Shown here piece after piece: positions 1 through 64,000 of a DNA stretch of 64,000 nucleotides. The notes beneath the pieces are model-generated. The model saw nothing but the letters and a program-made list of their open reading frames with translations, did not search any database and was not told the origin of the DNA. The position numbers were made by a program, and so were the translations under genes. Source of the DNA: a virus; the IMG/VR virus record IMGVR_UViG_3300044634_002329, positions 55,986 through 119,985 of that record; one strand, given 5' to 3'. How positions within the stretch are numbered: the stretch's first letter is position 1; each line of letters starts with the position of its first letter.

Positions 1-2
1 AT

Positions 3-383
3 GGATTTTTATTTACTACTTTTGAAGAAGGAAAAGTTTATATAAATTATCAAGGTGGAATGGAAGACGAAGACGGTAACTTATTGGTACCGGATCATGA
101 CTTACTTAATGAATATTATGAGTATGCTTTAAAACAAAGAATACTTGAAAATCTTTATATGAATGGTGAGGATGTATCACAAAGAATGCAACTAGTAGAA
201 CAAAGAGTTAAAGCTGCAAGAAACCAAGCATTAACTTTAGTTAATACTCCAAACTTCCAAGAAATGTATAAACTGTGGTGGACTAATAGAAGATCACAAT
301 ACAGTAAATATTATGACATGTTTAAATCACATGCACCAGATAATGATTTTTATAGACGTTTTGGAAATAAAAGAGTAATTTAA
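3..383 (+). CDS. Tail tubular/ring protein (P22 gp4-like, crAss-type), 5'-truncated
   Basis: Frame is open from the window start (GFLFTTFEEGKVYINYQGGMEDEDGNLLVPD...). The 'G.V...Y.....DEDG...+PD' pattern resembles crAss ring proteins, and the gene directly precedes the tail stabilization gene. Confidence 0.6.
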   Translation, partial: GFLFTTFEEGKVYINYQGGMEDEDGNLLVPDHDLLNEYYEYALKQRILENLYMNGEDVSQRMQLVEQRVKAARNQALTLVNTPNFQEMYKLWWTNRRSQYSKYYDMFKSHAPDNDFYRRFGNKRVI

Positions 384-384
384 T

Positions 385-3300
385 ATGGCAAAGAATTTAC
401 AAAATACATCCCAGAATGTAACTAATAATTTTAATAAAGGATTAAATAAAGATTATGATCCTTCACTAGTACAAGAAGGTATGTGGACTCATGCTAGAAA
501 TGCTAGTAATAATACTATTGAAGGTGACGTAGGTTCATTGTCTAATGAATCAGCTAACTTTATATGTGGTATTACTGGAACAACCATGCCATTAACTGTT
601 GTTAAAAAATATATTATTGGTGCTATTCAAATATTTTCTGATAAATGGTTAATATTTACTGCTGGTCATAATCCATTAGGTCAATCTATTTCATCTGAAA
701 TTGGATTATTAGAAGAAGAGTCATGTTCTTATAGACCTATTGTACAAGATGCTTGTTTAAGTTTTGATAAAAGATTTTTAATTACCGGAGCTTCTAAAGA
801 AAATGAAGATTGTAGTTGGTCAGTATTTTTTGCAGACGGTAATAATCCAGATAGATATATTAATATTGGAGATCCAAAAACTTGGCCATCATCTGATTAT
901 CAATGGGTAGGTACTACTGCAGATATGAACTATTATTTTAATGGTACTGATAAATTACTTTGGCCAAATGTTCAATGGGACACATATTGCACAACTGTCA
1001 ATAGTTGTATTATTTGTGAAAATTTACCATCTTTAAATTGTGATAAACTAAGACTTGCTAGATTAATGGAAACTCCATGTCTTAATGTTACATTAGGTAC
1101 ATCAGGTGGTACATTAAGAAATGGTTCTTATTTTGCAACTATAGCTTATAGTATTAAAGGTCAAAAAGTTACAGATTATTTTTCTCAAAGTAATGTCCAA
1201 CAAATATGGACTCCTAATAATAATGAAGGTTCATTGTTAATTGAAGTAAATGCAGATAGTGTTAACTTTAGTGAATTTATATTAGTAGTAGTACAAAATA
1301 TTAATCAAGGTACTGTAGCTAAACAAATTGGAATATATTCTACTAAGACTAGTAAAATTGAATTAGATCAAATTAAAGAAGATTTAATTACTGTACCATT
1401 AGAACAATTACCATTACAAACTCCAATATTTGAAAAATCAGATCAAATTGCTGATGTAAATAATTACTTACTTAGAGTAGGGCCTACATCTAAATTTGAT
1501 TTTAACTATCAACCATTAGCTAATTTAATTAGAGCTAAATGGGCTTCTGTAGAATATCCTGCTGACTATTATATTAATGGAGGAAATAAAGGAAGTTATT
1601 TAAGAGATGAAGTTCAACCATTTTTTATTAGATGGGTGTATGATACAGGAGATAAATCTGCATCATATCATATTCCAGGAAGAGCACCAAGAACATTTTT
1701 AGTCCCAACTAATAATACATTAACTCCAGAACAATCTGTTCTTGTAGATCAAAATAGTTTAACTGCAGATGATCAAGTATTTGAAGTTTATAATACTGCA
1801 AGTTCAGCACCTACTCCAGGTTTAGTTGGTACTATACTAGCCGATGGTGGTAAAGTTATTGATGCTGGAGATATGGGATATTGGGAATCAACTGAAATAT
1901 ATCCTGACAATCAAGCTGAAATTTGGAATGCTAGTGCTCATTGTTGGACAGGTGTAGGTAACGTACCAAACAATGCTTATGACTTATGTGGTCTCCCTAT
2001 TAGACATCACAAATTCCCAGACAATTATTTAAATAATAATACTGTACATTTTTCAACTAATCCTTCAGCAGCAACCCAAGGTGACTCTTTAAAAATAAGA
2101 ATCATGGGTGTGTACTTTGAAAATATTATAATGCCTAAAGATAATGATGGTTATGATATTCCTGGTATAGTAGGGTATGAGATTCTTAAAGGTTCTCGTG
2201 AAGGGAACAAAAGTATTATTGCCAAAGGTATGGTAAATAATATGAGAAGTTATGCAATAAAAGGAACAGTTGCTAGAGGTAGAGAAGGATTATATCCTAA
2301 CTATCCTTTTAATACTATTTTACCTTTAGGATATTCATCAACATCCGGAGACCATAATTATTTATTTAATGATCCTTATATTAAAATGCAGGATCCGGCT
2401 AATGAAGATGACGTACTTAATCAACAAGTACCAAGTGATATTATTACTTTTCATTCACCGGATACTATGTTTAGAACTCCTTATCTATCAACTACAGAAT
2501 TAAAACTCTATGGTTATTTATCTGGATTTTCTACTCAACAGTTTATTGAACCAGACCAACATCCTAAGTTTAAATTATTAGCTGATGCTAGTGTAATAGT
2601 TATGTTTTTAGGTGGTATTACTGAAGCTATCATATCTTTTATTGGTAGGTATGATAAAAAAGGATCATCATTTACTTCTCCTGGATATGCAGCTGGAGAT
2701 CCAACAGGACTTATTCCTTTTAGTGCTCAAGTTATAGGAGCTAGTGCTGGACAAGCTACAGCTACCGCATATGATTCGGCAATTGCAGCATATTACTCAG
2801 GTGGAGGTTCTATTGCAGATGCATTAACATATGCAGTTACAGGTCTTAGACCTATATTAGCAGGAATCAATACTGCTAAAGATACAGCACTAACACCATT
2901 GATTGCAACAGGTGGGGTTGCTGTAACAGGAGATGAATATACTTATACAGTTCCCAATTTAGATTATTTACCATTACCTCTTAGAGCACTTGGTGGGCTT
3001 AACCAAGCTTTATATTATTTTTCTGAAGGTGCTGATGTTACTTTAAATATTATATATACTTTATTACCTTATAGACAATTTGCTTTACAATCTGTAGCTC
3101 ATGGATTTTATAGTAACATGACTAAAGAAAATATGGCTGTAGATATATTAAGATTTAAAACTGATGTAAATTTATATTTAAGAGATGCTATTCAAGAACT
3201 TCCTAGATTTCAAGACACATCAGGTACATACCATTCTTATAGTATTAACAATCTTAAAAGATCTGATACAGTAGTAATAAGAACTACCACAGGAAATAAT

Positions 3301-5769
3301 TTAAACCAAGGACCTAAATTATTAAATATAGACCAATCATTAGTTACACTAGGTACTTTAGTTCAACATGGTACAGGATCAAATTTACCAGATTTTGAAA
3401 ATCAAGAAATTCCTTTTAGTTTACCTATAGCAAGTCATTATGCTGGAATAAAAGTAAGACTAAGAAATCAATATGGTCAACTGCAAGGTATTAAACAAAT
3501 TGTAATATCACCTTGTGAACAAAAAATTAATTTAAATGGGTTTACATTTCAAACTGTACAAACTAATATTAATTGTCCTACATTAACATTAGGTAATCCT
3601 AATCTTGTATTTAAAAAATTAAGCATGTCTCCAATATTTTTTGGAGGAGATACTTATATAAATAGATACACTGAAAAAAATACAATGTTTTATTACTATG
3701 ATTGGCTATATGGTCAACCAAATGGTTTTGAATATAATTACTATTTACATCAAATGATACCTTCTCCTAGATTTAATGTAAATAGTATTAAGTATGAAGT
3801 ATCAGATATAGCACCTGGTAACTGGAATAGTCCATTACCTGGTACCGGAGCTGTACCTACTAGTTTTTATAATCTAGATTATTATAAAAATCCTAATAGA
3901 AAGTATGATTATGTTAATGATCAACCAACAGGTTTTCCAGATACATATCCAGGAATATTAGGAGTTAAAGATTCTAAATTTTATTTAGCTAATTCAGCTG
4001 TAAGAGATTTCTTTGTAGAGTCAGATGTATTAGTAGATTTTAGAGAACCTGGTTTAACAGTAGCTGAAAAAAATTATGATCCGTATAGATATACAGATTA
4101 CATATCTATGTTTAATATGAAACCTGAAATTATTACAGCAGGTAACTGGTACAGATATGATTATTCATTAAGTGCTGCAAAAGCTTATACTCAATATTTT
4201 TCAGCAGGTAATTTACAAAGTAGATATTATAATCCTAATGTAGCTAGTTTATGTTATACATATTACCCAGATAGATTATATTATTCTTTACAACAACAGG
4301 AAGAATCATTTAAAGATAGTTGGTTTGTATTTCTTCCTAATAATTATAAAGAGTTTAGATCTCAACTTAATGGAGTAAAATCAATTAATAAATCAGGTTT
4401 ATTTATTACATTTAAAAATGATAGTCCTTTAATGTATCAAGGGGTAGATACTCTTCAAACAGATTTAGGAACTAAAATTACTATTGGTGATGGTGGGTTA
4501 TTTAGTCAACCACAACAATTAGTATCTAATGCAGATAAACCGTATGAATACGGATCATCTCAAAGTAGATTAAGTGTAGTATCTACACCAGCTGGATTAT
4601 TTTATATATCTCAGAATCAAGGTAAAGTTTTTAACTATGCTGATGGTTTAAAAGAAATATCTCAAACAGGATTAAAGTGGTGGTTTAATTTATTCTTACC
4701 ATATCAATTAACAAAAGATTTTCCAAATTATCCATATAAAGATAATCCTGTAGCAGGTATTGGGTGTCAGGGTATGTATGATAATATAAACTCTGTTTTA
4801 TATTTTTCTAAAAAAGACTTTAAATTAAAAGAAGAATATAAAGATCAAGTACAATATATACCAATGATAACTACTGGTAAATATAAAGGTAGAGGAGATT
4901 ACTTTACTTTAAATGGTACCGGACGTTATGAATTAGGAGATGAATTTTTATTTGAAGATGCATCATGGACATTAAGTTATGACCCTAAAAGTCAATTTTG
5001 GATTAGTTTTCATGATTGGCATCCTGATTTATCTTTACCTACTAAGACTACATTCTTAACAACTAAGAATAATACATTATGGAAACATAATGAAGCTTGT
5101 GATTATTTTTGCAATTATTATGGAGTTGATTATCCATTTGAAGTAGAATTACCTGTTATCACAGGTAAAACTGTTACTACTACAAGATCTGTAGAATACA
5201 TATTAGAATGTTATAGAAGATCATCTATTAACTGTATTGATCAATTTCAAGTGTTAGATTTTAACTTTAATAAAGCTGTAGTATTTAATTCTGAACAAGT
5301 ATCTGGATATCTTAATCTTAATATATTTCCAAAAAATAATATTACATTAAGTTTACAATATCCTATTCCTAATCCTGCAATTATTGTTGAACCAACAATT
5401 CAACCATTACCAGGATTTGAAATATTATTTTCTAAAGAAGAAAACAAATATAGATTTAATCAGTTTTGGGATATAACTAAAGATAGAGGTGAATTTCCTA
5501 TTGGTTCTACATATCCTCCAACAGGTCCTTTAGTACCAGGTACTACTGAGTTATTAGGAAATTATTCACAAGAATATATTTGGATAACTCAACCTAACGG
5601 ATATGTTAAAACATTAAATCCAAATAACTTAGATATTAATAAAGCTCAATTACAAAGAAAAAAGTTTAGACATTACTTAAACTTTTTACATCTAAGAAGA
5701 GATGTATCTGGAAATGTAAATATGATATTAAAATTAAGTGAAACAAAAAATCAACTATCTCTAAGATAA
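385..5769 (+). CDS. Tail stabilization/muzzle protein (P22 gp10-like, crAss-type)
   Basis: 1794 aa, beta-rich. N-term 'NNFNKGLNKD..P...WTHARNA', 'YLRDEV..F', 'FFGGDTYI.R' and C-term 'WTLSY....WISFHDW.P' are motifs typical of crAss-like tail stabilization proteins. Confidence 0.75.
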   Translation: MAKNLQNTSQNVTNNFNKGLNKDYDPSLVQEGMWTHARNASNNTIEGDVGSLSNESANFICGITGTTMPLTVVKKYIIGAIQIFSDKWLIFTAGHNPLGQSISSEIGLLEEESCSYRPIVQDACLSFDKRFLITGASKENEDCSWSVFFADGNNPDRYINIGDPKTWPSSDYQWVGTTADMNYYFNGTDKLLWPNVQWDTYCTTVNSCIICENLPSLNCDKLRLARLMETPCLNVTLGTSGGTLRNGSYFATIAYSIKGQKVTDYFSQSNVQQIWTPNNNEGSLLIEVNADSVNFSEFILVVVQNINQGTVAKQIGIYSTKTSKIELDQIKEDLITVPLEQLPLQTPIFEKSDQIADVNNYLLRVGPTSKFDFNYQPLANLIRAKWASVEYPADYYINGGNKGSYLRDEVQPFFIRWVYDTGDKSASYHIPGRAPRTFLVPTNNTLTPEQSVLVDQNSLTADDQVFEVYNTASSAPTPGLVGTILADGGKVIDAGDMGYWESTEIYPDNQAEIWNASAHCWTGVGNVPNNAYDLCGLPIRHHKFPDNYLNNNTVHFSTNPSAATQGDSLKIRIMGVYFENIIMPKDNDGYDIPGIVGYEILKGSREGNKSIIAKGMVNNMRSYAIKGTVARGREGLYPNYPFNTILPLGYSSTSGDHNYLFNDPYIKMQDPANEDDVLNQQVPSDIITFHSPDTMFRTPYLSTTELKLYGYLSGFSTQQFIEPDQHPKFKLLADASVIVMFLGGITEAIISFIGRYDKKGSSFTSPGYAAGDPTGLIPFSAQVIGASAGQATATAYDSAIAAYYSGGGSIADALTYAVTGLRPILAGINTAKDTALTPLIATGGVAVTGDEYTYTVPNLDYLPLPLRALGGLNQALYYFSEGADVTLNIIYTLLPYRQFALQSVAHGFYSNMTKENMAVDILRFKTDVNLYLRDAIQELPRFQDTSGTYHSYSINNLKRSDTVVIRTTTGNNLNQGPKLLNIDQSLVTLGTLVQHGTGSNLPDFENQEIPFSLPIASHYAGIKVRLRNQYGQLQGIKQIVISPCEQKINLNGFTFQTVQTNINCPTLTLGNPNLVFKKLSMSPIFFGGDTYINRYTEKNTMFYYYDWLYGQPNGFEYNYYLHQMIPSPRFNVNSIKYEVSDIAPGNWNSPLPGTGAVPTSFYNLDYYKNPNRKYDYVNDQPTGFPDTYPGILGVKDSKFYLANSAVRDFFVESDVLVDFREPGLTVAEKNYDPYRYTDYISMFNMKPEIITAGNWYRYDYSLSAAKAYTQYFSAGNLQSRYYNPNVASLCYTYYPDRLYYSLQQQEESFKDSWFVFLPNNYKEFRSQLNGVKSINKSGLFITFKNDSPLMYQGVDTLQTDLGTKITIGDGGLFSQPQQLVSNADKPYEYGSSQSRLSVVSTPAGLFYISQNQGKVFNYADGLKEISQTGLKWWFNLFLPYQLTKDFPNYPYKDNPVAGIGCQGMYDNINSVLYFSKKDFKLKEEYKDQVQYIPMITTGKYKGRGDYFTLNGTGRYELGDEFLFEDASWTLSYDPKSQFWISFHDWHPDLSLPTKTTFLTTKNNTLWKHNEACDYFCNYYGVDYPFEVELPVITGKTVTTTRSVEYILECYRRSSINCIDQFQVLDFNFNKAVVFNSEQVSGYLNLNIFPKNNITLSLQYPIPNPAIIVEPTIQPLPGFEILFSKEENKYRFNQFWDITKDRGEFPIGSTYPPTGPLVPGTTELLGNYSQEYIWITQPNGYVKTLNPNNLDINKAQLQRKKFRHYLNFLHLRRDVSGNVNMILKLSETKNQLSLR

Positions 5770-7940
5770 TGAATAAAAAAGTTTTATCCAAAGCTGTATC
5801 TGAATTAGATAAAGCAAAAGCTCCGGCAAAACCAAAAGATATAATTACTGATCCAATGGGTCAATGGAAATTTCTTGGACAAGATACTAGAATCCCTGGT
5901 AATGGTAAAGGTGATACTCTTAAGATTACTATGAAGGGAGTACCAGTTCCAGTATTTGCACAACCAAATGTAGGACCCGGTGTTATGATGGAATCAGGTA
6001 AAGATTATGAGTTTCCAGATGCAGACTATGTAGATGAAAGTCCACAGATGAAAAAAGGTGGTGTACTTAGATTACCTAAAATGCCTAAGCCATCTAAAAA
6101 AGGTGTATTAAGTAAAGCTTATAGTAGAAGTTTAGATGCTACAAATAAATTATTTACTGAACATATTTTATCTAAAAAAACTAAATCTAAAAAAGGTAAA
6201 GTATTTGACCCTAATGCTAATTATCAAGATGGTGGTTTTTCAACAAGATTAAGTGCTTCACCTGACATGGGTGCTGTAGTTAATCCATCTGTAAATTATA
6301 ATAAAGGTAATTTTAATATTAATGCTTCATCAACAGTACCTGTAGAAAATTTAAAAAATTATTCTAAAAATTTAAATGTTAATGCTACTTATAAAAAAAA
6401 TTTAAAAAAATATGGTAATTTAGAATTATTAGGCAGTGGATCTTTTTCTGAAGAAAATGACCCTAATTATAATGTTGGTGTTAATTATAATAAACAATTT
6501 AAAAATGGTTTAGGAATTAATATTAATGCAAACTCTCCATTAAAAAATATTAAAAATAATGCAAATGCAAATGTTGGTTTAACTTATAATTTTAAAGACG
6601 GTGGTTATATAGAAACAGATCTTGCAGATGATGAAATAGAAGAACTTAGAAAAGGTGGTTATATTGTACAGGATATATCCGTACCATCAGTAGGTGGTTA
6701 TAAACAAGGTGGTGCTTTACTTACTAAAAAAGTAACATGTAAAAAATGTGGTTGGAAATGGGATGCTGCAGATGGTGGTGATGATATTACTACTTGTCAT
6801 AAATGTGGTGGTCAAGGATTAGTACATGCACAATTAGGACAAAATACAAAATCATATACTAATAAAGAAGGTAGTACAACAACAAAATTTACTAAACCTG
6901 ATGGTACGACATATATAAAAGTTAAAGGTGCTGATGGTAAAGAGTATAATAAAACTGTTAAGCCAATAAAACCAATGTCTCGTAAAGAGTTTATGCAGAC
7001 TGATTATTATAATCAAGGTATTCAAAATCCTCAATTTAATATAACTCCTGCTGATAATACAAATGTTGTAAAACCTTTAATGCAAACTCCTGTAGCAAAA
7101 CCTGTATTAGCTAACAGAAATGAACAAAAAGCTTTAGCACAACATTTAGTCAATACAGGTGCTGCTAGTAGATATTTAGGAGATAACTATGATGATAGTA
7201 AAACATTAAATGAAGCTATGTTAGAAAAAGTTCAACAGAACCCTAACATTATGAATTCTATTAATAAACAAGAATATCAATATCTTATAGACAAAGAACA
7301 AAAAGCTTATGATAAAGCTAGTCCTTTAGAAAAAACTGCAAGTTTTATACATTCAACTATTACTGATCCTGTATTAGTAGGCTCTAATCTTATTGAAGGT
7401 AAAGCTCCTATGTTATGGCAAGGAATGAATAGAAGAGATAATACTAATCCTGAAACACAATCTTTTTATAATCAAGCATCAGGTGCAAATGATAATATGT
7501 TAAATAATGTTGTAAATACAATTAATCCAGGTAATACAGGAGCTAGTGCATATCAGCATAATAAAGAAGGTAATTATTTAGGTATGGTAGCTGATGTTGC
7601 TGAATTAGCAGCTATGGGTGCAGGAGCTCTTAAAAGTGCAAAAAGTTTATCAAATGTGGGTTCTAAAATGGGAAAATTAGAAAATATTGGTAATAGAGTA
7701 AATGATATTGTTGATGTTTCTGAAAATGCTAGTAATGAACAATTAGGTGATGGTTTAATTGGATTAGTGCCAAAATTAAATAAAGTAACTACTCCTTTAA
7801 AAGGAGCTAATGCTGCATTTAATAAAGAACCTATTATGAAAAAAGGTGGGATGACTAATAATTATATAGAACTAGAATTAACTCCTAAAGAAATTAAATG
7901 GTATGAATCTCAAGGATATATTGTAAAAGACATAGTCTAA
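5769..7940 (+). CDS. Mosaic virion/cargo protein with xxxGG motifs, beta-barrel-like segment and CxxC-CxxC zinc ribbon
   Basis: 723 aa, coupled to the upstream gene (TAATG). Contains MKKGG, YQDGG, FKDGG and YKQGG motifs and CKKC...CHKC. Confidence 0.6.
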   Translation: MNKKVLSKAVSELDKAKAPAKPKDIITDPMGQWKFLGQDTRIPGNGKGDTLKITMKGVPVPVFAQPNVGPGVMMESGKDYEFPDADYVDESPQMKKGGVLRLPKMPKPSKKGVLSKAYSRSLDATNKLFTEHILSKKTKSKKGKVFDPNANYQDGGFSTRLSASPDMGAVVNPSVNYNKGNFNINASSTVPVENLKNYSKNLNVNATYKKNLKKYGNLELLGSGSFSEENDPNYNVGVNYNKQFKNGLGININANSPLKNIKNNANANVGLTYNFKDGGYIETDLADDEIEELRKGGYIVQDISVPSVGGYKQGGALLTKKVTCKKCGWKWDAADGGDDITTCHKCGGQGLVHAQLGQNTKSYTNKEGSTTTKFTKPDGTTYIKVKGADGKEYNKTVKPIKPMSRKEFMQTDYYNQGIQNPQFNITPADNTNVVKPLMQTPVAKPVLANRNEQKALAQHLVNTGAASRYLGDNYDDSKTLNEAMLEKVQQNPNIMNSINKQEYQYLIDKEQKAYDKASPLEKTASFIHSTITDPVLVGSNLIEGKAPMLWQGMNRRDNTNPETQSFYNQASGANDNMLNNVVNTINPGNTGASAYQHNKEGNYLGMVADVAELAAMGAGALKSAKSLSNVGSKMGKLENIGNRVNDIVDVSENASNEQLGDGLIGLVPKLNKVTTPLKGANAAFNKEPIMKKGGMTNNYIELELTPKEIKWYESQGYIVKDIV

Positions 7941-7944
7941 ACAT

Positions 7945-7990
7945 TTAAAGTTTAATGAATAAACTAAAATTTATTATATTTATTATATAA
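7945..7990 (+). promoter_or_regulatory. Putative phage promoter/operator (AGTTTA..TAAACT inverted repeat plus TATATTTA)
   Basis: The same arrangement recurs at 12191-12225 upstream of another virion gene. Confidence 0.45.
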
Positions 7991-7999
7991 CAAGTAGTC

Positions 8000-9946
8000 A
8001 TGGAAAAAAGACGTGTAAGAATATATAAAGCTGGAGGAGAACAAGGAGCTTATGTAAATAGTATGGCTCAGTTTTTAAAAAGAGCACAAGAAGGAGGTAT
8101 GCCAGATGTTAATGAAATGGGATATCAAGATAGTCAAGAACAAGCCGCAGTATCTGAACAAGACTTATCCAAACAAATTGCTATGGATATAAATAATGAA
8201 GTTCCAAAAGAAACTATCATTATGAAACTTGTAAATATACAAGGTTTAGATCCTATGCAAGCTACTCAATATGTTGAACAAATGTATCAAAATATTGGAG
8301 AAGATAGTGAAGAAGAAATTGTAGATGAAGAACTTGTTGATGAGGAAGAAGTTAATCAAGAAGAAGAAGTTGTTGAAGAACCTCAAATGCAAGTACCAGA
8401 ATTTGAACAAGAACCTGCTATGAGTTATAATGATTTATTAAGTCAAGAAATAGTAAATGAAGACAATCAGGAAGAAGATCTAGGTGGTTATGAAGAAGAC
8501 TTATTAATGCAATATGGTGGTTCAGCAATGTTGACTCAAGATTTTTCAGCTGAGCAAGCTTATAAAGAAGGAGGTGCTTATAAAAAAGATAAAAGATTAT
8601 ATATTAAAAGTGTATTAGACTTAGTTAAAAAAGAACTTGGTGGTAATAATACTGTATCTGAAGAAAGCACTCCAGATCCTACAGGATCTAATGTAAGAAA
8701 TAAAAACTTAAGTACTTTTGTATCTACATTACAGAATAAAAGTACAATGGCTATTGCTAAAGAAAAAGCTGAACAAGAGTTTGAACAATTACAACAACAA
8801 ATGTGGACTCCAGAAGCACAAGTTGGTGGATATGTTGATGCTGATAATCCTGGTTTATCTACATTTGTATATGGTGGTAATGATCAAATTACACAATCTG
8901 ATATAGACTTTTCTAATTCTAAAGATACTACTGATCCTAATTTTCCTAAAGCAGCCAAAGGAGGATGGCAAGATCTTATGAATAATTTATTTCCAGCAAG
9001 TATTCAAAGAAATATGCAAAGTATTCAAAGTGGTTATGCATATGATCCTATGACAGGTCAACGTTATAAAAATTTTATACCTAATGCAAATACTCCAGTT
9101 ACAAGTATGCGTGTAGATAAAAGTGGTATATTTGGTAAACCTAAAAAATATACAGTTACATATGGTAATACTAATAATCAAATGATTAATAGTACAGCTA
9201 AAGATCATATTGGAGCACCAACTCAAACTAATCAACCTACAGTAACTAATCCCATTGTTCCTAACACAACTAAAATGAGTGATAGTGAAAAAATGGCAAT
9301 GATGAATAAAAAATCTAAAGGAGGAATTAATATACAAAAATATCAAACTAAAGGTGAAGTTAAAACTCCAGTGTCATATAATACAGATCCTGCTATGAAA
9401 GGTTTAGTTGATGTAGGGTTAGAAGACCAAGGTAAACCAATTGAAGGTTTAGATTCTAGTCCTTTTCAAATGGGTTGGGAATTTGGTCAACAAACTCCAA
9501 CAGTACCGGTACAAGCACCTAAAGAAAATGAAATTGATGAAAAACAAACTGCTGGTTATATGGAAAAAACTCCTGGAGGAAGTATGTCAATTGATTTTGA
9601 TAATAGAAATACTAGAGCAACTAACCAAGCATACTTAAATGTAGCTAATGCAGGTATAAGAGGTGTAATGGGGATGATTGACAGAAAAAGAAATAAAAAA
9701 GATGAAGCTAAAATGTATGATGAATTAAATTCAGATGGAATTTTTGCTTCTACAGAATCGATAAACAAAGGAAATGATGAAACAAACTCAGGAATTTTTA
9801 GACCTAATGAAGCAGGTAGTAAATGGACTAGTAGTTCTAAATCAAAATATGGAGGTTCTTCAAATGAATATAATGAAGGAGATGAAGTAGAAATGTCAGA
9901 AGAAGAATTAGCAGACTTTATTGCTGCAGGAGGAGAAATATATTAA
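8000..9946 (+). CDS. Acidic low-complexity virion/cargo protein with repeated xxxGG motifs
   Basis: 648 aa, E/Q-rich, with about 10 GG motifs (YKAGG, AQEGG, MQYGG, YKEGG, AQVGG, AAKGG, SKYGG). Confidence 0.6.
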   Translation: MEKRRVRIYKAGGEQGAYVNSMAQFLKRAQEGGMPDVNEMGYQDSQEQAAVSEQDLSKQIAMDINNEVPKETIIMKLVNIQGLDPMQATQYVEQMYQNIGEDSEEEIVDEELVDEEEVNQEEEVVEEPQMQVPEFEQEPAMSYNDLLSQEIVNEDNQEEDLGGYEEDLLMQYGGSAMLTQDFSAEQAYKEGGAYKKDKRLYIKSVLDLVKKELGGNNTVSEESTPDPTGSNVRNKNLSTFVSTLQNKSTMAIAKEKAEQEFEQLQQQMWTPEAQVGGYVDADNPGLSTFVYGGNDQITQSDIDFSNSKDTTDPNFPKAAKGGWQDLMNNLFPASIQRNMQSIQSGYAYDPMTGQRYKNFIPNANTPVTSMRVDKSGIFGKPKKYTVTYGNTNNQMINSTAKDHIGAPTQTNQPTVTNPIVPNTTKMSDSEKMAMMNKKSKGGINIQKYQTKGEVKTPVSYNTDPAMKGLVDVGLEDQGKPIEGLDSSPFQMGWEFGQQTPTVPVQAPKENEIDEKQTAGYMEKTPGGSMSIDFDNRNTRATNQAYLNVANAGIRGVMGMIDRKRNKKDEAKMYDELNSDGIFASTESINKGNDETNSGIFRPNEAGSKWTSSSKSKYGGSSNEYNEGDEVEMSEEELADFIAAGGEIY

Positions 9947-9957
9947 TAACTTATATT

Positions 9958-12183
9958 ATGAAAGTTAGAATTAAAAAATTACCACAAGCAAGAACAGGAT
10001 ACCAAGTACGTGGATCATTAGTAAATGATGTACCTGCATTTGGTGGAGCTGACTATAATGCATATATTGGACAACCAGATAGTAGAGTTAGTAAAACTAT
10101 ATCTAGAGTTAAAAGAGAAGATGCTAACTTAGAAGCTGAAGGTGGAGAAACTGTTGTAGGTAATTTAGATGGTAGTATGATGCCATCATTTAAAACTATT
10201 AAAGGTCCAAGACATAGTGCAGGTGGTGTACCTTTAGATCTTCCTGATGATAGTTTTATTTTTAGTGATACAGCATCTATGAAGATTAATGATCCTCATT
10301 TACTTAAAATGTTTAATAAGCCTACAAAAAAAGGTGGGTATACTCCTGCTGAATTATCTAAGCCTTATCAAATTAATGACTATAGAAAAATTCTTCAAGA
10401 TCCAGAATCAGATTCAGTTTCTAAAAAAACTGCTGAGATGATGATTAAAAACTATACATTAAAGTTAGGAGCATTAGCATTAGCACAAGAAAGTCATAAA
10501 GGTTTTCCTCAAGGTATCCCTCTTATTGCAAGACCGTATATGAAAGCAAATGGTATTGCAGAAGAAGTATTATTACCTAAACCACAAGAACAAGAAGCTA
10601 TGGCTTCAATGCCACAAGCTCCTCAACAAATGCCAGACCAAGAACAACCTATGGCTGCTTATGGTGGTAGTATGGGTGGATATGATATGCCATTTGCTAA
10701 TGGTGGATCATTACAAGAATATCAAGATAAAGGTGAAGTAAAAGCTGAAACACCTAAGTTAACTCCTGAGCAAGAAAAAGAAGTTAAAGTAAAATGGAAT
10801 GGTGATGTTGCTGGGTATTTAAAATATAAGCAAACAGAAAATGCTATTAAAAATAATCCTGAGTTTAGAAAAAAACTTTATGAACAATATAAAAAGACTA
10901 TTGCTAATAAAGAAAATTACACAGGTGGTAAAAAAGAAAACTGGGAAAGTGCATTAAAAGATAGAACAGAAGAAGAAGTAATTAATAATTTATTAGATCA
11001 AGAACAAAGAAACTTAAGACTTAAAGCTTTTGGTCTAGATGCTTCTAAAACTGAACAAGGTAAAGTTAAAGGTTCAAATACAAATGCATCAGCTAAAAAA
11101 CTTATTGAAGAAAATAAAGAAGGTTTAGGAGATCTTGATTTTACTAGAGGTTATATTGGACAAGCAGCATATATTGCATATGATGATTTGATTAATGGTG
11201 AAAAACCAAAAGGATATGATAGAACTCAAACTGGTAAAGATGATGAGTTAAAAGGTAGACCACGTATATCTGGTATTGATAATGATAATAATAATACTAC
11301 ATTAGGTGAATTTATTAGTAGTGTTCCTAGTGTAGAATCTCCAGCTCCGTCAGTTCTTCCTGTTATTAAAAAACAAGAAGAAAAACAACCAGATCCTTAT
11401 GTACAAGAAGATGTAAATTTAACACCAGATGTACCAAGAAATCCTCAATGGTGGTTACAAGATACTGTAAATACTATGGGAGCATTTGGTGATATGTATA
11501 GTAGAAAAAAAGCTATGCCATTTGAACCAAGAGTAGATTTTGAAGAACCAAGACCAACATTTATTGATCCTACTAGAACTCTTGCTGCACAATCTGAACA
11601 AGCTAATATTGCTTCTCAAGCAGTAGGACAGTTTGCAGGAGCTCAAGGTGTCAATGCTAGACTAGCACAAATTCAAGGTCAAGGTGCTAAACAAGCAGCT
11701 GACACAATAAATAACGTTAATCAACAAAATGTAGGTATTGCTAATCAATTTGAACAAGCTCAGTCTAATATAAGAAATCAGGAGAATCAAGCTAATGCTC
11801 AAATGGCTACAAGAGTTTTTGATAAAAATGTTATTGCTAATCAACAGTTTGATAATACTAGATTAGCTGATAGAGAAAAGTTAAGACAGTCATATAATAA
11901 TGCATTAACTAATAGAGCTAAAACAGATGCTTTAAATCAAATGTACCCTAACTATCAAGTTGATCCTACAACTGGAGGATTGGTTAATTACACACCAACA
12001 GATAAAGAATTAAGTACTACAGAAGATAAAGATATTATTGCTTTTGCAAATGAGATAACAGGATTCTCACCTGAAGTACAAAAAATATTGTTGAAGAATA
12101 AATTTGGTAAAAAAGGTGGTGAATTTGCAAAAGGTGGTGCATATGTAATGGGTAGTAATGTTTTCCCTTTTATGTTTACTTAA
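9958..12183 (+). CDS. crAss-like virion cargo protein
   Basis: 741 aa. 'ANLEAEGGETV...GPRHSAGGV...FIFSD' is a pattern seen in crAss-like structural proteins. Q/N/A-rich helical C-terminal part; FANGG and FAKGG motifs. Confidence 0.6.
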   Translation: MKVRIKKLPQARTGYQVRGSLVNDVPAFGGADYNAYIGQPDSRVSKTISRVKREDANLEAEGGETVVGNLDGSMMPSFKTIKGPRHSAGGVPLDLPDDSFIFSDTASMKINDPHLLKMFNKPTKKGGYTPAELSKPYQINDYRKILQDPESDSVSKKTAEMMIKNYTLKLGALALAQESHKGFPQGIPLIARPYMKANGIAEEVLLPKPQEQEAMASMPQAPQQMPDQEQPMAAYGGSMGGYDMPFANGGSLQEYQDKGEVKAETPKLTPEQEKEVKVKWNGDVAGYLKYKQTENAIKNNPEFRKKLYEQYKKTIANKENYTGGKKENWESALKDRTEEEVINNLLDQEQRNLRLKAFGLDASKTEQGKVKGSNTNASAKKLIEENKEGLGDLDFTRGYIGQAAYIAYDDLINGEKPKGYDRTQTGKDDELKGRPRISGIDNDNNNTTLGEFISSVPSVESPAPSVLPVIKKQEEKQPDPYVQEDVNLTPDVPRNPQWWLQDTVNTMGAFGDMYSRKKAMPFEPRVDFEEPRPTFIDPTRTLAAQSEQANIASQAVGQFAGAQGVNARLAQIQGQGAKQAADTINNVNQQNVGIANQFEQAQSNIRNQENQANAQMATRVFDKNVIANQQFDNTRLADREKLRQSYNNALTNRAKTDALNQMYPNYQVDPTTGGLVNYTPTDKELSTTEDKDIIAFANEITGFSPEVQKILLKNKFGKKGGEFAKGGAYVMGSNVFPFMFT

Positions 12184-12187
12184 ACTT

Positions 12188-12230
12188 ATGAAGTTTAGTA
12201 AACTTATAAAATTTTAATATATTTACAGTA
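12188..12230 (+). promoter_or_regulatory. Putative phage promoter/operator (AAGTTTA-G-TAAACTT palindrome plus TATATTTA)
   Basis: Second copy of the motif at 7945-7990. Confidence 0.45.
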
Positions 12231-12246
12231 TAGATAACAATAAATT

Positions 12247-15099
12247 ATGGCAACGTATTTACAAGGTGTCACAGACTACATTCCTCAGTATCAGCCTTTT
12301 CAGCCTGATTTAAATTTCTATGGAAATGTATTGCAGACAAAGCAAACACAATATGATACCAATTGGAAATCTCTAAATAAAATGTATAGTCAGTATTATA
12401 ATGCTGATTTAACAAGAGATGTCAATGTAGAAAAAAAAAATAATTACTTAAAACAAATTGAGTTTAATTTACAACGTGTATCACAATTAGATTTATCATT
12501 AGAACAAAATGTAGATCAAGCAACTCAAGTTTTTAAACCATTTTATGAAGATAAAGGTTTAGTTAAAGATATGGCATGGACTAAAAACTTTAACAATAAC
12601 TATAGCAAAGCTATGTCTTTTAAAGGAGCCTATGATGAAAAACTTAGAAATCAATATTGGGATACCGGAGTAAAAGAAATGGAGTATCTTAAAGATGAGT
12701 TTAAAAATGCATCTGATGCTAAAGCTATGACATTTGGTAATGTAGAATATACACCTTATGTTAATGTAGTAGAAAAAGCACAAAAAATTGCTAAAGATGC
12801 AAACTTGTCTATTGAGTCTGTAGATTTTTCAAAAGATGGTAGATGGATTGTTAAGACTAAAAATGGAGAACAACTTACTGAACCATTAAGTAAACTATTT
12901 GAAGCTGAGTTAGGAAATGACCCAGCTGTACAATCTATATACAAAACTCAAGCATATGTAAACCGTAAGGATTATGCTTACTCTAATGCTGCACAATTTG
13001 GTGGAGATAAGGATGCTGCAGAAATGAAGTATCTTGAAAATAGTTTTAATTTACTTAAAGCTCAAACTCAACAAAGATATGTAGGTATTAAACAAAGATC
13101 TATTGCATACCAAGCACAAATTGAAGATTTAGAAAATCAAATTAAAAATGGCAATGCATCACCACAAGTTAAAACTATGCTTGCTCAATATCAAATGAAT
13201 AAAGATATTAATGATAAAGCATTAGAAAGAGTTGAAACAGAACAAAAACAAATTAATGGTGGTCAATCTAGTACTGTTACAACAACTACTGGTTTTCAAA
13301 ATCCTTATGGGGATATTGAATCATTAAGATGGAAAGTAGATAATGGTATGGCTTCTAACTTAATGCAAAAAGATTTAGATGAAGCAGCTAATATCTTTGC
13401 TTATTCTAATTCTAAAGTTGATATTGATGCTAACCCTTATGCATTAAATGATCAAAAACATGCTCAAAATATGCAAGCTGTTGCTGCTAGAAATGCAGGT
13501 TTAGCTAGAGCTGCACAAATCCGTAATCAAGGAGAAATGCAGAAAACAATTATGAAAGCTAGATTAGATGCAGGTACACATTATATAGATGAGCAAACAG
13601 GAGAGTTAAAACCATTTGAAGCATTTGAAACAACATTTGTAGATCCTAATGATAAAGGTACAGCAACAGATAAAATGAACCTTAAGAACACTAGTACAAT
13701 GATTGCTAAAATGCAAACAGATAATGTTGCTAAACCTTACTTACAAAATACTTTATCTTTAATTGAAAGACTAGTAGATCAAAAAGTAATGACTAAAGCA
13801 GATGCTGCAAACATTTTAGGACATAGTAAAAATCCTAAAATGGATTATAAAACTTTTTCAGAAAGATTAAATAGTAATCCTTATACATTTATACGTAGTA
13901 CTATTGGAGCTCAAGACTTAGCTAAGATTAGATATAAAATGGGTACATGGTTAGGTGCCAATGGTCAACTTTCTGGTTTAACTGGTGAAGAATTTGCTAA
14001 TTATAAAAAATCAGCAGTAGCATTTGGTGATTATACTAAGTATCTTGAGGCAGATCAATCTTGGAGAAAATCTACTTCTAAAGAAGTTACTGCAGAATTA
14101 AAACATCAAGGTTTTAAAGCAGCATCACAATTGTATAATGAAAAAGGTGAATTAAGAAGTAAAAAAGAATTTAATAATGCAATTAGTCATTTAGGGTTAA
14201 GTGGTGATTATGATGAAATGGTATCTGCAGCAGGTGCAGTATATACATCTGGTAGAGTTAAAAAAGCTCCTCCAGGAATTGCTTCATTAGGAACAATGGA
14301 AGGAACCGGTAAATTTACTCCAGGTACAACAAGTATATATGTAAATCCTAAAGCTCATGGTACTAAAAGTTCTGCAATATTTGGTGAGGTAGTAAATGAC
14401 TTAAACAAATTTGATTGGGGAGCTACAGATAAAAACCGTGTTACATTTGATGGAATTAGTAAAACATCTTTTGATAAAAGAGCTGAAGAAGGATTTAGAA
14501 ATGAAGAAGGTAAAGCTTTATTAAATGCAATCAGAGGTGAAATGAATAACCCTAAAACAAAAATGGGTAATTTTAAAATTGGGGTATCTCCAGTTGCTGC
14601 CGGTACATTAAATAAAGCTGCTATTATTATTCATCCAGATGCTGAATGGTTAAAAAGTAAAGTATTTACAACAAATTCTAAAGGTGAAAAAACCGGTACC
14701 GGAATGATTAGTGCTGCACAATATGATCTTATCATGAAAAATGGTATATCATATATTACAGATTCTAAAAGTATCAATGGTAATAGTTTATACAAAAGTG
14801 CATATCAATCACCATTACAATCTTACGTAGATTATAAAGGTAGTTATACGTATGAAGACCCTGCAGATAATAGATATAAATACACTATTTCTAAAAGTAC
14901 AGTAGGTTCAGGTGATTATAAAACCACTATACAATATCCTTTATGGAATGCTGAACTAGGTAAAGAAACTATACATGTTATGTCTGAAAATGTTTCTACT
15001 CAAGGTAATAATTTAGAAATGAATAGGGATGATTATGCATTTTCTACTATTCCAGAAATAATGACATCAAATAAAGAAAGATATAATGGCAACTACTAA
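12247..15099 (+). CDS. Large putative ejected cargo protein
   Basis: 950 aa, helical, no Cys seen, first of the large-gene cluster leading to the virion RNAP. Confidence 0.55.
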   Translation: MATYLQGVTDYIPQYQPFQPDLNFYGNVLQTKQTQYDTNWKSLNKMYSQYYNADLTRDVNVEKKNNYLKQIEFNLQRVSQLDLSLEQNVDQATQVFKPFYEDKGLVKDMAWTKNFNNNYSKAMSFKGAYDEKLRNQYWDTGVKEMEYLKDEFKNASDAKAMTFGNVEYTPYVNVVEKAQKIAKDANLSIESVDFSKDGRWIVKTKNGEQLTEPLSKLFEAELGNDPAVQSIYKTQAYVNRKDYAYSNAAQFGGDKDAAEMKYLENSFNLLKAQTQQRYVGIKQRSIAYQAQIEDLENQIKNGNASPQVKTMLAQYQMNKDINDKALERVETEQKQINGGQSSTVTTTTGFQNPYGDIESLRWKVDNGMASNLMQKDLDEAANIFAYSNSKVDIDANPYALNDQKHAQNMQAVAARNAGLARAAQIRNQGEMQKTIMKARLDAGTHYIDEQTGELKPFEAFETTFVDPNDKGTATDKMNLKNTSTMIAKMQTDNVAKPYLQNTLSLIERLVDQKVMTKADAANILGHSKNPKMDYKTFSERLNSNPYTFIRSTIGAQDLAKIRYKMGTWLGANGQLSGLTGEEFANYKKSAVAFGDYTKYLEADQSWRKSTSKEVTAELKHQGFKAASQLYNEKGELRSKKEFNNAISHLGLSGDYDEMVSAAGAVYTSGRVKKAPPGIASLGTMEGTGKFTPGTTSIYVNPKAHGTKSSAIFGEVVNDLNKFDWGATDKNRVTFDGISKTSFDKRAEEGFRNEEGKALLNAIRGEMNNPKTKMGNFKIGVSPVAAGTLNKAAIIIHPDAEWLKSKVFTTNSKGEKTGTGMISAAQYDLIMKNGISYITDSKSINGNSLYKSAYQSPLQSYVDYKGSYTYEDPADNRYKYTISKSTVGSGDYKTTIQYPLWNAELGKETIHVMSENVSTQGNNLEMNRDDYAFSTIPEIMTSNKERYNGNY

Positions 15100-18000
15100 T
15101 GAAGAAACATTTAGTTCTTTGGATCCACTTGGTCCTGAGTATGGAAACATTAATCAACCAACTTTAGATAATCAAGGTTTATCGGCATTTGAAGGAGAAA
15201 GAATAAGAGATAAACAAATTAATTTTCCAACACCTCAAAGATTTACTCCTATAGCACCAGGATTAAATAATCTTGAATCACCTAATCAAAATGTTAGGAG
15301 AAATGTTGTAAACTCTGCACCAAATAAACCAGGTATAAATAAAAATAGTTCTCATCAAGATCTTGTTAATGGTATCAATGCTAAATTAAGAGCTAAGATT
15401 CAAACTAATCAAGATAAGAATTCTTATGCTAAAATCTATTCATATGATGCCGGCCCAGATGCTAATGCATTCTATAAAAGATATCAAGCATATGGACAAG
15501 AAACATTTGATAAGATTGGATTTTCTCCTTTAAGAGATAATGAAGCTTTATTTAATTCTCGTACAACAATGTGGGATGATCATGTTAGAATGATGAAACA
15601 TTCATTCTGGCCTTTATTTTCACAAGGTTTTACTGCAGGTCCAAAGAGTTTAATGAAAATGTTTAGTGGGGATTTTACTAGTTCAGATCTAGAAGAATCA
15701 AAAGCTTATGAAGAAGCAGCTGCTATAGGACAATCTAATAAAGGTGGTATAGGAGGGTTTACAAATAACCTTTTAATGAACTTTGCATACAGTGCAGGTA
15801 TCATGACTGAAGCTGTAGTAGAAGAAGTAGCTGGTATATTATTGGCTCCAGAAACATTAGGTGCCAGTTTATTTTTAACAACAGCTAACAATTTAAGAAA
15901 AGTTGGTAAAATTGCTAAAGGTGTTGATAGAGCTATTGATGGTATGAAAGCTGTTAATACTACTTTAAAATCTGTAGATAATTTTTCTAGTGCTAAAAAG
16001 TTTTGGGAAAGTACAAAAGCATTATCATCATCTTCATTTAATCCATTAAAAAATACTTTGCAAGGATTTAAAGATGCTCAAGGTACATTAAAAATTGGTA
16101 GTGAAATAAACAACTTTACTAATCTAGGTAAAGCATATAAAACTGCAGGTGGGTTTTATAAAGATGTCCGTAATATAAATATGGCTTTATCTGAAGCTAG
16201 ATTAGAAGCCGGGACAGTTGAAAATAAAATTTATGATAATTTATATAATGAATATTATAAAGAACATGGTACTTCTCCTGATGATGCACAACAATATGAA
16301 ATGATTAAACAAGCTAAGAAAGGAGCTGTTAATACTTTATATTGGAATACTGCATTAATCTATGGATCTAATACTATTACTTTTCCAAACATTGTAGGAC
16401 CAAAAGGAGGTCTTAACAACTTTATGAAAAATACAGTTAAAGAATTACAAACTGTAGAGGGTGGTAAGTTTGGCAAATTAGGTAGCATTGTATATGATAA
16501 AGCTAAAAAACAATTTGAATTTCAAGCTAATGACTTTAAAACCTATGTAAAAAACTGGGCTAAACAACCAGTATATAAATCTTTAAAAAGTACATTAGGA
16601 TATACTAAAGCTAATTTTACTGAGGGGGTACAAGAAAGCTTACAAGAGATTATCTCTGGAGCAAATGAAAGATACTATACAGATTCATTTAAAAGTCCTG
16701 TAATACAGTCTCACACATATGCTAAAGGTATATCTCAATATAACTCTATGACACAAGGAGATTATATGATGGCTGAAGCTAAAAAACAAATGTCTTCACA
16801 AGGTCTTGAAACATTTGCATCAGGATTTTTTATGGGTACATTAGCTTCACCAATTAATAAATCATTTGACTTTTTATCAGTAGGTTATAACAGAATGTTT
16901 AAACCTGAAGTATTTCAACAATACAAAGCAGAAAAAGAAAAAATTGCTACAGATACTGTAAAAAAATTAAATGAAATTGATATGAAAGATTTCTTTGATA
17001 CAAGGATGTTTAATTATGGTGTACAAGATGCAGTTAGTTCTATTAAAAAAACTGGTACAACTAAAGAAGCACATGATGCTGATCATGATGGTTTTATGTC
17101 TCAAATGGACATGTTAATGAGAACTGGTACATTAGATGTATTTAAAGATAAACTAAAAGAAATGCAACAAATGTCTCCAGAAGAAGTTGAAGAAAATATT
17201 CCAACTATACCAAAAGAAGAAGCAAAGAAATACCAAGCTAGAATTGATGACACATTAACTAAAATTGATAGAATAGAAAAAAGAAGAGATTATTATAATC
17301 AAAAGTTTCCTAATCCTGTTGATATTGAAAATGTTGATGCTAGTAATGTTATGCAGTATGAAGATGATGTAGCATTACACTATGCATGGAATGATGCAAT
17401 TAAACATGCTGTATATTTCAATGAAACATTTGAAGATACTATGCAAAGAAAAAAAGATATTGTATCTAGGTATTTATCTAAAACCCCATTAAAAGGAATG
17501 AGTCAAATTGACTCAGAAGTTTTATTTGATGGTAATAAATTAAATAATGAAATAATGATGCTTACTGATGAAGTTGCAGCATTAAAAGATTTAGATGATC
17601 CTCAAAGTAAAAAACAATTAAAAGAAAAATCTAAAAAACTTGAAGCATATGAAATTTTAAGTGATGCTAGTAATAACTTTAAAAATTTCTTTAATAGATA
17701 TGATAATACTGAAAAACTTAAAGCAAAGTTACAAAAAGAAAAAGGTGAAAAACCTGTAACAGATGAAGAATTAGAAAAAGCTCTTGATGAACAATATGGA
17801 GAATTTTCTGAAGAAAACATAGGATTATATTATGCTAACTATGCTAATGGATATAAGAAGTATTTAAAGATGATTTCTAATGATGATGATATGTTGTTTG
17901 ATCAAGACATACAAGAATCATTTATATTATTAGCAGATCATCACAAACTAGATAAAGAATCTAGAAAATTAATGAGTTATGTAAATTTACTACATGACCC

Positions 18001-21000
18001 AAATGGTTTTATTCAACAAGTTGAAAGAACTAAAGAATGGATGAAAGATCTTTATAGAAGAAGAGAAAGTTACTATAAAGAAATGGTTGACAGAGAACTT
18101 GATAATGTAGAGGATAATACATTAATGAATGCTTTAGCTGATGTTGGTATTTATATGAGTGCAGAAGACTATGCTAATTATAGTGATAATGGAATACCAC
18201 CAAAAGAATTTGTTGACAATGTAAACAAGATGGTTTACAAAAGAGGTACTCAAAAGTATAATGAAATATACAATGAATACTTAGAAAAAAAAGATAGTTT
18301 AAAAGCAAGTAAAGTAAAAAAGAAAACCGGAACTAGTACATTAAAAGATACATTTAATAAAAAACTTGAAGAGATAAATAAAAAGGAACAAGAAGAATTA
18401 AATGCATTAGCTAAATCTAAAACAAGAGCTGATGTAAAAACTTTTGAAACTAATAGTATTAATATTACAGATACTGAATTTATTAAATCTCAACTAGAAC
18501 CAGAACAATATGTAGAATTAAAATACCCAGAGAATCCAAAACTTAATAAAATTTTCTTTTTGGATAAAGATGGTGTATTAAAATATGATGATGTTAATGG
18601 TGTACCAGTTGATGAATTAGATGCAGATTTTACACAATCTGGTGCATATGAAGCTACGGTATTCAAATATACAGAAGCTGTAGATCCTGAACTTAAAAAA
18701 GAAATTCAAGATAAATATCAAAAACAAAGAGATGAAATTCTTAAAGAGTATAATAAAGATATTACATATGAAGGAGAAGAAGGAGAATTTACACCTATTC
18801 CTGAAAATGTAACAGGAGATCAAATAAAAAAAGAGCATGCTAATTTTTATCAAAAAGAAATATTACCTCTGTTTAATGCTTATCTTGAAAAAACATATCC
18901 TGATATAAATGATAGATTAAATATATTTGAAGAAGAAGAAAATGAAATATTAACTGAGTTTATTAAAACTCCTGATATTCAAGCTATTATTAAAGCTTAC
19001 AATGTTAAAAATTCTCCAGTTGAAGATAAAGCAGATTATATTTTAGAATTTAAAGGAGTTAAAACTGATACTAGTAAAGCAAGTATTGATGATCTTAAAG
19101 CTTTAATTATTAAAATTGAAAATGAAATAGAGAGTTTAAAAAATAATACTACTACAAATTTTTCTAAAAATATAATTGAACTAGAAACTGAGTTAACTAA
19201 TTTAAGAGGAGTAATAAAAGGTAGAGCACAAAAAAAATATACACCAGAACAAAAAGCAGCTATTGAAAATGTTAAAAGATTACAGGCATTAAATAAAAAA
19301 TCTGTTGAGGCCGGTGTAGTATTAGAACAAGATGACACTGTTACTGGTTTAAAGAAAGGTGCTATAGCTTACAGAATCAATGGTAAGTTTCATAGACGTG
19401 TAAGTAATGTTGTAGATAAACTTAAAAAAGAAGGTTATAATTATACATCTGAAAAAGATGTAAGAGATGCTTATGCTGAAACTATAGAAGTTGAAGGTTT
19501 AACTAATGATTCAGTTGATAAATTTATTGATGAATTAATTAAAAGAAATATTGCTGGTAGTGATGGTATATTTTTTGAAAAATTAAGATCAAGATTAAAA
19601 TCAATGGTTGTTGAACCTGTTGATGTACAAATTAAAAATTTACAAAAACAAATTGCAGAATTAAATACTAAAATAGCTGATGCAAAACTTAAAGATGAAA
19701 CAGTTAAAGAACAACAATATATAACAGCTAAAGAAAAAATTGCTGAAGAGATTATTGCACTTGAAATGAGTCAACCTAGTAATGATCAATCTGACATAGA
19801 AGCTAAAAAAGCTGAATTAAAAAAACAAATTGAAGCTTTACCTGATGATATGATTTACGGTGCTCATGTCACTCAAGATCAAGTTGCTCAAGATATATTT
19901 AATAGTCAATTTGAATATAGTTTAGGTACAGGTTTACAAGGAACAATAGGTTTAACTAGTAAAAAAGGTCTTTTAACTTTAATGAATAATTTATTAGATG
20001 GAAATTCACCACATAGAAATCAATTTGGAGTATTTATTACAGCTTGGCCTAAATCTGAGTTTGGAGAAACAACAATAAATAATAAAGTTGATTTGGATAA
20101 AATTGAATCTGACATGTTAGATAATTATCCAGAAATGAGTGAAGGTAAAATCCCAACTAAATTTAATTTCGGCTATTTTAAAAATGGTAAATTATTTACT
20201 AATAATGATAAAACAGTCACAGAAGAACCAGTAACACCAGGTCAAAATAAAACTAATCATGATGATATAGTTAAAATGCTAGATTCTAACTTAAAAGTAA
20301 AAGGTGTTATTAATCAAGTAGAGGGTAGTACTGGAGTATCAATGTCATTAGACTATTGGGATAAAAATAAAAAAGTAATTTTTTATAATCATGACCGTAC
20401 TGTCACACCAGAAGATTATGGTAAAGAAGTTGAATTAAGACTAATTCCTGTTTATCAAACAGAAGATGGTAAAGTTTTTAATAATGCAATTGAAGTATGG
20501 CAAGGTGATAGATTTTTAGGATTAGTTGCAGAAACTGATTATGTCACACCTAAAGAAGAAAAAAATCTTGTTGAAGATGTATTAGAATTGATTTCTGAAA
20601 ATACTTATGCAGATAGTAGAACTGCAGGTAACTATATAGACAAAGCTGTAAAAGATTTATTTAGTAAAGGTATCCAACCAAAATTTGTTGAAGGAGCTAT
20701 TACAAGAGAAGCTTATGACTCTTTGTTTGGACCTGATGGATATCTTACAGAATTAAAAAATCAAGCTGATAACGGTGATATATTTATTGCTAGTGACAAT
20801 TTAGTAGTATGGGATTCTGATATTATTTTACCAAATAAGGCTAAAGATAGAATAGCCGGAGAAATAGATTTACTTATTGTAGATAAAGATGGTACTACTA
20901 GAATTGTAGATATTAAAACAGGTGAACAAAGAACTTGGAACATATTTAATTCTACTCAAACAAAAGAAAATACACCAGTATTTGCTAAAAGAGAATCTTT

Positions 21001-21781
21001 TACATTACAACAAGCAGCATATAGTAGATTATATGAAAACATGTTTGGAGTAACTCCAACTATACATATTTTCCCAATTGAAAGAGAATCTAATAAAGAT
21101 ACTGAACAAGTTTTAACAGCAGGTAAACCAAGCAACCCTACTTTGTTTAATAATATTCAATATGAAATAGATCCAGAAACCGGAAATTTTGTACTAGATG
21201 CTTTTGGTAATCCTAAATTTACTATATTAGATAAAGGAGTAAATTCAAATAAATTTATACCTTTGTATATAGAGACAGTTCAAGATAGAATTAACTCTGT
21301 AATACCATTAAAAGCAGTGGCAACGGCTACTGAAAATGTAGTTGAGACTCCTGAAACTAATGAAGAAGAAGAAACACCTACAAAAAAGAAGAAGTCTAAT
21401 TTTGTTAATGATAATCAAAATGATCCATATACTGTAGGAACTATGGTATATGATGCAGATGGTAATTCATATCAAATAACAAGAAGATTTAAAAATGGTA
21501 ATGTGACTATTATAGGTTCAGATAAAACAAAGATTAAAATGACTATGAAAGAACTTGAAGAAAACTATAAACTTGAAAATGAAGTTTATAATCCAACATC
21601 ACCTACAGGAGAATACAATCTTACTCCTGAAGAAGATGAAACTCTTAAAAAATCACAAAACACTGTTAATGAATTTATTGATAGTGACACATTAGAAAAT
21701 AAAGCATTTGAAGAAGCTTTAACAGCTAATGAATCTGACATTAAAAATAGTCTATTTAATAAAATTATAAATTGTCAATAA
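15086..21781 (+). CDS. Giant cargo/ejection protein with C-terminal PD-(D/E)XK nuclease-like domain
   Basis: 2231 aa. Gly/Ala-rich hydrophobic N-terminal segments and 'EGVQESLQ'; 'IAGEIDLLIVDKDG..RIVDIKT' and 'QQAAY..L' at ~20850-21030. Confidence 0.7.
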   Translation: MATTNEETFSSLDPLGPEYGNINQPTLDNQGLSAFEGERIRDKQINFPTPQRFTPIAPGLNNLESPNQNVRRNVVNSAPNKPGINKNSSHQDLVNGINAKLRAKIQTNQDKNSYAKIYSYDAGPDANAFYKRYQAYGQETFDKIGFSPLRDNEALFNSRTTMWDDHVRMMKHSFWPLFSQGFTAGPKSLMKMFSGDFTSSDLEESKAYEEAAAIGQSNKGGIGGFTNNLLMNFAYSAGIMTEAVVEEVAGILLAPETLGASLFLTTANNLRKVGKIAKGVDRAIDGMKAVNTTLKSVDNFSSAKKFWESTKALSSSSFNPLKNTLQGFKDAQGTLKIGSEINNFTNLGKAYKTAGGFYKDVRNINMALSEARLEAGTVENKIYDNLYNEYYKEHGTSPDDAQQYEMIKQAKKGAVNTLYWNTALIYGSNTITFPNIVGPKGGLNNFMKNTVKELQTVEGGKFGKLGSIVYDKAKKQFEFQANDFKTYVKNWAKQPVYKSLKSTLGYTKANFTEGVQESLQEIISGANERYYTDSFKSPVIQSHTYAKGISQYNSMTQGDYMMAEAKKQMSSQGLETFASGFFMGTLASPINKSFDFLSVGYNRMFKPEVFQQYKAEKEKIATDTVKKLNEIDMKDFFDTRMFNYGVQDAVSSIKKTGTTKEAHDADHDGFMSQMDMLMRTGTLDVFKDKLKEMQQMSPEEVEENIPTIPKEEAKKYQARIDDTLTKIDRIEKRRDYYNQKFPNPVDIENVDASNVMQYEDDVALHYAWNDAIKHAVYFNETFEDTMQRKKDIVSRYLSKTPLKGMSQIDSEVLFDGNKLNNEIMMLTDEVAALKDLDDPQSKKQLKEKSKKLEAYEILSDASNNFKNFFNRYDNTEKLKAKLQKEKGEKPVTDEELEKALDEQYGEFSEENIGLYYANYANGYKKYLKMISNDDDMLFDQDIQESFILLADHHKLDKESRKLMSYVNLLHDPNGFIQQVERTKEWMKDLYRRRESYYKEMVDRELDNVEDNTLMNALADVGIYMSAEDYANYSDNGIPPKEFVDNVNKMVYKRGTQKYNEIYNEYLEKKDSLKASKVKKKTGTSTLKDTFNKKLEEINKKEQEELNALAKSKTRADVKTFETNSINITDTEFIKSQLEPEQYVELKYPENPKLNKIFFLDKDGVLKYDDVNGVPVDELDADFTQSGAYEATVFKYTEAVDPELKKEIQDKYQKQRDEILKEYNKDITYEGEEGEFTPIPENVTGDQIKKEHANFYQKEILPLFNAYLEKTYPDINDRLNIFEEEENEILTEFIKTPDIQAIIKAYNVKNSPVEDKADYILEFKGVKTDTSKASIDDLKALIIKIENEIESLKNNTTTNFSKNIIELETELTNLRGVIKGRAQKKYTPEQKAAIENVKRLQALNKKSVEAGVVLEQDDTVTGLKKGAIAYRINGKFHRRVSNVVDKLKKEGYNYTSEKDVRDAYAETIEVEGLTNDSVDKFIDELIKRNIAGSDGIFFEKLRSRLKSMVVEPVDVQIKNLQKQIAELNTKIADAKLKDETVKEQQYITAKEKIAEEIIALEMSQPSNDQSDIEAKKAELKKQIEALPDDMIYGAHVTQDQVAQDIFNSQFEYSLGTGLQGTIGLTSKKGLLTLMNNLLDGNSPHRNQFGVFITAWPKSEFGETTINNKVDLDKIESDMLDNYPEMSEGKIPTKFNFGYFKNGKLFTNNDKTVTEEPVTPGQNKTNHDDIVKMLDSNLKVKGVINQVEGSTGVSMSLDYWDKNKKVIFYNHDRTVTPEDYGKEVELRLIPVYQTEDGKVFNNAIEVWQGDRFLGLVAETDYVTPKEEKNLVEDVLELISENTYADSRTAGNYIDKAVKDLFSKGIQPKFVEGAITREAYDSLFGPDGYLTELKNQADNGDIFIASDNLVVWDSDIILPNKAKDRIAGEIDLLIVDKDGTTRIVDIKTGEQRTWNIFNSTQTKENTPVFAKRESFTLQQAAYSRLYENMFGVTPTIHIFPIERESNKDTEQVLTAGKPSNPTLFNNIQYEIDPETGNFVLDAFGNPKFTILDKGVNSNKFIPLYIETVQDRINSVIPLKAVATATENVVETPETNEEEETPTKKKKSNFVNDNQNDPYTVGTMVYDADGNSYQITRRFKNGNVTIIGSDKTKIKMTMKELEENYKLENEVYNPTSPTGEYNLTPEEDETLKKSQNTVNEFIDSDTLENKAFEEALTANESDIKNSLFNKIINCQ

Positions 21782-24700
21782 TGATAACTTGTCCTATTAA
21801 TGATCCAGAAATTGTAAGTTTATTATATAAACTTATTGTAATTAAATTAAATAATTTTTCAAGTAATGAAACATTTGATCATGAAGCTTTTTTAAAAGAA
21901 TTATATGATGAAATAGCTGATAAAACTTCACCAGAAGTAGCAGCTAAATATTTACAGTCTGTACCAAGGTTACTTAGTTTAGCTGCTATTAAAAGGTTTG
22001 AAAATATTGATATTGATACAACTGCATTAAATAAATTAAGTAGAAAATTTAAATCAGAAACTGGTATTGCTGAGATCATTCAAACATATTCTACTGATTC
22101 TGATGAAGAGTTACGTAGAAAAATTAAGGAAAAAGAAGATGCAGAAAATAAAATACCTGTTGAATCAACTAGTGATCAACCTGTAATATTATTACCAACT
22201 AGATTTAAAGCAGCTTCTGCAGCTTCTGGAACTTTACAACAATTTGTAAAAGTTGACCCTAAGAAAAAAGGTCAGCATGATGAAGTAATTATTGAGACTA
22301 TTGATCCTGAATTAGAAACAACAATAAATGTTACTAATAAAATAAATGACTTACAAAATACTACACTACCAGGTGAAGAACTTAAATATCAAGGTAAAAC
22401 ATTAAGATTAAAAGTACAAGATGTTGTTGGTTTTAGAAAAGAATATTCTGATAAATTAAGAAAAAATGATGAAGAAAGTTTAAAAAGAAGTTCTGCTATT
22501 CTTGCACAAGGTAGTAAACTAGGAGATGTTATACCTATAAATGCACAAAGTTTATTAGTAATTACTGATGATAATGGTAATTTCTTATACTTTGATAAAG
22601 ACGGTAACATTACTGATGAAGCTAATGGTAATATTGTATATCAATTTTTAAGACCTGTAAGAAAAGACGGTAAAGAATATACTGTTACTAATGTATATAC
22701 AACTGAAAGTAGTGTTGCAACTCCAGAACAAATTGCTCAACAAACATATGATCAAAATTCAGATATTGATTATGATGCATATGTAAAAGCAATAAAACAA
22801 CAACAACAAGAAGAATTTAAAGCTCTTTATGGCATACAAGAACAAATTAAGTCAGGAGATAAAACAAGTATATTACTCCCTATTACTGGAGTATCATCTG
22901 GTGTACCAAGTAATTTATCAAGTACTATCATTTATTTAAATGAATTATCAAAATTTCCAGGACTTGATATAGCATCAATATTAACTAGTATTAATGTTAT
23001 AACATCTGATACAGCTAGTTTTAAAAAAGGTCAAACAACTGTACGTATTAATGGTGGTGAATTTAAGATTAATAATCCTAGAATGAATGAGGAATTAATG
23101 TCTGAAATTGCCGCTATGCTAATGGATCCAAACCCTCCTGCATCATTAAAACAAATATATCTTAATCAATTTATTGATACAACAAAAGATACAACACGTA
23201 GAATTCAATTTAATTCTATTGACAATACAATTGAATTATATAAAAAAACATCTACTAAAAATTCTTCAGGAACTTATACATTTGGTAAAGTAATTAACCG
23301 TACTATTGATTTAGAAAAACTTAAAAATAATGGATATACTGAACAAGAACGTCAAGATCTTGAAAAAGATATATTACAATATTTAAGAGAAGGTTTTAAA
23401 AATGGACCTACATTAATTAATATCAACAGTAGTTTAATTAAAAATCAAAAAGAATTTATTAGATATAATAGAGATACTAAAGAACCATACTCAGGTGACT
23501 ATTTAGAATTTATATCTTCTTTTCCTGCAGAAATTAATTTGATTAATGCAGATCCAGGTATTTATAATAGATCAATAGAGTTTGCATTTCCAGGAAGTTT
23601 TATTGATGACTTACAAAAAGCTGATAAAAATTTAAATAATACAGAAGGAGAAAACTTAAGCTTTGAAGAAATTCTTAAAAGAAAAGAAGAAGAGGACAAT
23701 AGAAATCCTGTTAAAGTAGAAGCACGTGATATTATTGCTAATTCAAAATCTGAAGAATTTTTAAATAAAGTTAAAAACTATCCAGGTAATACTAATATTA
23801 ATCCAACAGATAATTTTCTACTTGTTGCATACTTTAAAGCAGCTATTAAAGAAAAAAACTATACAAAAGAATTTGCTAATAGTATTAAGAATGAAATTCA
23901 AAGTCTTTTACCATTAAATCCTTTAAGTGTAGAACAAGTTAAAATGATTGAAGATGAGATTGATGCTATTAAAGAAGTACCAAGTCCTTCTCAAACTCAA
24001 GCAGAAATCAAAGATCAGGTAGAAGTACCGGGTGCTCCTGATCCGATAAATAATGCTACTACTAATGGGATGTTTACTGATAATGATATAGATGATGATA
24101 TCTTTAAAGGTTTATTCAGAAGAGGTTCTAAAGATGAAAAGATAGCTAGAGAAAAAGTTATTGCAGCTAGAACATGGTGGAATAGTCCTGAGTTAGCTCC
24201 TTTAAGAAAAGTTATTAGTCTTGAACATGTAGCTAACTTAGTTAACTCTGATGTATATGCTTCTTTTATTACTAATGCTAGTAAAATAGCAAACCCTGAT
24301 GGGACACTTGGTAAGATTACTGCTAATACAGCAAAAGGATCTGTATTTCAAAACTTAACTATTTACCATGAAGCATGGCACGGATTCTCTCAATTGTTTT
24401 TAAGTAAACAAGATAAAATTGATTTGTATGAAGAGTTAAGAAATTATACCACACCTAAAGGTGCAACTCCTTATGCTACTAAATCTTATTTGGAACTAGA
24501 GGAAATGTTAGCAGAAGACTTTAGAAACTATGTTAAAACCGGTAAAGCTAAAGCATCTTCTCCTAAAAGAAATACTTTGTTTAGAAGAATGGTGGAGTTC
24601 TTAAAACAATTATTTGGTAAAGGATTAAAAAAATTCAATAACAAAGATGTTCTTATTAATAGCCTTAATTCACCAATGGCTAAAGAATTATTTGACAAAC

Positions 24701-27700
24701 TTTATATTGGAGATATTAATAAATATACACCTTTAATTGATAACTCTATGTTCTACTCATTAGATAGAGGAGTACCTAGTGTCAATAATAAAAGAAATGT
24801 TGTATTAAGTAAACAAGATTCAACACTTGCTGTATCTTCTATAGATGGTATTTTTAGTCAAATTTTAAATACTATTAATGAAAAAGCTAGAGTTGCAGGT
24901 AAGTCAGGAGCTAAAGGAGCTAATATTGCTGTATTTTTAGAACCATCAAGAAGAGCTGCATTATATGTTCAAGCTAAAAAAGAATTAGAATCTAAATTAA
25001 AAATAGAAAAAGATAAATTAGCTAAAGTAGAAGGTATTGTAAACTTTAGTACATTAACAACACTACAAGAAATTAAAGATAATGCAGCTGGTGTATTTGT
25101 AAACTCAGAAGGTAAGAACAAATTTATATTTTTAAAATCTCAAATTGATGATTTTACAATATTAGAACCTTCATTAAAAGCTAATGGTGATAGAGTTAAA
25201 GGAGAAAAATACCACGGGATTAAAATTGTATCAGACTTTTACAAACATAAAACCATTTTAAATGGTAAAGTTCCTGCTGATATTATGGTTGTAACTTCAA
25301 TGGCACAAGCTGAAGAACAATTAAAAAATTATATTGATGGTAACTCAAAAGCTTATACTAAAGTAATTGATAATAAATTAGAAAATCCAGTATTATTAAC
25401 AGAAGATCAAGAATTTATTCAAGACAATATTAGAATTCTACAAACTATGCTTGACAATTACGGAGATGAAAACTCTGGATTGGTTAAGTATCATATGGAG
25501 AATAGTGACTTTGAAATATCTAAAACTAAATATGAGTTAGATGTTATTGATGAAAACAATGATGAAGCTATTAGTGAAAATGATTTAGAAAATTCAGGAA
25601 GAGATATAGAAACATTTAATGATGTAAAAAAACATAAACAGTCTTTACTTCAAACGATGAGTAAAGAAACTACTATGTTACTTAAAAGTCTTATTAAAAC
25701 AGATGGTAATAATGTTGTTAAAAACAGATTAGGATTTCCTGAAAGAGTTGATTTTATTAAAGTATTTAATATTGTAGCTAAAACTATTGGTGGAGTAAGA
25801 GATAGAGAACTGGCTTATAATTTATTAAAAGCTGAAGCTTCAAAGTTTCCTGAAATTCAACAGTTAATTGATTTTAAATATCCAGATCCTAATACTAAAA
25901 ATTCATATGAATTTGATATTAGTAGACAATTTTTACAAGATTTTGGAAAACCAAAAGTTACTTATAAAATTGTATTAGCTGTACCAGATGAAGAATCAGG
26001 TACAATTGATTTTAAATTAGCAGAAGCATCTTTAGCAATTAGTAATATTACAGGTAGATGGCAAACAGAATTTGTTAGTGCATCACCTAGTAGATATATT
26101 AAGAAAACTCCAGATAATGAATCTGAACTTAATTTACAAAATATACTTACTGACTTTAGTAAAAAAGATGAATTAGTTATAAGTAAAGCATTTGACTTTG
26201 CTAAAGCTATAGGTATTAATCTAACTGTAAATGATAATATCAAATCTGATTTTGATTCTAAATTAGAATACTATGGTATTCCGTTTATGTTTAATATAGT
26301 TAAAGACTTTGCTCAAATAGAACAAGATTTAAACAATCCGGCTACTGCTGCATCTGTGTCATCTGCACAAAAAACATTTCTTAATAAATTTAAAGCTAAC
26401 CCTATTGAAGTTTTAAGAACAGCAGTTCCTATAAATATTTTAACTACCTTTCCTAAAGGTATTAATGAGAATACTCAAATCACTAGATTAGCTGAATTAC
26501 AAGCTAAATACGGATATGACTCAGCAACAACAGGTGTAATTACTGCAGATGGTAATACAGCTTATGAAGATGTTAATTACAGTTTTATGACAGGATTTGT
26601 AGATGCTGTTAACTCTGTATCTAACATAAGAGATTTATGGACTAAGAATGAATATAGCCACATGGCTTATTTAAATCCTAATACTAATACATTTACTAAG
26701 AACTTAAGAATATTAAATGAAATATTTGATATGCATACTGGTGCAAAAAAACCAGGTAAGTCTCTTCAGTTAATGAATGTAAATGGTACTAGTCAAATTA
26801 CAGAAGATGAAAATGGTAACTCAAATACTGAAGGTACTGTTACAGCTGACTTAGATCCAATAGGAAAAGGATTACAAGAATTACATTCTATGTTAGGAGG
26901 AGGTGTCTCTGAGTTTAATAGAATGTCTGAAAAGAAAAATGCATATGGTCTTAAAGTAGTAGGAGGTATTGTTGGTAAAACAGATCCTATTAGTTATGCT
27001 ACCAAAGGAGCAGATACAGACTTATATGTAGATGTAATCCAATTTGCTAATAATGGTAATGGAGAAATCTATGCTATTAATAATCATTTCCTTGGTTATA
27101 TCCAATCTGAATTTGACAGAATAGTTAAATTCAAAGGTAACAGACGTGAAGAGTATTTAAACTTTACAGGATTTAATAACAAAGTAAATGATGTAAACGG
27201 TGTTGAAAAATATGCAGGTGAAGTATTTAATGACTTTGATGATATCCTATCAAAAGATACACAAAATCAATTATATGCTCTTGCTGATCAATATGCAAAT
27301 AGTAATGAAGTTAATATACCTTTAGTACAATATTTAAAAACTAATTCTAAGTTATTAAAAGATATTCAAACAGATATTACTAATTACTTTGATACTGTTA
27401 CAGAAAAATATAAAACACTTTACTTTGATAAATTACCTTATATATCTAAGTCAATACTAGTAAAAGCAGGAGTACCTAAAGAAAAACTACTAACTAGAAA
27501 ACAAGTTGAAGAAGCTCAAGAAGATCCTAAAAATATTCAGACAGTTCTTAAAGCATTTATGTATAATGACTGGATTCATAGATTTGAGGTCTCCTCTTTA
27601 ATGTTTGGAGATAGAGCACAATGGAATCATGGTAAAGAAGAACAACCTAAACGTATTCCAGGAGCACAATCTGATGGTATAGGATTTCTATATGATCAAT

Positions 27701-30700
27701 CTTCAAGAGATTTTATTAATGATGTATTTAATAAAACTACTGAAACATATGGTGCCAAATTAACTAGAGAGTCTGAAGATAATACTAAGTATGATTCATT
27801 TAAATATTCAGATGTACTTAATACTGCAGTTATTAAAGATGCTCAACGTGAATCTATTTATTTAGCAGAATATCAAGCTGCATGGAAAAAAAATTATATA
27901 GAAGTAAACAATTATTCTGAAGAAGAAGCAGATAGATTAGTAGAATTAGATTCAAAACCTTTTAGAAAAGATAAAATGGATGAATCTGATGGTATTGCTT
28001 ATATGACTCTTGATGCATATAGAACATTACATAAAACAGGTAGAGGTTGGTCAGTAGCTCAAGAAGCATTGTATCAAAAAGTTGTAGCTGGTGAAACAAT
28101 TTCAACACAAGATGCTAAAGAATTTTTTCCAATTTACAAATTACATTATTATGGTTCATTAAAAAATGATTTGTTACCAGCTATGGCTATGCATAAGTTT
28201 TCTGTAGCTCCTTTAATTCCAGGTGTGTATCCTGAAACTAGTGAATTAGGAAAACTACATAAAAAAATGTTAAAAGATAATGTTCAATATGTAACATTTA
28301 AATCTGGTTCAAAAGCAGTTACATTAACTAATGGAGGGAATGTAGATAACTTATTTGCTAACAGTAATGAAAACAGTATTAATGAAGATTTTACTTTTAC
28401 TGTTAACCCAATATTCATGGCTAACTTAAAAGAAGTAACAGTTATCAATGAATACTACAAAAAAACATTACCTATTGCTACTCAAACAAGAGTAATCATA
28501 TTAGATAACTTATATAATGATGGTAAATTAACTAATTCAGATAATGCACCGTTAGTTAATGATTATAAAAATGTAGTTAGGGATTATTCAATTGTTTTAA
28601 AAGATGAATTATTAAATAAAATTGGATACTCTCTTAATGAGGATGGAAATTATGAAGGTGACATTACTACTTTTGTACAGGTATTAAGAGAAGAGTTAGG
28701 TAATAGAGATATCCCAGAACAGTTATTAAAATTACTTAACACTACTAAAGAAGGTAAATTATCTATAGATCTATCTTTACATCCTCAAGCAGAAACTATT
28801 GAAAAGTTATTATTAAGTATTATCCAAACTACATTAATTAAACAACAGACTAATGGGGAACCATTAACTCAAATGCCGTCTACATTTACAAATGGTATCT
28901 GGGATGATCAATATAAAACATTAACAAATCCTGCTGATATTGAAAGATTATTAGGAACTAATACTCTTCCTTTTTATAACATTAATAAAACTACAGGTAA
29001 AACCAACTTAATGAAAGTTGCTATTGCTTTACAAGGGGAGTATAAAAATTTATTGAAAGCAAAAGACTTAGATGGTAATGTAATTGGTACTATTGACAGA
29101 TTAAATGAATTAATTAAAGATGATAAATGGTTAGAACAAAACCGTGATGCTATTTCATTGTTTGGACCACGTATTCCTAATGATGCTACAAATACAATTG
29201 AAGGAGCTGAAGTATGGCATTTCTTTAATGAAAGTTTTGGTAATGCTATTATATTGCCTACTGAAATTGTAGCTAAAGCTGGGTCAGATTATGATGGAGA
29301 TAAGTTATTTATGTCAATGCCAAACGTTGATAAAGATGGTAACTATATTAATAAAGGAATTGATAATTATGATGCTTTATTAAAAGAAACTATTGCATTA
29401 GAAAAAGATGGTAAACTAGGTAAAGACAGATTAAAATCAGGTCAATTAATTGAACTTCAAAAAAAATATTTACAAAACTTATATCTTAAAAAATCAATTG
29501 ATCTTTTAACTCTTCCTGATAACTTTGGATATTTAACTAAACCAAATCAAACATACTTAGTTGAAAAGTATGCAGAAGATTTACAAAAATTAGGCACAGG
29601 ATATAATAGATATGAAAGTGCTACTCATGGTAGTCCAAAAAAATCTGTGGGTCCTAAAGATAAACAAAAAGATGTAGTTAGTCCTACAAGACAAAATGAA
29701 ATTAGCCATCAGTTATATTTACATGATGCTAACTTATCTTTAGAGCCTTCATTAGGTGTACAAGCCAACTTTACTAAAAGTCATGTATTATATAAAACTG
29801 TTGGTGTAAATATGCCGGCTACTTATACTACTTCATATACTAACTTTTCAGTTAATAGAGTAATTAAAAGTTTAATTGAGTTGCCTATGGTGATGAGACT
29901 AAAACATAATACTGCAATTAATGAAGCTGGTAAAGAAGTAATATCATTATCTGGAGAAAAAACTCAATTAGGTACTAGAATTACTGATATTAATTCACAT
30001 GCATTAAATGGTATTTTAGATAGAGCTAAGAACTCTTTCCCATTTGATTTAAAACTTGTACCAGAAGCTATTAATACGTTAAACTACATGCTTCAAGCAG
30101 GTGTTAGTGAAGAAGAAATTTTTTACTTTTTAACTCAACCATTAATAGTTGAATACATTAAAGATCAAAAGTTAAGAAAAAGTCCTTACTATAGTATTGT
30201 ATATGGTGAATCTAAAGGTAGTAAAACTACAGCATCTGCAAATGCTATAATTCAAAATATGATTAATGTAAAAGGAGTAGATTTTACTTCATATTTAGCT
30301 GATATTAACTTACTAAAATTAAAAGCTACATTAGAATCTTATGCTGCTTCTGCTAAAAAAAGTAAAGAAGCTTATAATGTAAAATTAAAAGATGAGTCAA
30401 TTTTATACACTCTTACACCAGAAGAAATAATTAATAAAATTAATAACGGTGATATTGATCCAACAACAATAAAAAAAATATTTAATAGTAATGCAAAAGA
30501 TGCATTTGAAGAAGTAACTGAATCAAAAGAATTGTTTACAGATAAAAATTATGCATTTACTACTCAAGCATTCTCAAATGCTTTTTTACCAGAAGGGATA
30601 ATTAATATTGACTTTTTAAAAAAACATATTAAAGATTCTAGTAGTCCTGCTGCCTTAACATTGTTTTTTAATTATTTAGAATTAGAACAACAATATGAGG

Positions 30701-33700
30701 GTATGAGTGAATTAGAAAAAGTATTTAGTCCAGATAAAATTAAATTAACTACAGCTCAACAAGTGATTAAAAGAGAAGAAGCATATAAAAATTTATATGA
30801 AAATAGTAAAGTTGATAAAGCTTCTCTTGAGAGATTAACAAAACAATCTGTTTTATCTTCTTTTAATCAAGATAAACTAATATTAGATTTAGTTACTCCA
30901 TTGTTCCCATTAAGATTAAGTAATGAAATTTCTAGTTACATTACTAAATTATTTAATGATCCAACTGAAAGTCGAAAAATTAGAAATAAGTTTGGGACAG
31001 GTATTGATGGTCAAGAATTCTTTACTAAAAAATATCAAAATGCAATTGTAGCATACATTTATCAAAACTACATGTCTAGATTTGTTAATGCTGATGGTAC
31101 TTTGACTAATATTCCGGAATCTTATAATGGTAAACCAGTACTAGTTAATAATGATATCAATACTAATGTTATTATAGATAAAGATAGTATCATAATTAAT
31201 AGTGATAGAGTTAGAACTGAGTACCAAAGAAAAGTATATTTAAGTGCAAATAAAAATGTAGGATACACAGGTGATAAATTTGCAAAAGATCCTTTTAATA
31301 CTTTAAATAGTTACTATAGATATACAATTGAAAAAGAATTATTAAGAACAAGTATTCCTATTGAAAGTTTAGAACAAAATAAAGATTTTCTTAATTTATT
31401 AAATACTTATAATACTGCAGACGAAGCATATGAATCATATATTTCTGAAAAAGCTTTAGCTAATACTTATAATAGAAGCTACATTGTTGGTACAGCTAAA
31501 TATAGTTATACTGAAAAAGTATTAAATATTATTAAAGAGTTTGAGAATACAAACTTAAAAGATAAATATCCTATACTAGCTCAACTAGCTCCTGTTAAAA
31601 CTAAAAAAGCTGTAAAATTAATTCAGTTAAATGATAAACAAATAGCTAAAGGAGTATTAGGTGAAATATACATTAACAACTTAATTAATTTAGCTAACCC
31701 TATTATTAAAAAAGTTGATGATCCTATTGATAATCAAAGAATTAGTGACGTATTTAAAGATTTTTCTTTAATGATGTTTTATCAACATGGAGTTGGTAAT
31801 AGTAAATTAGGTTTTGTAAATGCTATAGACCCTGAAGTTTATACAGAAAGTATGACTAAGTTTTCTCAACAGTTTTTAAATAACTATTTATCAGATGATT
31901 CATTGACTGATGTTTATAATATGCTAATGGCTCCTGGTAATCTATTTGGTAACTTTGAAATTAAAGATGTAGAAAATGAAAAACCATACTCTAAAGCAGA
32001 TCAGTTAACACCTTTTGAATTACCAGGATCTACTTCTCCTGTGGCTAATATACCACAAAATAAAATATCTGGAGTAGCTTCTTTTGGATCTACAGTTACT
32101 GCAAATGATGAAGTAATTAAAGTACTTGGAGCAAATGCACATTCTATAGATATGATAGAATCTGGTTTAAGAACTAGGACTACAAGAAGTGAATCTGAAA
32201 TGGCAAAATATGCTGTTAAGGTGGGAGATATCATTAAGCATTTTGGTAAGTCTGCTGATGGTTCAACTAAAACTATTTTAGCTAAAGTAACAGCAATACA
32301 TCCTAAAGGAACACCTGGATTTAAAGGTACTTGGAATAAAGAAGGTTGGAGATCTGAAGATGTAAATGTTATAGACAGATTTAAAGATGGTGCTGCAGCT
32401 ATTGAGTTTGAAATAATTAATAATAATCAAACACCAGGATCTACTTCTGTTAATAAAAAAGTTATTAAAAATGAAAAAGGTTTAATTATTATTAATAATG
32501 CAATTCCTACAGAAAAAACTATTGATATTGTAAAAAATAATAAAGATTTTATTCAAGAAACATCTTTTAAACAAACAAATGGTTCAGTATCTTGGGGTTA
32601 TGGTATGCAATGGATTAGAAGTTCTGCATTAACAGATAAACAAAAACAAGGTGTTCAAATAGGAAAACAAATTGGTGGACAAGAAGTAACAGAAGAAATG
32701 GTAAATCAACTTCTTGCTGGAACTGAAGCAAAGAAAATTAAAGGAATGCCTTTATATGTATATACTAATATTGATATAAATGGAAATAGATTACCTAATA
32801 TACCTAATGAGATAATAGAAATACTGTTAGAACAAGGTATTGATGTATCTCAATATGATGCAAGTTATAATTCTGTATATGATAAAAATGACAAAGGAAG
32901 TCTTATTGTTCATCAGGATAATACAGAATTTAACACATCTCCTATTATTACTGTGTCTTTAGGTAGACCAATGAAATTTATTACATATCAATTAAAAGAT
33001 TCTAGTAATTATTCATTTGGTACAAATGCTAAAAATAGATATGAATTAACATTAAATACAATATCTAATAAACTTGTAGCTGGTAAATTAGCTCCTGAGT
33101 TAAAAAGACAAAAGAATTTTAAAGGTGATGAAGTTATAGGTTATGGTGAACTTACTCCAGGTAATTTAGCTAAATATGCTAAAATGGTTGGAGAAGAATC
33201 TGCAGCATTAGATGCATTAGCTAATTCAATAGAAAAAATTGAAGAACATACTTTAACTAATGGAGCTGTTTTAGTATTCTCTAAAGAAAATAGAAATGTA
33301 TTTCATGAAATTATATTTGATGAAGAAACAGATGCATTACCTATGCCTAAAGGTTTTCCTGAATTAACTATTAATAAAGCTTATAAAGGTTTAGGTAAAC
33401 CAGATCAAATGGTTAAAACTAAAGACTATAGAGTTGTATTAACACTTAGAAAAGTTAACGGCACTAAAGAATTAGATGTAGTTGATACAAATAAACTTAC
33501 AGCATCTCAACCTACACAAGTTCCTACACCTATTCAACCTATAAGTGATATTGATAATAGTAATAAACCTGTATTAAATAGTCTTCCTAATAAGTCATCT
33601 ATCCCAACTATGACTTATGCGGGTATTGGATCTAGACAAACCCCACAAGAAGTTCTTAATAAAATGACTGAAGTAGCTAAGTATTTAGATGGCTTAGGTT

Positions 33701-36700
33701 ATACATTACAAACTGGTTTTACATTTAAAGATAAAAATACAGGTTTAGATGAAGAAGGTGCAGATAAAGCATTTTCAGATGGAGCTCAAAATAAAATATT
33801 GTTTGGACCTTCAGGTATTAGAAAAACAATAAATGGAGAAACATCAGTAGATACATATAATCCAAATGTAACTACTAAATCTACTGATGTGGTTAAAGAA
33901 GTACATCCAGCACCTGAAAAATTAAGCCCAGGAGCTTTAAAGTTAATGGCAAGAAATACTAATCAAATCTTTGGTAAAAATCTTGATAGTACAGTAGATT
34001 TTGTAATATTCTATGCTCCTGAAACAAACAATCCTTTAAGACCTAAAGGTGGTACAGGACAAGCTGTAGAAATGGCTAGAAGAAAAGGTATCCCAACTAT
34101 TAATTTAGCTAATAGTAATTGGAGAGAAGAGTTAAAAACTGCACTTGCTAATAGATCTACTCAATCACCTACTAAAGTTGAAGTAAAAGCTTTTAGAACA
34201 TCAGGTACTTTTTCATCTACAGTAGACTATGCACAAAGAGGTTCCGGAACATATTATGCATTAGATAAACCATTTCAAGAACTAGGAAGAACAGATAAAG
34301 TTGAAGAAGTAAATGTATCTTATAACCCATCTAAAACTTTAGATGCAACAACTGAAGAAGGTCAATCTAAATTTATGGAGATTAAAAGAAAAGCTGTTGA
34401 AGGTAAAACTTTTGATGAAATAAAAGATTTAAATGATGCAGTTTCTCAAGAAATGATGAATAATGGATATGAGTCATTAATTGGTTGGATTGATGAAGAT
34501 GTACCTAATGTAGGTAGAGAACTTGTTATATATCCTACTCAATCATCTACTGATACAAACTATCAATTACCACAAAATAGAGAATTAGAAGAATACGTAG
34601 CATCTGAAAAAACTATTAGAGATTTAGCTGCTAGAATGTCTGATAGAATAGGTATACCTTTTATATTTGAATCTGATAGAACTAAAGAATATAAAGGTAA
34701 ATTAGAAAGTGATAGACAAGTATTAGATGCAGATCCTGAAGATGGAGTTACTTATGGAAATGTAAAAAATACTGCTTTTATTAATTTAGCTTATGCTACA
34801 TTAGATACTCCTATACATGAAATATTAGGCCACCCTATTATCAGAGCTATTAAAAATAATACAAAAGGGACTTTTTATGAACCTAAATATGACAATTCTT
34901 TAAATCAATGGGTTATTGAAGAACATAAAATTGATGATTATGATGTTCATTTTTTTAATACAAAAAAAGAAGCTGATGCTTTTTATAAAAGTAAACAAAG
35001 TCAACTTTATCAAAACTTACTTAAAGAACTTGAAACAGGTAAAGGTAAAGAAGTATTAGATAGAATTAAAAGAGATTATAATAAAAAATTTGAAAGAGGT
35101 AAATCATTTACATTTGAAGGTAAAGATTACATTGCAGATAATGCAAGTAAAACAGGTTATAGAGATAAATATGGAAATGATGTAGAGTCTAATGAGTTAG
35201 AAATTAGTTTATTTGCTTATGAATTAAAACATAAAGATAAAATTTATTATACTTTAGAAGAGCAACAAGAAGAAGCTCTTGTAGAACTTTTAGGTATGAT
35301 GACAGCTGGAAAACTTGATGCAGTTAAAGATGGTAATTTAATTTCTCTTTTAAAAAGACTTCTTAAAGAAATAAAAACTTTTGTAAAAGATCTTTTAAAA
35401 CAAAAAGAAATAGAAATAAATAAGTTACCTGATAATATGACATTAGGGGATATATCTGATATATTAGCTTATAGTAATTCTAAACTTATACTCCCTGGTA
35501 ATGAAGTAGAATATACTACTCCTGATAATCAAAAATTTAAAACTTATCAAGAAGCAAGTAATCATATTAGTCAATTAGTTAAAAATATTAAAGATGTTGA
35601 TTTAGATAATATTAAGATTGAAAATAAAGGTATTCCTAATCATTTTCAAAAAGATACGTATCAAGGAGACAGAGACTATACTGATTGGTATTCATTTAAT
35701 GATGGAAAATATTATGTAGAACGAGATGGACAAAATTATGAAGATGGTTTTAGTAGAACAAAAGAAATAACTAAACAAGAATTTGAACAAGCTTATATAG
35801 ATTCTCAAAACTATGGAGGAATGATTGGTAAAGGTACTATTGATTCTGATATTACTTCTTTTATAGCAAAAAATAAAGAATATGAACAATCTAAAGAAAT
35901 TATAGATGAATGGAAAAAAATAAATAATATTCAATATAAACCAGAAGAAATATATAGTAGAGGTCAAGAATTTACTTCAGTTGTTGGAGCTTATTCTGAT
36001 TTTGATGTAAATCTTATGATGCAAAATTTATTATCTCATATTGAAGATAATGAAAAAGCTGGAGGTAAATTTGCAATATCAGCATTTACTAAACCTATTG
36101 ATAAAAAAATATCACATCTAGAAGGGGGAGGAGGTAAAATTAAATTTAAAATTTATCCACAATCTCAAGATATTTTATGGGCTGCTAATATTGATGTATA
36201 TTCTGGTAGTGTTTGGGATGCTGCAGACAAAGTAAATAAAGATAAAAAATCTGAATTACTTGGAGTAAGTTATACTAAATATCCTTCATTAGACAATGTA
36301 AATGCTGTACAACCTAATTTAGCTTCTATTGTAGATGATTTAGCTCATCATCATAATGAATTAGGTATTTCTTTAACTGGTAATAACTTTAGATTAGAAT
36401 ATGATGATAATATTCCTAACACAACTAAAAAAATTATTGATAGTATTAATTCTATATTAGATCAAAAATATGGTAAAATAATTAAACCTGAAATTAAAAA
36501 ACAAGAACAACAAATAATAAAATATGGGTTATTTAGTAAAGGTGCTAATGATATTTTAGATGAGTTTAATACAAAAGAAGAAGCTCAAACTGCTGTAGAT
36601 TTTAATAATAAATTATTAATTGATGGAGGAGAGTCAGCAGACTATTCTGTAGTTCCAATTAAAAATATAGGTATTCAACCAACTCAAACTAAAAATAATA

Positions 36701-37551
36701 TAAAAGAAGATATTAAAGATGTTAGAGAAAAAATAAGAAAACAATATGATGAAACTATATTTCATAAATATAGTAAAGATGAATTAGAAATTGTTCCTTT
36801 TGAAGATCAAAAAGGTTATTTTATAATTCAAACTAAACAAAAAAATGCTAATGGTTATCCATTAGATGATACTATTAATATTTTTAAATCAGAAGATTTA
36901 GCTAAAGCACATATTGAAAAAAATTATAATGAATTAAAAACAATAAAACCTAAACCAGATTATACTACACAAGCTTTAATTAATACTAAAATAGCTGCAC
37001 TTAAAGAAATAGCTAAAAAATATCCAAGAACTTTAATTAGAAATGAAGTTAAACCTATAAATGAATTAAAATCATTTAATCAATTTGAAATAGATGAATT
37101 ACCATTTCAAAAATTAAAGTCTAAATCTTTTATTAATAATAATAATATATCACCTATAGAAAATGATCAAGAAATGTTTAACCAAATGGTTAAACAAAAC
37201 AATGGTCAATACCCTAAAAGATTTGAAAATCAAGGTAGAGTTTGGTTATTAAATGCAAATAACTTATATGATTCTATTGATGATGTATCTAAAAGTATCA
37301 TTATTAAAAACATGAATATGGTTACTGGACAAATTGAACCAGAAATAAAAACAGAAACACCAGTTAATCAAGAAGAATTATTTAATTTTATACAATCAAT
37401 TAATAATTCAATTTTAAATGAAGGGTTAGATGTAATATTAGCTAATAATGGAATAAATGTACAAGATATTCTTGATGAAGCTAGTAAAGTTACAACTCAA
37501 GAAGAATTAACTGATTTAGAAAATAATTTAAAGAAATACATATGTCGTTAG
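21781..37551 (+). CDS. Virion-packaged DNA-dependent RNA polymerase polyprotein (crAss/phi14:2 gp66-like) with zincin and multiple accessory domains
   Basis: Catalytic 'GSDYDGDKL' at 29281-29307 preceded by 'PRIP'; HEAWH...EEMLAEDF zincin motif at ~24367-24522. The true start is probably ATG 21781 (TAATG overlap) rather than TTG 21772. Confidence 0.85.
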   Translation: MITCPINDPEIVSLLYKLIVIKLNNFSSNETFDHEAFLKELYDEIADKTSPEVAAKYLQSVPRLLSLAAIKRFENIDIDTTALNKLSRKFKSETGIAEIIQTYSTDSDEELRRKIKEKEDAENKIPVESTSDQPVILLPTRFKAASAASGTLQQFVKVDPKKKGQHDEVIIETIDPELETTINVTNKINDLQNTTLPGEELKYQGKTLRLKVQDVVGFRKEYSDKLRKNDEESLKRSSAILAQGSKLGDVIPINAQSLLVITDDNGNFLYFDKDGNITDEANGNIVYQFLRPVRKDGKEYTVTNVYTTESSVATPEQIAQQTYDQNSDIDYDAYVKAIKQQQQEEFKALYGIQEQIKSGDKTSILLPITGVSSGVPSNLSSTIIYLNELSKFPGLDIASILTSINVITSDTASFKKGQTTVRINGGEFKINNPRMNEELMSEIAAMLMDPNPPASLKQIYLNQFIDTTKDTTRRIQFNSIDNTIELYKKTSTKNSSGTYTFGKVINRTIDLEKLKNNGYTEQERQDLEKDILQYLREGFKNGPTLININSSLIKNQKEFIRYNRDTKEPYSGDYLEFISSFPAEINLINADPGIYNRSIEFAFPGSFIDDLQKADKNLNNTEGENLSFEEILKRKEEEDNRNPVKVEARDIIANSKSEEFLNKVKNYPGNTNINPTDNFLLVAYFKAAIKEKNYTKEFANSIKNEIQSLLPLNPLSVEQVKMIEDEIDAIKEVPSPSQTQAEIKDQVEVPGAPDPINNATTNGMFTDNDIDDDIFKGLFRRGSKDEKIAREKVIAARTWWNSPELAPLRKVISLEHVANLVNSDVYASFITNASKIANPDGTLGKITANTAKGSVFQNLTIYHEAWHGFSQLFLSKQDKIDLYEELRNYTTPKGATPYATKSYLELEEMLAEDFRNYVKTGKAKASSPKRNTLFRRMVEFLKQLFGKGLKKFNNKDVLINSLNSPMAKELFDKLYIGDINKYTPLIDNSMFYSLDRGVPSVNNKRNVVLSKQDSTLAVSSIDGIFSQILNTINEKARVAGKSGAKGANIAVFLEPSRRAALYVQAKKELESKLKIEKDKLAKVEGIVNFSTLTTLQEIKDNAAGVFVNSEGKNKFIFLKSQIDDFTILEPSLKANGDRVKGEKYHGIKIVSDFYKHKTILNGKVPADIMVVTSMAQAEEQLKNYIDGNSKAYTKVIDNKLENPVLLTEDQEFIQDNIRILQTMLDNYGDENSGLVKYHMENSDFEISKTKYELDVIDENNDEAISENDLENSGRDIETFNDVKKHKQSLLQTMSKETTMLLKSLIKTDGNNVVKNRLGFPERVDFIKVFNIVAKTIGGVRDRELAYNLLKAEASKFPEIQQLIDFKYPDPNTKNSYEFDISRQFLQDFGKPKVTYKIVLAVPDEESGTIDFKLAEASLAISNITGRWQTEFVSASPSRYIKKTPDNESELNLQNILTDFSKKDELVISKAFDFAKAIGINLTVNDNIKSDFDSKLEYYGIPFMFNIVKDFAQIEQDLNNPATAASVSSAQKTFLNKFKANPIEVLRTAVPINILTTFPKGINENTQITRLAELQAKYGYDSATTGVITADGNTAYEDVNYSFMTGFVDAVNSVSNIRDLWTKNEYSHMAYLNPNTNTFTKNLRILNEIFDMHTGAKKPGKSLQLMNVNGTSQITEDENGNSNTEGTVTADLDPIGKGLQELHSMLGGGVSEFNRMSEKKNAYGLKVVGGIVGKTDPISYATKGADTDLYVDVIQFANNGNGEIYAINNHFLGYIQSEFDRIVKFKGNRREEYLNFTGFNNKVNDVNGVEKYAGEVFNDFDDILSKDTQNQLYALADQYANSNEVNIPLVQYLKTNSKLLKDIQTDITNYFDTVTEKYKTLYFDKLPYISKSILVKAGVPKEKLLTRKQVEEAQEDPKNIQTVLKAFMYNDWIHRFEVSSLMFGDRAQWNHGKEEQPKRIPGAQSDGIGFLYDQSSRDFINDVFNKTTETYGAKLTRESEDNTKYDSFKYSDVLNTAVIKDAQRESIYLAEYQAAWKKNYIEVNNYSEEEADRLVELDSKPFRKDKMDESDGIAYMTLDAYRTLHKTGRGWSVAQEALYQKVVAGETISTQDAKEFFPIYKLHYYGSLKNDLLPAMAMHKFSVAPLIPGVYPETSELGKLHKKMLKDNVQYVTFKSGSKAVTLTNGGNVDNLFANSNENSINEDFTFTVNPIFMANLKEVTVINEYYKKTLPIATQTRVIILDNLYNDGKLTNSDNAPLVNDYKNVVRDYSIVLKDELLNKIGYSLNEDGNYEGDITTFVQVLREELGNRDIPEQLLKLLNTTKEGKLSIDLSLHPQAETIEKLLLSIIQTTLIKQQTNGEPLTQMPSTFTNGIWDDQYKTLTNPADIERLLGTNTLPFYNINKTTGKTNLMKVAIALQGEYKNLLKAKDLDGNVIGTIDRLNELIKDDKWLEQNRDAISLFGPRIPNDATNTIEGAEVWHFFNESFGNAIILPTEIVAKAGSDYDGDKLFMSMPNVDKDGNYINKGIDNYDALLKETIALEKDGKLGKDRLKSGQLIELQKKYLQNLYLKKSIDLLTLPDNFGYLTKPNQTYLVEKYAEDLQKLGTGYNRYESATHGSPKKSVGPKDKQKDVVSPTRQNEISHQLYLHDANLSLEPSLGVQANFTKSHVLYKTVGVNMPATYTTSYTNFSVNRVIKSLIELPMVMRLKHNTAINEAGKEVISLSGEKTQLGTRITDINSHALNGILDRAKNSFPFDLKLVPEAINTLNYMLQAGVSEEEIFYFLTQPLIVEYIKDQKLRKSPYYSIVYGESKGSKTTASANAIIQNMINVKGVDFTSYLADINLLKLKATLESYAASAKKSKEAYNVKLKDESILYTLTPEEIINKINNGDIDPTTIKKIFNSNAKDAFEEVTESKELFTDKNYAFTTQAFSNAFLPEGIINIDFLKKHIKDSSSPAALTLFFNYLELEQQYEGMSELEKVFSPDKIKLTTAQQVIKREEAYKNLYENSKVDKASLERLTKQSVLSSFNQDKLILDLVTPLFPLRLSNEISSYITKLFNDPTESRKIRNKFGTGIDGQEFFTKKYQNAIVAYIYQNYMSRFVNADGTLTNIPESYNGKPVLVNNDINTNVIIDKDSIIINSDRVRTEYQRKVYLSANKNVGYTGDKFAKDPFNTLNSYYRYTIEKELLRTSIPIESLEQNKDFLNLLNTYNTADEAYESYISEKALANTYNRSYIVGTAKYSYTEKVLNIIKEFENTNLKDKYPILAQLAPVKTKKAVKLIQLNDKQIAKGVLGEIYINNLINLANPIIKKVDDPIDNQRISDVFKDFSLMMFYQHGVGNSKLGFVNAIDPEVYTESMTKFSQQFLNNYLSDDSLTDVYNMLMAPGNLFGNFEIKDVENEKPYSKADQLTPFELPGSTSPVANIPQNKISGVASFGSTVTANDEVIKVLGANAHSIDMIESGLRTRTTRSESEMAKYAVKVGDIIKHFGKSADGSTKTILAKVTAIHPKGTPGFKGTWNKEGWRSEDVNVIDRFKDGAAAIEFEIINNNQTPGSTSVNKKVIKNEKGLIIINNAIPTEKTIDIVKNNKDFIQETSFKQTNGSVSWGYGMQWIRSSALTDKQKQGVQIGKQIGGQEVTEEMVNQLLAGTEAKKIKGMPLYVYTNIDINGNRLPNIPNEIIEILLEQGIDVSQYDASYNSVYDKNDKGSLIVHQDNTEFNTSPIITVSLGRPMKFITYQLKDSSNYSFGTNAKNRYELTLNTISNKLVAGKLAPELKRQKNFKGDEVIGYGELTPGNLAKYAKMVGEESAALDALANSIEKIEEHTLTNGAVLVFSKENRNVFHEIIFDEETDALPMPKGFPELTINKAYKGLGKPDQMVKTKDYRVVLTLRKVNGTKELDVVDTNKLTASQPTQVPTPIQPISDIDNSNKPVLNSLPNKSSIPTMTYAGIGSRQTPQEVLNKMTEVAKYLDGLGYTLQTGFTFKDKNTGLDEEGADKAFSDGAQNKILFGPSGIRKTINGETSVDTYNPNVTTKSTDVVKEVHPAPEKLSPGALKLMARNTNQIFGKNLDSTVDFVIFYAPETNNPLRPKGGTGQAVEMARRKGIPTINLANSNWREELKTALANRSTQSPTKVEVKAFRTSGTFSSTVDYAQRGSGTYYALDKPFQELGRTDKVEEVNVSYNPSKTLDATTEEGQSKFMEIKRKAVEGKTFDEIKDLNDAVSQEMMNNGYESLIGWIDEDVPNVGRELVIYPTQSSTDTNYQLPQNRELEEYVASEKTIRDLAARMSDRIGIPFIFESDRTKEYKGKLESDRQVLDADPEDGVTYGNVKNTAFINLAYATLDTPIHEILGHPIIRAIKNNTKGTFYEPKYDNSLNQWVIEEHKIDDYDVHFFNTKKEADAFYKSKQSQLYQNLLKELETGKGKEVLDRIKRDYNKKFERGKSFTFEGKDYIADNASKTGYRDKYGNDVESNELEISLFAYELKHKDKIYYTLEEQQEEALVELLGMMTAGKLDAVKDGNLISLLKRLLKEIKTFVKDLLKQKEIEINKLPDNMTLGDISDILAYSNSKLILPGNEVEYTTPDNQKFKTYQEASNHISQLVKNIKDVDLDNIKIENKGIPNHFQKDTYQGDRDYTDWYSFNDGKYYVERDGQNYEDGFSRTKEITKQEFEQAYIDSQNYGGMIGKGTIDSDITSFIAKNKEYEQSKEIIDEWKKINNIQYKPEEIYSRGQEFTSVVGAYSDFDVNLMMQNLLSHIEDNEKAGGKFAISAFTKPIDKKISHLEGGGGKIKFKIYPQSQDILWAANIDVYSGSVWDAADKVNKDKKSELLGVSYTKYPSLDNVNAVQPNLASIVDDLAHHHNELGISLTGNNFRLEYDDNIPNTTKKIIDSINSILDQKYGKIIKPEIKKQEQQIIKYGLFSKGANDILDEFNTKEEAQTAVDFNNKLLIDGGESADYSVVPIKNIGIQPTQTKNNIKEDIKDVREKIRKQYDETIFHKYSKDELEIVPFEDQKGYFIIQTKQKNANGYPLDDTINIFKSEDLAKAHIEKNYNELKTIKPKPDYTTQALINTKIAALKEIAKKYPRTLIRNEVKPINELKSFNQFEIDELPFQKLKSKSFINNNNISPIENDQEMFNQMVKQNNGQYPKRFENQGRVWLLNANNLYDSIDDVSKSIIIKNMNMVTGQIEPEIKTETPVNQEELFNFIQSINNSILNEGLDVILANNGINVQDILDEASKVTTQEELTDLENNLKKYICR

Positions 37552-40500
37552 TATCATGCCCTATTAAGTCAAGTAAAGAATATCAAGACATCTTGGCTCA
37601 AGCTAATAATAATGAAGAGGAGGCTCTAAGACTTTGGAATGAAAATGAAAAGTTAAGAGACAATCCAGATCTTAATGAGACTACAGAAGAAACTACTGTA
37701 GAGGAAGAAGAAGATTCTCCATTTAAAGAGTTAATAGACAAAGTAATTTTATTTTTAAAGAAACAGTTAAATGATTTAAAAAAGAAAAAACTTGTTGATC
37801 AGACAGCTAAAGAAAAAAGTTTAGCTGAATTGATTGCAAATATTGAAGCTGCAGAAGGAGTTCAAAGTATAAATATTTTTATTGATGATGCTATTAAATT
37901 ATCTAGACAAGCAGAAGCTAGATTAAAAACAATATTAGCTAATAAAGAAAATCTTACACCACATCAAATGATAGAGCAATTGACTAGTGTAAATGACTTT
38001 ATTAAAGGTTATGCAATCATTGATGAAATAGATAAGGTTGATATTGAAGAATTCATGAATGATGAAACTTTAATTACTGGTATAGAATTAAGTAAAATGA
38101 ATCCTAAATCAAAAATTAAAGAAATCAAGTTAATCAAAGATGAAATCAATAAACAATATATTGAAAAAGGTATTCCCTTATTAGCAGAATTTCTTAGTGA
38201 TTTTTCTCCAGAAACTTTAAAAGAACAAGGAAGTAAACTAATAGAAACAGCTGAGAAAAAAATTCAAGAAATTGAAGCTTCTAGTAAAACACCTGAGCAA
38301 AAAGCAAAAGAAATAGCACCTCTTCAAGATAGAATAGATAATATTTTAAGATCAGGTGGTGATAAAGATTCTTTAATTAAATCTCTTAAAGAAGCTACTA
38401 AAGACCAAGGAGTATTAGATTTTTTATTGGCACCACTTATTAGTTCTCCAGATAGTGTATTAGCATTATTTGCTAAGAGTATTAAAAGAGCTTTGCAAAT
38501 GGCTGCATTAAAAGATATTGAATTTGAAAAAAAAATAACTCCGGAATTTCAAAAATATGCTAAAGCTAGAGGTTCACAACAAAATGTAAAAGAATTTAAT
38601 AAACCTCTATTTGAAGAAGTTGATTATGTTTATAAAGACAAAAATGGTAAAGAAGTTACTATTAAAAGAGCTGCATTTGTTCAAAAGTTTGATATGAATA
38701 AATATAATAAAGCTCAGTCTGAATTATACAAATCATTAGGAGAAAAACCTACAGATGCTAAATCATTAGGTGCATGGAAAAAAAGAAGAAATAATTGGTA
38801 TAGACTTAATACACAATCTGTTAGTAAAGAAAAAATTGCAGAAATTGATCAAGCTAAGAAAAAAGAATTAACTGATAAAATCATTACTGCAGAAGAATAT
38901 CAAACATGGTTAGATGAAGACAGAGTAAAAGAAATTACAGAACCATCTGATCAATATCTTAATGATAAATGGCTGGCTTTATATAATATAGATGGTACCC
39001 CTAAAAATAAACTAGGAGATCATCATAAATTTTTATTAGATCAATATTTATCAGATCAAAAAAAACTACCTGTATCACAAAGACCAAACTTTTTTGTACC
39101 ATCAATTGAAAAAACAGATGCAGATAGATTAACTAGTAATTCTACAAAAGAATTTTTAAAAGATAAAATAACAGATCAATTTAAACTTAAATCATATGAT
39201 GCAGCATCTGGTATTACATCTTTATCAAATGAAGATGCTAGATTTATACCTGTATACTATAATCAAGTAATGGATATTAATGATGTAAGTTTAGACTTAA
39301 CTAGATCTATCATGATGTTTCATTCAATGACAAATAAATATGAAGCATTAAATAACTATCATGGTGAGATATCATTAATGAAAGCTGTTATTGGAAATAG
39401 AGAAGTAGCTAAAACAAATAGTAAAGGTAAAGCAATCATAGATGCATTTGCAGAAAAAAATGGACTTACAGATTTTATTAAAAAAAATGGAGAAAGTTAT
39501 TCTGAAAAACACTTAAATGCATTTATAGATATGGTTGTATATGGTGAGATGCAGAAAGCTGAAGATATTTTTGGTATCTCAGCAACTAAGCTGACTAACT
39601 CAATTATGGGATTTTCTGCTATAACTACTATATCAATGGATGTTTTAAAAGGTACAGCTAATTCTATACAAGCAAACATTCAAGTATTAATTGAAGCAAA
39701 CTCTGGTGAGTTCTTTGGTAAGAAAAATTTAGCAAAAGGTAAAGCAAAGTTTTGGAGTAAAGCTGCTCCTGCAATGGTATCTGATTGGGGAAAACCAACT
39801 CCTACTAGTTTGTATGGTCAACTACATCAATTGTATGACCCAATGCAAGGAAGATATAAAGATCAATATGGTAAAAATGTAACAGCTACAACGGCTAATA
39901 AATTGATTAGAACAGATACTTTATTTTTCAATCAGCATTTTGGAGAACTTGAAATAGCAACTACTACATTATATGCATTAATGGATAATACCATGGTAAA
40001 AACAAATGATGGTAGAGAGATTACATTATTAGCTGCATATGAAGAGTTTGGTGTAAATGATATATTTGATAAAACAGATTTTACTTTAAACAAACAACTT
40101 GATTTACAAGATAGAATACATGCTTTAAATAAAAGAATGCATGGAGTCTATAATGATTTTGATAAAGGTACAGCACAAAGGTTTTCATTAGGAAGAGTAG
40201 CTCTAATGTATAGAAAACATGTTGTACCAGGATATACTAGAAGGTTTAAAAAACTAGGAGCAGATCAAGAATTAGGTGCATATACTGAGGGTTATTATAG
40301 AGTTTTTTACGATACTGTTTTAAAAGATTTAACCAAATTTAAATTCAATATAGTTAAAAACTGGTCAACTTATGATTCATTTGAACAAGCTAATATTAAA
40401 AGAGTAATTGCTGAAATGGGTATTATAGCTTCAACAGCATTAATTATCATGATACTAGAAGCTGCTGGAGATGATGATGAGGATTTAAAAACTAATTTTG

Positions 40501-40808
40501 CTTATAACTTCTTATTATATGAAGCAATAAGAATGAGATCAGAAACATCTTCTTATATCTGGCTTCCTGATGCTTACCGTATTGTAAAATCACCTTCAGC
40601 TATTACCGGTACATTAGATAGAACTATAAAATTTATGGGTCAAATAATGCCTTGGAATATCACTGAAGAATATGAAAGAAAAACAGGAATATGGAATGCC
40701 GGTGATAATAAAGCATGGGCATACTTTTTAAGATTAATGGGTTATTCTGGATACAATTTAACTCCAGAAGAAGCAATCAAAAGTTTCAAATCTACATTCG
40801 TTAAATAA
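37542..40808 (+). CDS. Large cargo/ejection protein (last of the giant-gene cluster)
   Basis: 1088 aa, helical, with a C-terminal hydrophobic segment (MGIIASTALIIMILEAAG) followed by DDDED, as in crAss ejection proteins. Confidence 0.6.
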   Translation: MSLVSCPIKSSKEYQDILAQANNNEEEALRLWNENEKLRDNPDLNETTEETTVEEEEDSPFKELIDKVILFLKKQLNDLKKKKLVDQTAKEKSLAELIANIEAAEGVQSINIFIDDAIKLSRQAEARLKTILANKENLTPHQMIEQLTSVNDFIKGYAIIDEIDKVDIEEFMNDETLITGIELSKMNPKSKIKEIKLIKDEINKQYIEKGIPLLAEFLSDFSPETLKEQGSKLIETAEKKIQEIEASSKTPEQKAKEIAPLQDRIDNILRSGGDKDSLIKSLKEATKDQGVLDFLLAPLISSPDSVLALFAKSIKRALQMAALKDIEFEKKITPEFQKYAKARGSQQNVKEFNKPLFEEVDYVYKDKNGKEVTIKRAAFVQKFDMNKYNKAQSELYKSLGEKPTDAKSLGAWKKRRNNWYRLNTQSVSKEKIAEIDQAKKKELTDKIITAEEYQTWLDEDRVKEITEPSDQYLNDKWLALYNIDGTPKNKLGDHHKFLLDQYLSDQKKLPVSQRPNFFVPSIEKTDADRLTSNSTKEFLKDKITDQFKLKSYDAASGITSLSNEDARFIPVYYNQVMDINDVSLDLTRSIMMFHSMTNKYEALNNYHGEISLMKAVIGNREVAKTNSKGKAIIDAFAEKNGLTDFIKKNGESYSEKHLNAFIDMVVYGEMQKAEDIFGISATKLTNSIMGFSAITTISMDVLKGTANSIQANIQVLIEANSGEFFGKKNLAKGKAKFWSKAAPAMVSDWGKPTPTSLYGQLHQLYDPMQGRYKDQYGKNVTATTANKLIRTDTLFFNQHFGELEIATTTLYALMDNTMVKTNDGREITLLAAYEEFGVNDIFDKTDFTLNKQLDLQDRIHALNKRMHGVYNDFDKGTAQRFSLGRVALMYRKHVVPGYTRRFKKLGADQELGAYTEGYYRVFYDTVLKDLTKFKFNIVKNWSTYDSFEQANIKRVIAEMGIIASTALIIMILEAAGDDDEDLKTNFAYNFLLYEAIRMRSETSSYIWLPDAYRIVKSPSAITGTLDRTIKFMGQIMPWNITEEYERKTGIWNAGDNKAWAYFLRLMGYSGYNLTPEEAIKSFKSTFVK

Positions 40809-40814
40809 CACACA

Positions 40815-40952
40815 ATGGCAAAAACAACAGCAGCAGGAAAAACTCTTGCAACAATTAAAAAGTCTAGACCAGGTATTCATTCTAAAAATAATACCTCTAA
40901 GCTTACTTCTTCAAAGAATTATAAAAAAGCTTATAAAGGTCAAGGCCGTTAA
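40815..40952 (+). CDS. Small basic protein (45 aa) ending in YKGQGR
   Basis: Not in the ORF track. MAKTTAAGKTLATIKKSRPGIHSKNNTSKLTSSKNYKKAYKGQGR*, with an A-rich leader right after the previous stop. Confidence 0.65.
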   Translation: MAKTTAAGKTLATIKKSRPGIHSKNNTSKLTSSKNYKKAYKGQGR

Positions 40953-40990
40953 GAAAAAAAAAAGGGGACCATTACAGTCCCCCTATTTCT
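40953..40990. terminator. Intrinsic terminator at the convergence of the two gene blocks
   Basis: A-run, then GGGGAC-CATTACA-GTCCCC hairpin. The U-tract is on the minus strand; possibly bidirectional. Confidence 0.7.
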
Positions 40991-41325
40991 ATATCCATCA
41001 ATTGACAGAATAATCTTTTTGTCTCAGCTTCTACAGCTTCTTTTGGCCACTTTTTTTCTGTATCATCCCAGTGTTTAGTATCAAAACCAAATATCCAATA
41101 ATTACGTGGTATTTCTGGACGACCTACAAACAGTCCAGGAATATCATTCATTTCTGAATAAGTTAATCCACCATGAACATCTATATCATCAACATCACTG
41201 TAATCTACTCCCCATAAAGGATGAGAAGGGGGAACAGCTACATAACCATTCCCCCATCCATTTGGTAATTTTTGATTTAGTTTTACTGATTTAAATTCAA
41301 AACCTTTAACTACAAACCATTTCAT
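40972..41325 (-). CDS. Conserved hypothetical phage protein
   Basis: 'WGNGYVAVP..HP...VHGGLTYS...WIFGFDT.H' is a widespread phage protein pattern. Confidence 0.65.
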   Translation of the reverse strand: MKWFVVKGFEFKSVKLNQKLPNGWGNGYVAVPPSHPLWGVDYSDVDDIDVHGGLTYSEMNDIPGLFVGRPEIPRNYWIFGFDTKHWDDTEKKWPKEAVEAETKRLFCQLMDIEIGGL

Positions 41326-41504
41326 TTCATTTTAATAAATTTATTAAGTTTAGGTAAATCTTTTTCAGTTAAACCTTGTAAGTTTATAATACATACTTTA
41401 AACATACCCTCGTCAGTTTTTTTATTTTTACTGACTAATGCATACTCCATATCTAATGATACGTATTTAATGTATACATCTTCACCTTCATATTGTACTT
41501 TCAT
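41322..41504 (-). CDS. Hypothetical protein
   Basis: 60 aa, overlaps both neighbours by 4 nt (ATGA coupling). Confidence 0.55.
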   Translation of the reverse strand: MKVQYEGEDVYIKYVSLDMEYALVSKNKKTDEGMFKVCIINLQGLTEKDLPKLNKFIKMK

Positions 41505-41878
41505 AAGAACTGTTTAATGTTTGGTTTAAAATAATTAAGACCTTTTAAAATCTTACCATCTCCTCTAAGAACAGGTTTTCCGTCATCACCTAGTTTACTC
41601 ATATTACTAGCTTGTATTTCAGCAAATACATCTTCAATAATATGTTGCATGCCATGCTTAAGAATGGTACCACAAAGAATATAAAGTTGATCACCTAAAG
41701 CATCTGCAACCTCAACCAGGTCTTTTGCATGACATGCGTCTAAGTATTCATCATTTTCTTCTTTCATAAGAGTGTGTCTTAAATCAAACTCACTATGAGA
41801 TATTAATCTTGGAGATTCTCCATTTTCTTGTCCAAAGGCTACGTGGAATTTTTCCACACTTTCTAATTGTTTTTTCAT
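41501..41878 (-). CDS. MazG-like NTP pyrophosphohydrolase (PRA-PH/DR2231 type, probable dUTPase)
   Basis: 'EE.DEYL.A....DLVEVADALGD..Y...G' and 'SNMSK...G..R.DGKILKG..YFKP'. Confidence 0.85.
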   Translation of the reverse strand: MKKQLESVEKFHVAFGQENGESPRLISHSEFDLRHTLMKEENDEYLDACHAKDLVEVADALGDQLYILCGTILKHGMQHIIEDVFAEIQASNMSKLGDDGKPVLRGDGKILKGLNYFKPNIKQFL

Positions 41879-41882
41879 GATA

Positions 41883-41890
41883 CAAATTTA
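41883..41890 (-). promoter_or_regulatory. Bacteroidota-type -7 promoter element TAAATTTG
   Basis: Matches TAnnTTTG a few nt upstream of the MazG-like ATG. Confidence 0.35.
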
Positions 41891-43078
41891 GAAAAAGTCA
41901 GGAATATTTTCATCCTCCTCTTCCTCATACTTGTCTATTAAATCAAATGTTTCTTCTAATTCAAAATCATGACCTACACAAGGAGGAACTGGTACCTTAA
42001 AAGTATTACCTACAGCATCAGTGTAAACTATTTCTTCATCTACAATTGTAGCAATCTTTAAAGGTTCTTCATCAGTTGTCCAAATTTCATTTTCTACAAT
42101 TACATGATCTTCTTCAGCTTTATTATCATCTAGAATAATTTCCTCAGACTGGTGCACAACTGGTTCTATTTCTACCTCTTCTTGCACCGGTGGAAATGCA
42201 TCATTTGGTGTAAGAGGATACTGGGCTTGCAATACAGAATCATCACCTGTTTCTTCAGCAATCTGTACAAGAAGATTTGTTTGATTTTCAGGTTCTCCAT
42301 AGTTAGATGCTAATAGATCTACTATAGGTGTATCTTCTACTACAGGAACTACAACAGGTACAGGGGTGAAGTTACCAACTGTACTAATAAAGTAATGTAG
42401 TATTCTTTGTTCTTCTAACCATGTTTTAGGATGAGATGATTGTAAAGCAAGTGTAACATAACAATAGAATGCCCAAAGACTATCTGTACTAGCATATACA
42501 TGACTTGGTTTATCCATTTGTTGTCTAACCATACTAGCTTGTTCAGTAGTAAGAATTTGATATTCTGCAAATAAAATACCTAACATTTGAGCTTGTCTTC
42601 TTTTATTTAAAGACACACCTTCCATAGTTTGTTTATCATGTACCAATTGATTATAGTACATATGAGCATTTGCAATTTGAGAATCTATAGTCTGTTGTGT
42701 CTCAACATCAGCAGTCCCTGTATGTTTTCTAGTCCATGTACTAATATCACCAGACACCATTACAGTTTCTGTCTTATTAATATAGGCACCAATCAAACAT
42801 TTAAATTTTACTTGTTTGTTGTAACTGTTTGTCCAAGCAAACATCATTGACAACTCAGGATCACTATTATAATTTAACTTATAAATTCCTTGAGCAATTT
42901 GCCCATCTGCAGTACTTCTGTATTCCTCATCTACAATAACAAAACCAGCAGCTAATAACTGTTGTTTTGAATAATCAATAACAAATTTGTGGCTAATAGT
43001 TGTATAACTAGCAGCATGATTTGGCAACGGAACACTAATTAAGTCTCCCATTGCACAATTTTGTATTTTCTTTGGCAT
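41888..43078 (-). CDS. DUF932-like protein with long acidic C-terminal tail
   Basis: 'VPLP....SY..ISH..VID' and 'NSYNK...F....GA' N-terminal domain; E/D/P-rich tail ending in 'IPDFF'. Confidence 0.5.
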   Translation of the reverse strand: MPKKIQNCAMGDLISVPLPNHAASYTTISHKFVIDYSKQQLLAAGFVIVDEEYRSTADGQIAQGIYKLNYNSDPELSMMFAWTNSYNKQVKFKCLIGAYINKTETVMVSGDISTWTRKHTGTADVETQQTIDSQIANAHMYYNQLVHDKQTMEGVSLNKRRQAQMLGILFAEYQILTTEQASMVRQQMDKPSHVYASTDSLWAFYCYVTLALQSSHPKTWLEEQRILHYFISTVGNFTPVPVVVPVVEDTPIVDLLASNYGEPENQTNLLVQIAEETGDDSVLQAQYPLTPNDAFPPVQEEVEIEPVVHQSEEIILDDNKAEEDHVIVENEIWTTDEEPLKIATIVDEEIVYTDAVGNTFKVPVPPCVGHDFELEETFDLIDKYEEEEDENIPDFF

Positions 43079-43079
43079 T

Positions 43080-45017
43080 TTAAAATAATTTTGATTGTTG
43101 GATTTTAGGTGATAAACCTTCTATTTCTTTATTTATTTTTTGTAAATAATAATCATAGTTGATATTATATTCAGAAATATCTTTTTCTTTATGATCAATG
43201 TACAAAGTTTGAAGCCATCTACCGGCTTCCACTTGAATTTTTCTACCATCACTATTATTAACTTTAAGAATTTTACTTCCATTTTTAGAAATATAATATC
43301 TTAATGTATGTTGTAGTTCTGTAGTAGTATATTCACCTTTTACTACTTTATGTTCTACAAAGTGCCAGGCACCTTTAATTTTTACACCACTACAATAATC
43401 AAAAATATTAGTACTGGATTTTAAATATGTTTTTGGATCAATACCATTAACAAAATAATTATAAATAGCTTTAGCTACAATTAAGTTACTTTTGTTTTTA
43501 TGTAAATGAGAATACTTATGTTTTTCTAAGTCTTCCCATTCAAATCTACCTTTACATTTAGCTTTACCATCTGTATAAACACTGATATAATTATTAACAT
43601 CCCAGATGTACATAGCTTTATAATCAGCATACTCTAGTGTTAACTTAGTAAGTACTTCCCATTCTTTACAAATCTCTTCATATATAGGTAAGTATTCTTT
43701 TTTAAACCTAAAAGTGGCACCATCTGTATTTGTTTGTAACAACATAGCATCTGGTATTCTAATTAATAATTTTTCAACAAGCATACTTAATAAAAGCTGA
43801 CCATTAATTGTAGTTTGTAAAGTATAAGAAGTGTCATATAACCAAGAGTATTCTGAATTACTATTACCATAACTTGCATTAGCAGCTTCTTTAAACCCTT
43901 CAATAATAGCCATGTCTCTTTGATCTTTAGGTTTAGCTTTTTCACCTAACCTTACATCTACAATATCTTCTTTATATACTTGAAAAAACTCCTTTCCTAA
44001 ATGTGCCGGATACATTCCATTAACACATGCTATACTAGGATATAGTGATGCTACATCTAAGTCTTTAATAATATACTCATCATCTGCTAAATAGATCCCA
44101 GGACTAATGCATTGATGTATACCACCGGCCCCATAGAAAAATTCATAACCTTTAAATCTTAGTTGATATTTAAAATCATTCTTGGTATCATATATAATTT
44201 TTGGCTTTAGTTTTTCAAAAAACATTTGAAAAGGTGCAGTCTCAAACTTTACATAAGGAAATAATATATCAGATATTAATACACCATTCCTATAAGTTCT
44301 ACTTTCTCTTACATCTTTTTTTTCTTTACCTGTAGCTTCACAATATAGTTTTAACAATAGTTCACTACCTAATCTTGTATTAGAATAATTATAACAATTT
44401 AAACCATATTTATTTTTAATCTTAATTCTTACATCAATTAACGGTTTAGATAAAACCATTATCTCTTTAGTTGACTCAACATCATTAATACAATAATTAA
44501 CTACTTGATCAACTTCTTCTTGAGTATATACTTTGGTTGTATGATGAATTGGCATGTCTTGCAACTTTAACCAATCCATACTAAACTGAGCCCACTTTAA
44601 AGAAGTTCTTTTATTAGCATTATCCCAGTGATTTATTTTAAATACATCAAGTTGTTGAATACTCAGTTTCCATTCTGGATACTTAGAAAATTCATTATTT
44701 CTACTTTTAGAAATTGTATCTTGTGCTATATCATAAAGATGTGTAACTAAATCTTCAGTTGTACATTTTAAAAAATACTTTTCACTTTGTATAATTTCTT
44801 GAATAATTTGTGAGTCAAAACTTAAACCATTAAATGATACATGCCATTCAGATAGCTCAATGTTTCTTTTTAGAAAAGTAATTAATTCTCTAATATCATT
44901 TCTTTTAGTAGGAGGATGTACAATAAAAGTCTTAGTTGTACTTGTTTTATAATCTTGGAATACAGCAACAAAAAGATTTTTCATTGTCTCTAAATCCATT
45001 ACCCAATGTGTTCTCAT
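43080..45017 (-). CDS. polB: Family B DNA polymerase with 3'-5' exonuclease domain
   Basis: Exonuclease motifs DLET, FNGLSFD, YCINDV; polymerase motifs DVASLYPS, K...NASYG, NTDG. Confidence 0.9.
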   Translation of the reverse strand: MRTHWVMDLETMKNLFVAVFQDYKTSTTKTFIVHPPTKRNDIRELITFLKRNIELSEWHVSFNGLSFDSQIIQEIIQSEKYFLKCTTEDLVTHLYDIAQDTISKSRNNEFSKYPEWKLSIQQLDVFKINHWDNANKRTSLKWAQFSMDWLKLQDMPIHHTTKVYTQEEVDQVVNYCINDVESTKEIMVLSKPLIDVRIKIKNKYGLNCYNYSNTRLGSELLLKLYCEATGKEKKDVRESRTYRNGVLISDILFPYVKFETAPFQMFFEKLKPKIIYDTKNDFKYQLRFKGYEFFYGAGGIHQCISPGIYLADDEYIIKDLDVASLYPSIACVNGMYPAHLGKEFFQVYKEDIVDVRLGEKAKPKDQRDMAIIEGFKEAANASYGNSNSEYSWLYDTSYTLQTTINGQLLLSMLVEKLLIRIPDAMLLQTNTDGATFRFKKEYLPIYEEICKEWEVLTKLTLEYADYKAMYIWDVNNYISVYTDGKAKCKGRFEWEDLEKHKYSHLHKNKSNLIVAKAIYNYFVNGIDPKTYLKSSTNIFDYCSGVKIKGAWHFVEHKVVKGEYTTTELQHTLRYYISKNGSKILKVNNSDGRKIQVEAGRWLQTLYIDHKEKDISEYNINYDYYLQKINKEIEGLSPKIQQSKLF

Positions 45018-45244
45018 GGCAGTTTTGTAAATAAACCTTCGTGAATAGGATCTTGTAATTTTTTAGTATTAATATATACTTTTGTTTGACTAGGCATTCT
45101 AGCTTCACATTTACTGCAATGCTCAACTCTTTCTGAATGACTTGGACTACAACAATCACATTTAATTGGAAAGCTGAAGTAGGTAATTCTTAATGGACCT
45201 TCATCACAACAATAGTAACATGGTCCCCATGGCATATCTCCCAT
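45014..45244 (-). CDS. Small Cys-rich (zinc-binding) hypothetical protein
   Basis: CYYC, CDCC..H and HC..C motifs; ATGA overlap with polB. Confidence 0.55.
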   Translation of the reverse strand: MGDMPWGPCYYCCDEGPLRITYFSFPIKCDCCSPSHSERVEHCSKCEARMPSQTKVYINTKKLQDPIHEGLFTKLP

Positions 45245-45286
45245 AATCTTGATGTTCAGTTAAGCTGTCCCCCCAATTTAGTGAAT

Positions 45287-45330
45287 AAAAAAGAGGAGTA
45301 GTTGATTAACATCTACCCCTCTTTAGTTTT
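45287..45330 (-). terminator. Intrinsic terminator
   Basis: AAGAGG(A)GTAG...CTAC(C)CCTCTT hairpin with A-run on one side and T-run on the other. Confidence 0.6.
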
Positions 45331-45338
45331 TATTTTAA

Positions 45339-45710
45339 TTATGCTTTTTCAGTCATGAATGACTTGTAATCAAAAGTACTTCCATTGACACACATAGTAG
45401 TTAAAATAATATCTACAGCTTCCATGTCTTCAATATAGTATTCTTGAAAAGTTTCAATGGACTTTCTTTCTTCTTTGAATTGTCTTCCATTTGGTCTTTT
45501 TGTTTTACATACTGTTGGATCACCATTATCATCCATTTTAGGTAACATGTGTAATGCAGTTTTTGTAATTTTACTAATAGCTACAAAAACTTTTTGTCCT
45601 GGATCCCAGATACATTCTACATAAGGGCTTTCATTAGTTACAGGTACTGTTCTAAATGTTTGTTCGTCATTCCATGTAGATTTTACAAGGATCATTGAAT
45701 CTTTACTCAT
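45339..45710 (-). CDS. Hypothetical protein
   Basis: 123 aa ORF with an A-rich leader, followed by a terminator. Confidence 0.65.
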   Translation of the reverse strand: MSKDSMILVKSTWNDEQTFRTVPVTNESPYVECIWDPGQKVFVAISKITKTALHMLPKMDDNGDPTVCKTKRPNGRQFKEERKSIETFQEYYIEDMEAVDIILTTMCVNGSTFDYKSFMTEKA

Positions 45711-45737
45711 TGTGTTGGTTTTAAAAATTAGTACAAA

Positions 45738-46304
45738 TTAATCTAATATTTCTATCTTTTCCAAATTTGTAACCTGTAATGTTAAATTTTCTTTTTCTAA
45801 ATCTGGTGCATTGCACAATTCTCCTACTGATTGTAGTAGATTAGTGTCCACATCTAGAATTTTAGAATATTTTTCAAAATACATATCCGGAAATAAATAA
45901 CTCTCAATGTAATCATAATTAACTGAATTTTTTTGAAAAAAATCTCTTATTATTCGCTTTACTTTTATATTAATTTTGCTGTAATGTCCATTTAAAAAAT
46001 GAACCCAATCATCACTTAAATCAGAAAAATCAAATATAAATACTGTTTCTTCTTCTGATACCTTTTTGTAATCAGCAAGTCTGGAATGTTTCAATAAAAA
46101 ATGTTCTTCAAAATATTTATATTCTTTTACATTCTTTGTTGAATACACACAGACTAATTTCATATCCTCGGATTTAACCTCATCTCCCCATGAGAGATAA
46201 GTTTGTGCTGGTACAACACTTGATCCTTTTTTAATGCCTAAGATCGGATATAAGAATACCTTAGACTTTTGAAAATACCCATTGTAAAGCGAATTAATGC
46301 CCAT
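45738..46304 (-). CDS. Hypothetical protein
   Basis: 188 aa ORF tightly packed downstream of the exonuclease. Confidence 0.65.
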   Translation of the reverse strand: MGINSLYNGYFQKSKVFLYPILGIKKGSSVVPAQTYLSWGDEVKSEDMKLVCVYSTKNVKEYKYFEEHFLLKHSRLADYKKVSEEETVFIFDFSDLSDDWVHFLNGHYSKINIKVKRIIRDFFQKNSVNYDYIESYLFPDMYFEKYSKILDVDTNLLQSVGELCNAPDLEKENLTLQVTNLEKIEILD

Positions 46305-46307
46305 ATA

Positions 46308-47351
46308 TTATAATTTTACATTACCTAATGCTAATTCATATGGTAAAGTATAATCCCTATCACTATAGTGATAATCTACTATAGTTAATATTTCTTGGAA
46401 CTTTTCTTTCCATTGAATTAGGGTGTCTCTTGATACTTGGAAAGGATAAATTTGGTTATACTTATCTATTACAATAAAGGTAATAACAATTTTCCAATCT
46501 GCAGCATCCGGTAAATCTTTTATATAATTGACCCAACAAAGTTGCTCATACATTACTGCTTGTATCCAGTATTTATAATACTCAACTGCATTAGGAAAAT
46601 CCTGTAAAGGTTTACCCGTTGTTTTTAAGTCATTTACAAATAGAATTTTTGTATTATAATCAAGTACTACATTATCAAGAATCCCTTTAAATCCAAATTT
46701 GTATTTAGCAGGTTCTGTTTTTAATGCTTGTTCATTTAAAATTTTTATGTTTGGATCAACAACACCAATTTGTAATAACTGATTAACTACTAAGTTATTT
46801 CTTAATGCTAATACAGATTCATTACATGCATCTAATGTTAATTGATCTACAACTGTTTTGTTTTCTTTTGCTTTTAAAAAGTTAAAATATTCTTTGTTTT
46901 GTTCTGTAAGTACTTTGTCTAATCTTTTTTTGTCTCCAGTATTTGTTACATCTTTTTTATCATCTACTAAGCTTTGATATAAATTCATAACTTCTAACTG
47001 TGTAATGATTTGATCTTTGAAATCTTCAAGTTCTAATGTATCATTTTGTAAATCAAGATAATCATGTTTAAACAATGTATCTAGTAAAAGCCTGATATTA
47101 TCATTTGGCATTTTCCCAGGCATTACAATAAACTGATCTTTAAAGTTTTGTGGCTCTAATAATAAGCAATGTAAAACTCTTCCGGATACAAGATGTGCAT
47201 CAGTACTATCCTCTCTTTGTCTCAGTATGTAATGAGAATAAAACATACTTGGTGAAAACAATAATTTATTTATGCTACTGTAGCTAAAATAAAATGTTTC
47301 ATTATAAAATTTTTGTAGTTCATCAGAACCAGTCAATGTCATTAGACCCAT
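46308..47351 (-). CDS. PD-(D/E)XK exonuclease (RecE/exonuclease VIII-like)
   Basis: 'SYSSI', 'GRVLHC.LLEP', 'FKGILD......DLKTT', 'Y..QA..Y'. Confidence 0.8.
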   Translation of the reverse strand: MGLMTLTGSDELQKFYNETFYFSYSSINKLLFSPSMFYSHYILRQREDSTDAHLVSGRVLHCLLLEPQNFKDQFIVMPGKMPNDNIRLLLDTLFKHDYLDLQNDTLELEDFKDQIITQLEVMNLYQSLVDDKKDVTNTGDKKRLDKVLTEQNKEYFNFLKAKENKTVVDQLTLDACNESVLALRNNLVVNQLLQIGVVDPNIKILNEQALKTEPAKYKFGFKGILDNVVLDYNTKILFVNDLKTTGKPLQDFPNAVEYYKYWIQAVMYEQLCWVNYIKDLPDAADWKIVITFIVIDKYNQIYPFQVSRDTLIQWKEKFQEILTIVDYHYSDRDYTLPYELALGNVKL

Positions 47352-48630
47352 TAGTTTGTGTTATTTGATTGTTATTTGATACAGGTTTTATTTCTAATGG
47401 AGCTTCTATAGCTTCTTCAACAATAACTTCTTCAGAAATTTCATGTCCCTTAGACTCTTCTAAATGTCCCTTAGCTAAATCTTTTTCTAACTCTATTAAC
47501 TCTGACTTAAGTTCATTTCTTTCCATCATAGTAAATGCAGCTGCTATATCTTCATCAGACACTTCTTCTTCAACTTCTACAGGAACATAATCAGTATTAA
47601 CAGTTTTGTACTCATAGTTAGTATTAATATTAGCTAATTCTTCTTTTTCTAAAGTAATTACTTTAATTTTAAAATACTTAGAATCACCTCTATCTAAGAT
47701 ATCTTTATGAGAATGATTAAGAAGTATATCCAAATTTTCAGGAACAAACTGACCTTTATCTTTTAAGATGTCACATAAGTCATCAAGAGTATTACGGTGA
47801 AGAATGTTTCCGTTTAACCAACCTACTAAAGATTTAAAGTTCACATGAGTTCTTGTATGAGAATTATACATCTGCCCACTAAAGTCTTTAAACAGTAATA
47901 GCATGTAAGGTAAACTTGCAGAATACTTACAGTTAGCAAGGATCTCCATAGCTAAAACATGATTATCCTCATCTGTACTTTGAAACATTGTACTTAGTTG
48001 CTCAAACATTGGAGCATCAATAACACTTGCATCTTGACCATTAAGTTTATCTATAATGGTGGATTCTTCATAAATAGTTTTACCTTCAAATGCTTCAGAT
48101 AATTTAATAAAATCTTCTGAAATTGAAAGTATTTTATCGTGAGAAAACGGTACACCATTAGTTGCAATTGCCATAGCAAAAGGATGATCAACAGCAATAA
48201 ACTCATTTGTATAAAATTCTAATGCTGTTTTTAACTTTTCAATATAAATCTCATCTACAGTAAGAGTTTGATTTTCTAATGCATCAATTAAATACTTAGT
48301 TTCAATCTTATAACTCCAATTACTATCTGTTATTTTATCTGAAGTAGATTTATTTCCAAAAAACACAGTAGCTTCATTTGGATTTCTTACAGTTTTAATA
48401 CCATATGTAAGAGCTATTTCTTTAAACTTAACTCTTGGTACATTTACACCAGGTAGAAAATATACCTTATCACCTTTTTGAGGAATATATTCACTATTAT
48501 CTAAAGCAATAATGTCTCTATATTTAAAAGATCCTATTTTACTTTGCACATGTACTACAACATTGCTATGTTTATTAATCTCACCCCAAAAACCTAAGTT
48601 AGTAGTGATGTGTAATATTTGTTCTGTCAT
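47323..48630 (-). CDS. Hypothetical protein, possible N-terminal BRCT-like domain, acidic tail
   Basis: 'KVYFLPGVNVPRVKFKE...IKTVRNPNEATVFF' resembles the BRCT pattern; lies downstream of the MoxR ATPase. Confidence 0.55.
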   Translation of the reverse strand: MTEQILHITTNLGFWGEINKHSNVVVHVQSKIGSFKYRDIIALDNSEYIPQKGDKVYFLPGVNVPRVKFKEIALTYGIKTVRNPNEATVFFGNKSTSDKITDSNWSYKIETKYLIDALENQTLTVDEIYIEKLKTALEFYTNEFIAVDHPFAMAIATNGVPFSHDKILSISEDFIKLSEAFEGKTIYEESTIIDKLNGQDASVIDAPMFEQLSTMFQSTDEDNHVLAMEILANCKYSASLPYMLLLFKDFSGQMYNSHTRTHVNFKSLVGWLNGNILHRNTLDDLCDILKDKGQFVPENLDILLNHSHKDILDRGDSKYFKIKVITLEKEELANINTNYEYKTVNTDYVPVEVEEEVSDEDIAAAFTMMERNELKSELIELEKDLAKGHLEESKGHEISEEVIVEEAIEAPLEIKPVSNNNQITQTNGSNDIDWF

Positions 48631-48646
48631 TTTTTTAATTTTAAAT

Positions 48647-48668
48647 AAGGGGAGTTTTACCTCCCCTT
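48647..48668 (-). terminator. GC hairpin (weak terminator or processing/stability site)
   Basis: AAGGGGAG-TTTTAC-CTCCCCTT perfect 8-bp stem with a weak U-tract. Confidence 0.5.
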
Positions 48669-48674
48669 GATTAA

Positions 48675-49865
48675 TTATTTTACTGCCATTTTAACAACCT
48701 CATTGTTCATCATGAGTTTTGCAAACTTGACTTTGTTACCATTTACAATTTCTTTGACCATGTAATATTTTAAGTCATCTGTAAATGCATTACAATCTGT
48801 AATAAGTTTAATTAACCTGTTTGCCATTTGATCTGATACCGGATTAGTTTCTGCATGTAACAATGAATAGTTAACTAATCTTGTAGCAATAACACTTGAG
48901 ATGTCAGCTCTGAACTCATCATCTTTCCCTACTGCAGAAGTCAAAGCATTCATAACATACTGCTCATCTTTAGTCAAGATGTCTTCAGGAGAAATGATTT
49001 TATCAAGTTGGTTATTGATAAACATAGTAAACATTGATGAGAAATCAACACCCACAGAACCTTCACCAATCATTTGAATCATTGGTAATCTTTGGTTAAA
49101 GTTCTTAAATGAACTGATAGCATTGAAAAATGTAGTAACTGCTCTAGGGTTTACACTTTGAGTTACTAATTCTGGGTGCATCAACATAAAGTTAATACAT
49201 CTACCATCAATACCTGCAGTCTCTGCCCACTTAGCCCATACACTTTTGTCATACTTTAACCCAACAGAAATAAATCTTGTCTTTTGAGCTACATCCAAAC
49301 TAGTAACGTTGTAGTCACCATTGTCTGGGTTAGTAGTCAAAATAACATGCCAATTTTTAGGAAGTTTCCAAGAAACATATTCTTGTCTATCTAAAATCTC
49401 CATAGTAGCTTGCATGAATCTATGGTCAGCTCTGGTATAATCATCCAGGATCAAGAAACCACCTTCTCCTTTACCTTGTATCCATTCTGGTGCAGCATGA
49501 GACATTCTCTTTGCTCCAACTTTGTATCCTTTCTTAACAGCTGCATCAATCTGAGCTTCATTAATCCACATGGTTTTTCCTTCTTGATTCATAATCTCAA
49601 ATTCTTTAACCGGGAAACCAACTAAATCACCTAATTCTTCTAACTGAGATAAATTAAGTTTTACAACTTGCATGTTCATCTCTTTACCCAACTGCATAAT
49701 AGCAGAAGTTTTACCAAGACCAGCATCACCTTCAATGTTTATTGCTACAGGAATTTTTCCTTGAGCTTGGATATACTGATTATTTTCAACCATATGTGAG
49801 ATAAAATCTTTCATCTCTTCAACATTCAACAATACTTGACTATTTTCAATTTTCTTTTTTGACAT
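48675..49865 (-). CDS. MoxR-type AAA+ ATPase
   Basis: Walker A GDAGLGKT, 'GDLVGFP', Walker B LILDDYTRA, 'TTNP', 'LD.AQKTRF'. Confidence 0.85.
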   Translation of the reverse strand: MSKKKIENSQVLLNVEEMKDFISHMVENNQYIQAQGKIPVAINIEGDAGLGKTSAIMQLGKEMNMQVVKLNLSQLEELGDLVGFPVKEFEIMNQEGKTMWINEAQIDAAVKKGYKVGAKRMSHAAPEWIQGKGEGGFLILDDYTRADHRFMQATMEILDRQEYVSWKLPKNWHVILTTNPDNGDYNVTSLDVAQKTRFISVGLKYDKSVWAKWAETAGIDGRCINFMLMHPELVTQSVNPRAVTTFFNAISSFKNFNQRLPMIQMIGEGSVGVDFSSMFTMFINNQLDKIISPEDILTKDEQYVMNALTSAVGKDDEFRADISSVIATRLVNYSLLHAETNPVSDQMANRLIKLITDCNAFTDDLKYYMVKEIVNGNKVKFAKLMMNNEVVKMAVK

Positions 49866-49876
49866 CTTTTTTCTTT

Positions 49877-51175
49877 TTATAATTCTAACTTAATTGTTCT
49901 TCCAGGAAGATTTTCATTCATATGTGACTGTTCAGATAACACCCATAAAGTAGGACCTTTTGGTAAAATACTAGTACTACATTCACCATCTGTAAAATAT
50001 ACAAGACTAGTATATTTTTTATTGTTTTGATTAAAGTATTCAATAACAGGATCAAACTCAGTTCCTCCTCTACCATGTACTTTTAAATCAAGTTCACCTT
50101 TGTAAGGTTCAATAGAATGAATTCTAGTATCACATTGAATGACTGTGATATCTACACCAGCTTTGTAGATATGATGCATTTCATTCATAAACTCTGCAAG
50201 TTCATTATCACTCACAGAACCTGAAGTATCAATAGCCAACAACATGTGTTGTTTCATCTTAAGTTTTAATCCAGGACTATCAGGAAACTTTCTGTTTTCT
50301 TTTCTTCTGATTTTCTTAGAAAAAACTCTTGTACTTACTCCAGTAAATCTACGGATGTAACCTCTCCAATCAAACTTAGGTGGGACTATTTCATCTACTT
50401 CAATGACACCTTCCATTTCACCAGGTACATGACCTCTTTTCTTTAAAGTTTCTTCTTTAGCATCAGACAATAGTTTTTGAACTTGTTTATTCAATAACTT
50501 TTCTTCAGCTTCAGACATGTCTTCAAAATCATCCCATGTACTATGATCAGGTCCATCACCTTTAGCTATTTGATCTAATAGTTGATCTAAATTTTTATCT
50601 CCAGATGTACCATTCTTATCTTTTTTCTCTTTAGCTTCTCTTAGTTTATCATAATAATATCTACTACCAGCTTTGAGATCAAATTTAGAATCAACATAAT
50701 CTTCAATCAAAACACCTCTAGGAGGAATAGAATCCATTAACTCTGCTATTTGTTCTTCAGTTAATGTATCTTGTTCATTTTGTATTTTTTCTTTGACAGA
50801 TTCAACTATTGCATCATGTTGTTCTTTAGTTAAATCATCTCCTGGCAACCAACCTTTTTGAATATACTGGTTGATTTCCATATCCATGGCCACATTTGCA
50901 AGTTTTCTATCACTAAATTTAAAAATAGTAGATAGATGACCAAATGCAATGTGTAATAATTCATGTTTGAGAATACCTATTTTGTGTGAATCAGATAATG
51001 AATTCCAGAACTTCTCATTTATTTCTAATTGATAGTTGATATTCAATTTACTTACACCTGCTGTAGGTACTCTTGTACTCCAGTGTTTGTTTAATTTCAT
51101 AAGGAATATACCATAAAATGGTTCCTTTAGCATTAAATCTTTACTGGTTTTACTGAGTGTGTCTTGTTTACTCAT
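49877..51175 (-). CDS. Metallopeptidase-like plus vWA domain protein (DUF2201 type)
   Basis: HELLH zincin motif, 'N.A.D.EIN', MIDAS DTSGS, 'GRGGTEF', 'YFTDG'. Confidence 0.85.
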   Translation of the reverse strand: MSKQDTLSKTSKDLMLKEPFYGIFLMKLNKHWSTRVPTAGVSKLNINYQLEINEKFWNSLSDSHKIGILKHELLHIAFGHLSTIFKFSDRKLANVAMDMEINQYIQKGWLPGDDLTKEQHDAIVESVKEKIQNEQDTLTEEQIAELMDSIPPRGVLIEDYVDSKFDLKAGSRYYYDKLREAKEKKDKNGTSGDKNLDQLLDQIAKGDGPDHSTWDDFEDMSEAEEKLLNKQVQKLLSDAKEETLKKRGHVPGEMEGVIEVDEIVPPKFDWRGYIRRFTGVSTRVFSKKIRRKENRKFPDSPGLKLKMKQHMLLAIDTSGSVSDNELAEFMNEMHHIYKAGVDITVIQCDTRIHSIEPYKGELDLKVHGRGGTEFDPVIEYFNQNNKKYTSLVYFTDGECSTSILPKGPTLWVLSEQSHMNENLPGRTIKLEL

Positions 51176-51570
51176 TCTTTTAATTTAATACTTATATCAA
51201 ATTTTTCTGCCGGATACCCTAACTGGTCAAGAAAACCAATCATATCCCCTACAAAGTTTTCAAAATACAACTCTAATGATTCTTTACTAGCTTTTTTTTC
51301 TGTCATAATAGACAAACATTTACCACTGGACATTGCAGTTTTATCTACAAAATGTTCTGATATCTTTTTCCAAGACTTAGGAGCTTCTTTCTCCCATATT
51401 GTATGATCTTTCTTACCATACTTGTATAATACAATCAATTCTCCAAAATAGTCTTTTAAATCAGAATTCTCTAATACTTGAAATGCAACTGTTGCATTTT
51501 CTACATCAGTTGAAGAAATCATATTCAAAAGATTCTTTGTCTCTTCTTTGTTTAATTTAACCTTTGCCAT
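51172..51570 (-). CDS. Hypothetical protein
   Basis: 132 aa; shares the 'NM..S.D.EN' motif with two other ORFs in the window. Confidence 0.6.
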   Translation of the reverse strand: MAKVKLNKEETKNLLNMISSTDVENATVAFQVLENSDLKDYFGELIVLYKYGKKDHTIWEKEAPKSWKKISEHFVDKTAMSSGKCLSIMTEKKASKESLELYFENFVGDMIGFLDQLGYPAEKFDISIKLKE

Positions 51571-51920
51571 TACATTTCAACTTTTAGATTTTCTCCATCT
51601 AAATTCATTATTTCCATTAGAGCATCATTTAAGCTCATAATAGCTAATCCTTCAGGATTCATCATATCTTCATCTACATTATACTCTTTTTCTAAAATGT
51701 CAATAGCTTTAGTAATTAAAGCTTCTAATTCATTTTTCATGTTATTTAATCTACTCATTTTTTCTTCATTTTTACTAATTACTATTTTATATGCTGCATG
51801 AAAACCAGCTAAAAAACCTACATATAAATCAGGATGAGGAGCACCATAACTTTCTTCAAGCATGTACTTTTTAGCCATTTCTTCTCTTTCTCCATCAGGT
51901 AGATCTAAAACATTTTCCAT
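51570..51920 (-). CDS. Hypothetical protein (C-terminal half paralogous to 52204-52395)
   Basis: TAATG coupling; helical C-terminal half similar to the 63-aa neighbour. Confidence 0.6.
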   Translation of the reverse strand: MENVLDLPDGEREEMAKKYMLEESYGAPHPDLYVGFLAGFHAAYKIVISKNEEKMSRLNNMKNELEALITKAIDILEKEYNVDEDMMNPEGLAIMSLNDALMEIMNLDGENLKVEM

Positions 51921-52204
51921 TAACTTTCAATTTTAAATAAATTTAATCCTGAATAAAGATTTTTTAATAGTAGGATAATTGTGTCATGCATACTTCTTGT
52001 ATCTAAAGTTAAACAATCATTTCCATTTTCATCTTTAGTTACAAATGCTACACATATCTGATGACCGTTGTATTTATCTTCAGTAAGTATATCACCTTTT
52101 TCAAATTGTAAACCATTAGGTATTAGATATTTCCCAGTTACTTTTATATAACTACCTTCTTCTATTACAGAATCTACTGTAAATATGTTATTCATTTTTT
52201 CCAT
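51920..52204 (-). CDS. Hypothetical protein
   Basis: 94 aa, TGATG/TAATG coupled. Confidence 0.55.
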   Translation of the reverse strand: MEKMNNIFTVDSVIEEGSYIKVTGKYLIPNGLQFEKGDILTEDKYNGHQICVAFVTKDENGNDCLTLDTRSMHDTIILLLKNLYSGLNLFKIES

Positions 52205-52412
52205 CAGTCTTCAATTTTTAAGTATTCATCATCTAAACAATCTAATTCCATTAATGCACCATTTAAATCCATCATAGTCATGTATGCAGGATTATTAAAC
52301 TTAGCATTTTCCATATCATAATTAGCTTCTAACAGCTCTATAGCTTCATTAACTAAAGCTTCTACTTTTTCTTTAATTTGTTCTACTCTTTCCATCAGTC
52401 TTCAATTTTTAA
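52198..52412. repeat. 24-bp direct repeat flanking a small gene (TTTCCATCAGTCTTCAATTTTTAA at 52198-52221 and 52389-52412)
   Basis: Identical copies read from the sequence; they encode 'LKIED*ME' junctions on the minus strand. Confidence 0.8.
52204..52395 (-). CDS. Hypothetical protein
   Basis: 63 aa between the direct repeats. Confidence 0.6.
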   Translation of the reverse strand: MERVEQIKEKVEALVNEAIELLEANYDMENAKFNNPAYMTMMDLNGALMELDCLDDEYLKIED

Positions 52413-52742
52413 AGTTTTAATTGCCCATAACTCAGGCTTACCAGATGCAATCATATCTACCCATTCTTTTGCACTAGGGATATACCCGTTGCAATCTTCT
52501 TTTACATGTTGTTCAGCAACATATCTTGTATATACAGTTTTACCATCTGAGTTGACAAAAGACATTCCAAATATCTTTTCACATTCAAATATACCTTCAC
52601 TATGATGTCTAAACATTCTGTGTTTACTATGACCAATCCATTTTTTAGTTTCATCAAACCAATTATGTATTGCAATATAATCACTCCATTCTCCACCCCA
52701 TTTTTTTATTGAGGATTTACAGTGTTCTAAAGGATGGGCCAT
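52395..52742 (-). CDS. DUF6915-like protein
   Basis: 'MAHP..H..SS.KKWGG...DY..IH.WFDETK....HR.FRHHSEGIF..E..FG...EQHV.ED'. Confidence 0.7.
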   Translation of the reverse strand: MAHPLEHCKSSIKKWGGEWSDYIAIHNWFDETKKWIGHSKHRMFRHHSEGIFECEKIFGMSFVNSDGKTVYTRYVAEQHVKEDCNGYIPSAKEWVDMIASGKPELWAIKTLKIED

Positions 52743-53146
52743 TACTCTAAAGTTTTATCAATCAAATTACCATCATGCGTATACTCTTCATACTCTGTAA
52801 CTCTAATGTTATTATAAATACAATATTTACCGGACGGTACACAGATGCAAACATCTCCATTACCCCCTTCATTATTCCACCAATCTTCAATATCTTGTAG
52901 TAGTTTATCATTAACCCATTCATCAACAGAATCAGTAAGATTACTATTTAAATCTTCAAGTCTATCTTCTAAAGAAAATGCATCTACTTCATCTAAAACA
53001 TCAGATGGTTCATTTATTTCTCCAGTGGTATAATTTATGCTTTCAATTGCACCGCTGTCTCCTTCACCTTCATAGTGTACTCTGATACCAGTCACACCAA
53101 GGTCAGCCAACTGTAATAGAAGGCCTGTCATTTCTGTTTCTGTCAT
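52742..53146 (-). CDS. DUF6878-like acidic protein
   Basis: 'GV..I.V.YEG.GDSGAIE...DWWNNEGG.G'. Start more likely MTETEM (53146) than the longer track call. Confidence 0.6.
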   Translation of the reverse strand: MTETEMTGLLLQLADLGVTGIRVHYEGEGDSGAIESINYTTGEINEPSDVLDEVDAFSLEDRLEDLNSNLTDSVDEWVNDKLLQDIEDWWNNEGGNGDVCICVPSGKYCIYNNIRVTEYEEYTHDGNLIDKTLE

Positions 53147-53153
53147 AATTCTT

Positions 53154-53540
53154 CTAATTTGCATATTTCCATTCAAAACCACCTGATGTATTTCTGTCAT
53201 TCTTTAAACACCTATTAATATTTGGAGTATCTAAATTATTTTTTTTAGCTGCTATTGTAGCATTTTCGTAAGTACAAATAAAACTACCTTTATAGTATTT
53301 TGAGACAGGTAGCAAAGATGTTTTACCAGGTATATTTGTTATATCACCAATTCTTTTAATAATTTTAGCAAAATCTGAATACTTTCTAAACTGCATATTA
53401 ATTGTTTGTATGCAGTGACCTGTAATACAATTGTTAATACCTCCTTTAGGAGTTTTTAATTGTGATTCTAAATCTCTGACAGTCTCCACTTCAAACACTT
53501 CTAATAAATGACCTTCTAGGTCGTACATTGCTATTTTCAT
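53154..53540 (-). CDS. Tandem NUMOD1-like DNA-binding domain protein
   Basis: 'MYDLEG.LL..F' and 'Y.NA..AA......NI.RCL.....TSGGFEWKY'. Confidence 0.65.
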   Translation of the reverse strand: MKIAMYDLEGHLLEVFEVETVRDLESQLKTPKGGINNCITGHCIQTINMQFRKYSDFAKIIKRIGDITNIPGKTSLLPVSKYYKGSFICTYENATIAAKKNNLDTPNINRCLKNDRNTSGGFEWKYAN

Positions 53541-53542
53541 AA

Positions 53543-54424
53543 TTATTTTGTTTTGTTAATAATCTCCAAGTACTTATTGTACTTTCTTGTTATATACATA
53601 TTCGCTATAGGATTGTTATATATAGCTTTTAATAAAGGAAGATACATCTTACCAACAAAGTTTATTGAATATATCTCAATAGAAGACTTAACCTTGTAAG
53701 GTTTAACTTTAACAGTTTTGCCTAAAATAAATTCACAAAACTTTTTAAATGCATTAATAGTATTTTCTGTACCAACTAAAGATATTCCATAGGTTGTGTA
53801 CTTTCTTTCATACTTAAAAATACATCCATCTCCATCAAGCATACCTCTCCAAAAATGAGAATTGTACAAATAACAATCAGGAACTTGATAATCAAGTGTT
53901 TTATTTTTTATAATACCTCTTTCTTCAAAAAACTTTCTAAAAGAACTGTCAGAGATTGTTAATCTTACCTGATCCTTTTCATTATTCTTAGATCTTTTCA
54001 TTGTATACAAAGGTCCGGTATAATTAAAATAACTACTTACTTTTTCAAGTATCTCTTTATCTGTACTTTGTAAACCAATTGAAAGACCTGATTTTTCATT
54101 TGAACCATCTGCTGCATAAAGACCTGCTATATAAGCAGTTACTTCATTATCTACTAGTTTATCTACATTAACTATATACTTCTTATTTTTTACACCAGTA
54201 TATTTTACGGCTTCTTTTTGTAAACAACCACATGATTGTACTTTAGATTTATTCAAAGAGGAAAAATCTGTAGTTGTAATATTACCGCAGTCACATTGAC
54301 ACTTAATGTAATAAGCTCCCCATTTGTTTTTATGTGATAATTCTATTACTTGAAGTCTACCAATCTTAGGTAAAGCTATTAACATATCTTTGTATGTTCT
54401 ATAAGTTCCGGTTTGTGTTCTCAT
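53543..54424 (-). CDS. Free-standing LAGLIDADG homing endonuclease with N-terminal Cys-rich module
   Basis: AYIAGLYAADG and FWRGMLDGDG motifs; N-terminal CQCDCG...SCGC. Start probably MRTQ (54424), because the upstream TATATTTG looks like a promoter box. Confidence 0.8.
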   Translation of the reverse strand: MRTQTGTYRTYKDMLIALPKIGRLQVIELSHKNKWGAYYIKCQCDCGNITTTDFSSLNKSKVQSCGCLQKEAVKYTGVKNKKYIVNVDKLVDNEVTAYIAGLYAADGSNEKSGLSIGLQSTDKEILEKVSSYFNYTGPLYTMKRSKNNEKDQVRLTISDSSFRKFFEERGIIKNKTLDYQVPDCYLYNSHFWRGMLDGDGCIFKYERKYTTYGISLVGTENTINAFKKFCEFILGKTVKVKPYKVKSSIEIYSINFVGKMYLPLLKAIYNNPIANMYITRKYNKYLEIINKTK

Positions 54425-54466
54425 AGAACAAATATACAAATAATATACTACATTCCTAATATATTT

Positions 54467-54892
54467 TCATTTAGAATGGAAAAAGCGGCCAAGAATATTG
54501 GCATTCAAGTATTCATCTTTCTCAAGCACTTCATATTTAAACTGATGCTTTACTTCCTGATATGTTAATTCCATTTGAGAATAGCATATCATTAATATCT
54601 CTCTTTTGATAATAACTCCTGCTTTGTGAGCATCTTTAAGAGTTTTATTACTACTGTAGTAATTCATGTAATCAGGTTTAATAACCCGGCTGTATTTCTT
54701 GAGTCTTTTATCTGTACTCATAGCCAAAGCTTTTTTACCTAATGGTCTTTTGATATTGGCAAAGAAGTTTTTCTTACCAATGTAGGCTACTGACTTACCA
54801 TCTATAACAGCAGTCATAATGTAAATAAAACCTACACCACCTTCTGGAATCATAGAATCTGAAAACTGTTTACCTTTATGTATCCAACTCAT
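54467..54892 (-). CDS. GIY-YIG (Seg-like) endonuclease family protein
   Basis: 'GFIYIMT.......YIGKK', 'YYSS', 'REIL..C....LTY.E', 'YLN.NI'. Confidence 0.7.
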   Translation of the reverse strand: MSWIHKGKQFSDSMIPEGGVGFIYIMTAVIDGKSVAYIGKKNFFANIKRPLGKKALAMSTDKRLKKYSRVIKPDYMNYYSSNKTLKDAHKAGVIIKREILMICYSQMELTYQEVKHQFKYEVLEKDEYLNANILGRFFHSK

Positions 54893-55875
54893 AATGCTTG
54901 TTTTAATAATAGAAATAACATTTCTTTAGTTTTTTGTACACCGTGTATTTTAATAGAATCAGATAAATCTTTTTCCATTGATAATGTAATAAAATCAATA
55001 CCATATCTATCTTTATATCTTTGAGCAGCTTTTAATCCAGGATCATCATTGTCAAATAATACAATTATCTTTTTATATTTTGATTTAAGATCATTTATCA
55101 AATTTTCATTAATCATTGAGTTTTCACTATCCGGAGCTATGGATTCAATATTTCCAATATTTAGAATATTAAAGTCCATTAAATCTTTTAGTGAAGAAGT
55201 TATAATCAAATATTTTTTATCATAATTCAATTGTTCTATACCTTGTGTGTAATCATGTACTTTAATAAATTTCTTTTTTAAATTTTTTGGTTGATAAACT
55301 TTGTATAATGTACCATCTTCTTTAAAATAACCATACAAATAGTTTTTTGTAACAGTAAAGAAAGATTCAGAACCATCTAAATTTTCTTTAGTCATTGTAT
55401 AATACTCTAATGGGAATACATTGTATTTGTTTAACATTTTTGAATCAATCTGATAACTCATCCAATAAGCTTGGTCTAAATTATTCCAATGTCTAATAGT
55501 ATAATCTGTAACTTTATATCTATCATGATTAATAAATTCAGCAACAGTAACTTCTTGTTTACTAGAATAGATCTCAAAATCTTTATTAATCATATAAGAC
55601 GCTTCATACCTATCAGGTAATCCAAATAAATATTGTACCAATGAAATACCATCACCACCATACCCAGATGAAAAATCTTTAAACTTATATTTACTAGTGT
55701 TTCTATCAACATAAACATGCATTGAAGGAGTTTTTTCACTATTAAATACAGAATTCATTTTAAGATGTTGACCAAATAATTTTTCAGTCAACTTTAAATA
55801 ATATTCAAATATCCATTCACTAGGTATGTGTGTAATATTTACTATTAAATCATTTAATGATATCATTTCATACAT
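54889..55875 (-). CDS. DNA primase (DnaG/TOPRIM, crAss-type)
   Basis: 'EKTPS...KDFSSG.GGD', 'IITSSLKD', 'VLFDNDDPG', 'KDLSD'. Confidence 0.8.
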   Translation of the reverse strand: MYEMISLNDLIVNITHIPSEWIFEYYLKLTEKLFGQHLKMNSVFNSEKTPSMHVYVDRNTSKYKFKDFSSGYGGDGISLVQYLFGLPDRYEASYMINKDFEIYSSKQEVTVAEFINHDRYKVTDYTIRHWNNLDQAYWMSYQIDSKMLNKYNVFPLEYYTMTKENLDGSESFFTVTKNYLYGYFKEDGTLYKVYQPKNLKKKFIKVHDYTQGIEQLNYDKKYLIITSSLKDLMDFNILNIGNIESIAPDSENSMINENLINDLKSKYKKIIVLFDNDDPGLKAAQRYKDRYGIDFITLSMEKDLSDSIKIHGVQKTKEMLFLLLKQAL

Positions 55876-55883
55876 TATTAAAT

Positions 55884-55912
55884 AGAAAAAGGGGACCTGT
55901 CTGATCCCCTTT
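55884..55912 (-). terminator. Intrinsic terminator
   Basis: AAAGGGGA...TCCCCTTT stem; U-rich tail on the minus strand downstream of the SSB-like gene. Confidence 0.65.
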
Positions 55913-55931
55913 ATCCTTATACAATTATGTA

Positions 55932-56615
55932 TTAGTCTAAACTGAAATCAGACGAAGTAGCAGGAATAGTTAAACCATCTGGATTACCAAATTCTTCAAT
56001 ATTCTTTACTTCTAGCTTTTTCAAATGAACATTTTCATTATATGTAAGTACTTTTGCAGAATCTATAGATCCATATGCATATTTACCTCCATCAGCTTTT
56101 GCAAACCACATGTCATAATTAGTATAACCTGCATTGTTTACATATTCTTTACCAGCAACACATGTTTTAATAAACACATCTTGAAATGGTGCTGTTTTAT
56201 TAAATGCATTAACAAAATCTTCAATAGTATCATGCACATTATTTTGTTCATGAAACCATTCATTAATTCCTAATGCATTACAAAAGTTTTGCAAAAATAT
56301 CAAAATAGATTTATCTCTATTGACTTTTACACCACTTTTTGTTGTTCCATCAGCAAAAGCATACTGACTTGCTTTGACTTTTCCAACTTGTCCAAGATGA
56401 TAACCTGCATCTGGATTTTCTTTATCTAACATAAAACCTTGGAAATCAGCAATTGGTTCAGTTTCTACATTAATCATCAAGTGCTTTGCACCTTCAATAT
56501 ATGTAAACTCTTCCAAATAAATATTATTTATTTTTACTGTATGATTACCTGGAGCAATTGTTTTTGGTAATCCATTTCCATTCCCTGATGTTAAACCTTC
56601 TACACTTAAAGCCAT
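55932..56615 (-). CDS. Putative single-stranded DNA-binding protein
   Basis: Lies between the Sak4-like ATPase and primase; OB-like N-term 'PG.H.VKI' and acidic/aromatic tail 'SSDFSLD'. Confidence 0.5.
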   Translation of the reverse strand: MALSVEGLTSGNGNGLPKTIAPGNHTVKINNIYLEEFTYIEGAKHLMINVETEPIADFQGFMLDKENPDAGYHLGQVGKVKASQYAFADGTTKSGVKVNRDKSILIFLQNFCNALGINEWFHEQNNVHDTIEDFVNAFNKTAPFQDVFIKTCVAGKEYVNNAGYTNYDMWFAKADGGKYAYGSIDSAKVLTYNENVHLKKLEVKNIEEFGNPDGLTIPATSSDFSLD

Positions 56616-56634
56616 TTTATTTTATTTTTAATTG

Positions 56635-57360
56635 TTATACGTAAATTTTGTCCCAGTGAGTTTCTAACTTACCTTTTGCATTTAATTCTGCAAGGACTAT
56701 TTCTTCATTTTTTAAATGTGCAGGTCTTGCACCACAACTTACTTCATCAGAAGTTTTAAATGATAAAATTGTTTTATTACCTTTTCTAAATAGATAACCA
56801 ATTGCATCAGCATTTGCACAAATCAAAGACTTGATTTTACCTGTCAAATCAATGTTTGCTGCCATTACCATCTCACCTTTGTCATCGACTACTTTGTCTT
56901 TGATGTGTCCAGATAAAATAATATTAGGTGCCAATGTATCAATAAAATCTAATACTTGAAAGAAAGCTTGTCTTAAGTACAAATAACCAGCACCATTAGG
57001 TAAAGTTAGTACATTGTCTCCATCAAAGTTTTTACCCATAGGTGTACCTCTGTATAGTTTAAGAGCTAATGGACCAACCATTTCTTCTAATGCAGTTACT
57101 GTATCTACAGTTACATACTTGTAAGGACAACCTGCAGCTTTAATAGCTTTTCCTGTGTCAAGTAATTCTTGAAGATTGTTAATTTTAATTTTTAAAGCAC
57201 TGACAAAGTCACTACCATTTTCTAAATCCAAAATTAGATTATCTGCTAATTCAGAAAAAGCAGATGTTTTTCCTGCTTTTGGTTTTGAATAAATCAACAA
57301 TCTTTTTGGATTTGATTTTGCAACTTCAATCTTTTTAGTTGGAAGAATTATTTCACTCAT
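56635..57360 (-). CDS. Sak4-like AAA_24 ATPase (ssDNA annealing/recombination)
   Basis: 'LLIYSKPKAGKT', 'LDLENGS', 'VTVDTVT', 'ILSGH', 'ADAIGY'. Confidence 0.8.
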   Translation of the reverse strand: MSEIILPTKKIEVAKSNPKRLLIYSKPKAGKTSAFSELADNLILDLENGSDFVSALKIKINNLQELLDTGKAIKAAGCPYKYVTVDTVTALEEMVGPLALKLYRGTPMGKNFDGDNVLTLPNGAGYLYLRQAFFQVLDFIDTLAPNIILSGHIKDKVVDDKGEMVMAANIDLTGKIKSLICANADAIGYLFRKGNKTILSFKTSDEVSCGARPAHLKNEEIVLAELNAKGKLETHWDKIYV

Positions 57361-57890
57361 ACTGTTTTAATTAATTCATTTAACCATTTTTTATTACTTA
57401 CAGGTTTTTTCCACATGATAGCAGCAAAATCTCTTACAGACATTTGTGCTAATGCAGTATCTGTATCAGTATCTAAAAAACTTGATTCAAAATCCGGAAA
57501 TACTGAATTTACTACTTCTTTTTTAACAGGTTCTGGTTCAATAACCAACATTTCTGTTAAAGGAATTAGATACCTATTATCTCCTGATTTTGTAGGTTCT
57601 GTTAAATACTCTTCCTCATAAAAAGGATTGTACTTAATTTTGTACAATGTTCTTGACGGATCCTCTGAATTAAGCTCAAAGTCTACACACTCTGTATAGA
57701 TATCTACACCTTTTGATAATTCACTTTTAAAGAATCCCATAAATTTGCCTTCTTGACCCTTTACATAATGAGCACATTTTGGTACATAGAATGGATCTAC
57801 AATACCGGCAGCTCTAAATTTTGGTAATTGGCCGACAATTAATTCATCTGTTTTTTCTTTTCTGTTCACTTGTTTTAATCCTACTGACAT
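57357..57890 (-). CDS. Hypothetical protein
   Basis: 177 aa in the replication operon; C-term 'MSVRDFAAI.WKKPVS.K.WLN.LI'. Confidence 0.65.
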   Translation of the reverse strand: MSVGLKQVNRKEKTDELIVGQLPKFRAAGIVDPFYVPKCAHYVKGQEGKFMGFFKSELSKGVDIYTECVDFELNSEDPSRTLYKIKYNPFYEEEYLTEPTKSGDNRYLIPLTEMLVIEPEPVKKEVVNSVFPDFESSFLDTDTDTALAQMSVRDFAAIMWKKPVSNKKWLNELIKTV

Positions 57891-57896
57891 ATTTGA

Positions 57897-58904
57897 TTAT
57901 TTGGTTGTTAATTTTCTGTCTTGTGTAGCTGGAGTCATCATTTCTACAATTCTCATATTATGAAACTCAGCTTTAAAGAAACTTAGTCTTGTATCTCCAT
58001 TTCTACATTTAAGAAAGTGGAAAGCCAAGGTGTTTTCATCCTCAATGATATATCTATCTGGCCCGTAATATCTGATTTTTTGCTTGGCCGGCTTATTAAT
58101 GCCTACAACAGTATCTGCATGTTGTAATAATGCATCAGCCCCAAACAAATCAGATTCTAGTATATAATTTCCATACTTGCCATCTTCATTTCTTTCAGGA
58201 TTATCAATGTTTCTATTAAGCTGACTCAATAAAATAAAAGCTATAGGATATCTCCTTTTTAAATCAGTCAATGCTTCACCTAGATTATTTAACATTTCAT
58301 GTTTATCCTTCTCAAATGAGTCTTTCTTGAATAAATATGAATGATCTATAGTGATCAACATTTTCGTGTATTTTTTTACAGTATTTCCATCTTTATCTTT
58401 CTCATAATAACAATATTTTTCCATTTCATCTTCTACAGTTGCAATAAAGTCAGTTACTGTACATTGTTCATAAACAACATTGATTGGAAATTGTGTTACT
58501 TGAGCAGCATGTTGAAAACACTTATCCCAAATTACCGGATCTAGATTTTTATTACACAACTCTTTGTAGGATTTATTAACCACTCCTGAAAATTCTCGTA
58601 TGGAGCTGGTTTTACCTACCATTTCAAATTGAAATTTTAAAACTCTAAATGTTAATCCGGGATTTAATCTAAAGGCTTCTCTTACTATTTGTTCAACAAA
58701 TAATGTTTTACCTGTACCAGGTCTTGCACCTACTACAATAAGAGTTTGCCATTCTATTCCGTCTAATAATGCATCATCAAACTTTGGCCAAGGAGTTTTT
58801 AATGTTTGGACATTTCCATCCATAAACTCCTTCATGTATCTTAAAGCATCTTTAAATGCTTCAGTTTGGCTTTCTCTACGTATGGGAGTACCTTTTCTAG
58901 ACAT
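57897..58904 (-). CDS. dnaB: DnaB-like replicative helicase (C-terminal RecA-like domain only)
   Basis: GARPGTGKT, 'FEM', 'ITIDH', 'LSQLNR', 'SDL.....L.Q.ADTV', 'KCRNG'. Confidence 0.85.
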   Translation of the reverse strand: MSRKGTPIRRESQTEAFKDALRYMKEFMDGNVQTLKTPWPKFDDALLDGIEWQTLIVVGARPGTGKTLFVEQIVREAFRLNPGLTFRVLKFQFEMVGKTSSIREFSGVVNKSYKELCNKNLDPVIWDKCFQHAAQVTQFPINVVYEQCTVTDFIATVEDEMEKYCYYEKDKDGNTVKKYTKMLITIDHSYLFKKDSFEKDKHEMLNNLGEALTDLKRRYPIAFILLSQLNRNIDNPERNEDGKYGNYILESDLFGADALLQHADTVVGINKPAKQKIRYYGPDRYIIEDENTLAFHFLKCRNGDTRLSFFKAEFHNMRIVEMMTPATQDRKLTTK

Positions 58905-58907
58905 ACA

Positions 58908-59102
58908 TTAACTATTAAAAAATTCTATTTTAGACTCTTTTAACTTATTATACATATAATGAGCTATACTAATTACAACTTCAATTCCTAAATATTGATA
59001 TATTGAAACATCAATAACAAATCTTTTAAGAATAATGTAAGAAGCAAAACTACCAACAACAGCACATAATAATAACATGCTTTTTTTTTTATAATTCATC
59101 AT
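58908..59102 (-). CDS. Small membrane protein (two hydrophobic segments)
   Basis: 'MLLLCAVVGSFASYIIL' and 'IYQYLGIEVVISIAHYMY'. Confidence 0.55.
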   Translation of the reverse strand: MMNYKKKSMLLLCAVVGSFASYIILKRFVIDVSIYQYLGIEVVISIAHYMYNKLKESKIEFFNS

Positions 59103-59680
59103 ACAACTTTCTCACTAAAGTGTCTTACTTCATAGTCTGTTCCACTTTCTATCATTTCACAATAATTAGCTAAATCTGAGATTGCATCTGAGTTTTGTTT
59201 TCTTATAAAATACTGAGCTGTCCTCATATATTTATAACCTTCTCTTTGACGTTCTTGGACATAGTTATCTGTAGCTTTTAAGATTGTATCCCAGCTATAT
59301 TCATAATTTTCAAAAAACCATTTGAAATTTATCTCAAGATTTTTCTTGTTTCCTCTAGCATATTTTCCACTTGGCAGCTTAATACTAGGGAATAATTCTA
59401 AATAATTTGTAATCATATCACTGTAATCACTTCCCAATAAATCTTTTGTTGTTTTTTTCTTACTTTTTCTGAAATACGAGTCTATTTCTTGGATAAAGAT
59501 AATACTTTTACTTGTTAAAACCAAGTTTTCATCAAGCCAATTATCAATTTGTAACCTCTTAACTTCTATAGAGCTATTAACAAATGAATTGGGTTTTATC
59601 TTCTGACTCATTGAATGTAATACATAAAATGTATTAGGGCTAAGTTTATTAGCTATTAGTTTATTGAAAATTTCTTCCAT
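59099..59680 (-). CDS. Hypothetical protein, possible replication initiator/helicase loader
   Basis: Located upstream of DnaB; wHTH-like N-term and 'YLELFP..KLPSGK.AR' C-terminal domain. Confidence 0.45.
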   Translation of the reverse strand: MEEIFNKLIANKLSPNTFYVLHSMSQKIKPNSFVNSSIEVKRLQIDNWLDENLVLTSKSIIFIQEIDSYFRKSKKKTTKDLLGSDYSDMITNYLELFPSIKLPSGKYARGNKKNLEINFKWFFENYEYSWDTILKATDNYVQERQREGYKYMRTAQYFIRKQNSDAISDLANYCEMIESGTDYEVRHFSEKVV

Positions 59681-59685
59681 GATAT

Positions 59686-60399
59686 TTACCAGATTATTGA
59701 ATAATTATAAACTTCTTGTATAATTTTTTGTGTTTTTGTAAATACATTTTCAGAATTCCAAGTTTGTGTTTTATTGTACACAGCACTAGCCGGATGACTA
59801 ATTAGAAATTTATGACAATTTTCATTGACATGTTCTTCCCAATTTTGTGCTTGTTTACCAACAAATATGTAGACTAAACCTGGACAATTTAATGATAAGT
59901 AGTCAAACAAATATGTAATGAAAGGTTTCCAAATATCATAATGTTCACCAACTTTTCCTATTACAGTTGTTAAAGCTGAATTAAGGAGTAATATACCTTG
60001 TTCAGCCCATCTTGTTAAATCAGGATCTGTACTTATAGGATGACCTTTGTAAACAGTTCTGTTTACTTCATTAAGTAAAAAGTTAATAGCCGGCATACAT
60101 TCCTCAGACTTACTACAACTAAATGCTAGACCATCTGCTACATTAATTTGTGGATAAGGATCTTGACCTATCATAACAACTTTAAGTTCATTTACAGGGC
60201 ACTTTTCAAATGCACTAAATACATCTTTAAGTGCAGGAGTAAATCTTTTATTAGCATTAACTTGATTGACCAATGTAATTAATATGGTATCAAATTCATT
60301 ACTATATATAAATCCTCTTAATTTTAATGCCCAACCAGATGGTTCTAATCTTTTATACAACTTATCTTTTAATTCTGTAATGTTTAATTCTTTTTGCAT
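59686..60399 (-). CDS. ung: Uracil-DNA glycosylase (family 1)
   Basis: 'KVVMIGQDPY', 'ADGLAFS', 'L..WAEQGILLLN..LT', 'HPAS'. Confidence 0.92.
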   Translation of the reverse strand: MQKELNITELKDKLYKRLEPSGWALKLRGFIYSNEFDTILITLVNQVNANKRFTPALKDVFSAFEKCPVNELKVVMIGQDPYPQINVADGLAFSCSKSEECMPAINFLLNEVNRTVYKGHPISTDPDLTRWAEQGILLLNSALTTVIGKVGEHYDIWKPFITYLFDYLSLNCPGLVYIFVGKQAQNWEEHVNENCHKFLISHPASAVYNKTQTWNSENVFTKTQKIIQEVYNYSIIW

Positions 60400-60405
60400 T
60401 TTGAT

Positions 60406-60413
60406 TATATTTG
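60406..60413 (+). promoter_or_regulatory. Bacteroidota-type -7 promoter element TATATTTG
   Basis: TAnnTTTG 16 nt upstream of ATG 60430 of the lone + strand gene. Confidence 0.45.
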
Positions 60414-60429
60414 TAAAAAAATATTTGTT

Positions 60430-60744
60430 ATGGCAATTAAAGTAAAGGAGTTAAAGGATGATACATTGTTAGATGTGAAAGTAAATAAATCATATTATTT
60501 AATGCTAAAGTCTACTTTGTTTTACATTTTTCAACAAGAAAAAGACTCTTCTAAAAGAGAAGAATCTTTAAAAGTTATTAAAGAAGGTGATTATGAGAAA
60601 ATGAATGAATATGAAAGATCATTCTACACCTTAACTCTTATTCTTGCTGAAATTGAAAAACAAGCTACAAACAACTCTTTATTTGATGAAAAAGAAGTGT
60701 TAGAACCTGGAGATGAAGGTTATGTTGAACCTAAGCTAGGTTAA
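60430..60744 (+). CDS. Hypothetical protein (lone + strand gene in the - strand block)
   Basis: MAIKVKELKDD...; fills the gap between ung and the next - gene and has its own promoter-like box. Confidence 0.65.
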   Translation: MAIKVKELKDDTLLDVKVNKSYYLMLKSTLFYIFQQEKDSSKREESLKVIKEGDYEKMNEYERSFYTLTLILAEIEKQATNNSLFDEKEVLEPGDEGYVEPKLG

Positions 60745-61120
60745 CATTATAAAATTCACCAATTTCAATGCAGGCTTGAATAGCTTGGGATAATTCATCT
60801 TTACTACAATCAGCAAATGATTTAATACTTTGAGTTTTTCCTTTGTTTATAATCAAACCTGCTTTTTCTTTTACAACAACTTTCATCTCTTCAAATGTAT
60901 ATCCAGATTCTTTTGCAAGTTCTCTAATACATGCATGTACTTTAACTACTTGTGCAGCTGTACCATCAGGAGTTGATAACTCCATATACATCTCAACAAT
61001 CTCACCTTCTGCAAGATTATCTATAAAAATTTCATATTTAAGTTTTTCTTTTGGATCAACATAAACAAGTTTACCATTTTTCTTTTCTAACTTAACTATA
61101 TTATTCATATTCTTTTCCAT
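60731..61120 (-). CDS. Hypothetical protein, NinB/YbcN-like
   Basis: 'T.AQ..KVHA.IRELA...G....EMK...K...KSFAD.SK.ELS'. Confidence 0.5.
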   Translation of the reverse strand: MEKNMNNIVKLEKKNGKLVYVDPKEKLKYEIFIDNLAEGEIVEMYMELSTPDGTAAQVVKVHACIRELAKESGYTFEEMKVVVKEKAGLIINKGKTQSIKSFADCSKDELSQAIQACIEIGEFYNVNLA

Positions 61121-61356
61121 TTTTTAGTTAAACCAATAAACGTTTGTAAATCTACTATGTCTTCAATAATATAATCTAAGTCATAAAGATAAACTTTCCA
61201 TCTGTCTCCGTATGAATCATCACTTTCTGATGATGTAATAGTTTGATTTTGACCTAATTCATAAGAATAATAGTAATAATCTTCTTTATTACCACTTTCT
61301 TCTTTAGGTACATCAATTCTAACAAACCCTTCTTCTTGTAATTCAATTTCTGTCAT
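61105..61356 (-). CDS. Hypothetical protein
   Basis: 83 aa, 'MTE.EL..EGF' start, overlapping neighbours. Confidence 0.55.
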   Translation of the reverse strand: MTEIELQEEGFVRIDVPKEESGNKEDYYYYSYELGQNQTITSSESDDSYGDRWKVYLYDLDYIIEDIVDLQTFIGLTKKWKRI

Positions 61357-61757
61357 GATGTTTTATTAAATGTGTTACTAAGCATTAGAGGAGATATCAT
61401 TAAAACAGTGTAATCTTTCTTTACATTTTTATATGCTTTAGAATCATAAACTACTCCATATTTCTTTTGTCTTTTCTTTCTATAATGCTTAAGTATTGTA
61501 TACAACATGTAGAAGTTATCTTTATCTGGTGAAGTTAACATGTTAGATAAGTTTTCAGATTCATCCTGTGTTATCATATTCATAGCCAGATTAAGATTAA
61601 TTTCTGCAGCAAAAATAAATGGTTTATACTGATCTTTATGAGTACCTTCAGAATACAGATACCATAAAAAGTTCATACTTTTATCATCACTATTGCTTAA
61701 TTCATAATGTTCATTTGCTATTTTAGTAATAAACTTTTTTATCTCTGGTGTAATCAT
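61353..61757 (-). CDS. Hypothetical protein
   Basis: 134 aa; contains the 'NLSNMLTSPDKDN' motif. Confidence 0.55.
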   Translation of the reverse strand: MITPEIKKFITKIANEHYELSNSDDKSMNFLWYLYSEGTHKDQYKPFIFAAEINLNLAMNMITQDESENLSNMLTSPDKDNFYMLYTILKHYRKKRQKKYGVVYDSKAYKNVKKDYTVLMISPLMLSNTFNKTS

Positions 61758-62133
61758 CTCCTACAGTTATATTAGTATAAGAATAAATTTTAAGAGGATT
61801 TTTCCTAAAATATTCTTTATTTTCTTTTCTTTTTTCTGAATCTAACATTTGTATATTATCATAATCAAAACTTAACATAATTGATCTAGCATATTCTACA
61901 TCTGGAACTTCGGCAGATAATACTACTCCCCATCTTACAGTATCAAAATGACCGTTATCCAAATTAGGATTTTCAGGTACATAATACTTAGTATATCTTT
62001 TATTAATGTATTTAGCACCCATTTGAGTAAGCATAGCTTTAGCAATATCAACAGCTTCTTTTCTTACACCCTTAGGACCAAGTCCTGTAGGTATACCTAT
62101 TCTTAATAGTCCTGACTTAGCTTCCATAATCAT
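61723..62133 (-). CDS. Hypothetical protein
   Basis: 136 aa ORF in a contiguous operon. Confidence 0.5.
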   Translation of the reverse strand: MIMEAKSGLLRIGIPTGLGPKGVRKEAVDIAKAMLTQMGAKYINKRYTKYYVPENPNLDNGHFDTVRWGVVLSAEVPDVEYARSIMLSFDYDNIQMLDSEKRKENKEYFRKNPLKIYSYTNITVGDDYTRDKKVYY

Positions 62134-62339
62134 AATTTTTTGATTTCTTGTTGAACTTCTGAATAATAAGAATTATTTTTTTCTAATATTCTTAATAAAT
62201 CTAGTATCTCATCAACTGCAATTAAAGCACATTGTTTTGCATATTTTCTTCTTGAATCTATGCTAGAATTTTCACTAAAATCAGTTAATAGTAAATAATA
62301 CTTATCAAATAATTCCCTCGCTTTTTCTTTAGCTTCCAT
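62130..62339 (-). CDS. Conserved small hypothetical protein of Bacteroidota phages
   Basis: 'KEKA.EL..KY...AKQCALIAVDEIL...Y..EV.QEI.KL'. Confidence 0.6.
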   Translation of the reverse strand: MEAKEKARELFDKYYLLLTDFSENSSIDSRRKYAKQCALIAVDEILDLLRILEKNNSYYSEVQQEIKKL

Positions 62340-62877
62340 TTTGTCTTAGTATTAATTCATCAATAGTTCTAGGTGTGTAATCTAAAAGATGAGCATCAAC
62401 ATTAAAATACTTGTTTTTAGTAAATCCGGGAACACTTCCAGGATCATTATACTTATTCTTAGTTACAACTTCTTCAAGCTTATTCAAGTGATGAATATGA
62501 GCATGTATGTTACCTCTGTAGAAATGTACTTCATTAGGATGAATAGGTACATGTGTAAGAATAAATCCTTTGTAATCTATTGCTCCGGTAATACCTTCTA
62601 CATATAACATTAATTGTTTTGAATGCTGATACTTATCATGATTCCCACCAACAACAATCTTTCTACCATGTAACAAATCTAGTTTATAATAATCTAGTTT
62701 CTTTTCCATGGTAACATCTCCAAGAATATAAGTAGTATCTTTTTTGTTTACTACTTTATTCCATTGCTTTATCAAGTATGCATCTTGTTCTTCAGCATTA
62801 TCCCACCCACGGTATTTTGCTACACTATGGTGTCCAAAATGTAGACAACCAATCATCCTAACGTTACTGATAGGCAT
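62329..62877 (-). CDS. Calcineurin-like metallophosphoesterase
   Basis: 'G(C)LHFGH', 'LGDV', 'GNHD', 'LTHVP', 'NIHAHIH'. Confidence 0.85.
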   Translation of the reverse strand: MPISNVRMIGCLHFGHHSVAKYRGWDNAEEQDAYLIKQWNKVVNKKDTTYILGDVTMEKKLDYYKLDLLHGRKIVVGGNHDKYQHSKQLMLYVEGITGAIDYKGFILTHVPIHPNEVHFYRGNIHAHIHHLNKLEEVVTKNKYNDPGSVPGFTKNKYFNVDAHLLDYTPRTIDELILRQNGS

Positions 62878-62900
62878 CTCCTTTCCAATAGTTCATAATT

Positions 62901-63248
62901 TTATTTTTTAAGAAATTCTTCAAAAGCCATATACTGCTTAACTCTTAGTAGTAATGTATCTACTGTATCAGGATAATAATTATAGGTTTTAAATCTATAA
63001 CTAGAAAGACCATGTTCAATAGTAGTTTCTACATACCATTGATTTATAACAGTAGTTCCACTTGTAGAAAGTCTTTTTGATGCTATAAACTTAATGTGAA
63101 CACTTGTTAAATCCATAATCCTAGGACCCGGAGTAACATAATGATTACTAATATATTGCATATATTCATTAGACCCTCCTGGATATTTTGATGTAAAACC
63201 TTGTTTAACTATTTTCCTTCTTATTTTGTCAATCTCTAAAGCAGTCAT
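62901..63248 (-). CDS. Hypothetical protein
   Basis: 115 aa ORF in a contiguous operon. Confidence 0.5.
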   Translation of the reverse strand: MTALEIDKIRRKIVKQGFTSKYPGGSNEYMQYISNHYVTPGPRIMDLTSVHIKFIASKRLSTSGTTVINQWYVETTIEHGLSSYRFKTYNYYPDTVDTLLLRVKQYMAFEEFLKK

Positions 63249-63249
63249 A

Positions 63250-63456
63250 TCAAATCCTATTAGTTATACAACTTGGCCTGTGTCTTTTTCTTATCCCACA
63301 ATGAAGACATTTCTGTTCTATTTGGTTATCACATAGTTTACTATTTTTTGGTTTGTAGTCATTGTAGGCTTGCCAATAACTATCAGGTGCAGTGTATCTA
63401 TAGCAGTGATACTTTAGTTTACAATCCTTATTTCCACATTTACTTATATCAGCCAT
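63250..63456 (-). CDS. Small Cys-rich hypothetical protein
   Basis: 'MADISKC....C.LK..CYRYTA' pattern common in phages, plus C..C...H...C. Confidence 0.6.
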   Translation of the reverse strand: MADISKCGNKDCKLKYHCYRYTAPDSYWQAYNDYKPKNSKLCDNQIEQKCLHCGIRKRHRPSCITNRI

Positions 63457-63458
63457 AA

Positions 63459-63821
63459 CTAATAGTAATATCTAAAACATGCATTGTCATAAGTAATGAT
63501 CAATACAGTATAGTCATCTGTATATTGCATGGTAAGGTAACAGGTGATATACTCTTCATCTAATGATTTCCAGGTAATATGATCATCTTTTTTATCAAAG
63601 ATCTCTAAGGTTTCAAATACTGAACCCATCTCATTGTTAATAGACACTACAGACTTATCAAATGTAATAGTCAAGTTTACTTTTTGAACATTACCCCAGA
63701 CCCAACCATTTTTAACTTTGGACCATGTGCCCACTTGTGCTGCATATGCTCTTTCTATATCTTGACAGAATGCACTTACAGTAATAGCAATAAATGCTAT
63801 GATTAATAATAATTTCTTCAT
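63459..63821 (-). CDS. Putative exported beta-rich protein
   Basis: Signal peptide 'MKKLLLIIAFIAITVSAFC-Q' (Bacteroidota-style Gln after the cleavage site). Confidence 0.65.
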   Translation of the reverse strand: MKKLLLIIAFIAITVSAFCQDIERAYAAQVGTWSKVKNGWVWGNVQKVNLTITFDKSVVSINNEMGSVFETLEIFDKKDDHITWKSLDEEYITCYLTMQYTDDYTVLIITYDNACFRYYY

Positions 63822-63822
63822 T

Positions 63823-63999
63823 TTATTCTGTTTTAGATTCTACAATTTCAATTAATTTAGTAAGACAAGCAATTTCTGCTTCTTCGTAGGTATCAAAATA
63901 AAACTCAATTTTTTCTTCACCATATACAGTAATATAGAATGCATTTTTTTTATTCATATGAACTACTGAAGCATAAAATTTATACTTCTCTCTGAACCA
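63823..63999 (-). CDS. Hypothetical protein, 5'-truncated by the window edge
   Basis: Reads WFREKYKFY...DTYEEAEIACLTKLIEIVESKTE*, ending just before the next ATG. Confidence 0.55.
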   Translation of the reverse strand, partial: WFREKYKFYASVVHMNKKNAFYITVYGEEKIEFYFDTYEEAEIACLTKLIEIVESKTE

Positions 64000-64000
64000 T

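Follow-up and report, generated by a model that had tools for sequence, protein, structure and literature searches.

Cysteines confined to the facing ends of three giant crassvirus cargo proteins suggest a head-to-tail tether in the virion

The window, a 64,000-nucleotide stretch of IMG/VR virus record IMGVR_UViG_3300044634_002329, contains three consecutive giant genes on the plus strand. The first (15086..21781) encodes protein A, 2231 aa in length and orthologous to crAss001 gp47 and phi14:2 gp67. It is followed by the gene for protein B (21781..37551), a virion RNA polymerase of 5256 aa that is orthologous to phi14:2 gp66 and crAss001 gp50, and by the gene for protein C (37542..40808), a 1088-aa orthologue of crAss001 gp49 and phi14:2 gp65. 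These assignments come from blastp matches of A to gp47 (E 2.7e-11), B to gp66 (E 1.2e-8) and gp50 (E 2.9e-8), and C to gp49 (E 4.7e-54) and gp65 (E 4.2e-43). With tblastn, C also matched 94 phage records, mostly Crassvirales. Upstream on the same strand lies the gene for the crassvirus muzzle protein (385..5769; 1794 aa; PF25731, crAss_MUZ, E 2.7e-21), and three ORFs of 648, 741 and 950 aa (8000..15099, plus strand) occupy the space between the muzzle-side genes and A. No match to the three ORFs was found in a family search. Their place behind the muzzle gene is that of gp45 and gp46 in crAss001, and from this position they are probably further cargo or ejection proteins. Apart from an inversion in crAss001, the gene order of the window is that of crAss001 gp44 to gp50, and A, B and C hold the syntenic position downstream of the muzzle protein and the smaller cargo proteins.

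The initial annotation had labeled the middle protein as an RNA polymerase, and the label was supported by both alignment and motif. Residues 1918-2515 of B were aligned to phi14:2 gp66 and crAss001 gp50 by blastp. Within both matches, B has GSDYDGDK at residue 2503, the counterpart of GSDFDIDK in gp66 (1361) and GSDFDVDK in gp50 (1483). The DYDGD core, at residues 2503-2507 (29287..29301, plus strand), is the metal-binding motif of two-barrel RNA polymerases, whose DFDxD-type catalytic motif is named in 10.1101/2020.03.07.982082. B also contains additional domains, a 2OG-Fe(II) oxygenase among them, and a C-terminal module of about residues 5121-5256 (37141..37548, plus strand), in which the penultimate residue is cysteine. 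The ATG at 21781, giving MITCPIN, is the preferred start of B from sequence comparison; the TTG at 21772 is less likely because relatives begin MITCPIT and MITCSINN.

A computational count was made of the cysteines, which the initial annotation had located by eye at mutually facing ends of A, B and C, with none in the 950-aa neighbor. Every one of these sequence statements held. A ends in KIINCQ and has a sole cysteine at the penultimate residue, 2230 (TGT, 21773-21775). B ends in KKYICR and has cysteine only at residues 4 (21790-21792) and 5255 (37543-37545), and the sole cysteine of C, which starts MSLVSCPIK, is residue 6 (37557-37559). The three proteins therefore contain four cysteines in 8575 residues (next to last in A, fourth and next to last in B, sixth in C), and the 648-, 741- and 950-aa ORFs contain none in 2339, so that the six ORFs together have four in 10,914. 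The reference rate was taken from the 19 other window ORFs of at least 150 aa, which have 78 cysteines in 7726 residues (1.01%). At this rate, 86.6 cysteines would be expected in A, B and C, and the probability of four or fewer is 6e-32. The muzzle protein has 19 cysteines and, thus, neighboring virion proteins are not depleted. The numbers of TGY codons expected from position-specific base composition are 21.9 in A, 58.6 in B and 11.0 in C; those observed are 1, 2 and 1, far below expectation, which indicates that AT-richness is not the cause of the scarcity. The chance that four random positions would fall one in each facing 7-residue end window is 1e-11. The CPI motif, proposed as the N-terminal partner at each junction, is present at both B and C, but it is local to the clade and only its cysteine is invariant.

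Conservation of the terminal cysteines in syntenic giant genes was strong across Crassvirales and extended to a cyanophage, with internal cysteines absent or rare. All 21 database homologues of C (21-92% identity) have exactly one cysteine, at position 3-6, where N-terminal positions depend on the start chosen by gene callers, and C6 is invariant in an alignment of 27 sequences. Homologues of A, counting the window's own, have a cysteine in the last five residues in 66 of 66 cases and no other cysteine in 65 of these. The C-terminal module of B is found at the extreme C-terminus of every matching protein, over protein lengths of 90-4865 aa. Among 63 proteins chosen as representatives of this module, 61 end in cysteine and one has an internal cysteine; all 34 aligned sequences share the terminal cysteine, and giants of 3543-4269 aa with the module have exactly two cysteines, one per end. 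Across IMG/VR loci, the rule is kept by A in 68 of 69 and by C in 76 of 76, the latter forming only 8 clusters at 80% identity. These sequence comparisons indicate that the terminal-cysteine pattern is selected at the protein level. In the predicted structures, the B module is a compact alpha/beta domain that ends in a helix (pLDDT >90 over residues 31-166 of the modeled segment), and C has, after its cysteine, a short helical hairpin (12-39), a disordered linker of acidic character (about 37-58) and a body made up entirely of helices.

Across 17 genomes, cysteines stand on both sides at 26 of 28 protein breaks, although three of the 26 (in ZA, crAss002 and cr110_1) hold only if translation truly begins at an internal Met. 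The two one-sided breaks are cr116_1 gp051|gp049 and IAS virus gp055|gp056, the latter in a stretch where the IAS record has 68 N. The outer ends of the chain, which are free of cysteine in the window as first noted, lack it throughout, in all 16 N-termini and all 17 C-termini. In the closest relative, B is split into proteins of 3737 aa and 308 aa with cysteines at both new ends, giving a valence of 1-2-2-1, and the window's unsplit B has zero internal cysteines. Where B and C are fused (Intestiviridae, Crevaviridae and cyanophage Lbo-JY46), the A|BC pair alone remains, and the Lbo-JY46 fusion has one cysteine in 2748 aa. Where A and B are fused, in cr118_1 of the Suoliviridae, the AB|C pair alone remains. 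The purge has exceptions, as the Intestiviridae fusions of B and C have 5-14 internal cysteines. The gene for A is on the strand opposite to B and C in crAss001 and cr128_1, yet A retains a single cysteine, at its C-terminus, and the crAss001 arrangement shows that gene overlap is not the cause of the terminal cysteines. The cysteine pairs come and go as genes split and fuse, in exact agreement with what head-to-tail pairing would predict.

The same layout is found in the orthologous proteins of two cultured crassviruses. In phi14:2, cysteines are at 1797 of 1797 residues in gp67, at 3 and 2179 of 2180 in gp66 and at 3 in gp65. In crAss001, they are at 2339 of 2341 in gp47, at 5, 1334 and 2404 of 2412 in gp50 and at 5 in gp49. 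The window differs in that its B has over twice the length of the counterparts in the cultured phages. The crAss001 proteins gp47, gp49 and gp50 were found in the virion by mass spectrometry and left unresolved in the reconstruction (PMC10172136), and partial unfolding is needed for their exit. The cargo proteins of phi14:2 were annotated as virion proteins from MS/MS. For crAss001, mass spectrometry data on non-reduced virions already exist. The cysteines of these cargo proteins are unmentioned in PMC10172136 and in the phi14:2 preprint, and our literature search found no description of the terminal-cysteine pattern in crassviruses.

The nearest precedent is cyanopodophage A4 (Anabaena phage A-4L), in whose capsid cryo-EM shows a disulfide between Cys1715 of gp27 and Cys5 of gp26 (PNAS 2025, PMC12002296). 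By our count, these are the only cysteines of gp27 (1717 aa) and gp26 (1114 aa). As at A|B and B|C in the window, consecutive large, mostly helical internal proteins have a lone cysteine on the C-terminal side facing a lone cysteine on the N-terminal side. In contrast, A4 is a 41.7-kb T7-like phage without a virion RNA polymerase and has one link between two proteins, and a rule that tracks gene fission or fusion is not described in the accessible text (PMC12002296). Sequence similarity between A4 gp26-29 and A, B or C was not detected by blastp or phmmer. A phmmer search of PDB sequences with A, B (residues 1-5000) and C returned nothing significant, and Foldseek and VIA-align searches with models of C and of the B C-terminal module gave generic helical matches only and no A4 chain. 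A4 is an apparently unrelated podophage, and its pair is treated here as an analogue, with homology not implied. Schitoviridae provide a second comparison, as they have a giant virion RNA polymerase and co-ejected proteins nearly without cysteine, like the six window ORFs. Their ejection proteins (N4 gp50 and DEV gp71/72/73) contain 0.00075% cysteine compared to 0.865% in the proteome, which the authors attributed to passage through the periplasm (PMC11445570). However, their polymerase is a single T7-like chain of about 3,400-3,500 residues, as in N4 (PMC13434306), and no terminal cysteine pairs have been described for it. B is instead homologous to the two-barrel gp66 and has the gp66 motif, and the window cargo is split over several genes with a cysteine pair at each break.

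The reading that we favor is that A, B and C are packaged crassvirus cargo, purged of cysteine save at the ends that face the next protein of the module, and joined there by a head-to-tail covalent tether in the virion; we consider this probable. It is likely that facing ends are covalently tethered in virions, the C-terminus of A to the N-terminus of B and the C-terminus of B to the N-terminus of C. The chemistry would most probably be a disulfide. The physical plausibility of such a tether rests on the gp27-gp26 precedent and on disulfides elsewhere in the crAss001 virion, where they occur in the tail and in gp57 (PMC10172136). The three gene products would then function as a single chain without branches, about 8,600 residues in length, equivalent to the fused polyproteins encoded by other crassviruses. 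Since the links would be at the ends only, the chain would be linear, and its storage, ordering and threading through the narrow tail would still be possible. A cytoplasm that reduces thiols could afterwards free A, B and C from one another. The oxidation step itself is harder to account for, since the cytoplasm of the hosts is reducing and a search of the complete 119,985-nt genome, which has terminal repeats, found no thioredoxin-fold gene by PF00085, the sole redox family searched. The bond, its chemistry (disulfide or metal), the time of its formation and its role in ejection are what we infer; the chain proposed in the initial annotation was partly supported, through cysteine conservation, the scarcity of internal cysteines and the tracking of fission and fusion.

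Three other explanations were weighed. The bond may exist and be structural, locking neighboring cargo into a fixed stoichiometric core in the head, like the pre-ejectosome ring of A4, with no thread in gene order through the tail. This has in its favor that the gp27-gp26 disulfide lies in a pentameric ring round the portal axis and is described as stabilizing a helix that inserts into a cleft (PMC12002296), and that the C-terminal cysteine of B, in the predicted model, ends a folded 135-aa domain and no floppy tail. We nevertheless regard a purely structural lock as rather unlikely, since it could sit anywhere on the surface, and cysteines at the ends only, with a purge of internal ones, suit an unbranched chain better. 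The equivalence with fused polyproteins, which draws on the crassvirus fusions and on the preprint, likewise suggests that selection acts on the continuity of the chain. A less probable alternative, to which we give little credence, takes the purge as the main signal, an avoidance of mis-oxidation in storage or in the periplasm, with the terminal cysteines serving other partners, namely A-A or C-C homodimers, the portal, the capsid, other cargo or a metal bridge. The Schitoviridae ejection proteins are indeed cysteine-suppressed without terminal cysteines, explained by periplasmic passage (PMC11445570), and orphan terminal cysteines exist in a 674-aa protein of Lbo-JY46 (a single cysteine, at position 5) and in crAss002 gp30 (at -7). 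Other partners do not predict that valence tracks architecture (1-2-1, then 1-2-2-1 after the split and 1-1 after either fusion), that a fusion always removes the two facing cysteines, or that the outer ends never have one. A metal bridge is further disfavored as the C N-terminal and B-module alignments have no conserved His, Asp or second Cys beside the terminal cysteine.

The last alternative is that the cysteine codons are a nucleotide-level by-product of the junctions, caused by start/stop overlap, translational coupling or programmed -1 frameshifting into a fused A-B-C product. The window itself has features that would fit: the ATG that starts C shares nucleotides with the TGT of B (ATATGTCGTTAG), each gene is in the -1 frame of the preceding gene, and both junctions overlap, that of B and C by 10 nt and that of A and B by 1 nt when B starts at the ATG at 21781 (a start at the TTG at 21772 would make it 10 nt). 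This explanation is contradicted by crAss001, cr128_1, IAS and DAC15, in which A keeps its cysteine on the other strand, far from B. In addition, the N-terminal cysteine codons are outside the overlaps, both TGT and TGC are used, and junction geometry differs in the closest relative (a 4-nt gap, then 1-nt and 7-nt overlaps) and in phi14:2 (a 1-nt overlap and a 2-nt gap). We consider it hardly credible.

Returning to the tether, its role is a separate matter. That it serves ordered threading, and not only core stabilization or stoichiometry as in phage A4, is a tentative proposal for which the chances fall somewhat short of even. A functional analogy is found in A-B toxins that cross a membrane unfolded, such as the clostridial neurotoxins, in which one disulfide joins two chains and is needed during translocation. 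Reduction of this interchain bond is reported to abolish toxicity (PMC6899712). The toxins are not homologous to the window proteins, and their link is not end-to-end. More speculatively, crassviruses and at least some cyanophages could possess a disulfide-stitched polyprotein, an unbranched thread of 7,000-9,000 residues that joins separate gene products, including the virion RNA polymerase. After packaging, it would pass through the tail N to C, following gene order, and thiol reduction in the cytoplasm would cut it into active parts. The stitching modules would be the C-terminal domain of roughly 135 aa that ends in cysteine and the N-terminal cysteine-bearing hairpin on a flexible linker. 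If this is true, evolution would trade peptide bonds for disulfides freely when genes split or fuse.

Crassviruses are the most abundant phages of the human gut, and the finding touches the question of how more than half a megadalton of protein is stored and delivered through their narrow tail. A conserved covalent end-to-end tether, if true, would provide a mechanism by which the cargo is packaged in fixed stoichiometry and delivered in order, and by which the virion RNA polymerase is activated. It would account for a module that works equally well whether two, three or four genes encode it, and the one disulfide seen in A4 would become an instance of a general design rule.

The initial annotation had proposed that the cysteines of three giant cargo proteins, A, B, and C, are limited to their facing ends (the C-terminus of A with the N-terminus of B, and the C-terminus of B with the N-terminus of C). 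Computed counts confirmed this, giving four Cys in total: one in A, at residue 2230 of 2231, two in B, at residues 4 and 5255 of 5256, and one in C, at residue 6. The 648-, 741-, and 950-aa ORFs upstream of A contain no Cys. Across the 19 other ORFs of at least 150 aa in the window, Cys averages 1.01%, a rate at which 86.6 Cys would be expected in A, B, and C together (probability of four or fewer, 6e-32). The chance of four random positions landing one per facing 7-residue window is 1e-11. AT-richness was ruled out as the source of the Cys loss, since 91.5 TGY codons are expected from base composition vs 4 observed and Trp (TGG) is not depleted. The Cys codons also lie close to gene junctions: the TGT of A sits 3 nt ahead of a stop that overlaps the ATG of B, and the C-terminal TGT of B overlaps the ATG of C. 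An origin from gene overlap or frameshift was ruled out, however, because junction geometry varies and gene A lies on the strand opposite to B and C in crAss001, cr128_1, IAS virus, and DAC15.

The window comes from a crassvirus and covers the rightmost 64 kb of the virus record, which is complete at 119,985 nt and has terminal repeats. Downstream of the crassvirus muzzle protein (385-5769, + strand; PF25731, E 2.7e-21), and on the same strand, come ORFs of 723, 648, 741, and 950 aa, after which A, B, and C are encoded. By blastp, A (15086-21781, + strand, 2231 aa) matched crAss001 gp47, B (21781-37551, + strand, 5256 aa) matched phi14:2 gp66, the virion RNA polymerase (RNAP), and crAss001 gp50, and C (37542-40808, + strand, 1088 aa) matched crAss001 gp49 and phi14:2 gp65. 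The RNAP label first given to the middle protein was upheld by this placement and by the motif GSDYDGDK at residue 2503, which has the counterparts GSDFDIDK in gp66 and GSDFDVDK in gp50. B more likely starts at ATG 21781, as relatives open with MITCPIT and MITCSINN. No PHROGs or Pfam family match was found for A, C, or the 648-, 741-, and 950-aa ORFs, and querying the PDB sequences with A, C, and residues 1-5000 of B produced no significant hit. A tblastn search of B residues 1-1000 against phage records returned zero matches, and a related-locus search with the last 699 aa of A did not find relatives.

Several other domains were seen in this region. The 723-aa ORF (5769-7940) has exactly four Cys, arranged as CxxC...CxxC (324, 327, 343, 346), which look like a zinc ribbon within an otherwise Cys-free protein. 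Residues 1891-1952 of A (20756-20941) gave a weak PD-(D/E)XK nuclease match (PF12705, E 0.001, under the cut-off); A probably has a nuclease-like domain, since precomputed PF12684 or PF12705 matches are present in many of its homologues. Residues 3632-3890 of B (32674-33450) form a 2OG-Fe(II) oxygenase (AlkB-like) domain (PF13532, 36.1 bits vs a cut-off of 31.2).

The initial annotation had named conservation in syntenic giant genes of Crassvirales as a test, and the terminal Cys proved to be conserved there. The Cys of phi14:2 are at 1797 of 1797 in gp67 (its only one), at 3 and 2179 of 2180 in gp66, and at 3 in gp65; those of crAss001 are at 2339 of 2341 in gp47 (its only one), at 5, 1334, and 2404 of 2412 in gp50, and at 5 in gp49. 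The layout in cr128_1 and DAC15 is similar. Each of the 21 database homologues of C (21-92% identity) contains a lone Cys, located at position 3-6, and an alignment of 27 sequences shows this column to be invariant. A Cys falls within the last 5 residues of all 66 A homologues, the window's A included; it is the sole Cys in 65 of them, and an N-terminal Cys occurs in none. The expected Cys was also found in 68/69 A and 76/76 C proteins of 80 IMG/VR loci, which come mostly from one dataset and are not independent; their C proteins form just 8 clusters at 80% identity. B pieces in these loci have the N-terminal Cys in 66/75 cases and the C-terminal Cys in 71/75, and the misses are mainly 5'-cut ORFs and B halves parted by an insert of ~0.9-1.3 kb, with no Cys at the break. 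Five Steigviridae loci (L007, L021, L042, L071, and L074; about 4450-5480 of each) have B cut into two ORFs ~900 nt apart, the first ending in ...LRKLIGYRV and the second restarting with MAPLYIKGFL, again with no Cys at the break. The interruption could represent an intron or mobile insertion, in which case the mature protein may be continuous.

Split and fused genes served as natural experiments. The closest relative (34-47% identity) encodes A' (2050 aa, one Cys as the last residue), B1' (3737 aa, Cys at 4 and 3735), B2' (308 aa, Cys at 3 and 308), and C' (1143 aa, Cys at 4). B1' aligns to B residues 1-3383 and the end of B2' to residues 5133-5255, so B is split in this relative. Both new ends at the split bear Cys, whereas the unsplit B of the window has no internal Cys. 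Residues ~3400-5100 of B, which include the oxygenase domain, look like an added block, given where the B1' alignment stops. In place of the window's Cys-free 741-aa ORF, the same relative (contig positions 26064-29123) has a 1019-aa ORF whose 8 Cys are grouped in CxC pairs between residues 687 and 739.

Fusions show the converse. B and C are fused in p-crAssphage ZA, crAss002, cr3_1, cr110_1, cr271_1, cr8_1, cr127_1, and Leptolyngbya phage Lbo-JY46, leaving A|BC as the sole Cys pair; the Lbo-JY46 fusion has one Cys in 2748 aa, and the Intestiviridae fusions contain 5-14 internal Cys. A and B are fused in cr118_1 (4946 aa), leaving AB|C as the sole pair. The Cys lost on fusion were always the facing pair. 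In a junction tally made by hand over 17 genomes, Cys were on both sides of 26/28 breaks (boundaries between two such proteins), 3 of the 26 only if translation really begins at an internal Met (MSC), and the outer ends had Cys at 0/16 N-termini and 0/17 C-termini. The two one-sided breaks were gp055|gp056 of IAS virus, a stretch with 68 N, and gp051|gp049 of cr116_1.

Further details concern the two exceptions and one cyanophage. In IAS virus (14734-23716), gp055 (Cys at 5 and -3) is followed by a B without an N-terminal Cys. In cr116_1 (15686-30397), B and C are separated by an additional 833-aa protein, whose last residue is Cys, which has no N-terminal Cys, and which comes after a 215-aa Cys-rich endonuclease-like ORF. 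The cyanophage Lbo-JY46 (26806-28830) encodes a 674-aa protein whose one Cys, at position 5 (MKKKCSKK), lacks any obvious partner end in the vicinity.

Head-to-tail pairing of the ends of A, B, and C, as first proposed, is thus strongly supported by the two-sided breaks, the Cys-free outer ends, and the tracking of fission and fusion. The Cys could also be linked by cyclising B and joining A to C, or by tail-to-tail and head-to-head bonds, but these arrangements are less favoured because it is always a facing pair that vanishes in fusions. As for the chemistry of head-to-tail pairing, alignments of C N-termini and B modules revealed no second Cys, and no His or Asp, that is conserved beside the terminal Cys and could make up a metal site. 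The layout satisfies the demands of covalent end-to-end tethering, for which a disulfide would be the least complicated way to join one lone thiol to another, and such a tether between facing ends is probable, with some room for doubt. Links at the ends only would keep the assembly unbranched, which would fit the purge of every internal Cys. That a bond forms, when it does so, that the cargo moves as an ordered train, and that reduction releases it are what we infer. Linked end to end, the three crAss001 proteins (262, 277, and 154 kDa) would make a species of about 690 kDa. The host cytoplasm is reducing, and no thioredoxin fold (PF00085) was found in the whole phage genome. By analogy with cyanopodophage A4, the links could instead form a structural lock of the packaged core and not a thread.

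The C-terminal Cys of B belongs to a distinct module. A search with the last 300 residues of B against 1.84 billion representatives revealed a ~135-aa module, always at the extreme C-terminus, in proteins of 90 to 4865 aa. In 63 rows chosen by eye from 150 listed (best stretch in the ~last 170 query residues; the other 87 matched the upstream domain only and were left out), Cys was at the end in 61/63, internal in 1/63, and also at position 3-5 in 23/63. The rows with both include short proteins of ~170-780 aa and giants of 3543-4269 aa, the giants having exactly two Cys, one per end. The module Cys is invariant in 34 aligned modules and is preceded by a helix of the type TQEELNKIxxKILKxIC. 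An HMM of the module (alignment A3) matched only B and the relative's 308-aa protein, with 0/66 A homologues and nothing from crAss001, phi14:2, or A4, so the C-terminus of A was rejected as its homologue. The domain preceding the module (B ~4961-5120, 36661-37140), matched by rows covering query residues 3-185, recurs at varied internal positions in many large proteins of 500-3400 aa.

The last ~135 residues of B were modelled as an alpha/beta domain with a final helix ending at the Cys (pLDDT above 90 there, 85.9 for the whole model). Foldseek gave no match. With VIA, the highest-ranking structure was the Hendra virus phosphoprotein X domain, a three-helix fold (Z 7.2, within the range that VIA rates as a common arrangement; rmsd 2.1, 54 aligned), the likeness covering the final three helices in the last 63 residues of B (37360-37548). 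In paramyxovirus phosphoproteins, X domains of this fold bind a helix of their partner. In the model of C (pLDDT 74.9), the Cys is followed by a short helical hairpin (12-39), a disordered acidic linker (~37-58), and an all-alpha body. Foldseek returned nothing for this model at E <= 0.001; its 12th-ranked hit, the PhiM1 ejectosome chain 8vb2_A, is not significant (E 0.56). A wide VIA-align search gave only generic helical bundles (Z <= 9.5). A predicted complex of C residues 1-800 with the last 166 residues of B scored 0.00, which is evidence neither way.

A physical precedent comes from A4 (Anabaena phage A-4L), in which, according to PMC12002296, Cys1715 of ejection protein gp27 is disulfide-bonded to Cys5 of gp26. 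Each protein (1717 and 1114 aa) has just that one Cys. No sequence similarity was detectable between A4 gp26-29 and A, B, and C, and A4 chains were absent from every fold-match list of the two models (C and the B module), although the folds may still be alike. For these reasons, A4 is regarded as an analogue of the window's module and not as an established relative. In crAss001 virions, PMC10172136 describes disulfides in the tail and the gp57 dimer, and places gp47, gp49, and gp50 probably in the capsid cargo zone, from which passage through constrictions under 50 A requires them to unfold in part. Its methods include LC-MS/MS runs of crAss001 virions in both non-reduced and reduced form. Ejection proteins of N4-like phages (Schitoviridae) show a Cys purge, which PMC11445570 attributes to periplasmic passage. 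That purge comes without terminal pairs, whereas the crassvirus module combines both.

Our literature searches, whose coverage was incomplete, found no earlier description of the terminal-Cys pattern for crassviruses, and other papers or supplements may differ. In the text available for each source, "cysteine" is absent from PMC10172136, "cystein", "disulfide", and "Cys" from the phi14:2 preprint, and "cystein" and "disulfide" from the 2026 N4 paper PMC13434306. Cys-free ejected proteins (Schitoviridae) and one head-to-tail disulfide (A4) are known separately. In the literature examined, what appears to be new is a conserved, Crassvirales-wide layout of multiple links, one that takes in the virion RNAP and changes in step with the splitting and joining of genes. 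The Cys pairs would render the split versions of these proteins equivalent to the fused polyprotein of other crassviruses.

Follow-up and report, generated by a model that had tools for sequence, protein, structure and literature searches.

A giant polymerase-containing protein and its C-terminal domains

The window, a 64-kb stretch of viral DNA that forms part of a complete 119,985-bp genome, carries on its (+) strand a giant open reading frame (ORF) of 5259 aa (21772..37551), which is listed with a TTG start and in which residue n begins at position 21772+3(n−1). Alignments of relatives delimit a conserved core from residue 1 to about 3397 (21772..31962, + strand) that holds an RNAP-like region. 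Core identity to relatives is 30–49%, and in most of them the core HSPs stop at window aa 3376–3445. An HExxH at aa 866 was noticed in the sequence only. Further along, the translation shows DYDGD (aa 2506–2510; 29287..29301, + strand) inside AGSDYDGDKLF, and a counterpart D[FY]DGD is kept in four relatives (L001, L006, L038 and L043). We take a catalytic DxDGD in a giant late-region protein to be the defining motif of the Crassvirales virion RNA polymerase. A tblastn search with aa 2056–2855 found cr108_1 (E 6e-22), whose record is classified in Crassvirales, Steigviridae, as well as the ‘putative RNAP catalytic subunit’ of Rudgehvirus jaberico (E 6e-8) and crAss002 (E 6e-6); phmmer and a profile search with the RNAP-like region returned no matching PDB chain. 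By its motif and its tblastn homology to crassvirus RNAPs, the giant protein is identified as the predicted RNAP-containing protein of a crAss-like lake phage.

Across 34 non-identical relatives, the core aligns to window aa about 3376–3445 and a C-terminal module from about 5096–5146, and between them lie 207–2073 aa of differing content. The module, of about 130 aa (37150..37548, + strand), ends the protein in nearly all relatives. The last third of the giant protein may thus be read as a polyvalent effector array set between the core and this module, its predicted order being an ASCH-like domain, an AlkB-like one, a DprA/SLOG-like one and an ART-like one, and then a large block, D5.

The first cassette, D1 (32038..32432, + strand), matches a DNA homology block at 32036–32439 with 85.6% identity to L004/L030. 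Its model, made from A4, has a moderate mean pLDDT of 62.8 (75–86 in the core), and Foldseek matched it best to YqfB (E 2.2e-4, prob 1.0), followed by PH0355 (3.2e-4) and an L. crispatus ASCH protein (1.1e-3). An ASCH/PUA-like beta-barrel fold is thereby confirmed for the predicted structure, and the ASCH-like domain that an earlier note had placed inside a 16-bp repeat pair is borne out. Hmmscan against the Pfam ASCH domain (PF04266) gave nothing for D1 at E ≤ 5, and in the Atlas the ASCH lead stood at 0.83 only. D2 (32449..33504, + strand; DNA block 32454–33515, 83% to L001) is an AlkB-like 2OG-Fe(II) oxygenase by Pfam, scoring 41.9 bits against 2OG-FeII_Oxy_2 (PF13532), above the gathering cut-off of 31.2; matches to AlkB NCBIfam models were weak and far under their cut-offs. 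Its translation shows HQD, a later His and RVVLTLR, which we take to be the putative iron and 2OG ligands. D3 (33541..34156, + strand; DNA blocks at 33560–34186) is DprA-like/SLOG-like, matching PHROG 768 (DprA-like) at E 8.6e-45 and, by tblastn, phage genes annotated as DprA-like. Pfam DNA_processg_A was absent from the window's array at E ≤ 5 and gave only a weak match in L001.

D4 (34174..34534, + strand), inside a 17-bp repeat pair with one mismatch, was assigned as ART-like from its model, fold comparison and matches in relatives. The model has a pLDDT of 92.5, and when it was compared with 48,161 chains by VIA-align the top rows were ART-fold proteins, with modest Z values: MbcT (6.0), NatT (5.0), ParT (4.5), diphtheria toxin (4.5), the AcrIF11 entry 6kyf (4.1) and tankyrase (4.1). 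Foldseek E values were 0.1 or more. These rows confirm an ADP-ribosyltransferase (ART) fold for the predicted structure, in agreement with the earlier note. With ART-PolyVal (PF18760) as the lead, Pfam returned nothing for D4 at E ≤ 5; Atlas clusters matched at 0.93, with PF18760 on just 12–20% of their members. R11 is nearly invariant and R118–E119 invariant in A3, and these are putative catalytic residues. D5 (aa 4261–5126; 34552..37149, + strand) is without a family match; its counterpart is an ORF of its own (1091 aa) in L084 and part of a 2297-aa ORF in L083. The domain pool seen in the arrays compared includes ASCH, AlkB-like, SLOG, NADAR, ART and SF1-helicase domains.

Repeats at the cassette borders

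Each of the small cassettes D1 and D4 is bracketed by a repeat pair, in frame and at the positions that the earlier note had claimed. D1 lies between two exact copies of ACCAGGATCTACTTCT (32022..32037 and 32433..32448, + strand) encoding PGSTS linkers (aa 3418–3422 and 3555–3559), which share the same codon phase at a spacing of 411 = 3 × 137 and have a pLDDT below 50. D4 lies between CTACTCAATCACCTACT (34157..34173, + strand), encoding STQSPT, and CTACTCAATCATCTACT (34535..34551, + strand), encoding PTQSST, at a spacing of 378 = 3 × 126. The P/T/Q linker reported between D2 and D3 was likewise found, as SQPTQVPTPIQP (33505..33540, + strand; aa 3912–3923). Within the 64-kb window, the repeat 1 and repeat 2 motifs occur only at their own two sites when up to 3 mismatches are allowed. 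In the complete 119,985-bp genome, the joint pattern with ≤1 mismatch is limited to two array sites, with no spare joint or cassette elsewhere.

We asked whether such repeats might be chance matches of compositionally similar, low-complexity linkers without any role. When the codons of the ORF were shuffled 200 times, 80% of the shuffles gave at least one exact 16-mer pair (1 observed, shuffle mean 2.2). For pairs 17 nt or longer with ≤1 mismatch, the ORF has 12, and 40 shuffles averaged 11.8. For both pairs, repeat length by itself is therefore not significant, and shuffles yield such repeats as often as observed. Their position, however, is not chance: all four copies sit at cassette borders that were defined independently, through DNA homology blocks with relatives. 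Spacing is under 500 nt in 3 of the 12 near-repeats of the ORF, where we estimate about 0.7 would be expected, and one copy is a member of a family-wide DNA motif (below). Breakpoints at the strain level also coincide with the repeats. One X6 contig shares with the window precisely the stretch 34157–34551 and is unlike it on either side, and the match of a second X6 contig ends at 33537. P0002, a partial relative, has only D4 and the C-terminal module in common with the window; its D4 is identical at 124/128 residues (97%), in an HSP that runs linker to linker from TQS... to ...PTQ, and its C-terminal module at 112/131 (85%). Chance matching was already disfavoured and is, in our judgement, very improbable.

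A linker family and differing domain sets among relatives

The copy at 34535–34551 belongs to a joint, ACT CAA TCA TCT ACT, that is common to relatives. More broadly, an in-frame linker family (ACT CAA YCN WCT ACT..., peptide TQP(T/S)/TQSSTSV) marks domain borders in the C-terminal arrays of 21 non-redundant relatives, out of 34 variable regions; 12/34 variable regions are without a linker matching the regex. Counts of the peptides TQPT, TQPS, QPST and PTQP are 15, 13, 16 and 12 in the variable regions (26,843 aa) and zero throughout the cores (81,388 aa), and the linker regex matches 52 times in variable regions versus 12 times in cores. Over 1.2 Mb of loci, the linker DNA motif is found on the coding strand only and almost only in arrays. 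Among IMG/VR contigs, 23 contain an exact 21-mer, with 33 occurrences in total, all of them in frame as TQSSTSV and with diverse flanks. In L028, seven different cassettes are separated by the same 21 nt, with two copies bearing one change. Within-genome linker likeness is significant only through this genome: with L028 it is 0.835 versus 0.682, a difference reached in 0/2000 permutations, and without it 0.713 versus 0.677 (217/2000 permutations).

Domain sets are very different between relatives, and homology blocks begin and end at linkers. HSP-end clusters fall ≤5 aa from a linker in 32/151 cases, where 4.7 would be expected and none of 1000 simulations gave more than 17, and an HSP end lies no more than 15 aa from 36 of the 45 internal linkers; counting against this association, 99/151 clusters lie >30 aa from any recognised linker. 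When junctions were paired between genomes, 97 pairs were homologous on one side only and none on both with 60-aa flanks, and 120 were one-sided and 3 two-sided with 120-aa flanks. Homologues of D4 turn up in 19 longer proteins, where their position varies; in every case the match spans the entire domain. Domain content is not invariant, and breakpoints fall at linkers, which lends comparative support to the earlier note's proposal of a ‘variable payload’ encoded by a ‘swappable cassette array’; the two outcomes it had named as refutations, invariant content and breakpoints unrelated to the repeats, are not what the relatives show.

Four-fold third-position identity is 0.70–0.71 for D1 versus L004/L037 and 0.67–0.72 for D3, compared with 0.47–0.52 for the core, and by this measure some cassettes are younger than the core. 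Other high cassette identities reflect constraint rather than recency, third-position identity being 0.44–0.46 for D1 versus L032/L051 and 0.55 for D2 versus L001.

The repeats could be footprints of exchange and not its substrate, akin to the duplication at an insertion site. A cassette that arrives with one linker would have the same variant on both sides, as with the two PGSTS copies. The 16-nt PGSTS pair differs from the family-wide joint, being a variant of this window alone among the loci compared; it lies only beside D1, with none elsewhere in the window or the regex-searched loci, and in L004, L032, L037 and L051 D1 is flanked by other linker variants. This account nonetheless leaves unexplained why one nucleotide motif recurs across many genomes and many different cassettes, and we consider it quite unlikely, though a repeat may be footprint and substrate at once.

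Linker codons bear on whether the joint matters as DNA. The first Thr of the linkers is ACT in 42/45 (background 0.52) and the Gln is CAA in 45/45 (background 0.77); all 13 of the TQSS linkers have TCA at Ser1 (background 0.25) and TCT at Ser2 (background 0.39). Counting one linker per genome, ACT is found in 18/21 (p = 0.0014) and CAA in 21/21 (p = 0.004). Two genomes use the same codon with a probability of 0.83 at T and 1.0 at Q in linkers, versus 0.48 and 0.63 at conserved core residues; linker codons are thus more fixed than those of the conserved core. Since the favoured codons ACT, CAA, CCT and TCT are also the commonest, part of this fixation may be codon bias.

These data must be weighed against a protein-level explanation, in which the linkers are kept as a flexible unfolded spacer for tail passage or as a polyprotein cleavage site, recombination is illegitimate or uses longer homology, selection keeps the between-domain events, and the identity of linker DNA is a by-product of ancestry and codon bias. 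The almost invariant T-Q dipeptide and the use of commonest codons are in keeping with it. So are the low pLDDT of the PGSTS segments, the variation of linker length and flanks around one cassette between genomes, and the lack of significant within-genome homogeneity once L028 is set aside. Peptidase processing of polyvalent proteins into units has been proposed (PMC5512222), and a review describes Crassvirales cargo proteins as likely partly unfolded (PMC10136315). Against this explanation, Pfam found no peptidase family at E ≤ 0.01 across the whole giant protein or at E ≤ 5 across the array. Many linkers have TQ followed by Pro, which would be an unusual cleavage site. Non-preferred synonymous codons are fixed as well, TCA in every TQSS linker and also AGT (background 0.28), and codon sharing between genomes exceeds that of the core. 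The exact 21-mer, moreover, recurs in 23 contigs with unrelated flanks. We hold the protein-level explanation to be rather unlikely.

The earlier note had also suggested that linker microhomologies are where recombination takes place. Synonymous-codon fixation supports this part indirectly, whereas the contigs with repeat-to-repeat deletions that the note had looked to were lacking: the assembled contigs compared contained none, nor any deletion joint. Because contigs lose rare variants, this absence is weak evidence either way.

A proposed reshuffling of the array and its relation to known systems

The reading that we favour, and consider fairly probable, is a reshuffled polyvalent array in which cassettes are joined by conserved DNA linkers, crossovers occur in linker DNA, and the product is packaged and ejected with the polymerase. 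T/Q/P/S linkers from a conserved in-frame nucleotide motif would join the domains, and the window's repeats would be copies or variants of that linker. Crossovers between co-infecting phages inside linker DNA, guided by short sequence identity, would preserve both the reading frame and the folded domains, and recombination between copies flanking a cassette would yield an in-frame deletion of 411 or 378 nt. Counting against this reading, 12–21 nt is short for RecA-type homologous recombination, and a search for recombination functions identified no annealase, only an exoVIII-like nuclease. The array may be packaged and ejected with the polymerase, and would then act early on host nucleic acids, nucleotides or proteins, probably against defence. 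By analogy with what reviews recount of crassvirus virion RNAPs (PMC10136315), we infer that the domains are co-injected with the RNAP.

Polyvalent proteins of phages and conjugative elements were described by Iyer, Burroughs, Anand, de Souza and Aravind in 2017 (PMC5512222). Like them, the protein studied here combines at least two unrelated enzymatic or effector domains (ASCH, 2OG-FeII_Oxy_2, DprA-like, ART) in one 5259-aa ORF; the published examples unite many unrelated enzyme domains in a single phage polypeptide, virion RNAP and ART among the parts, and their domain sets also differ between relatives. They are proposed to enter the host with the DNA, and recombinational variability was raised as a possibility, by analogy with polymorphic toxins. 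The word ‘linker’ is absent from the main text of PMC5512222, which accordingly describes no nucleotide-level joint. In the present protein Pfam detected no MPTase-type peptidase, and the polymerase is of the crassvirus type with DxDGD, not N4-like.

In CdiA/VENN polymorphic toxins, too, a short conserved motif borders an exchangeable domain. Chimeras joined at the VENN motif can be functional, and module swapping by homologous recombination in adjoining conserved sequence has been proposed; only the C-terminal tip is swapped, together with its immunity gene, and orphan cdiA-CT/cdiI modules lie in the same genome (all from the account in PMC7662968). Here, in contrast, the variable part consists of several internal cassettes with a conserved end on either side, there are no evident immunity genes, and silent orphan cassettes with the joint are absent from the complete 119,985-bp genome. 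In mosaic tail-fibre and lysin genes, phages likewise trade protein modules in frame where short stretches are conserved. There, the modules traded are host-range parts of structural proteins, whereas here enzyme domains are carried on a polymerase-bearing cargo protein, with a 12–21 nt joint up to 7 times per gene. In integron arrays, a dedicated integrase acts at attC sites to move cassettes that are whole genes. The likeness lies in ordered exchangeable units, each with a short recognisable DNA site at its border; here, however, each unit is a protein domain within one continuous reading frame, the joint itself forms part of the translated sequence, and a dedicated recombinase is not known. 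A bolder proposal, which we put forward tentatively as possible but doubtful, is that the translated 12–21 nt joint is a dedicated recombination site, identical across a freshwater crAss-like clade and the protein-coding counterpart of attC, at which phage recombination functions would swap domains in frame to give lineage-specific, injected counter-defence kits.

Multi-domain polyvalent phage proteins are known, but not the way in which their sets of domains are reshuffled, and our search of the main texts of open-access papers found no description of such a joint. In the arrays compared here, exchange borders can be read from the DNA: domains that are unrelated to each other are separated, time and again, by one short in-frame joint. 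As related phages carry different domain sets bounded at linkers, it appears that the phage reshuffles a set of enzymes that it probably injects. If the joint guides crossovers, this would be a natural form of frame-preserving domain swapping, and it suggests a testable design rule for making chimeric phage cargo proteins in laboratory strains. If true, it would also provide a way to list the effectors available to an abundant group of uncultured phages, in which the stretch between two joints would be a candidate unit.

The giant ORF and its cassettes

The source genome is complete (119,985 bp, with direct terminal repeats), and the window is part of it. Within the window a 5259-aa ORF (21772–37551, (+) strand) lies between two other giant ORFs (2231 and 1088 aa) and has the motif DYDGD at aa 2506. 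By tblastn, the 800 aa around this motif matched crassvirus cr108_1 (E 6e-22), whose record is classified as Crassvirales, Steigviridae, as well as Rudgehvirus jaberico (6e-8) and crAss002 (6e-6), both annotated there as ‘putative RNAP catalytic subunit’. PDB sequence searches with all three giant ORFs and an RNAP-region profile matched no solved structure, so that the motif and the homology to annotated crassvirus subunits are the grounds for the putative label ‘virion RNAP’. The PHROG search yielded nothing for the adjacent giant ORFs and little for the structural ORFs upstream. The cysteines of the three giant ORFs (15086–40808) are confined to their ends (aa 2230 of the 2231-aa ORF, aa 7 and 5258 of the 5259-aa ORF, aa 6 of the 1088-aa ORF), and a 950-aa neighbour ORF has none. 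The N-terminal part of the RNAP-containing ORF has an HExxH motif (IYHEAWHGF, aa 866; window ~24367–24381) without a Pfam match, adjoined by a third in-frame near-repeat (24398–24414 and 24803–24819, spacing 405 nt) that codes for LSKQD. In the gut crassvirus cr108_1 (L085; uncultured phage, MT774385.1 43014–72405), the RNAP-homologous block is divided among three ORFs (2968, 799 and 1715 aa); no joints were found in this block, a single case that permits no inference for gut crassviruses.

The earlier note had proposed that DNA repeats bracket accessory domains of this protein like swappable cassettes. Both repeat pairs lie where it placed them (32022–32037 with 32433–32448, and 34157–34173 with 34535–34551), each in the same codon phase, with spacings of 411 and 378 nt that are multiples of three. 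The stretches delimited by the repeats and linkers are real domains, four in number, as judged by fold model (D1, D4), Pfam (D2) and PHROG (D3). D1 (32038–32432) is a predicted ASCH-like barrel (Foldseek YqfB, E 2.2e-4; mean pLDDT 62.8, with a core of 75–86 and PGSTS ends below 50), D2 (32449–33504) matches 2OG-FeII_Oxy_2 above the Pfam threshold, and D3 (33541–34156) is DprA-like (PHROG 768, E 8.6e-45). The D4 model (34174–34534; pLDDT 92.5) had nothing in Foldseek at E≤0.001, and its best structural neighbours have the ART fold; its putative assignment as an ART domain rests on VIA-align Z scores of 4–6 and a coherent hit list. A further match of the ART-like model (34165–34543), at Z 5.5, is to residues 1418–1594 of 9k3a_B, a pre-ejectosome chain of cyanophage A4; this ejection protein, from an unrelated phage, resembles the D4 model in fold. 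Pfam and NCBIfam returned no significant family for D1, D3, D4, the large block D5 that follows them or the C-terminal module. D5 (34552–37149) contains HEILGH, and its homology begins directly after the PTQSST linker; its counterpart is a 1091-aa gene of its own in L084 (9731–13003) and part of a 2297-aa ORF in L083 (4742–11632), both metagenome phages. Among GenBank phages, a DNA search with the array found no match, and a protein search found stand-alone DprA-like genes only.

Cassette sets and breakpoints among relatives

We collected relatives by scanning IMG/VR with the array (5 loci) and with a conserved downstream ORF, an anchor unbiased with respect to linkers (54 more loci); a metagenome scan added only 2 loci, neither close to the window. 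The ORF set excludes L002 and L003, which differ in architecture, and L005, a duplicate of L004. Collapsing identical variable regions left 34, and L047, a near-duplicate of L044, was dropped before the counts. In the 34 non-identical relatives the core alignment reaches window aa ~3376–3445, a C-terminal module of ~130 aa aligns from aa ~5096–5146, and between them lie 207–2073 aa whose content differs. Window cassettes recur in relatives singly, reordered and with other neighbours: D1 alone (L004), D1 followed directly by D3 (L037), D2 and D3 separated by an extra domain (L001), D1 then D4 (the related protein P0005), and D3 then D1 in a separate 628-aa ORF (L084). Other cassette types identified by Pfam in the relatives are NADAR, SF1 helicase and cpYpsA SLOG. 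In five loci (L010, L023, L031, L036 and L042, ~9080–10007) the C-terminal module is an ORF of its own, of 309–310 aa, overlapping the end of the giant ORF.

At the DNA level, homology between the window and its relatives falls into blocks at 32036–32439 (D1, 82–86% identity), 32454–33515 (D2, 83%) and 33560–34186 (D3), and the adjoining core reaches 64–69% at most. Across the relatives, 32 of 151 clusters of HSP ends lay at most 5 aa from a linker, where 4.7 would be expected, and 36 of 45 internal linkers had an HSP end no more than 15 aa away. When junctions were paired between genomes with 60-aa flanks, homology was one-sided in 97 pairs and two-sided in none; 120-aa flanks gave 120 one-sided pairs, the two-sided pairs numbered 3 (score 60) or 2 (score 80), and the D1-to-AlkB junction shared by the window and L051 scored 522/59. 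The absence of two-sided junctions is thus not a fixed result, as it depends on threshold, and L002 also retains the AlkB–DprA adjacency. In that locus, on a 141-kb contig, a 1450-aa protein (8909–13258) has the AlkB-like then the DprA-like domain as in the window, at 54% identity, with linkers of a related QPLQST type.

At strain level, one contig of sequencing run X6 matches the window at exactly 34157–34551 with both flanks unlike, and in a second the match ends at 33537; several further joints listed for X6 had sides shorter than 30 nt and were excluded. Between the window and the related protein P0002, only D4 (TQS to PTQ, 124/128 identical) and the C-terminal module (112/131) are shared. 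Runs X3, X4 and X5 yielded short contigs only, identical to the window. The comparison with relatives thus bore out what the earlier note had predicted, in that domain sets differ and homology ends cluster at linkers. The precise repeat-to-repeat deletions that it had also suggested (32037 to 32433, 34173 to 34535) were not found among Logan contigs, which cannot show rare variants.

The joint at the DNA level

Repeat length alone is ordinary here: when the codons of the giant ORF were shuffled 200 times, 80% of the shuffled versions had an exact 16-mer pair, and the 12 observed pairs of ≥17 nt (no more than one mismatch) compare with 11.8 on average over 40 shuffles. What stands out is location, as all four repeat copies lie at cassette borders that were defined independently, from homology with relatives. 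The copy at 34535–34551 (CCT ACT CAA TCA TCT ACT) belongs to a family-wide linker motif, and a single base separates it from the copy at 34157–34173. The variant that forms the PGSTS pair (CCA GGA TCT ACT TCT) was seen in the window only. The peptide 4-mers TQPT, TQPS, QPST and PTQP, each with 12–16 occurrences, rank with the commonest in the variable regions and are absent from the cores, which are three-fold larger. Linker DNA consists of variants of ACT CAA followed by CCT ACT, CCA TCT ACT AGT GTT or TCA TCT ACT AGT GTT, restricted to the coding strand across 1.2 Mb of loci; in 12 of the 34 relatives no linker matched the recognition pattern used. In L028 (3027–6434), seven different cassettes, with Pfam matches in the variable region to 2OG oxygenase, NADAR and SF1 helicase, are separated by a common 21-nt joint, ACT CAA TCA TCT ACT AGT GTT, two copies of which carry one change. 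Across 23 IMG/VR contigs there are 33 exact copies of the 21-mer, all in frame and with unrelated flanks.

Codon use is also more uniform in the joint than at conserved core residues. Between genomes, the probability of the same codon was 0.83 for Thr in linkers versus 0.48 at conserved core residues, and 1.0 versus 0.63 for Gln; with one linker taken per genome, ACT was used in 18/21 and CAA in 21/21, and the TQSS variant has non-preferred Ser codons fixed. This is suggestive of DNA-level constraint on the joint or of its recent spread, and the case is not closed because the preferred linker codons are also the commonest codons. We rejected general concerted evolution as a reading of linker homogeneity within genomes, which is not significant without L028. 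Nor do the high cassette identities (78–86% aa) serve as general proof of recent transfer, as third-position analysis limits them: recent transfer holds for D1 versus L004 and L037 and for D3, barely for D2 versus L001, and not for D1 versus L032 and L051. Some cassettes, but not all, can be shown to be younger than the core.

Possible routes of exchange and known systems

The whole 119,985-bp genome holds no spare joint or cassette outside the array, and therefore any exchange must be intergenomic. An exonuclease VIII-like PD-(D/E)XK nuclease (46308–47351, (−) strand) adjoins a 435-aa ORF (47323–48630, (−)), and the two may form an exonuclease–annealase recombination pair; searches identified no annealase. 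The replication module also has two HNH-type endonuclease genes (49877–51175 and 53543–54439, both (−)). Microhomology-guided crossover as the mechanism of cassette exchange is unproven, as is the co-injection of the array with the RNAP that the earlier note had envisaged.

Searches of open-access main texts turned up no description of crassvirus polymerases with a translated, conserved joint. The nearest mechanistic analogue of the array is CdiA, in which an exchangeable toxin is marked by a VENN motif and homologous recombination with orphan modules has been proposed (PMC7662968). The array can be placed among the polyvalent proteins described by Iyer et al. 2017 (PMC5512222), whose parts include virion polymerases and ART domains; that paper raises possible recombinational variability of such proteins and has no mention of linkers in its main text. 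As judged from sequence comparison, the predictions of the swappable-cassette interpretation are supported for this crassvirus-like polymerase.
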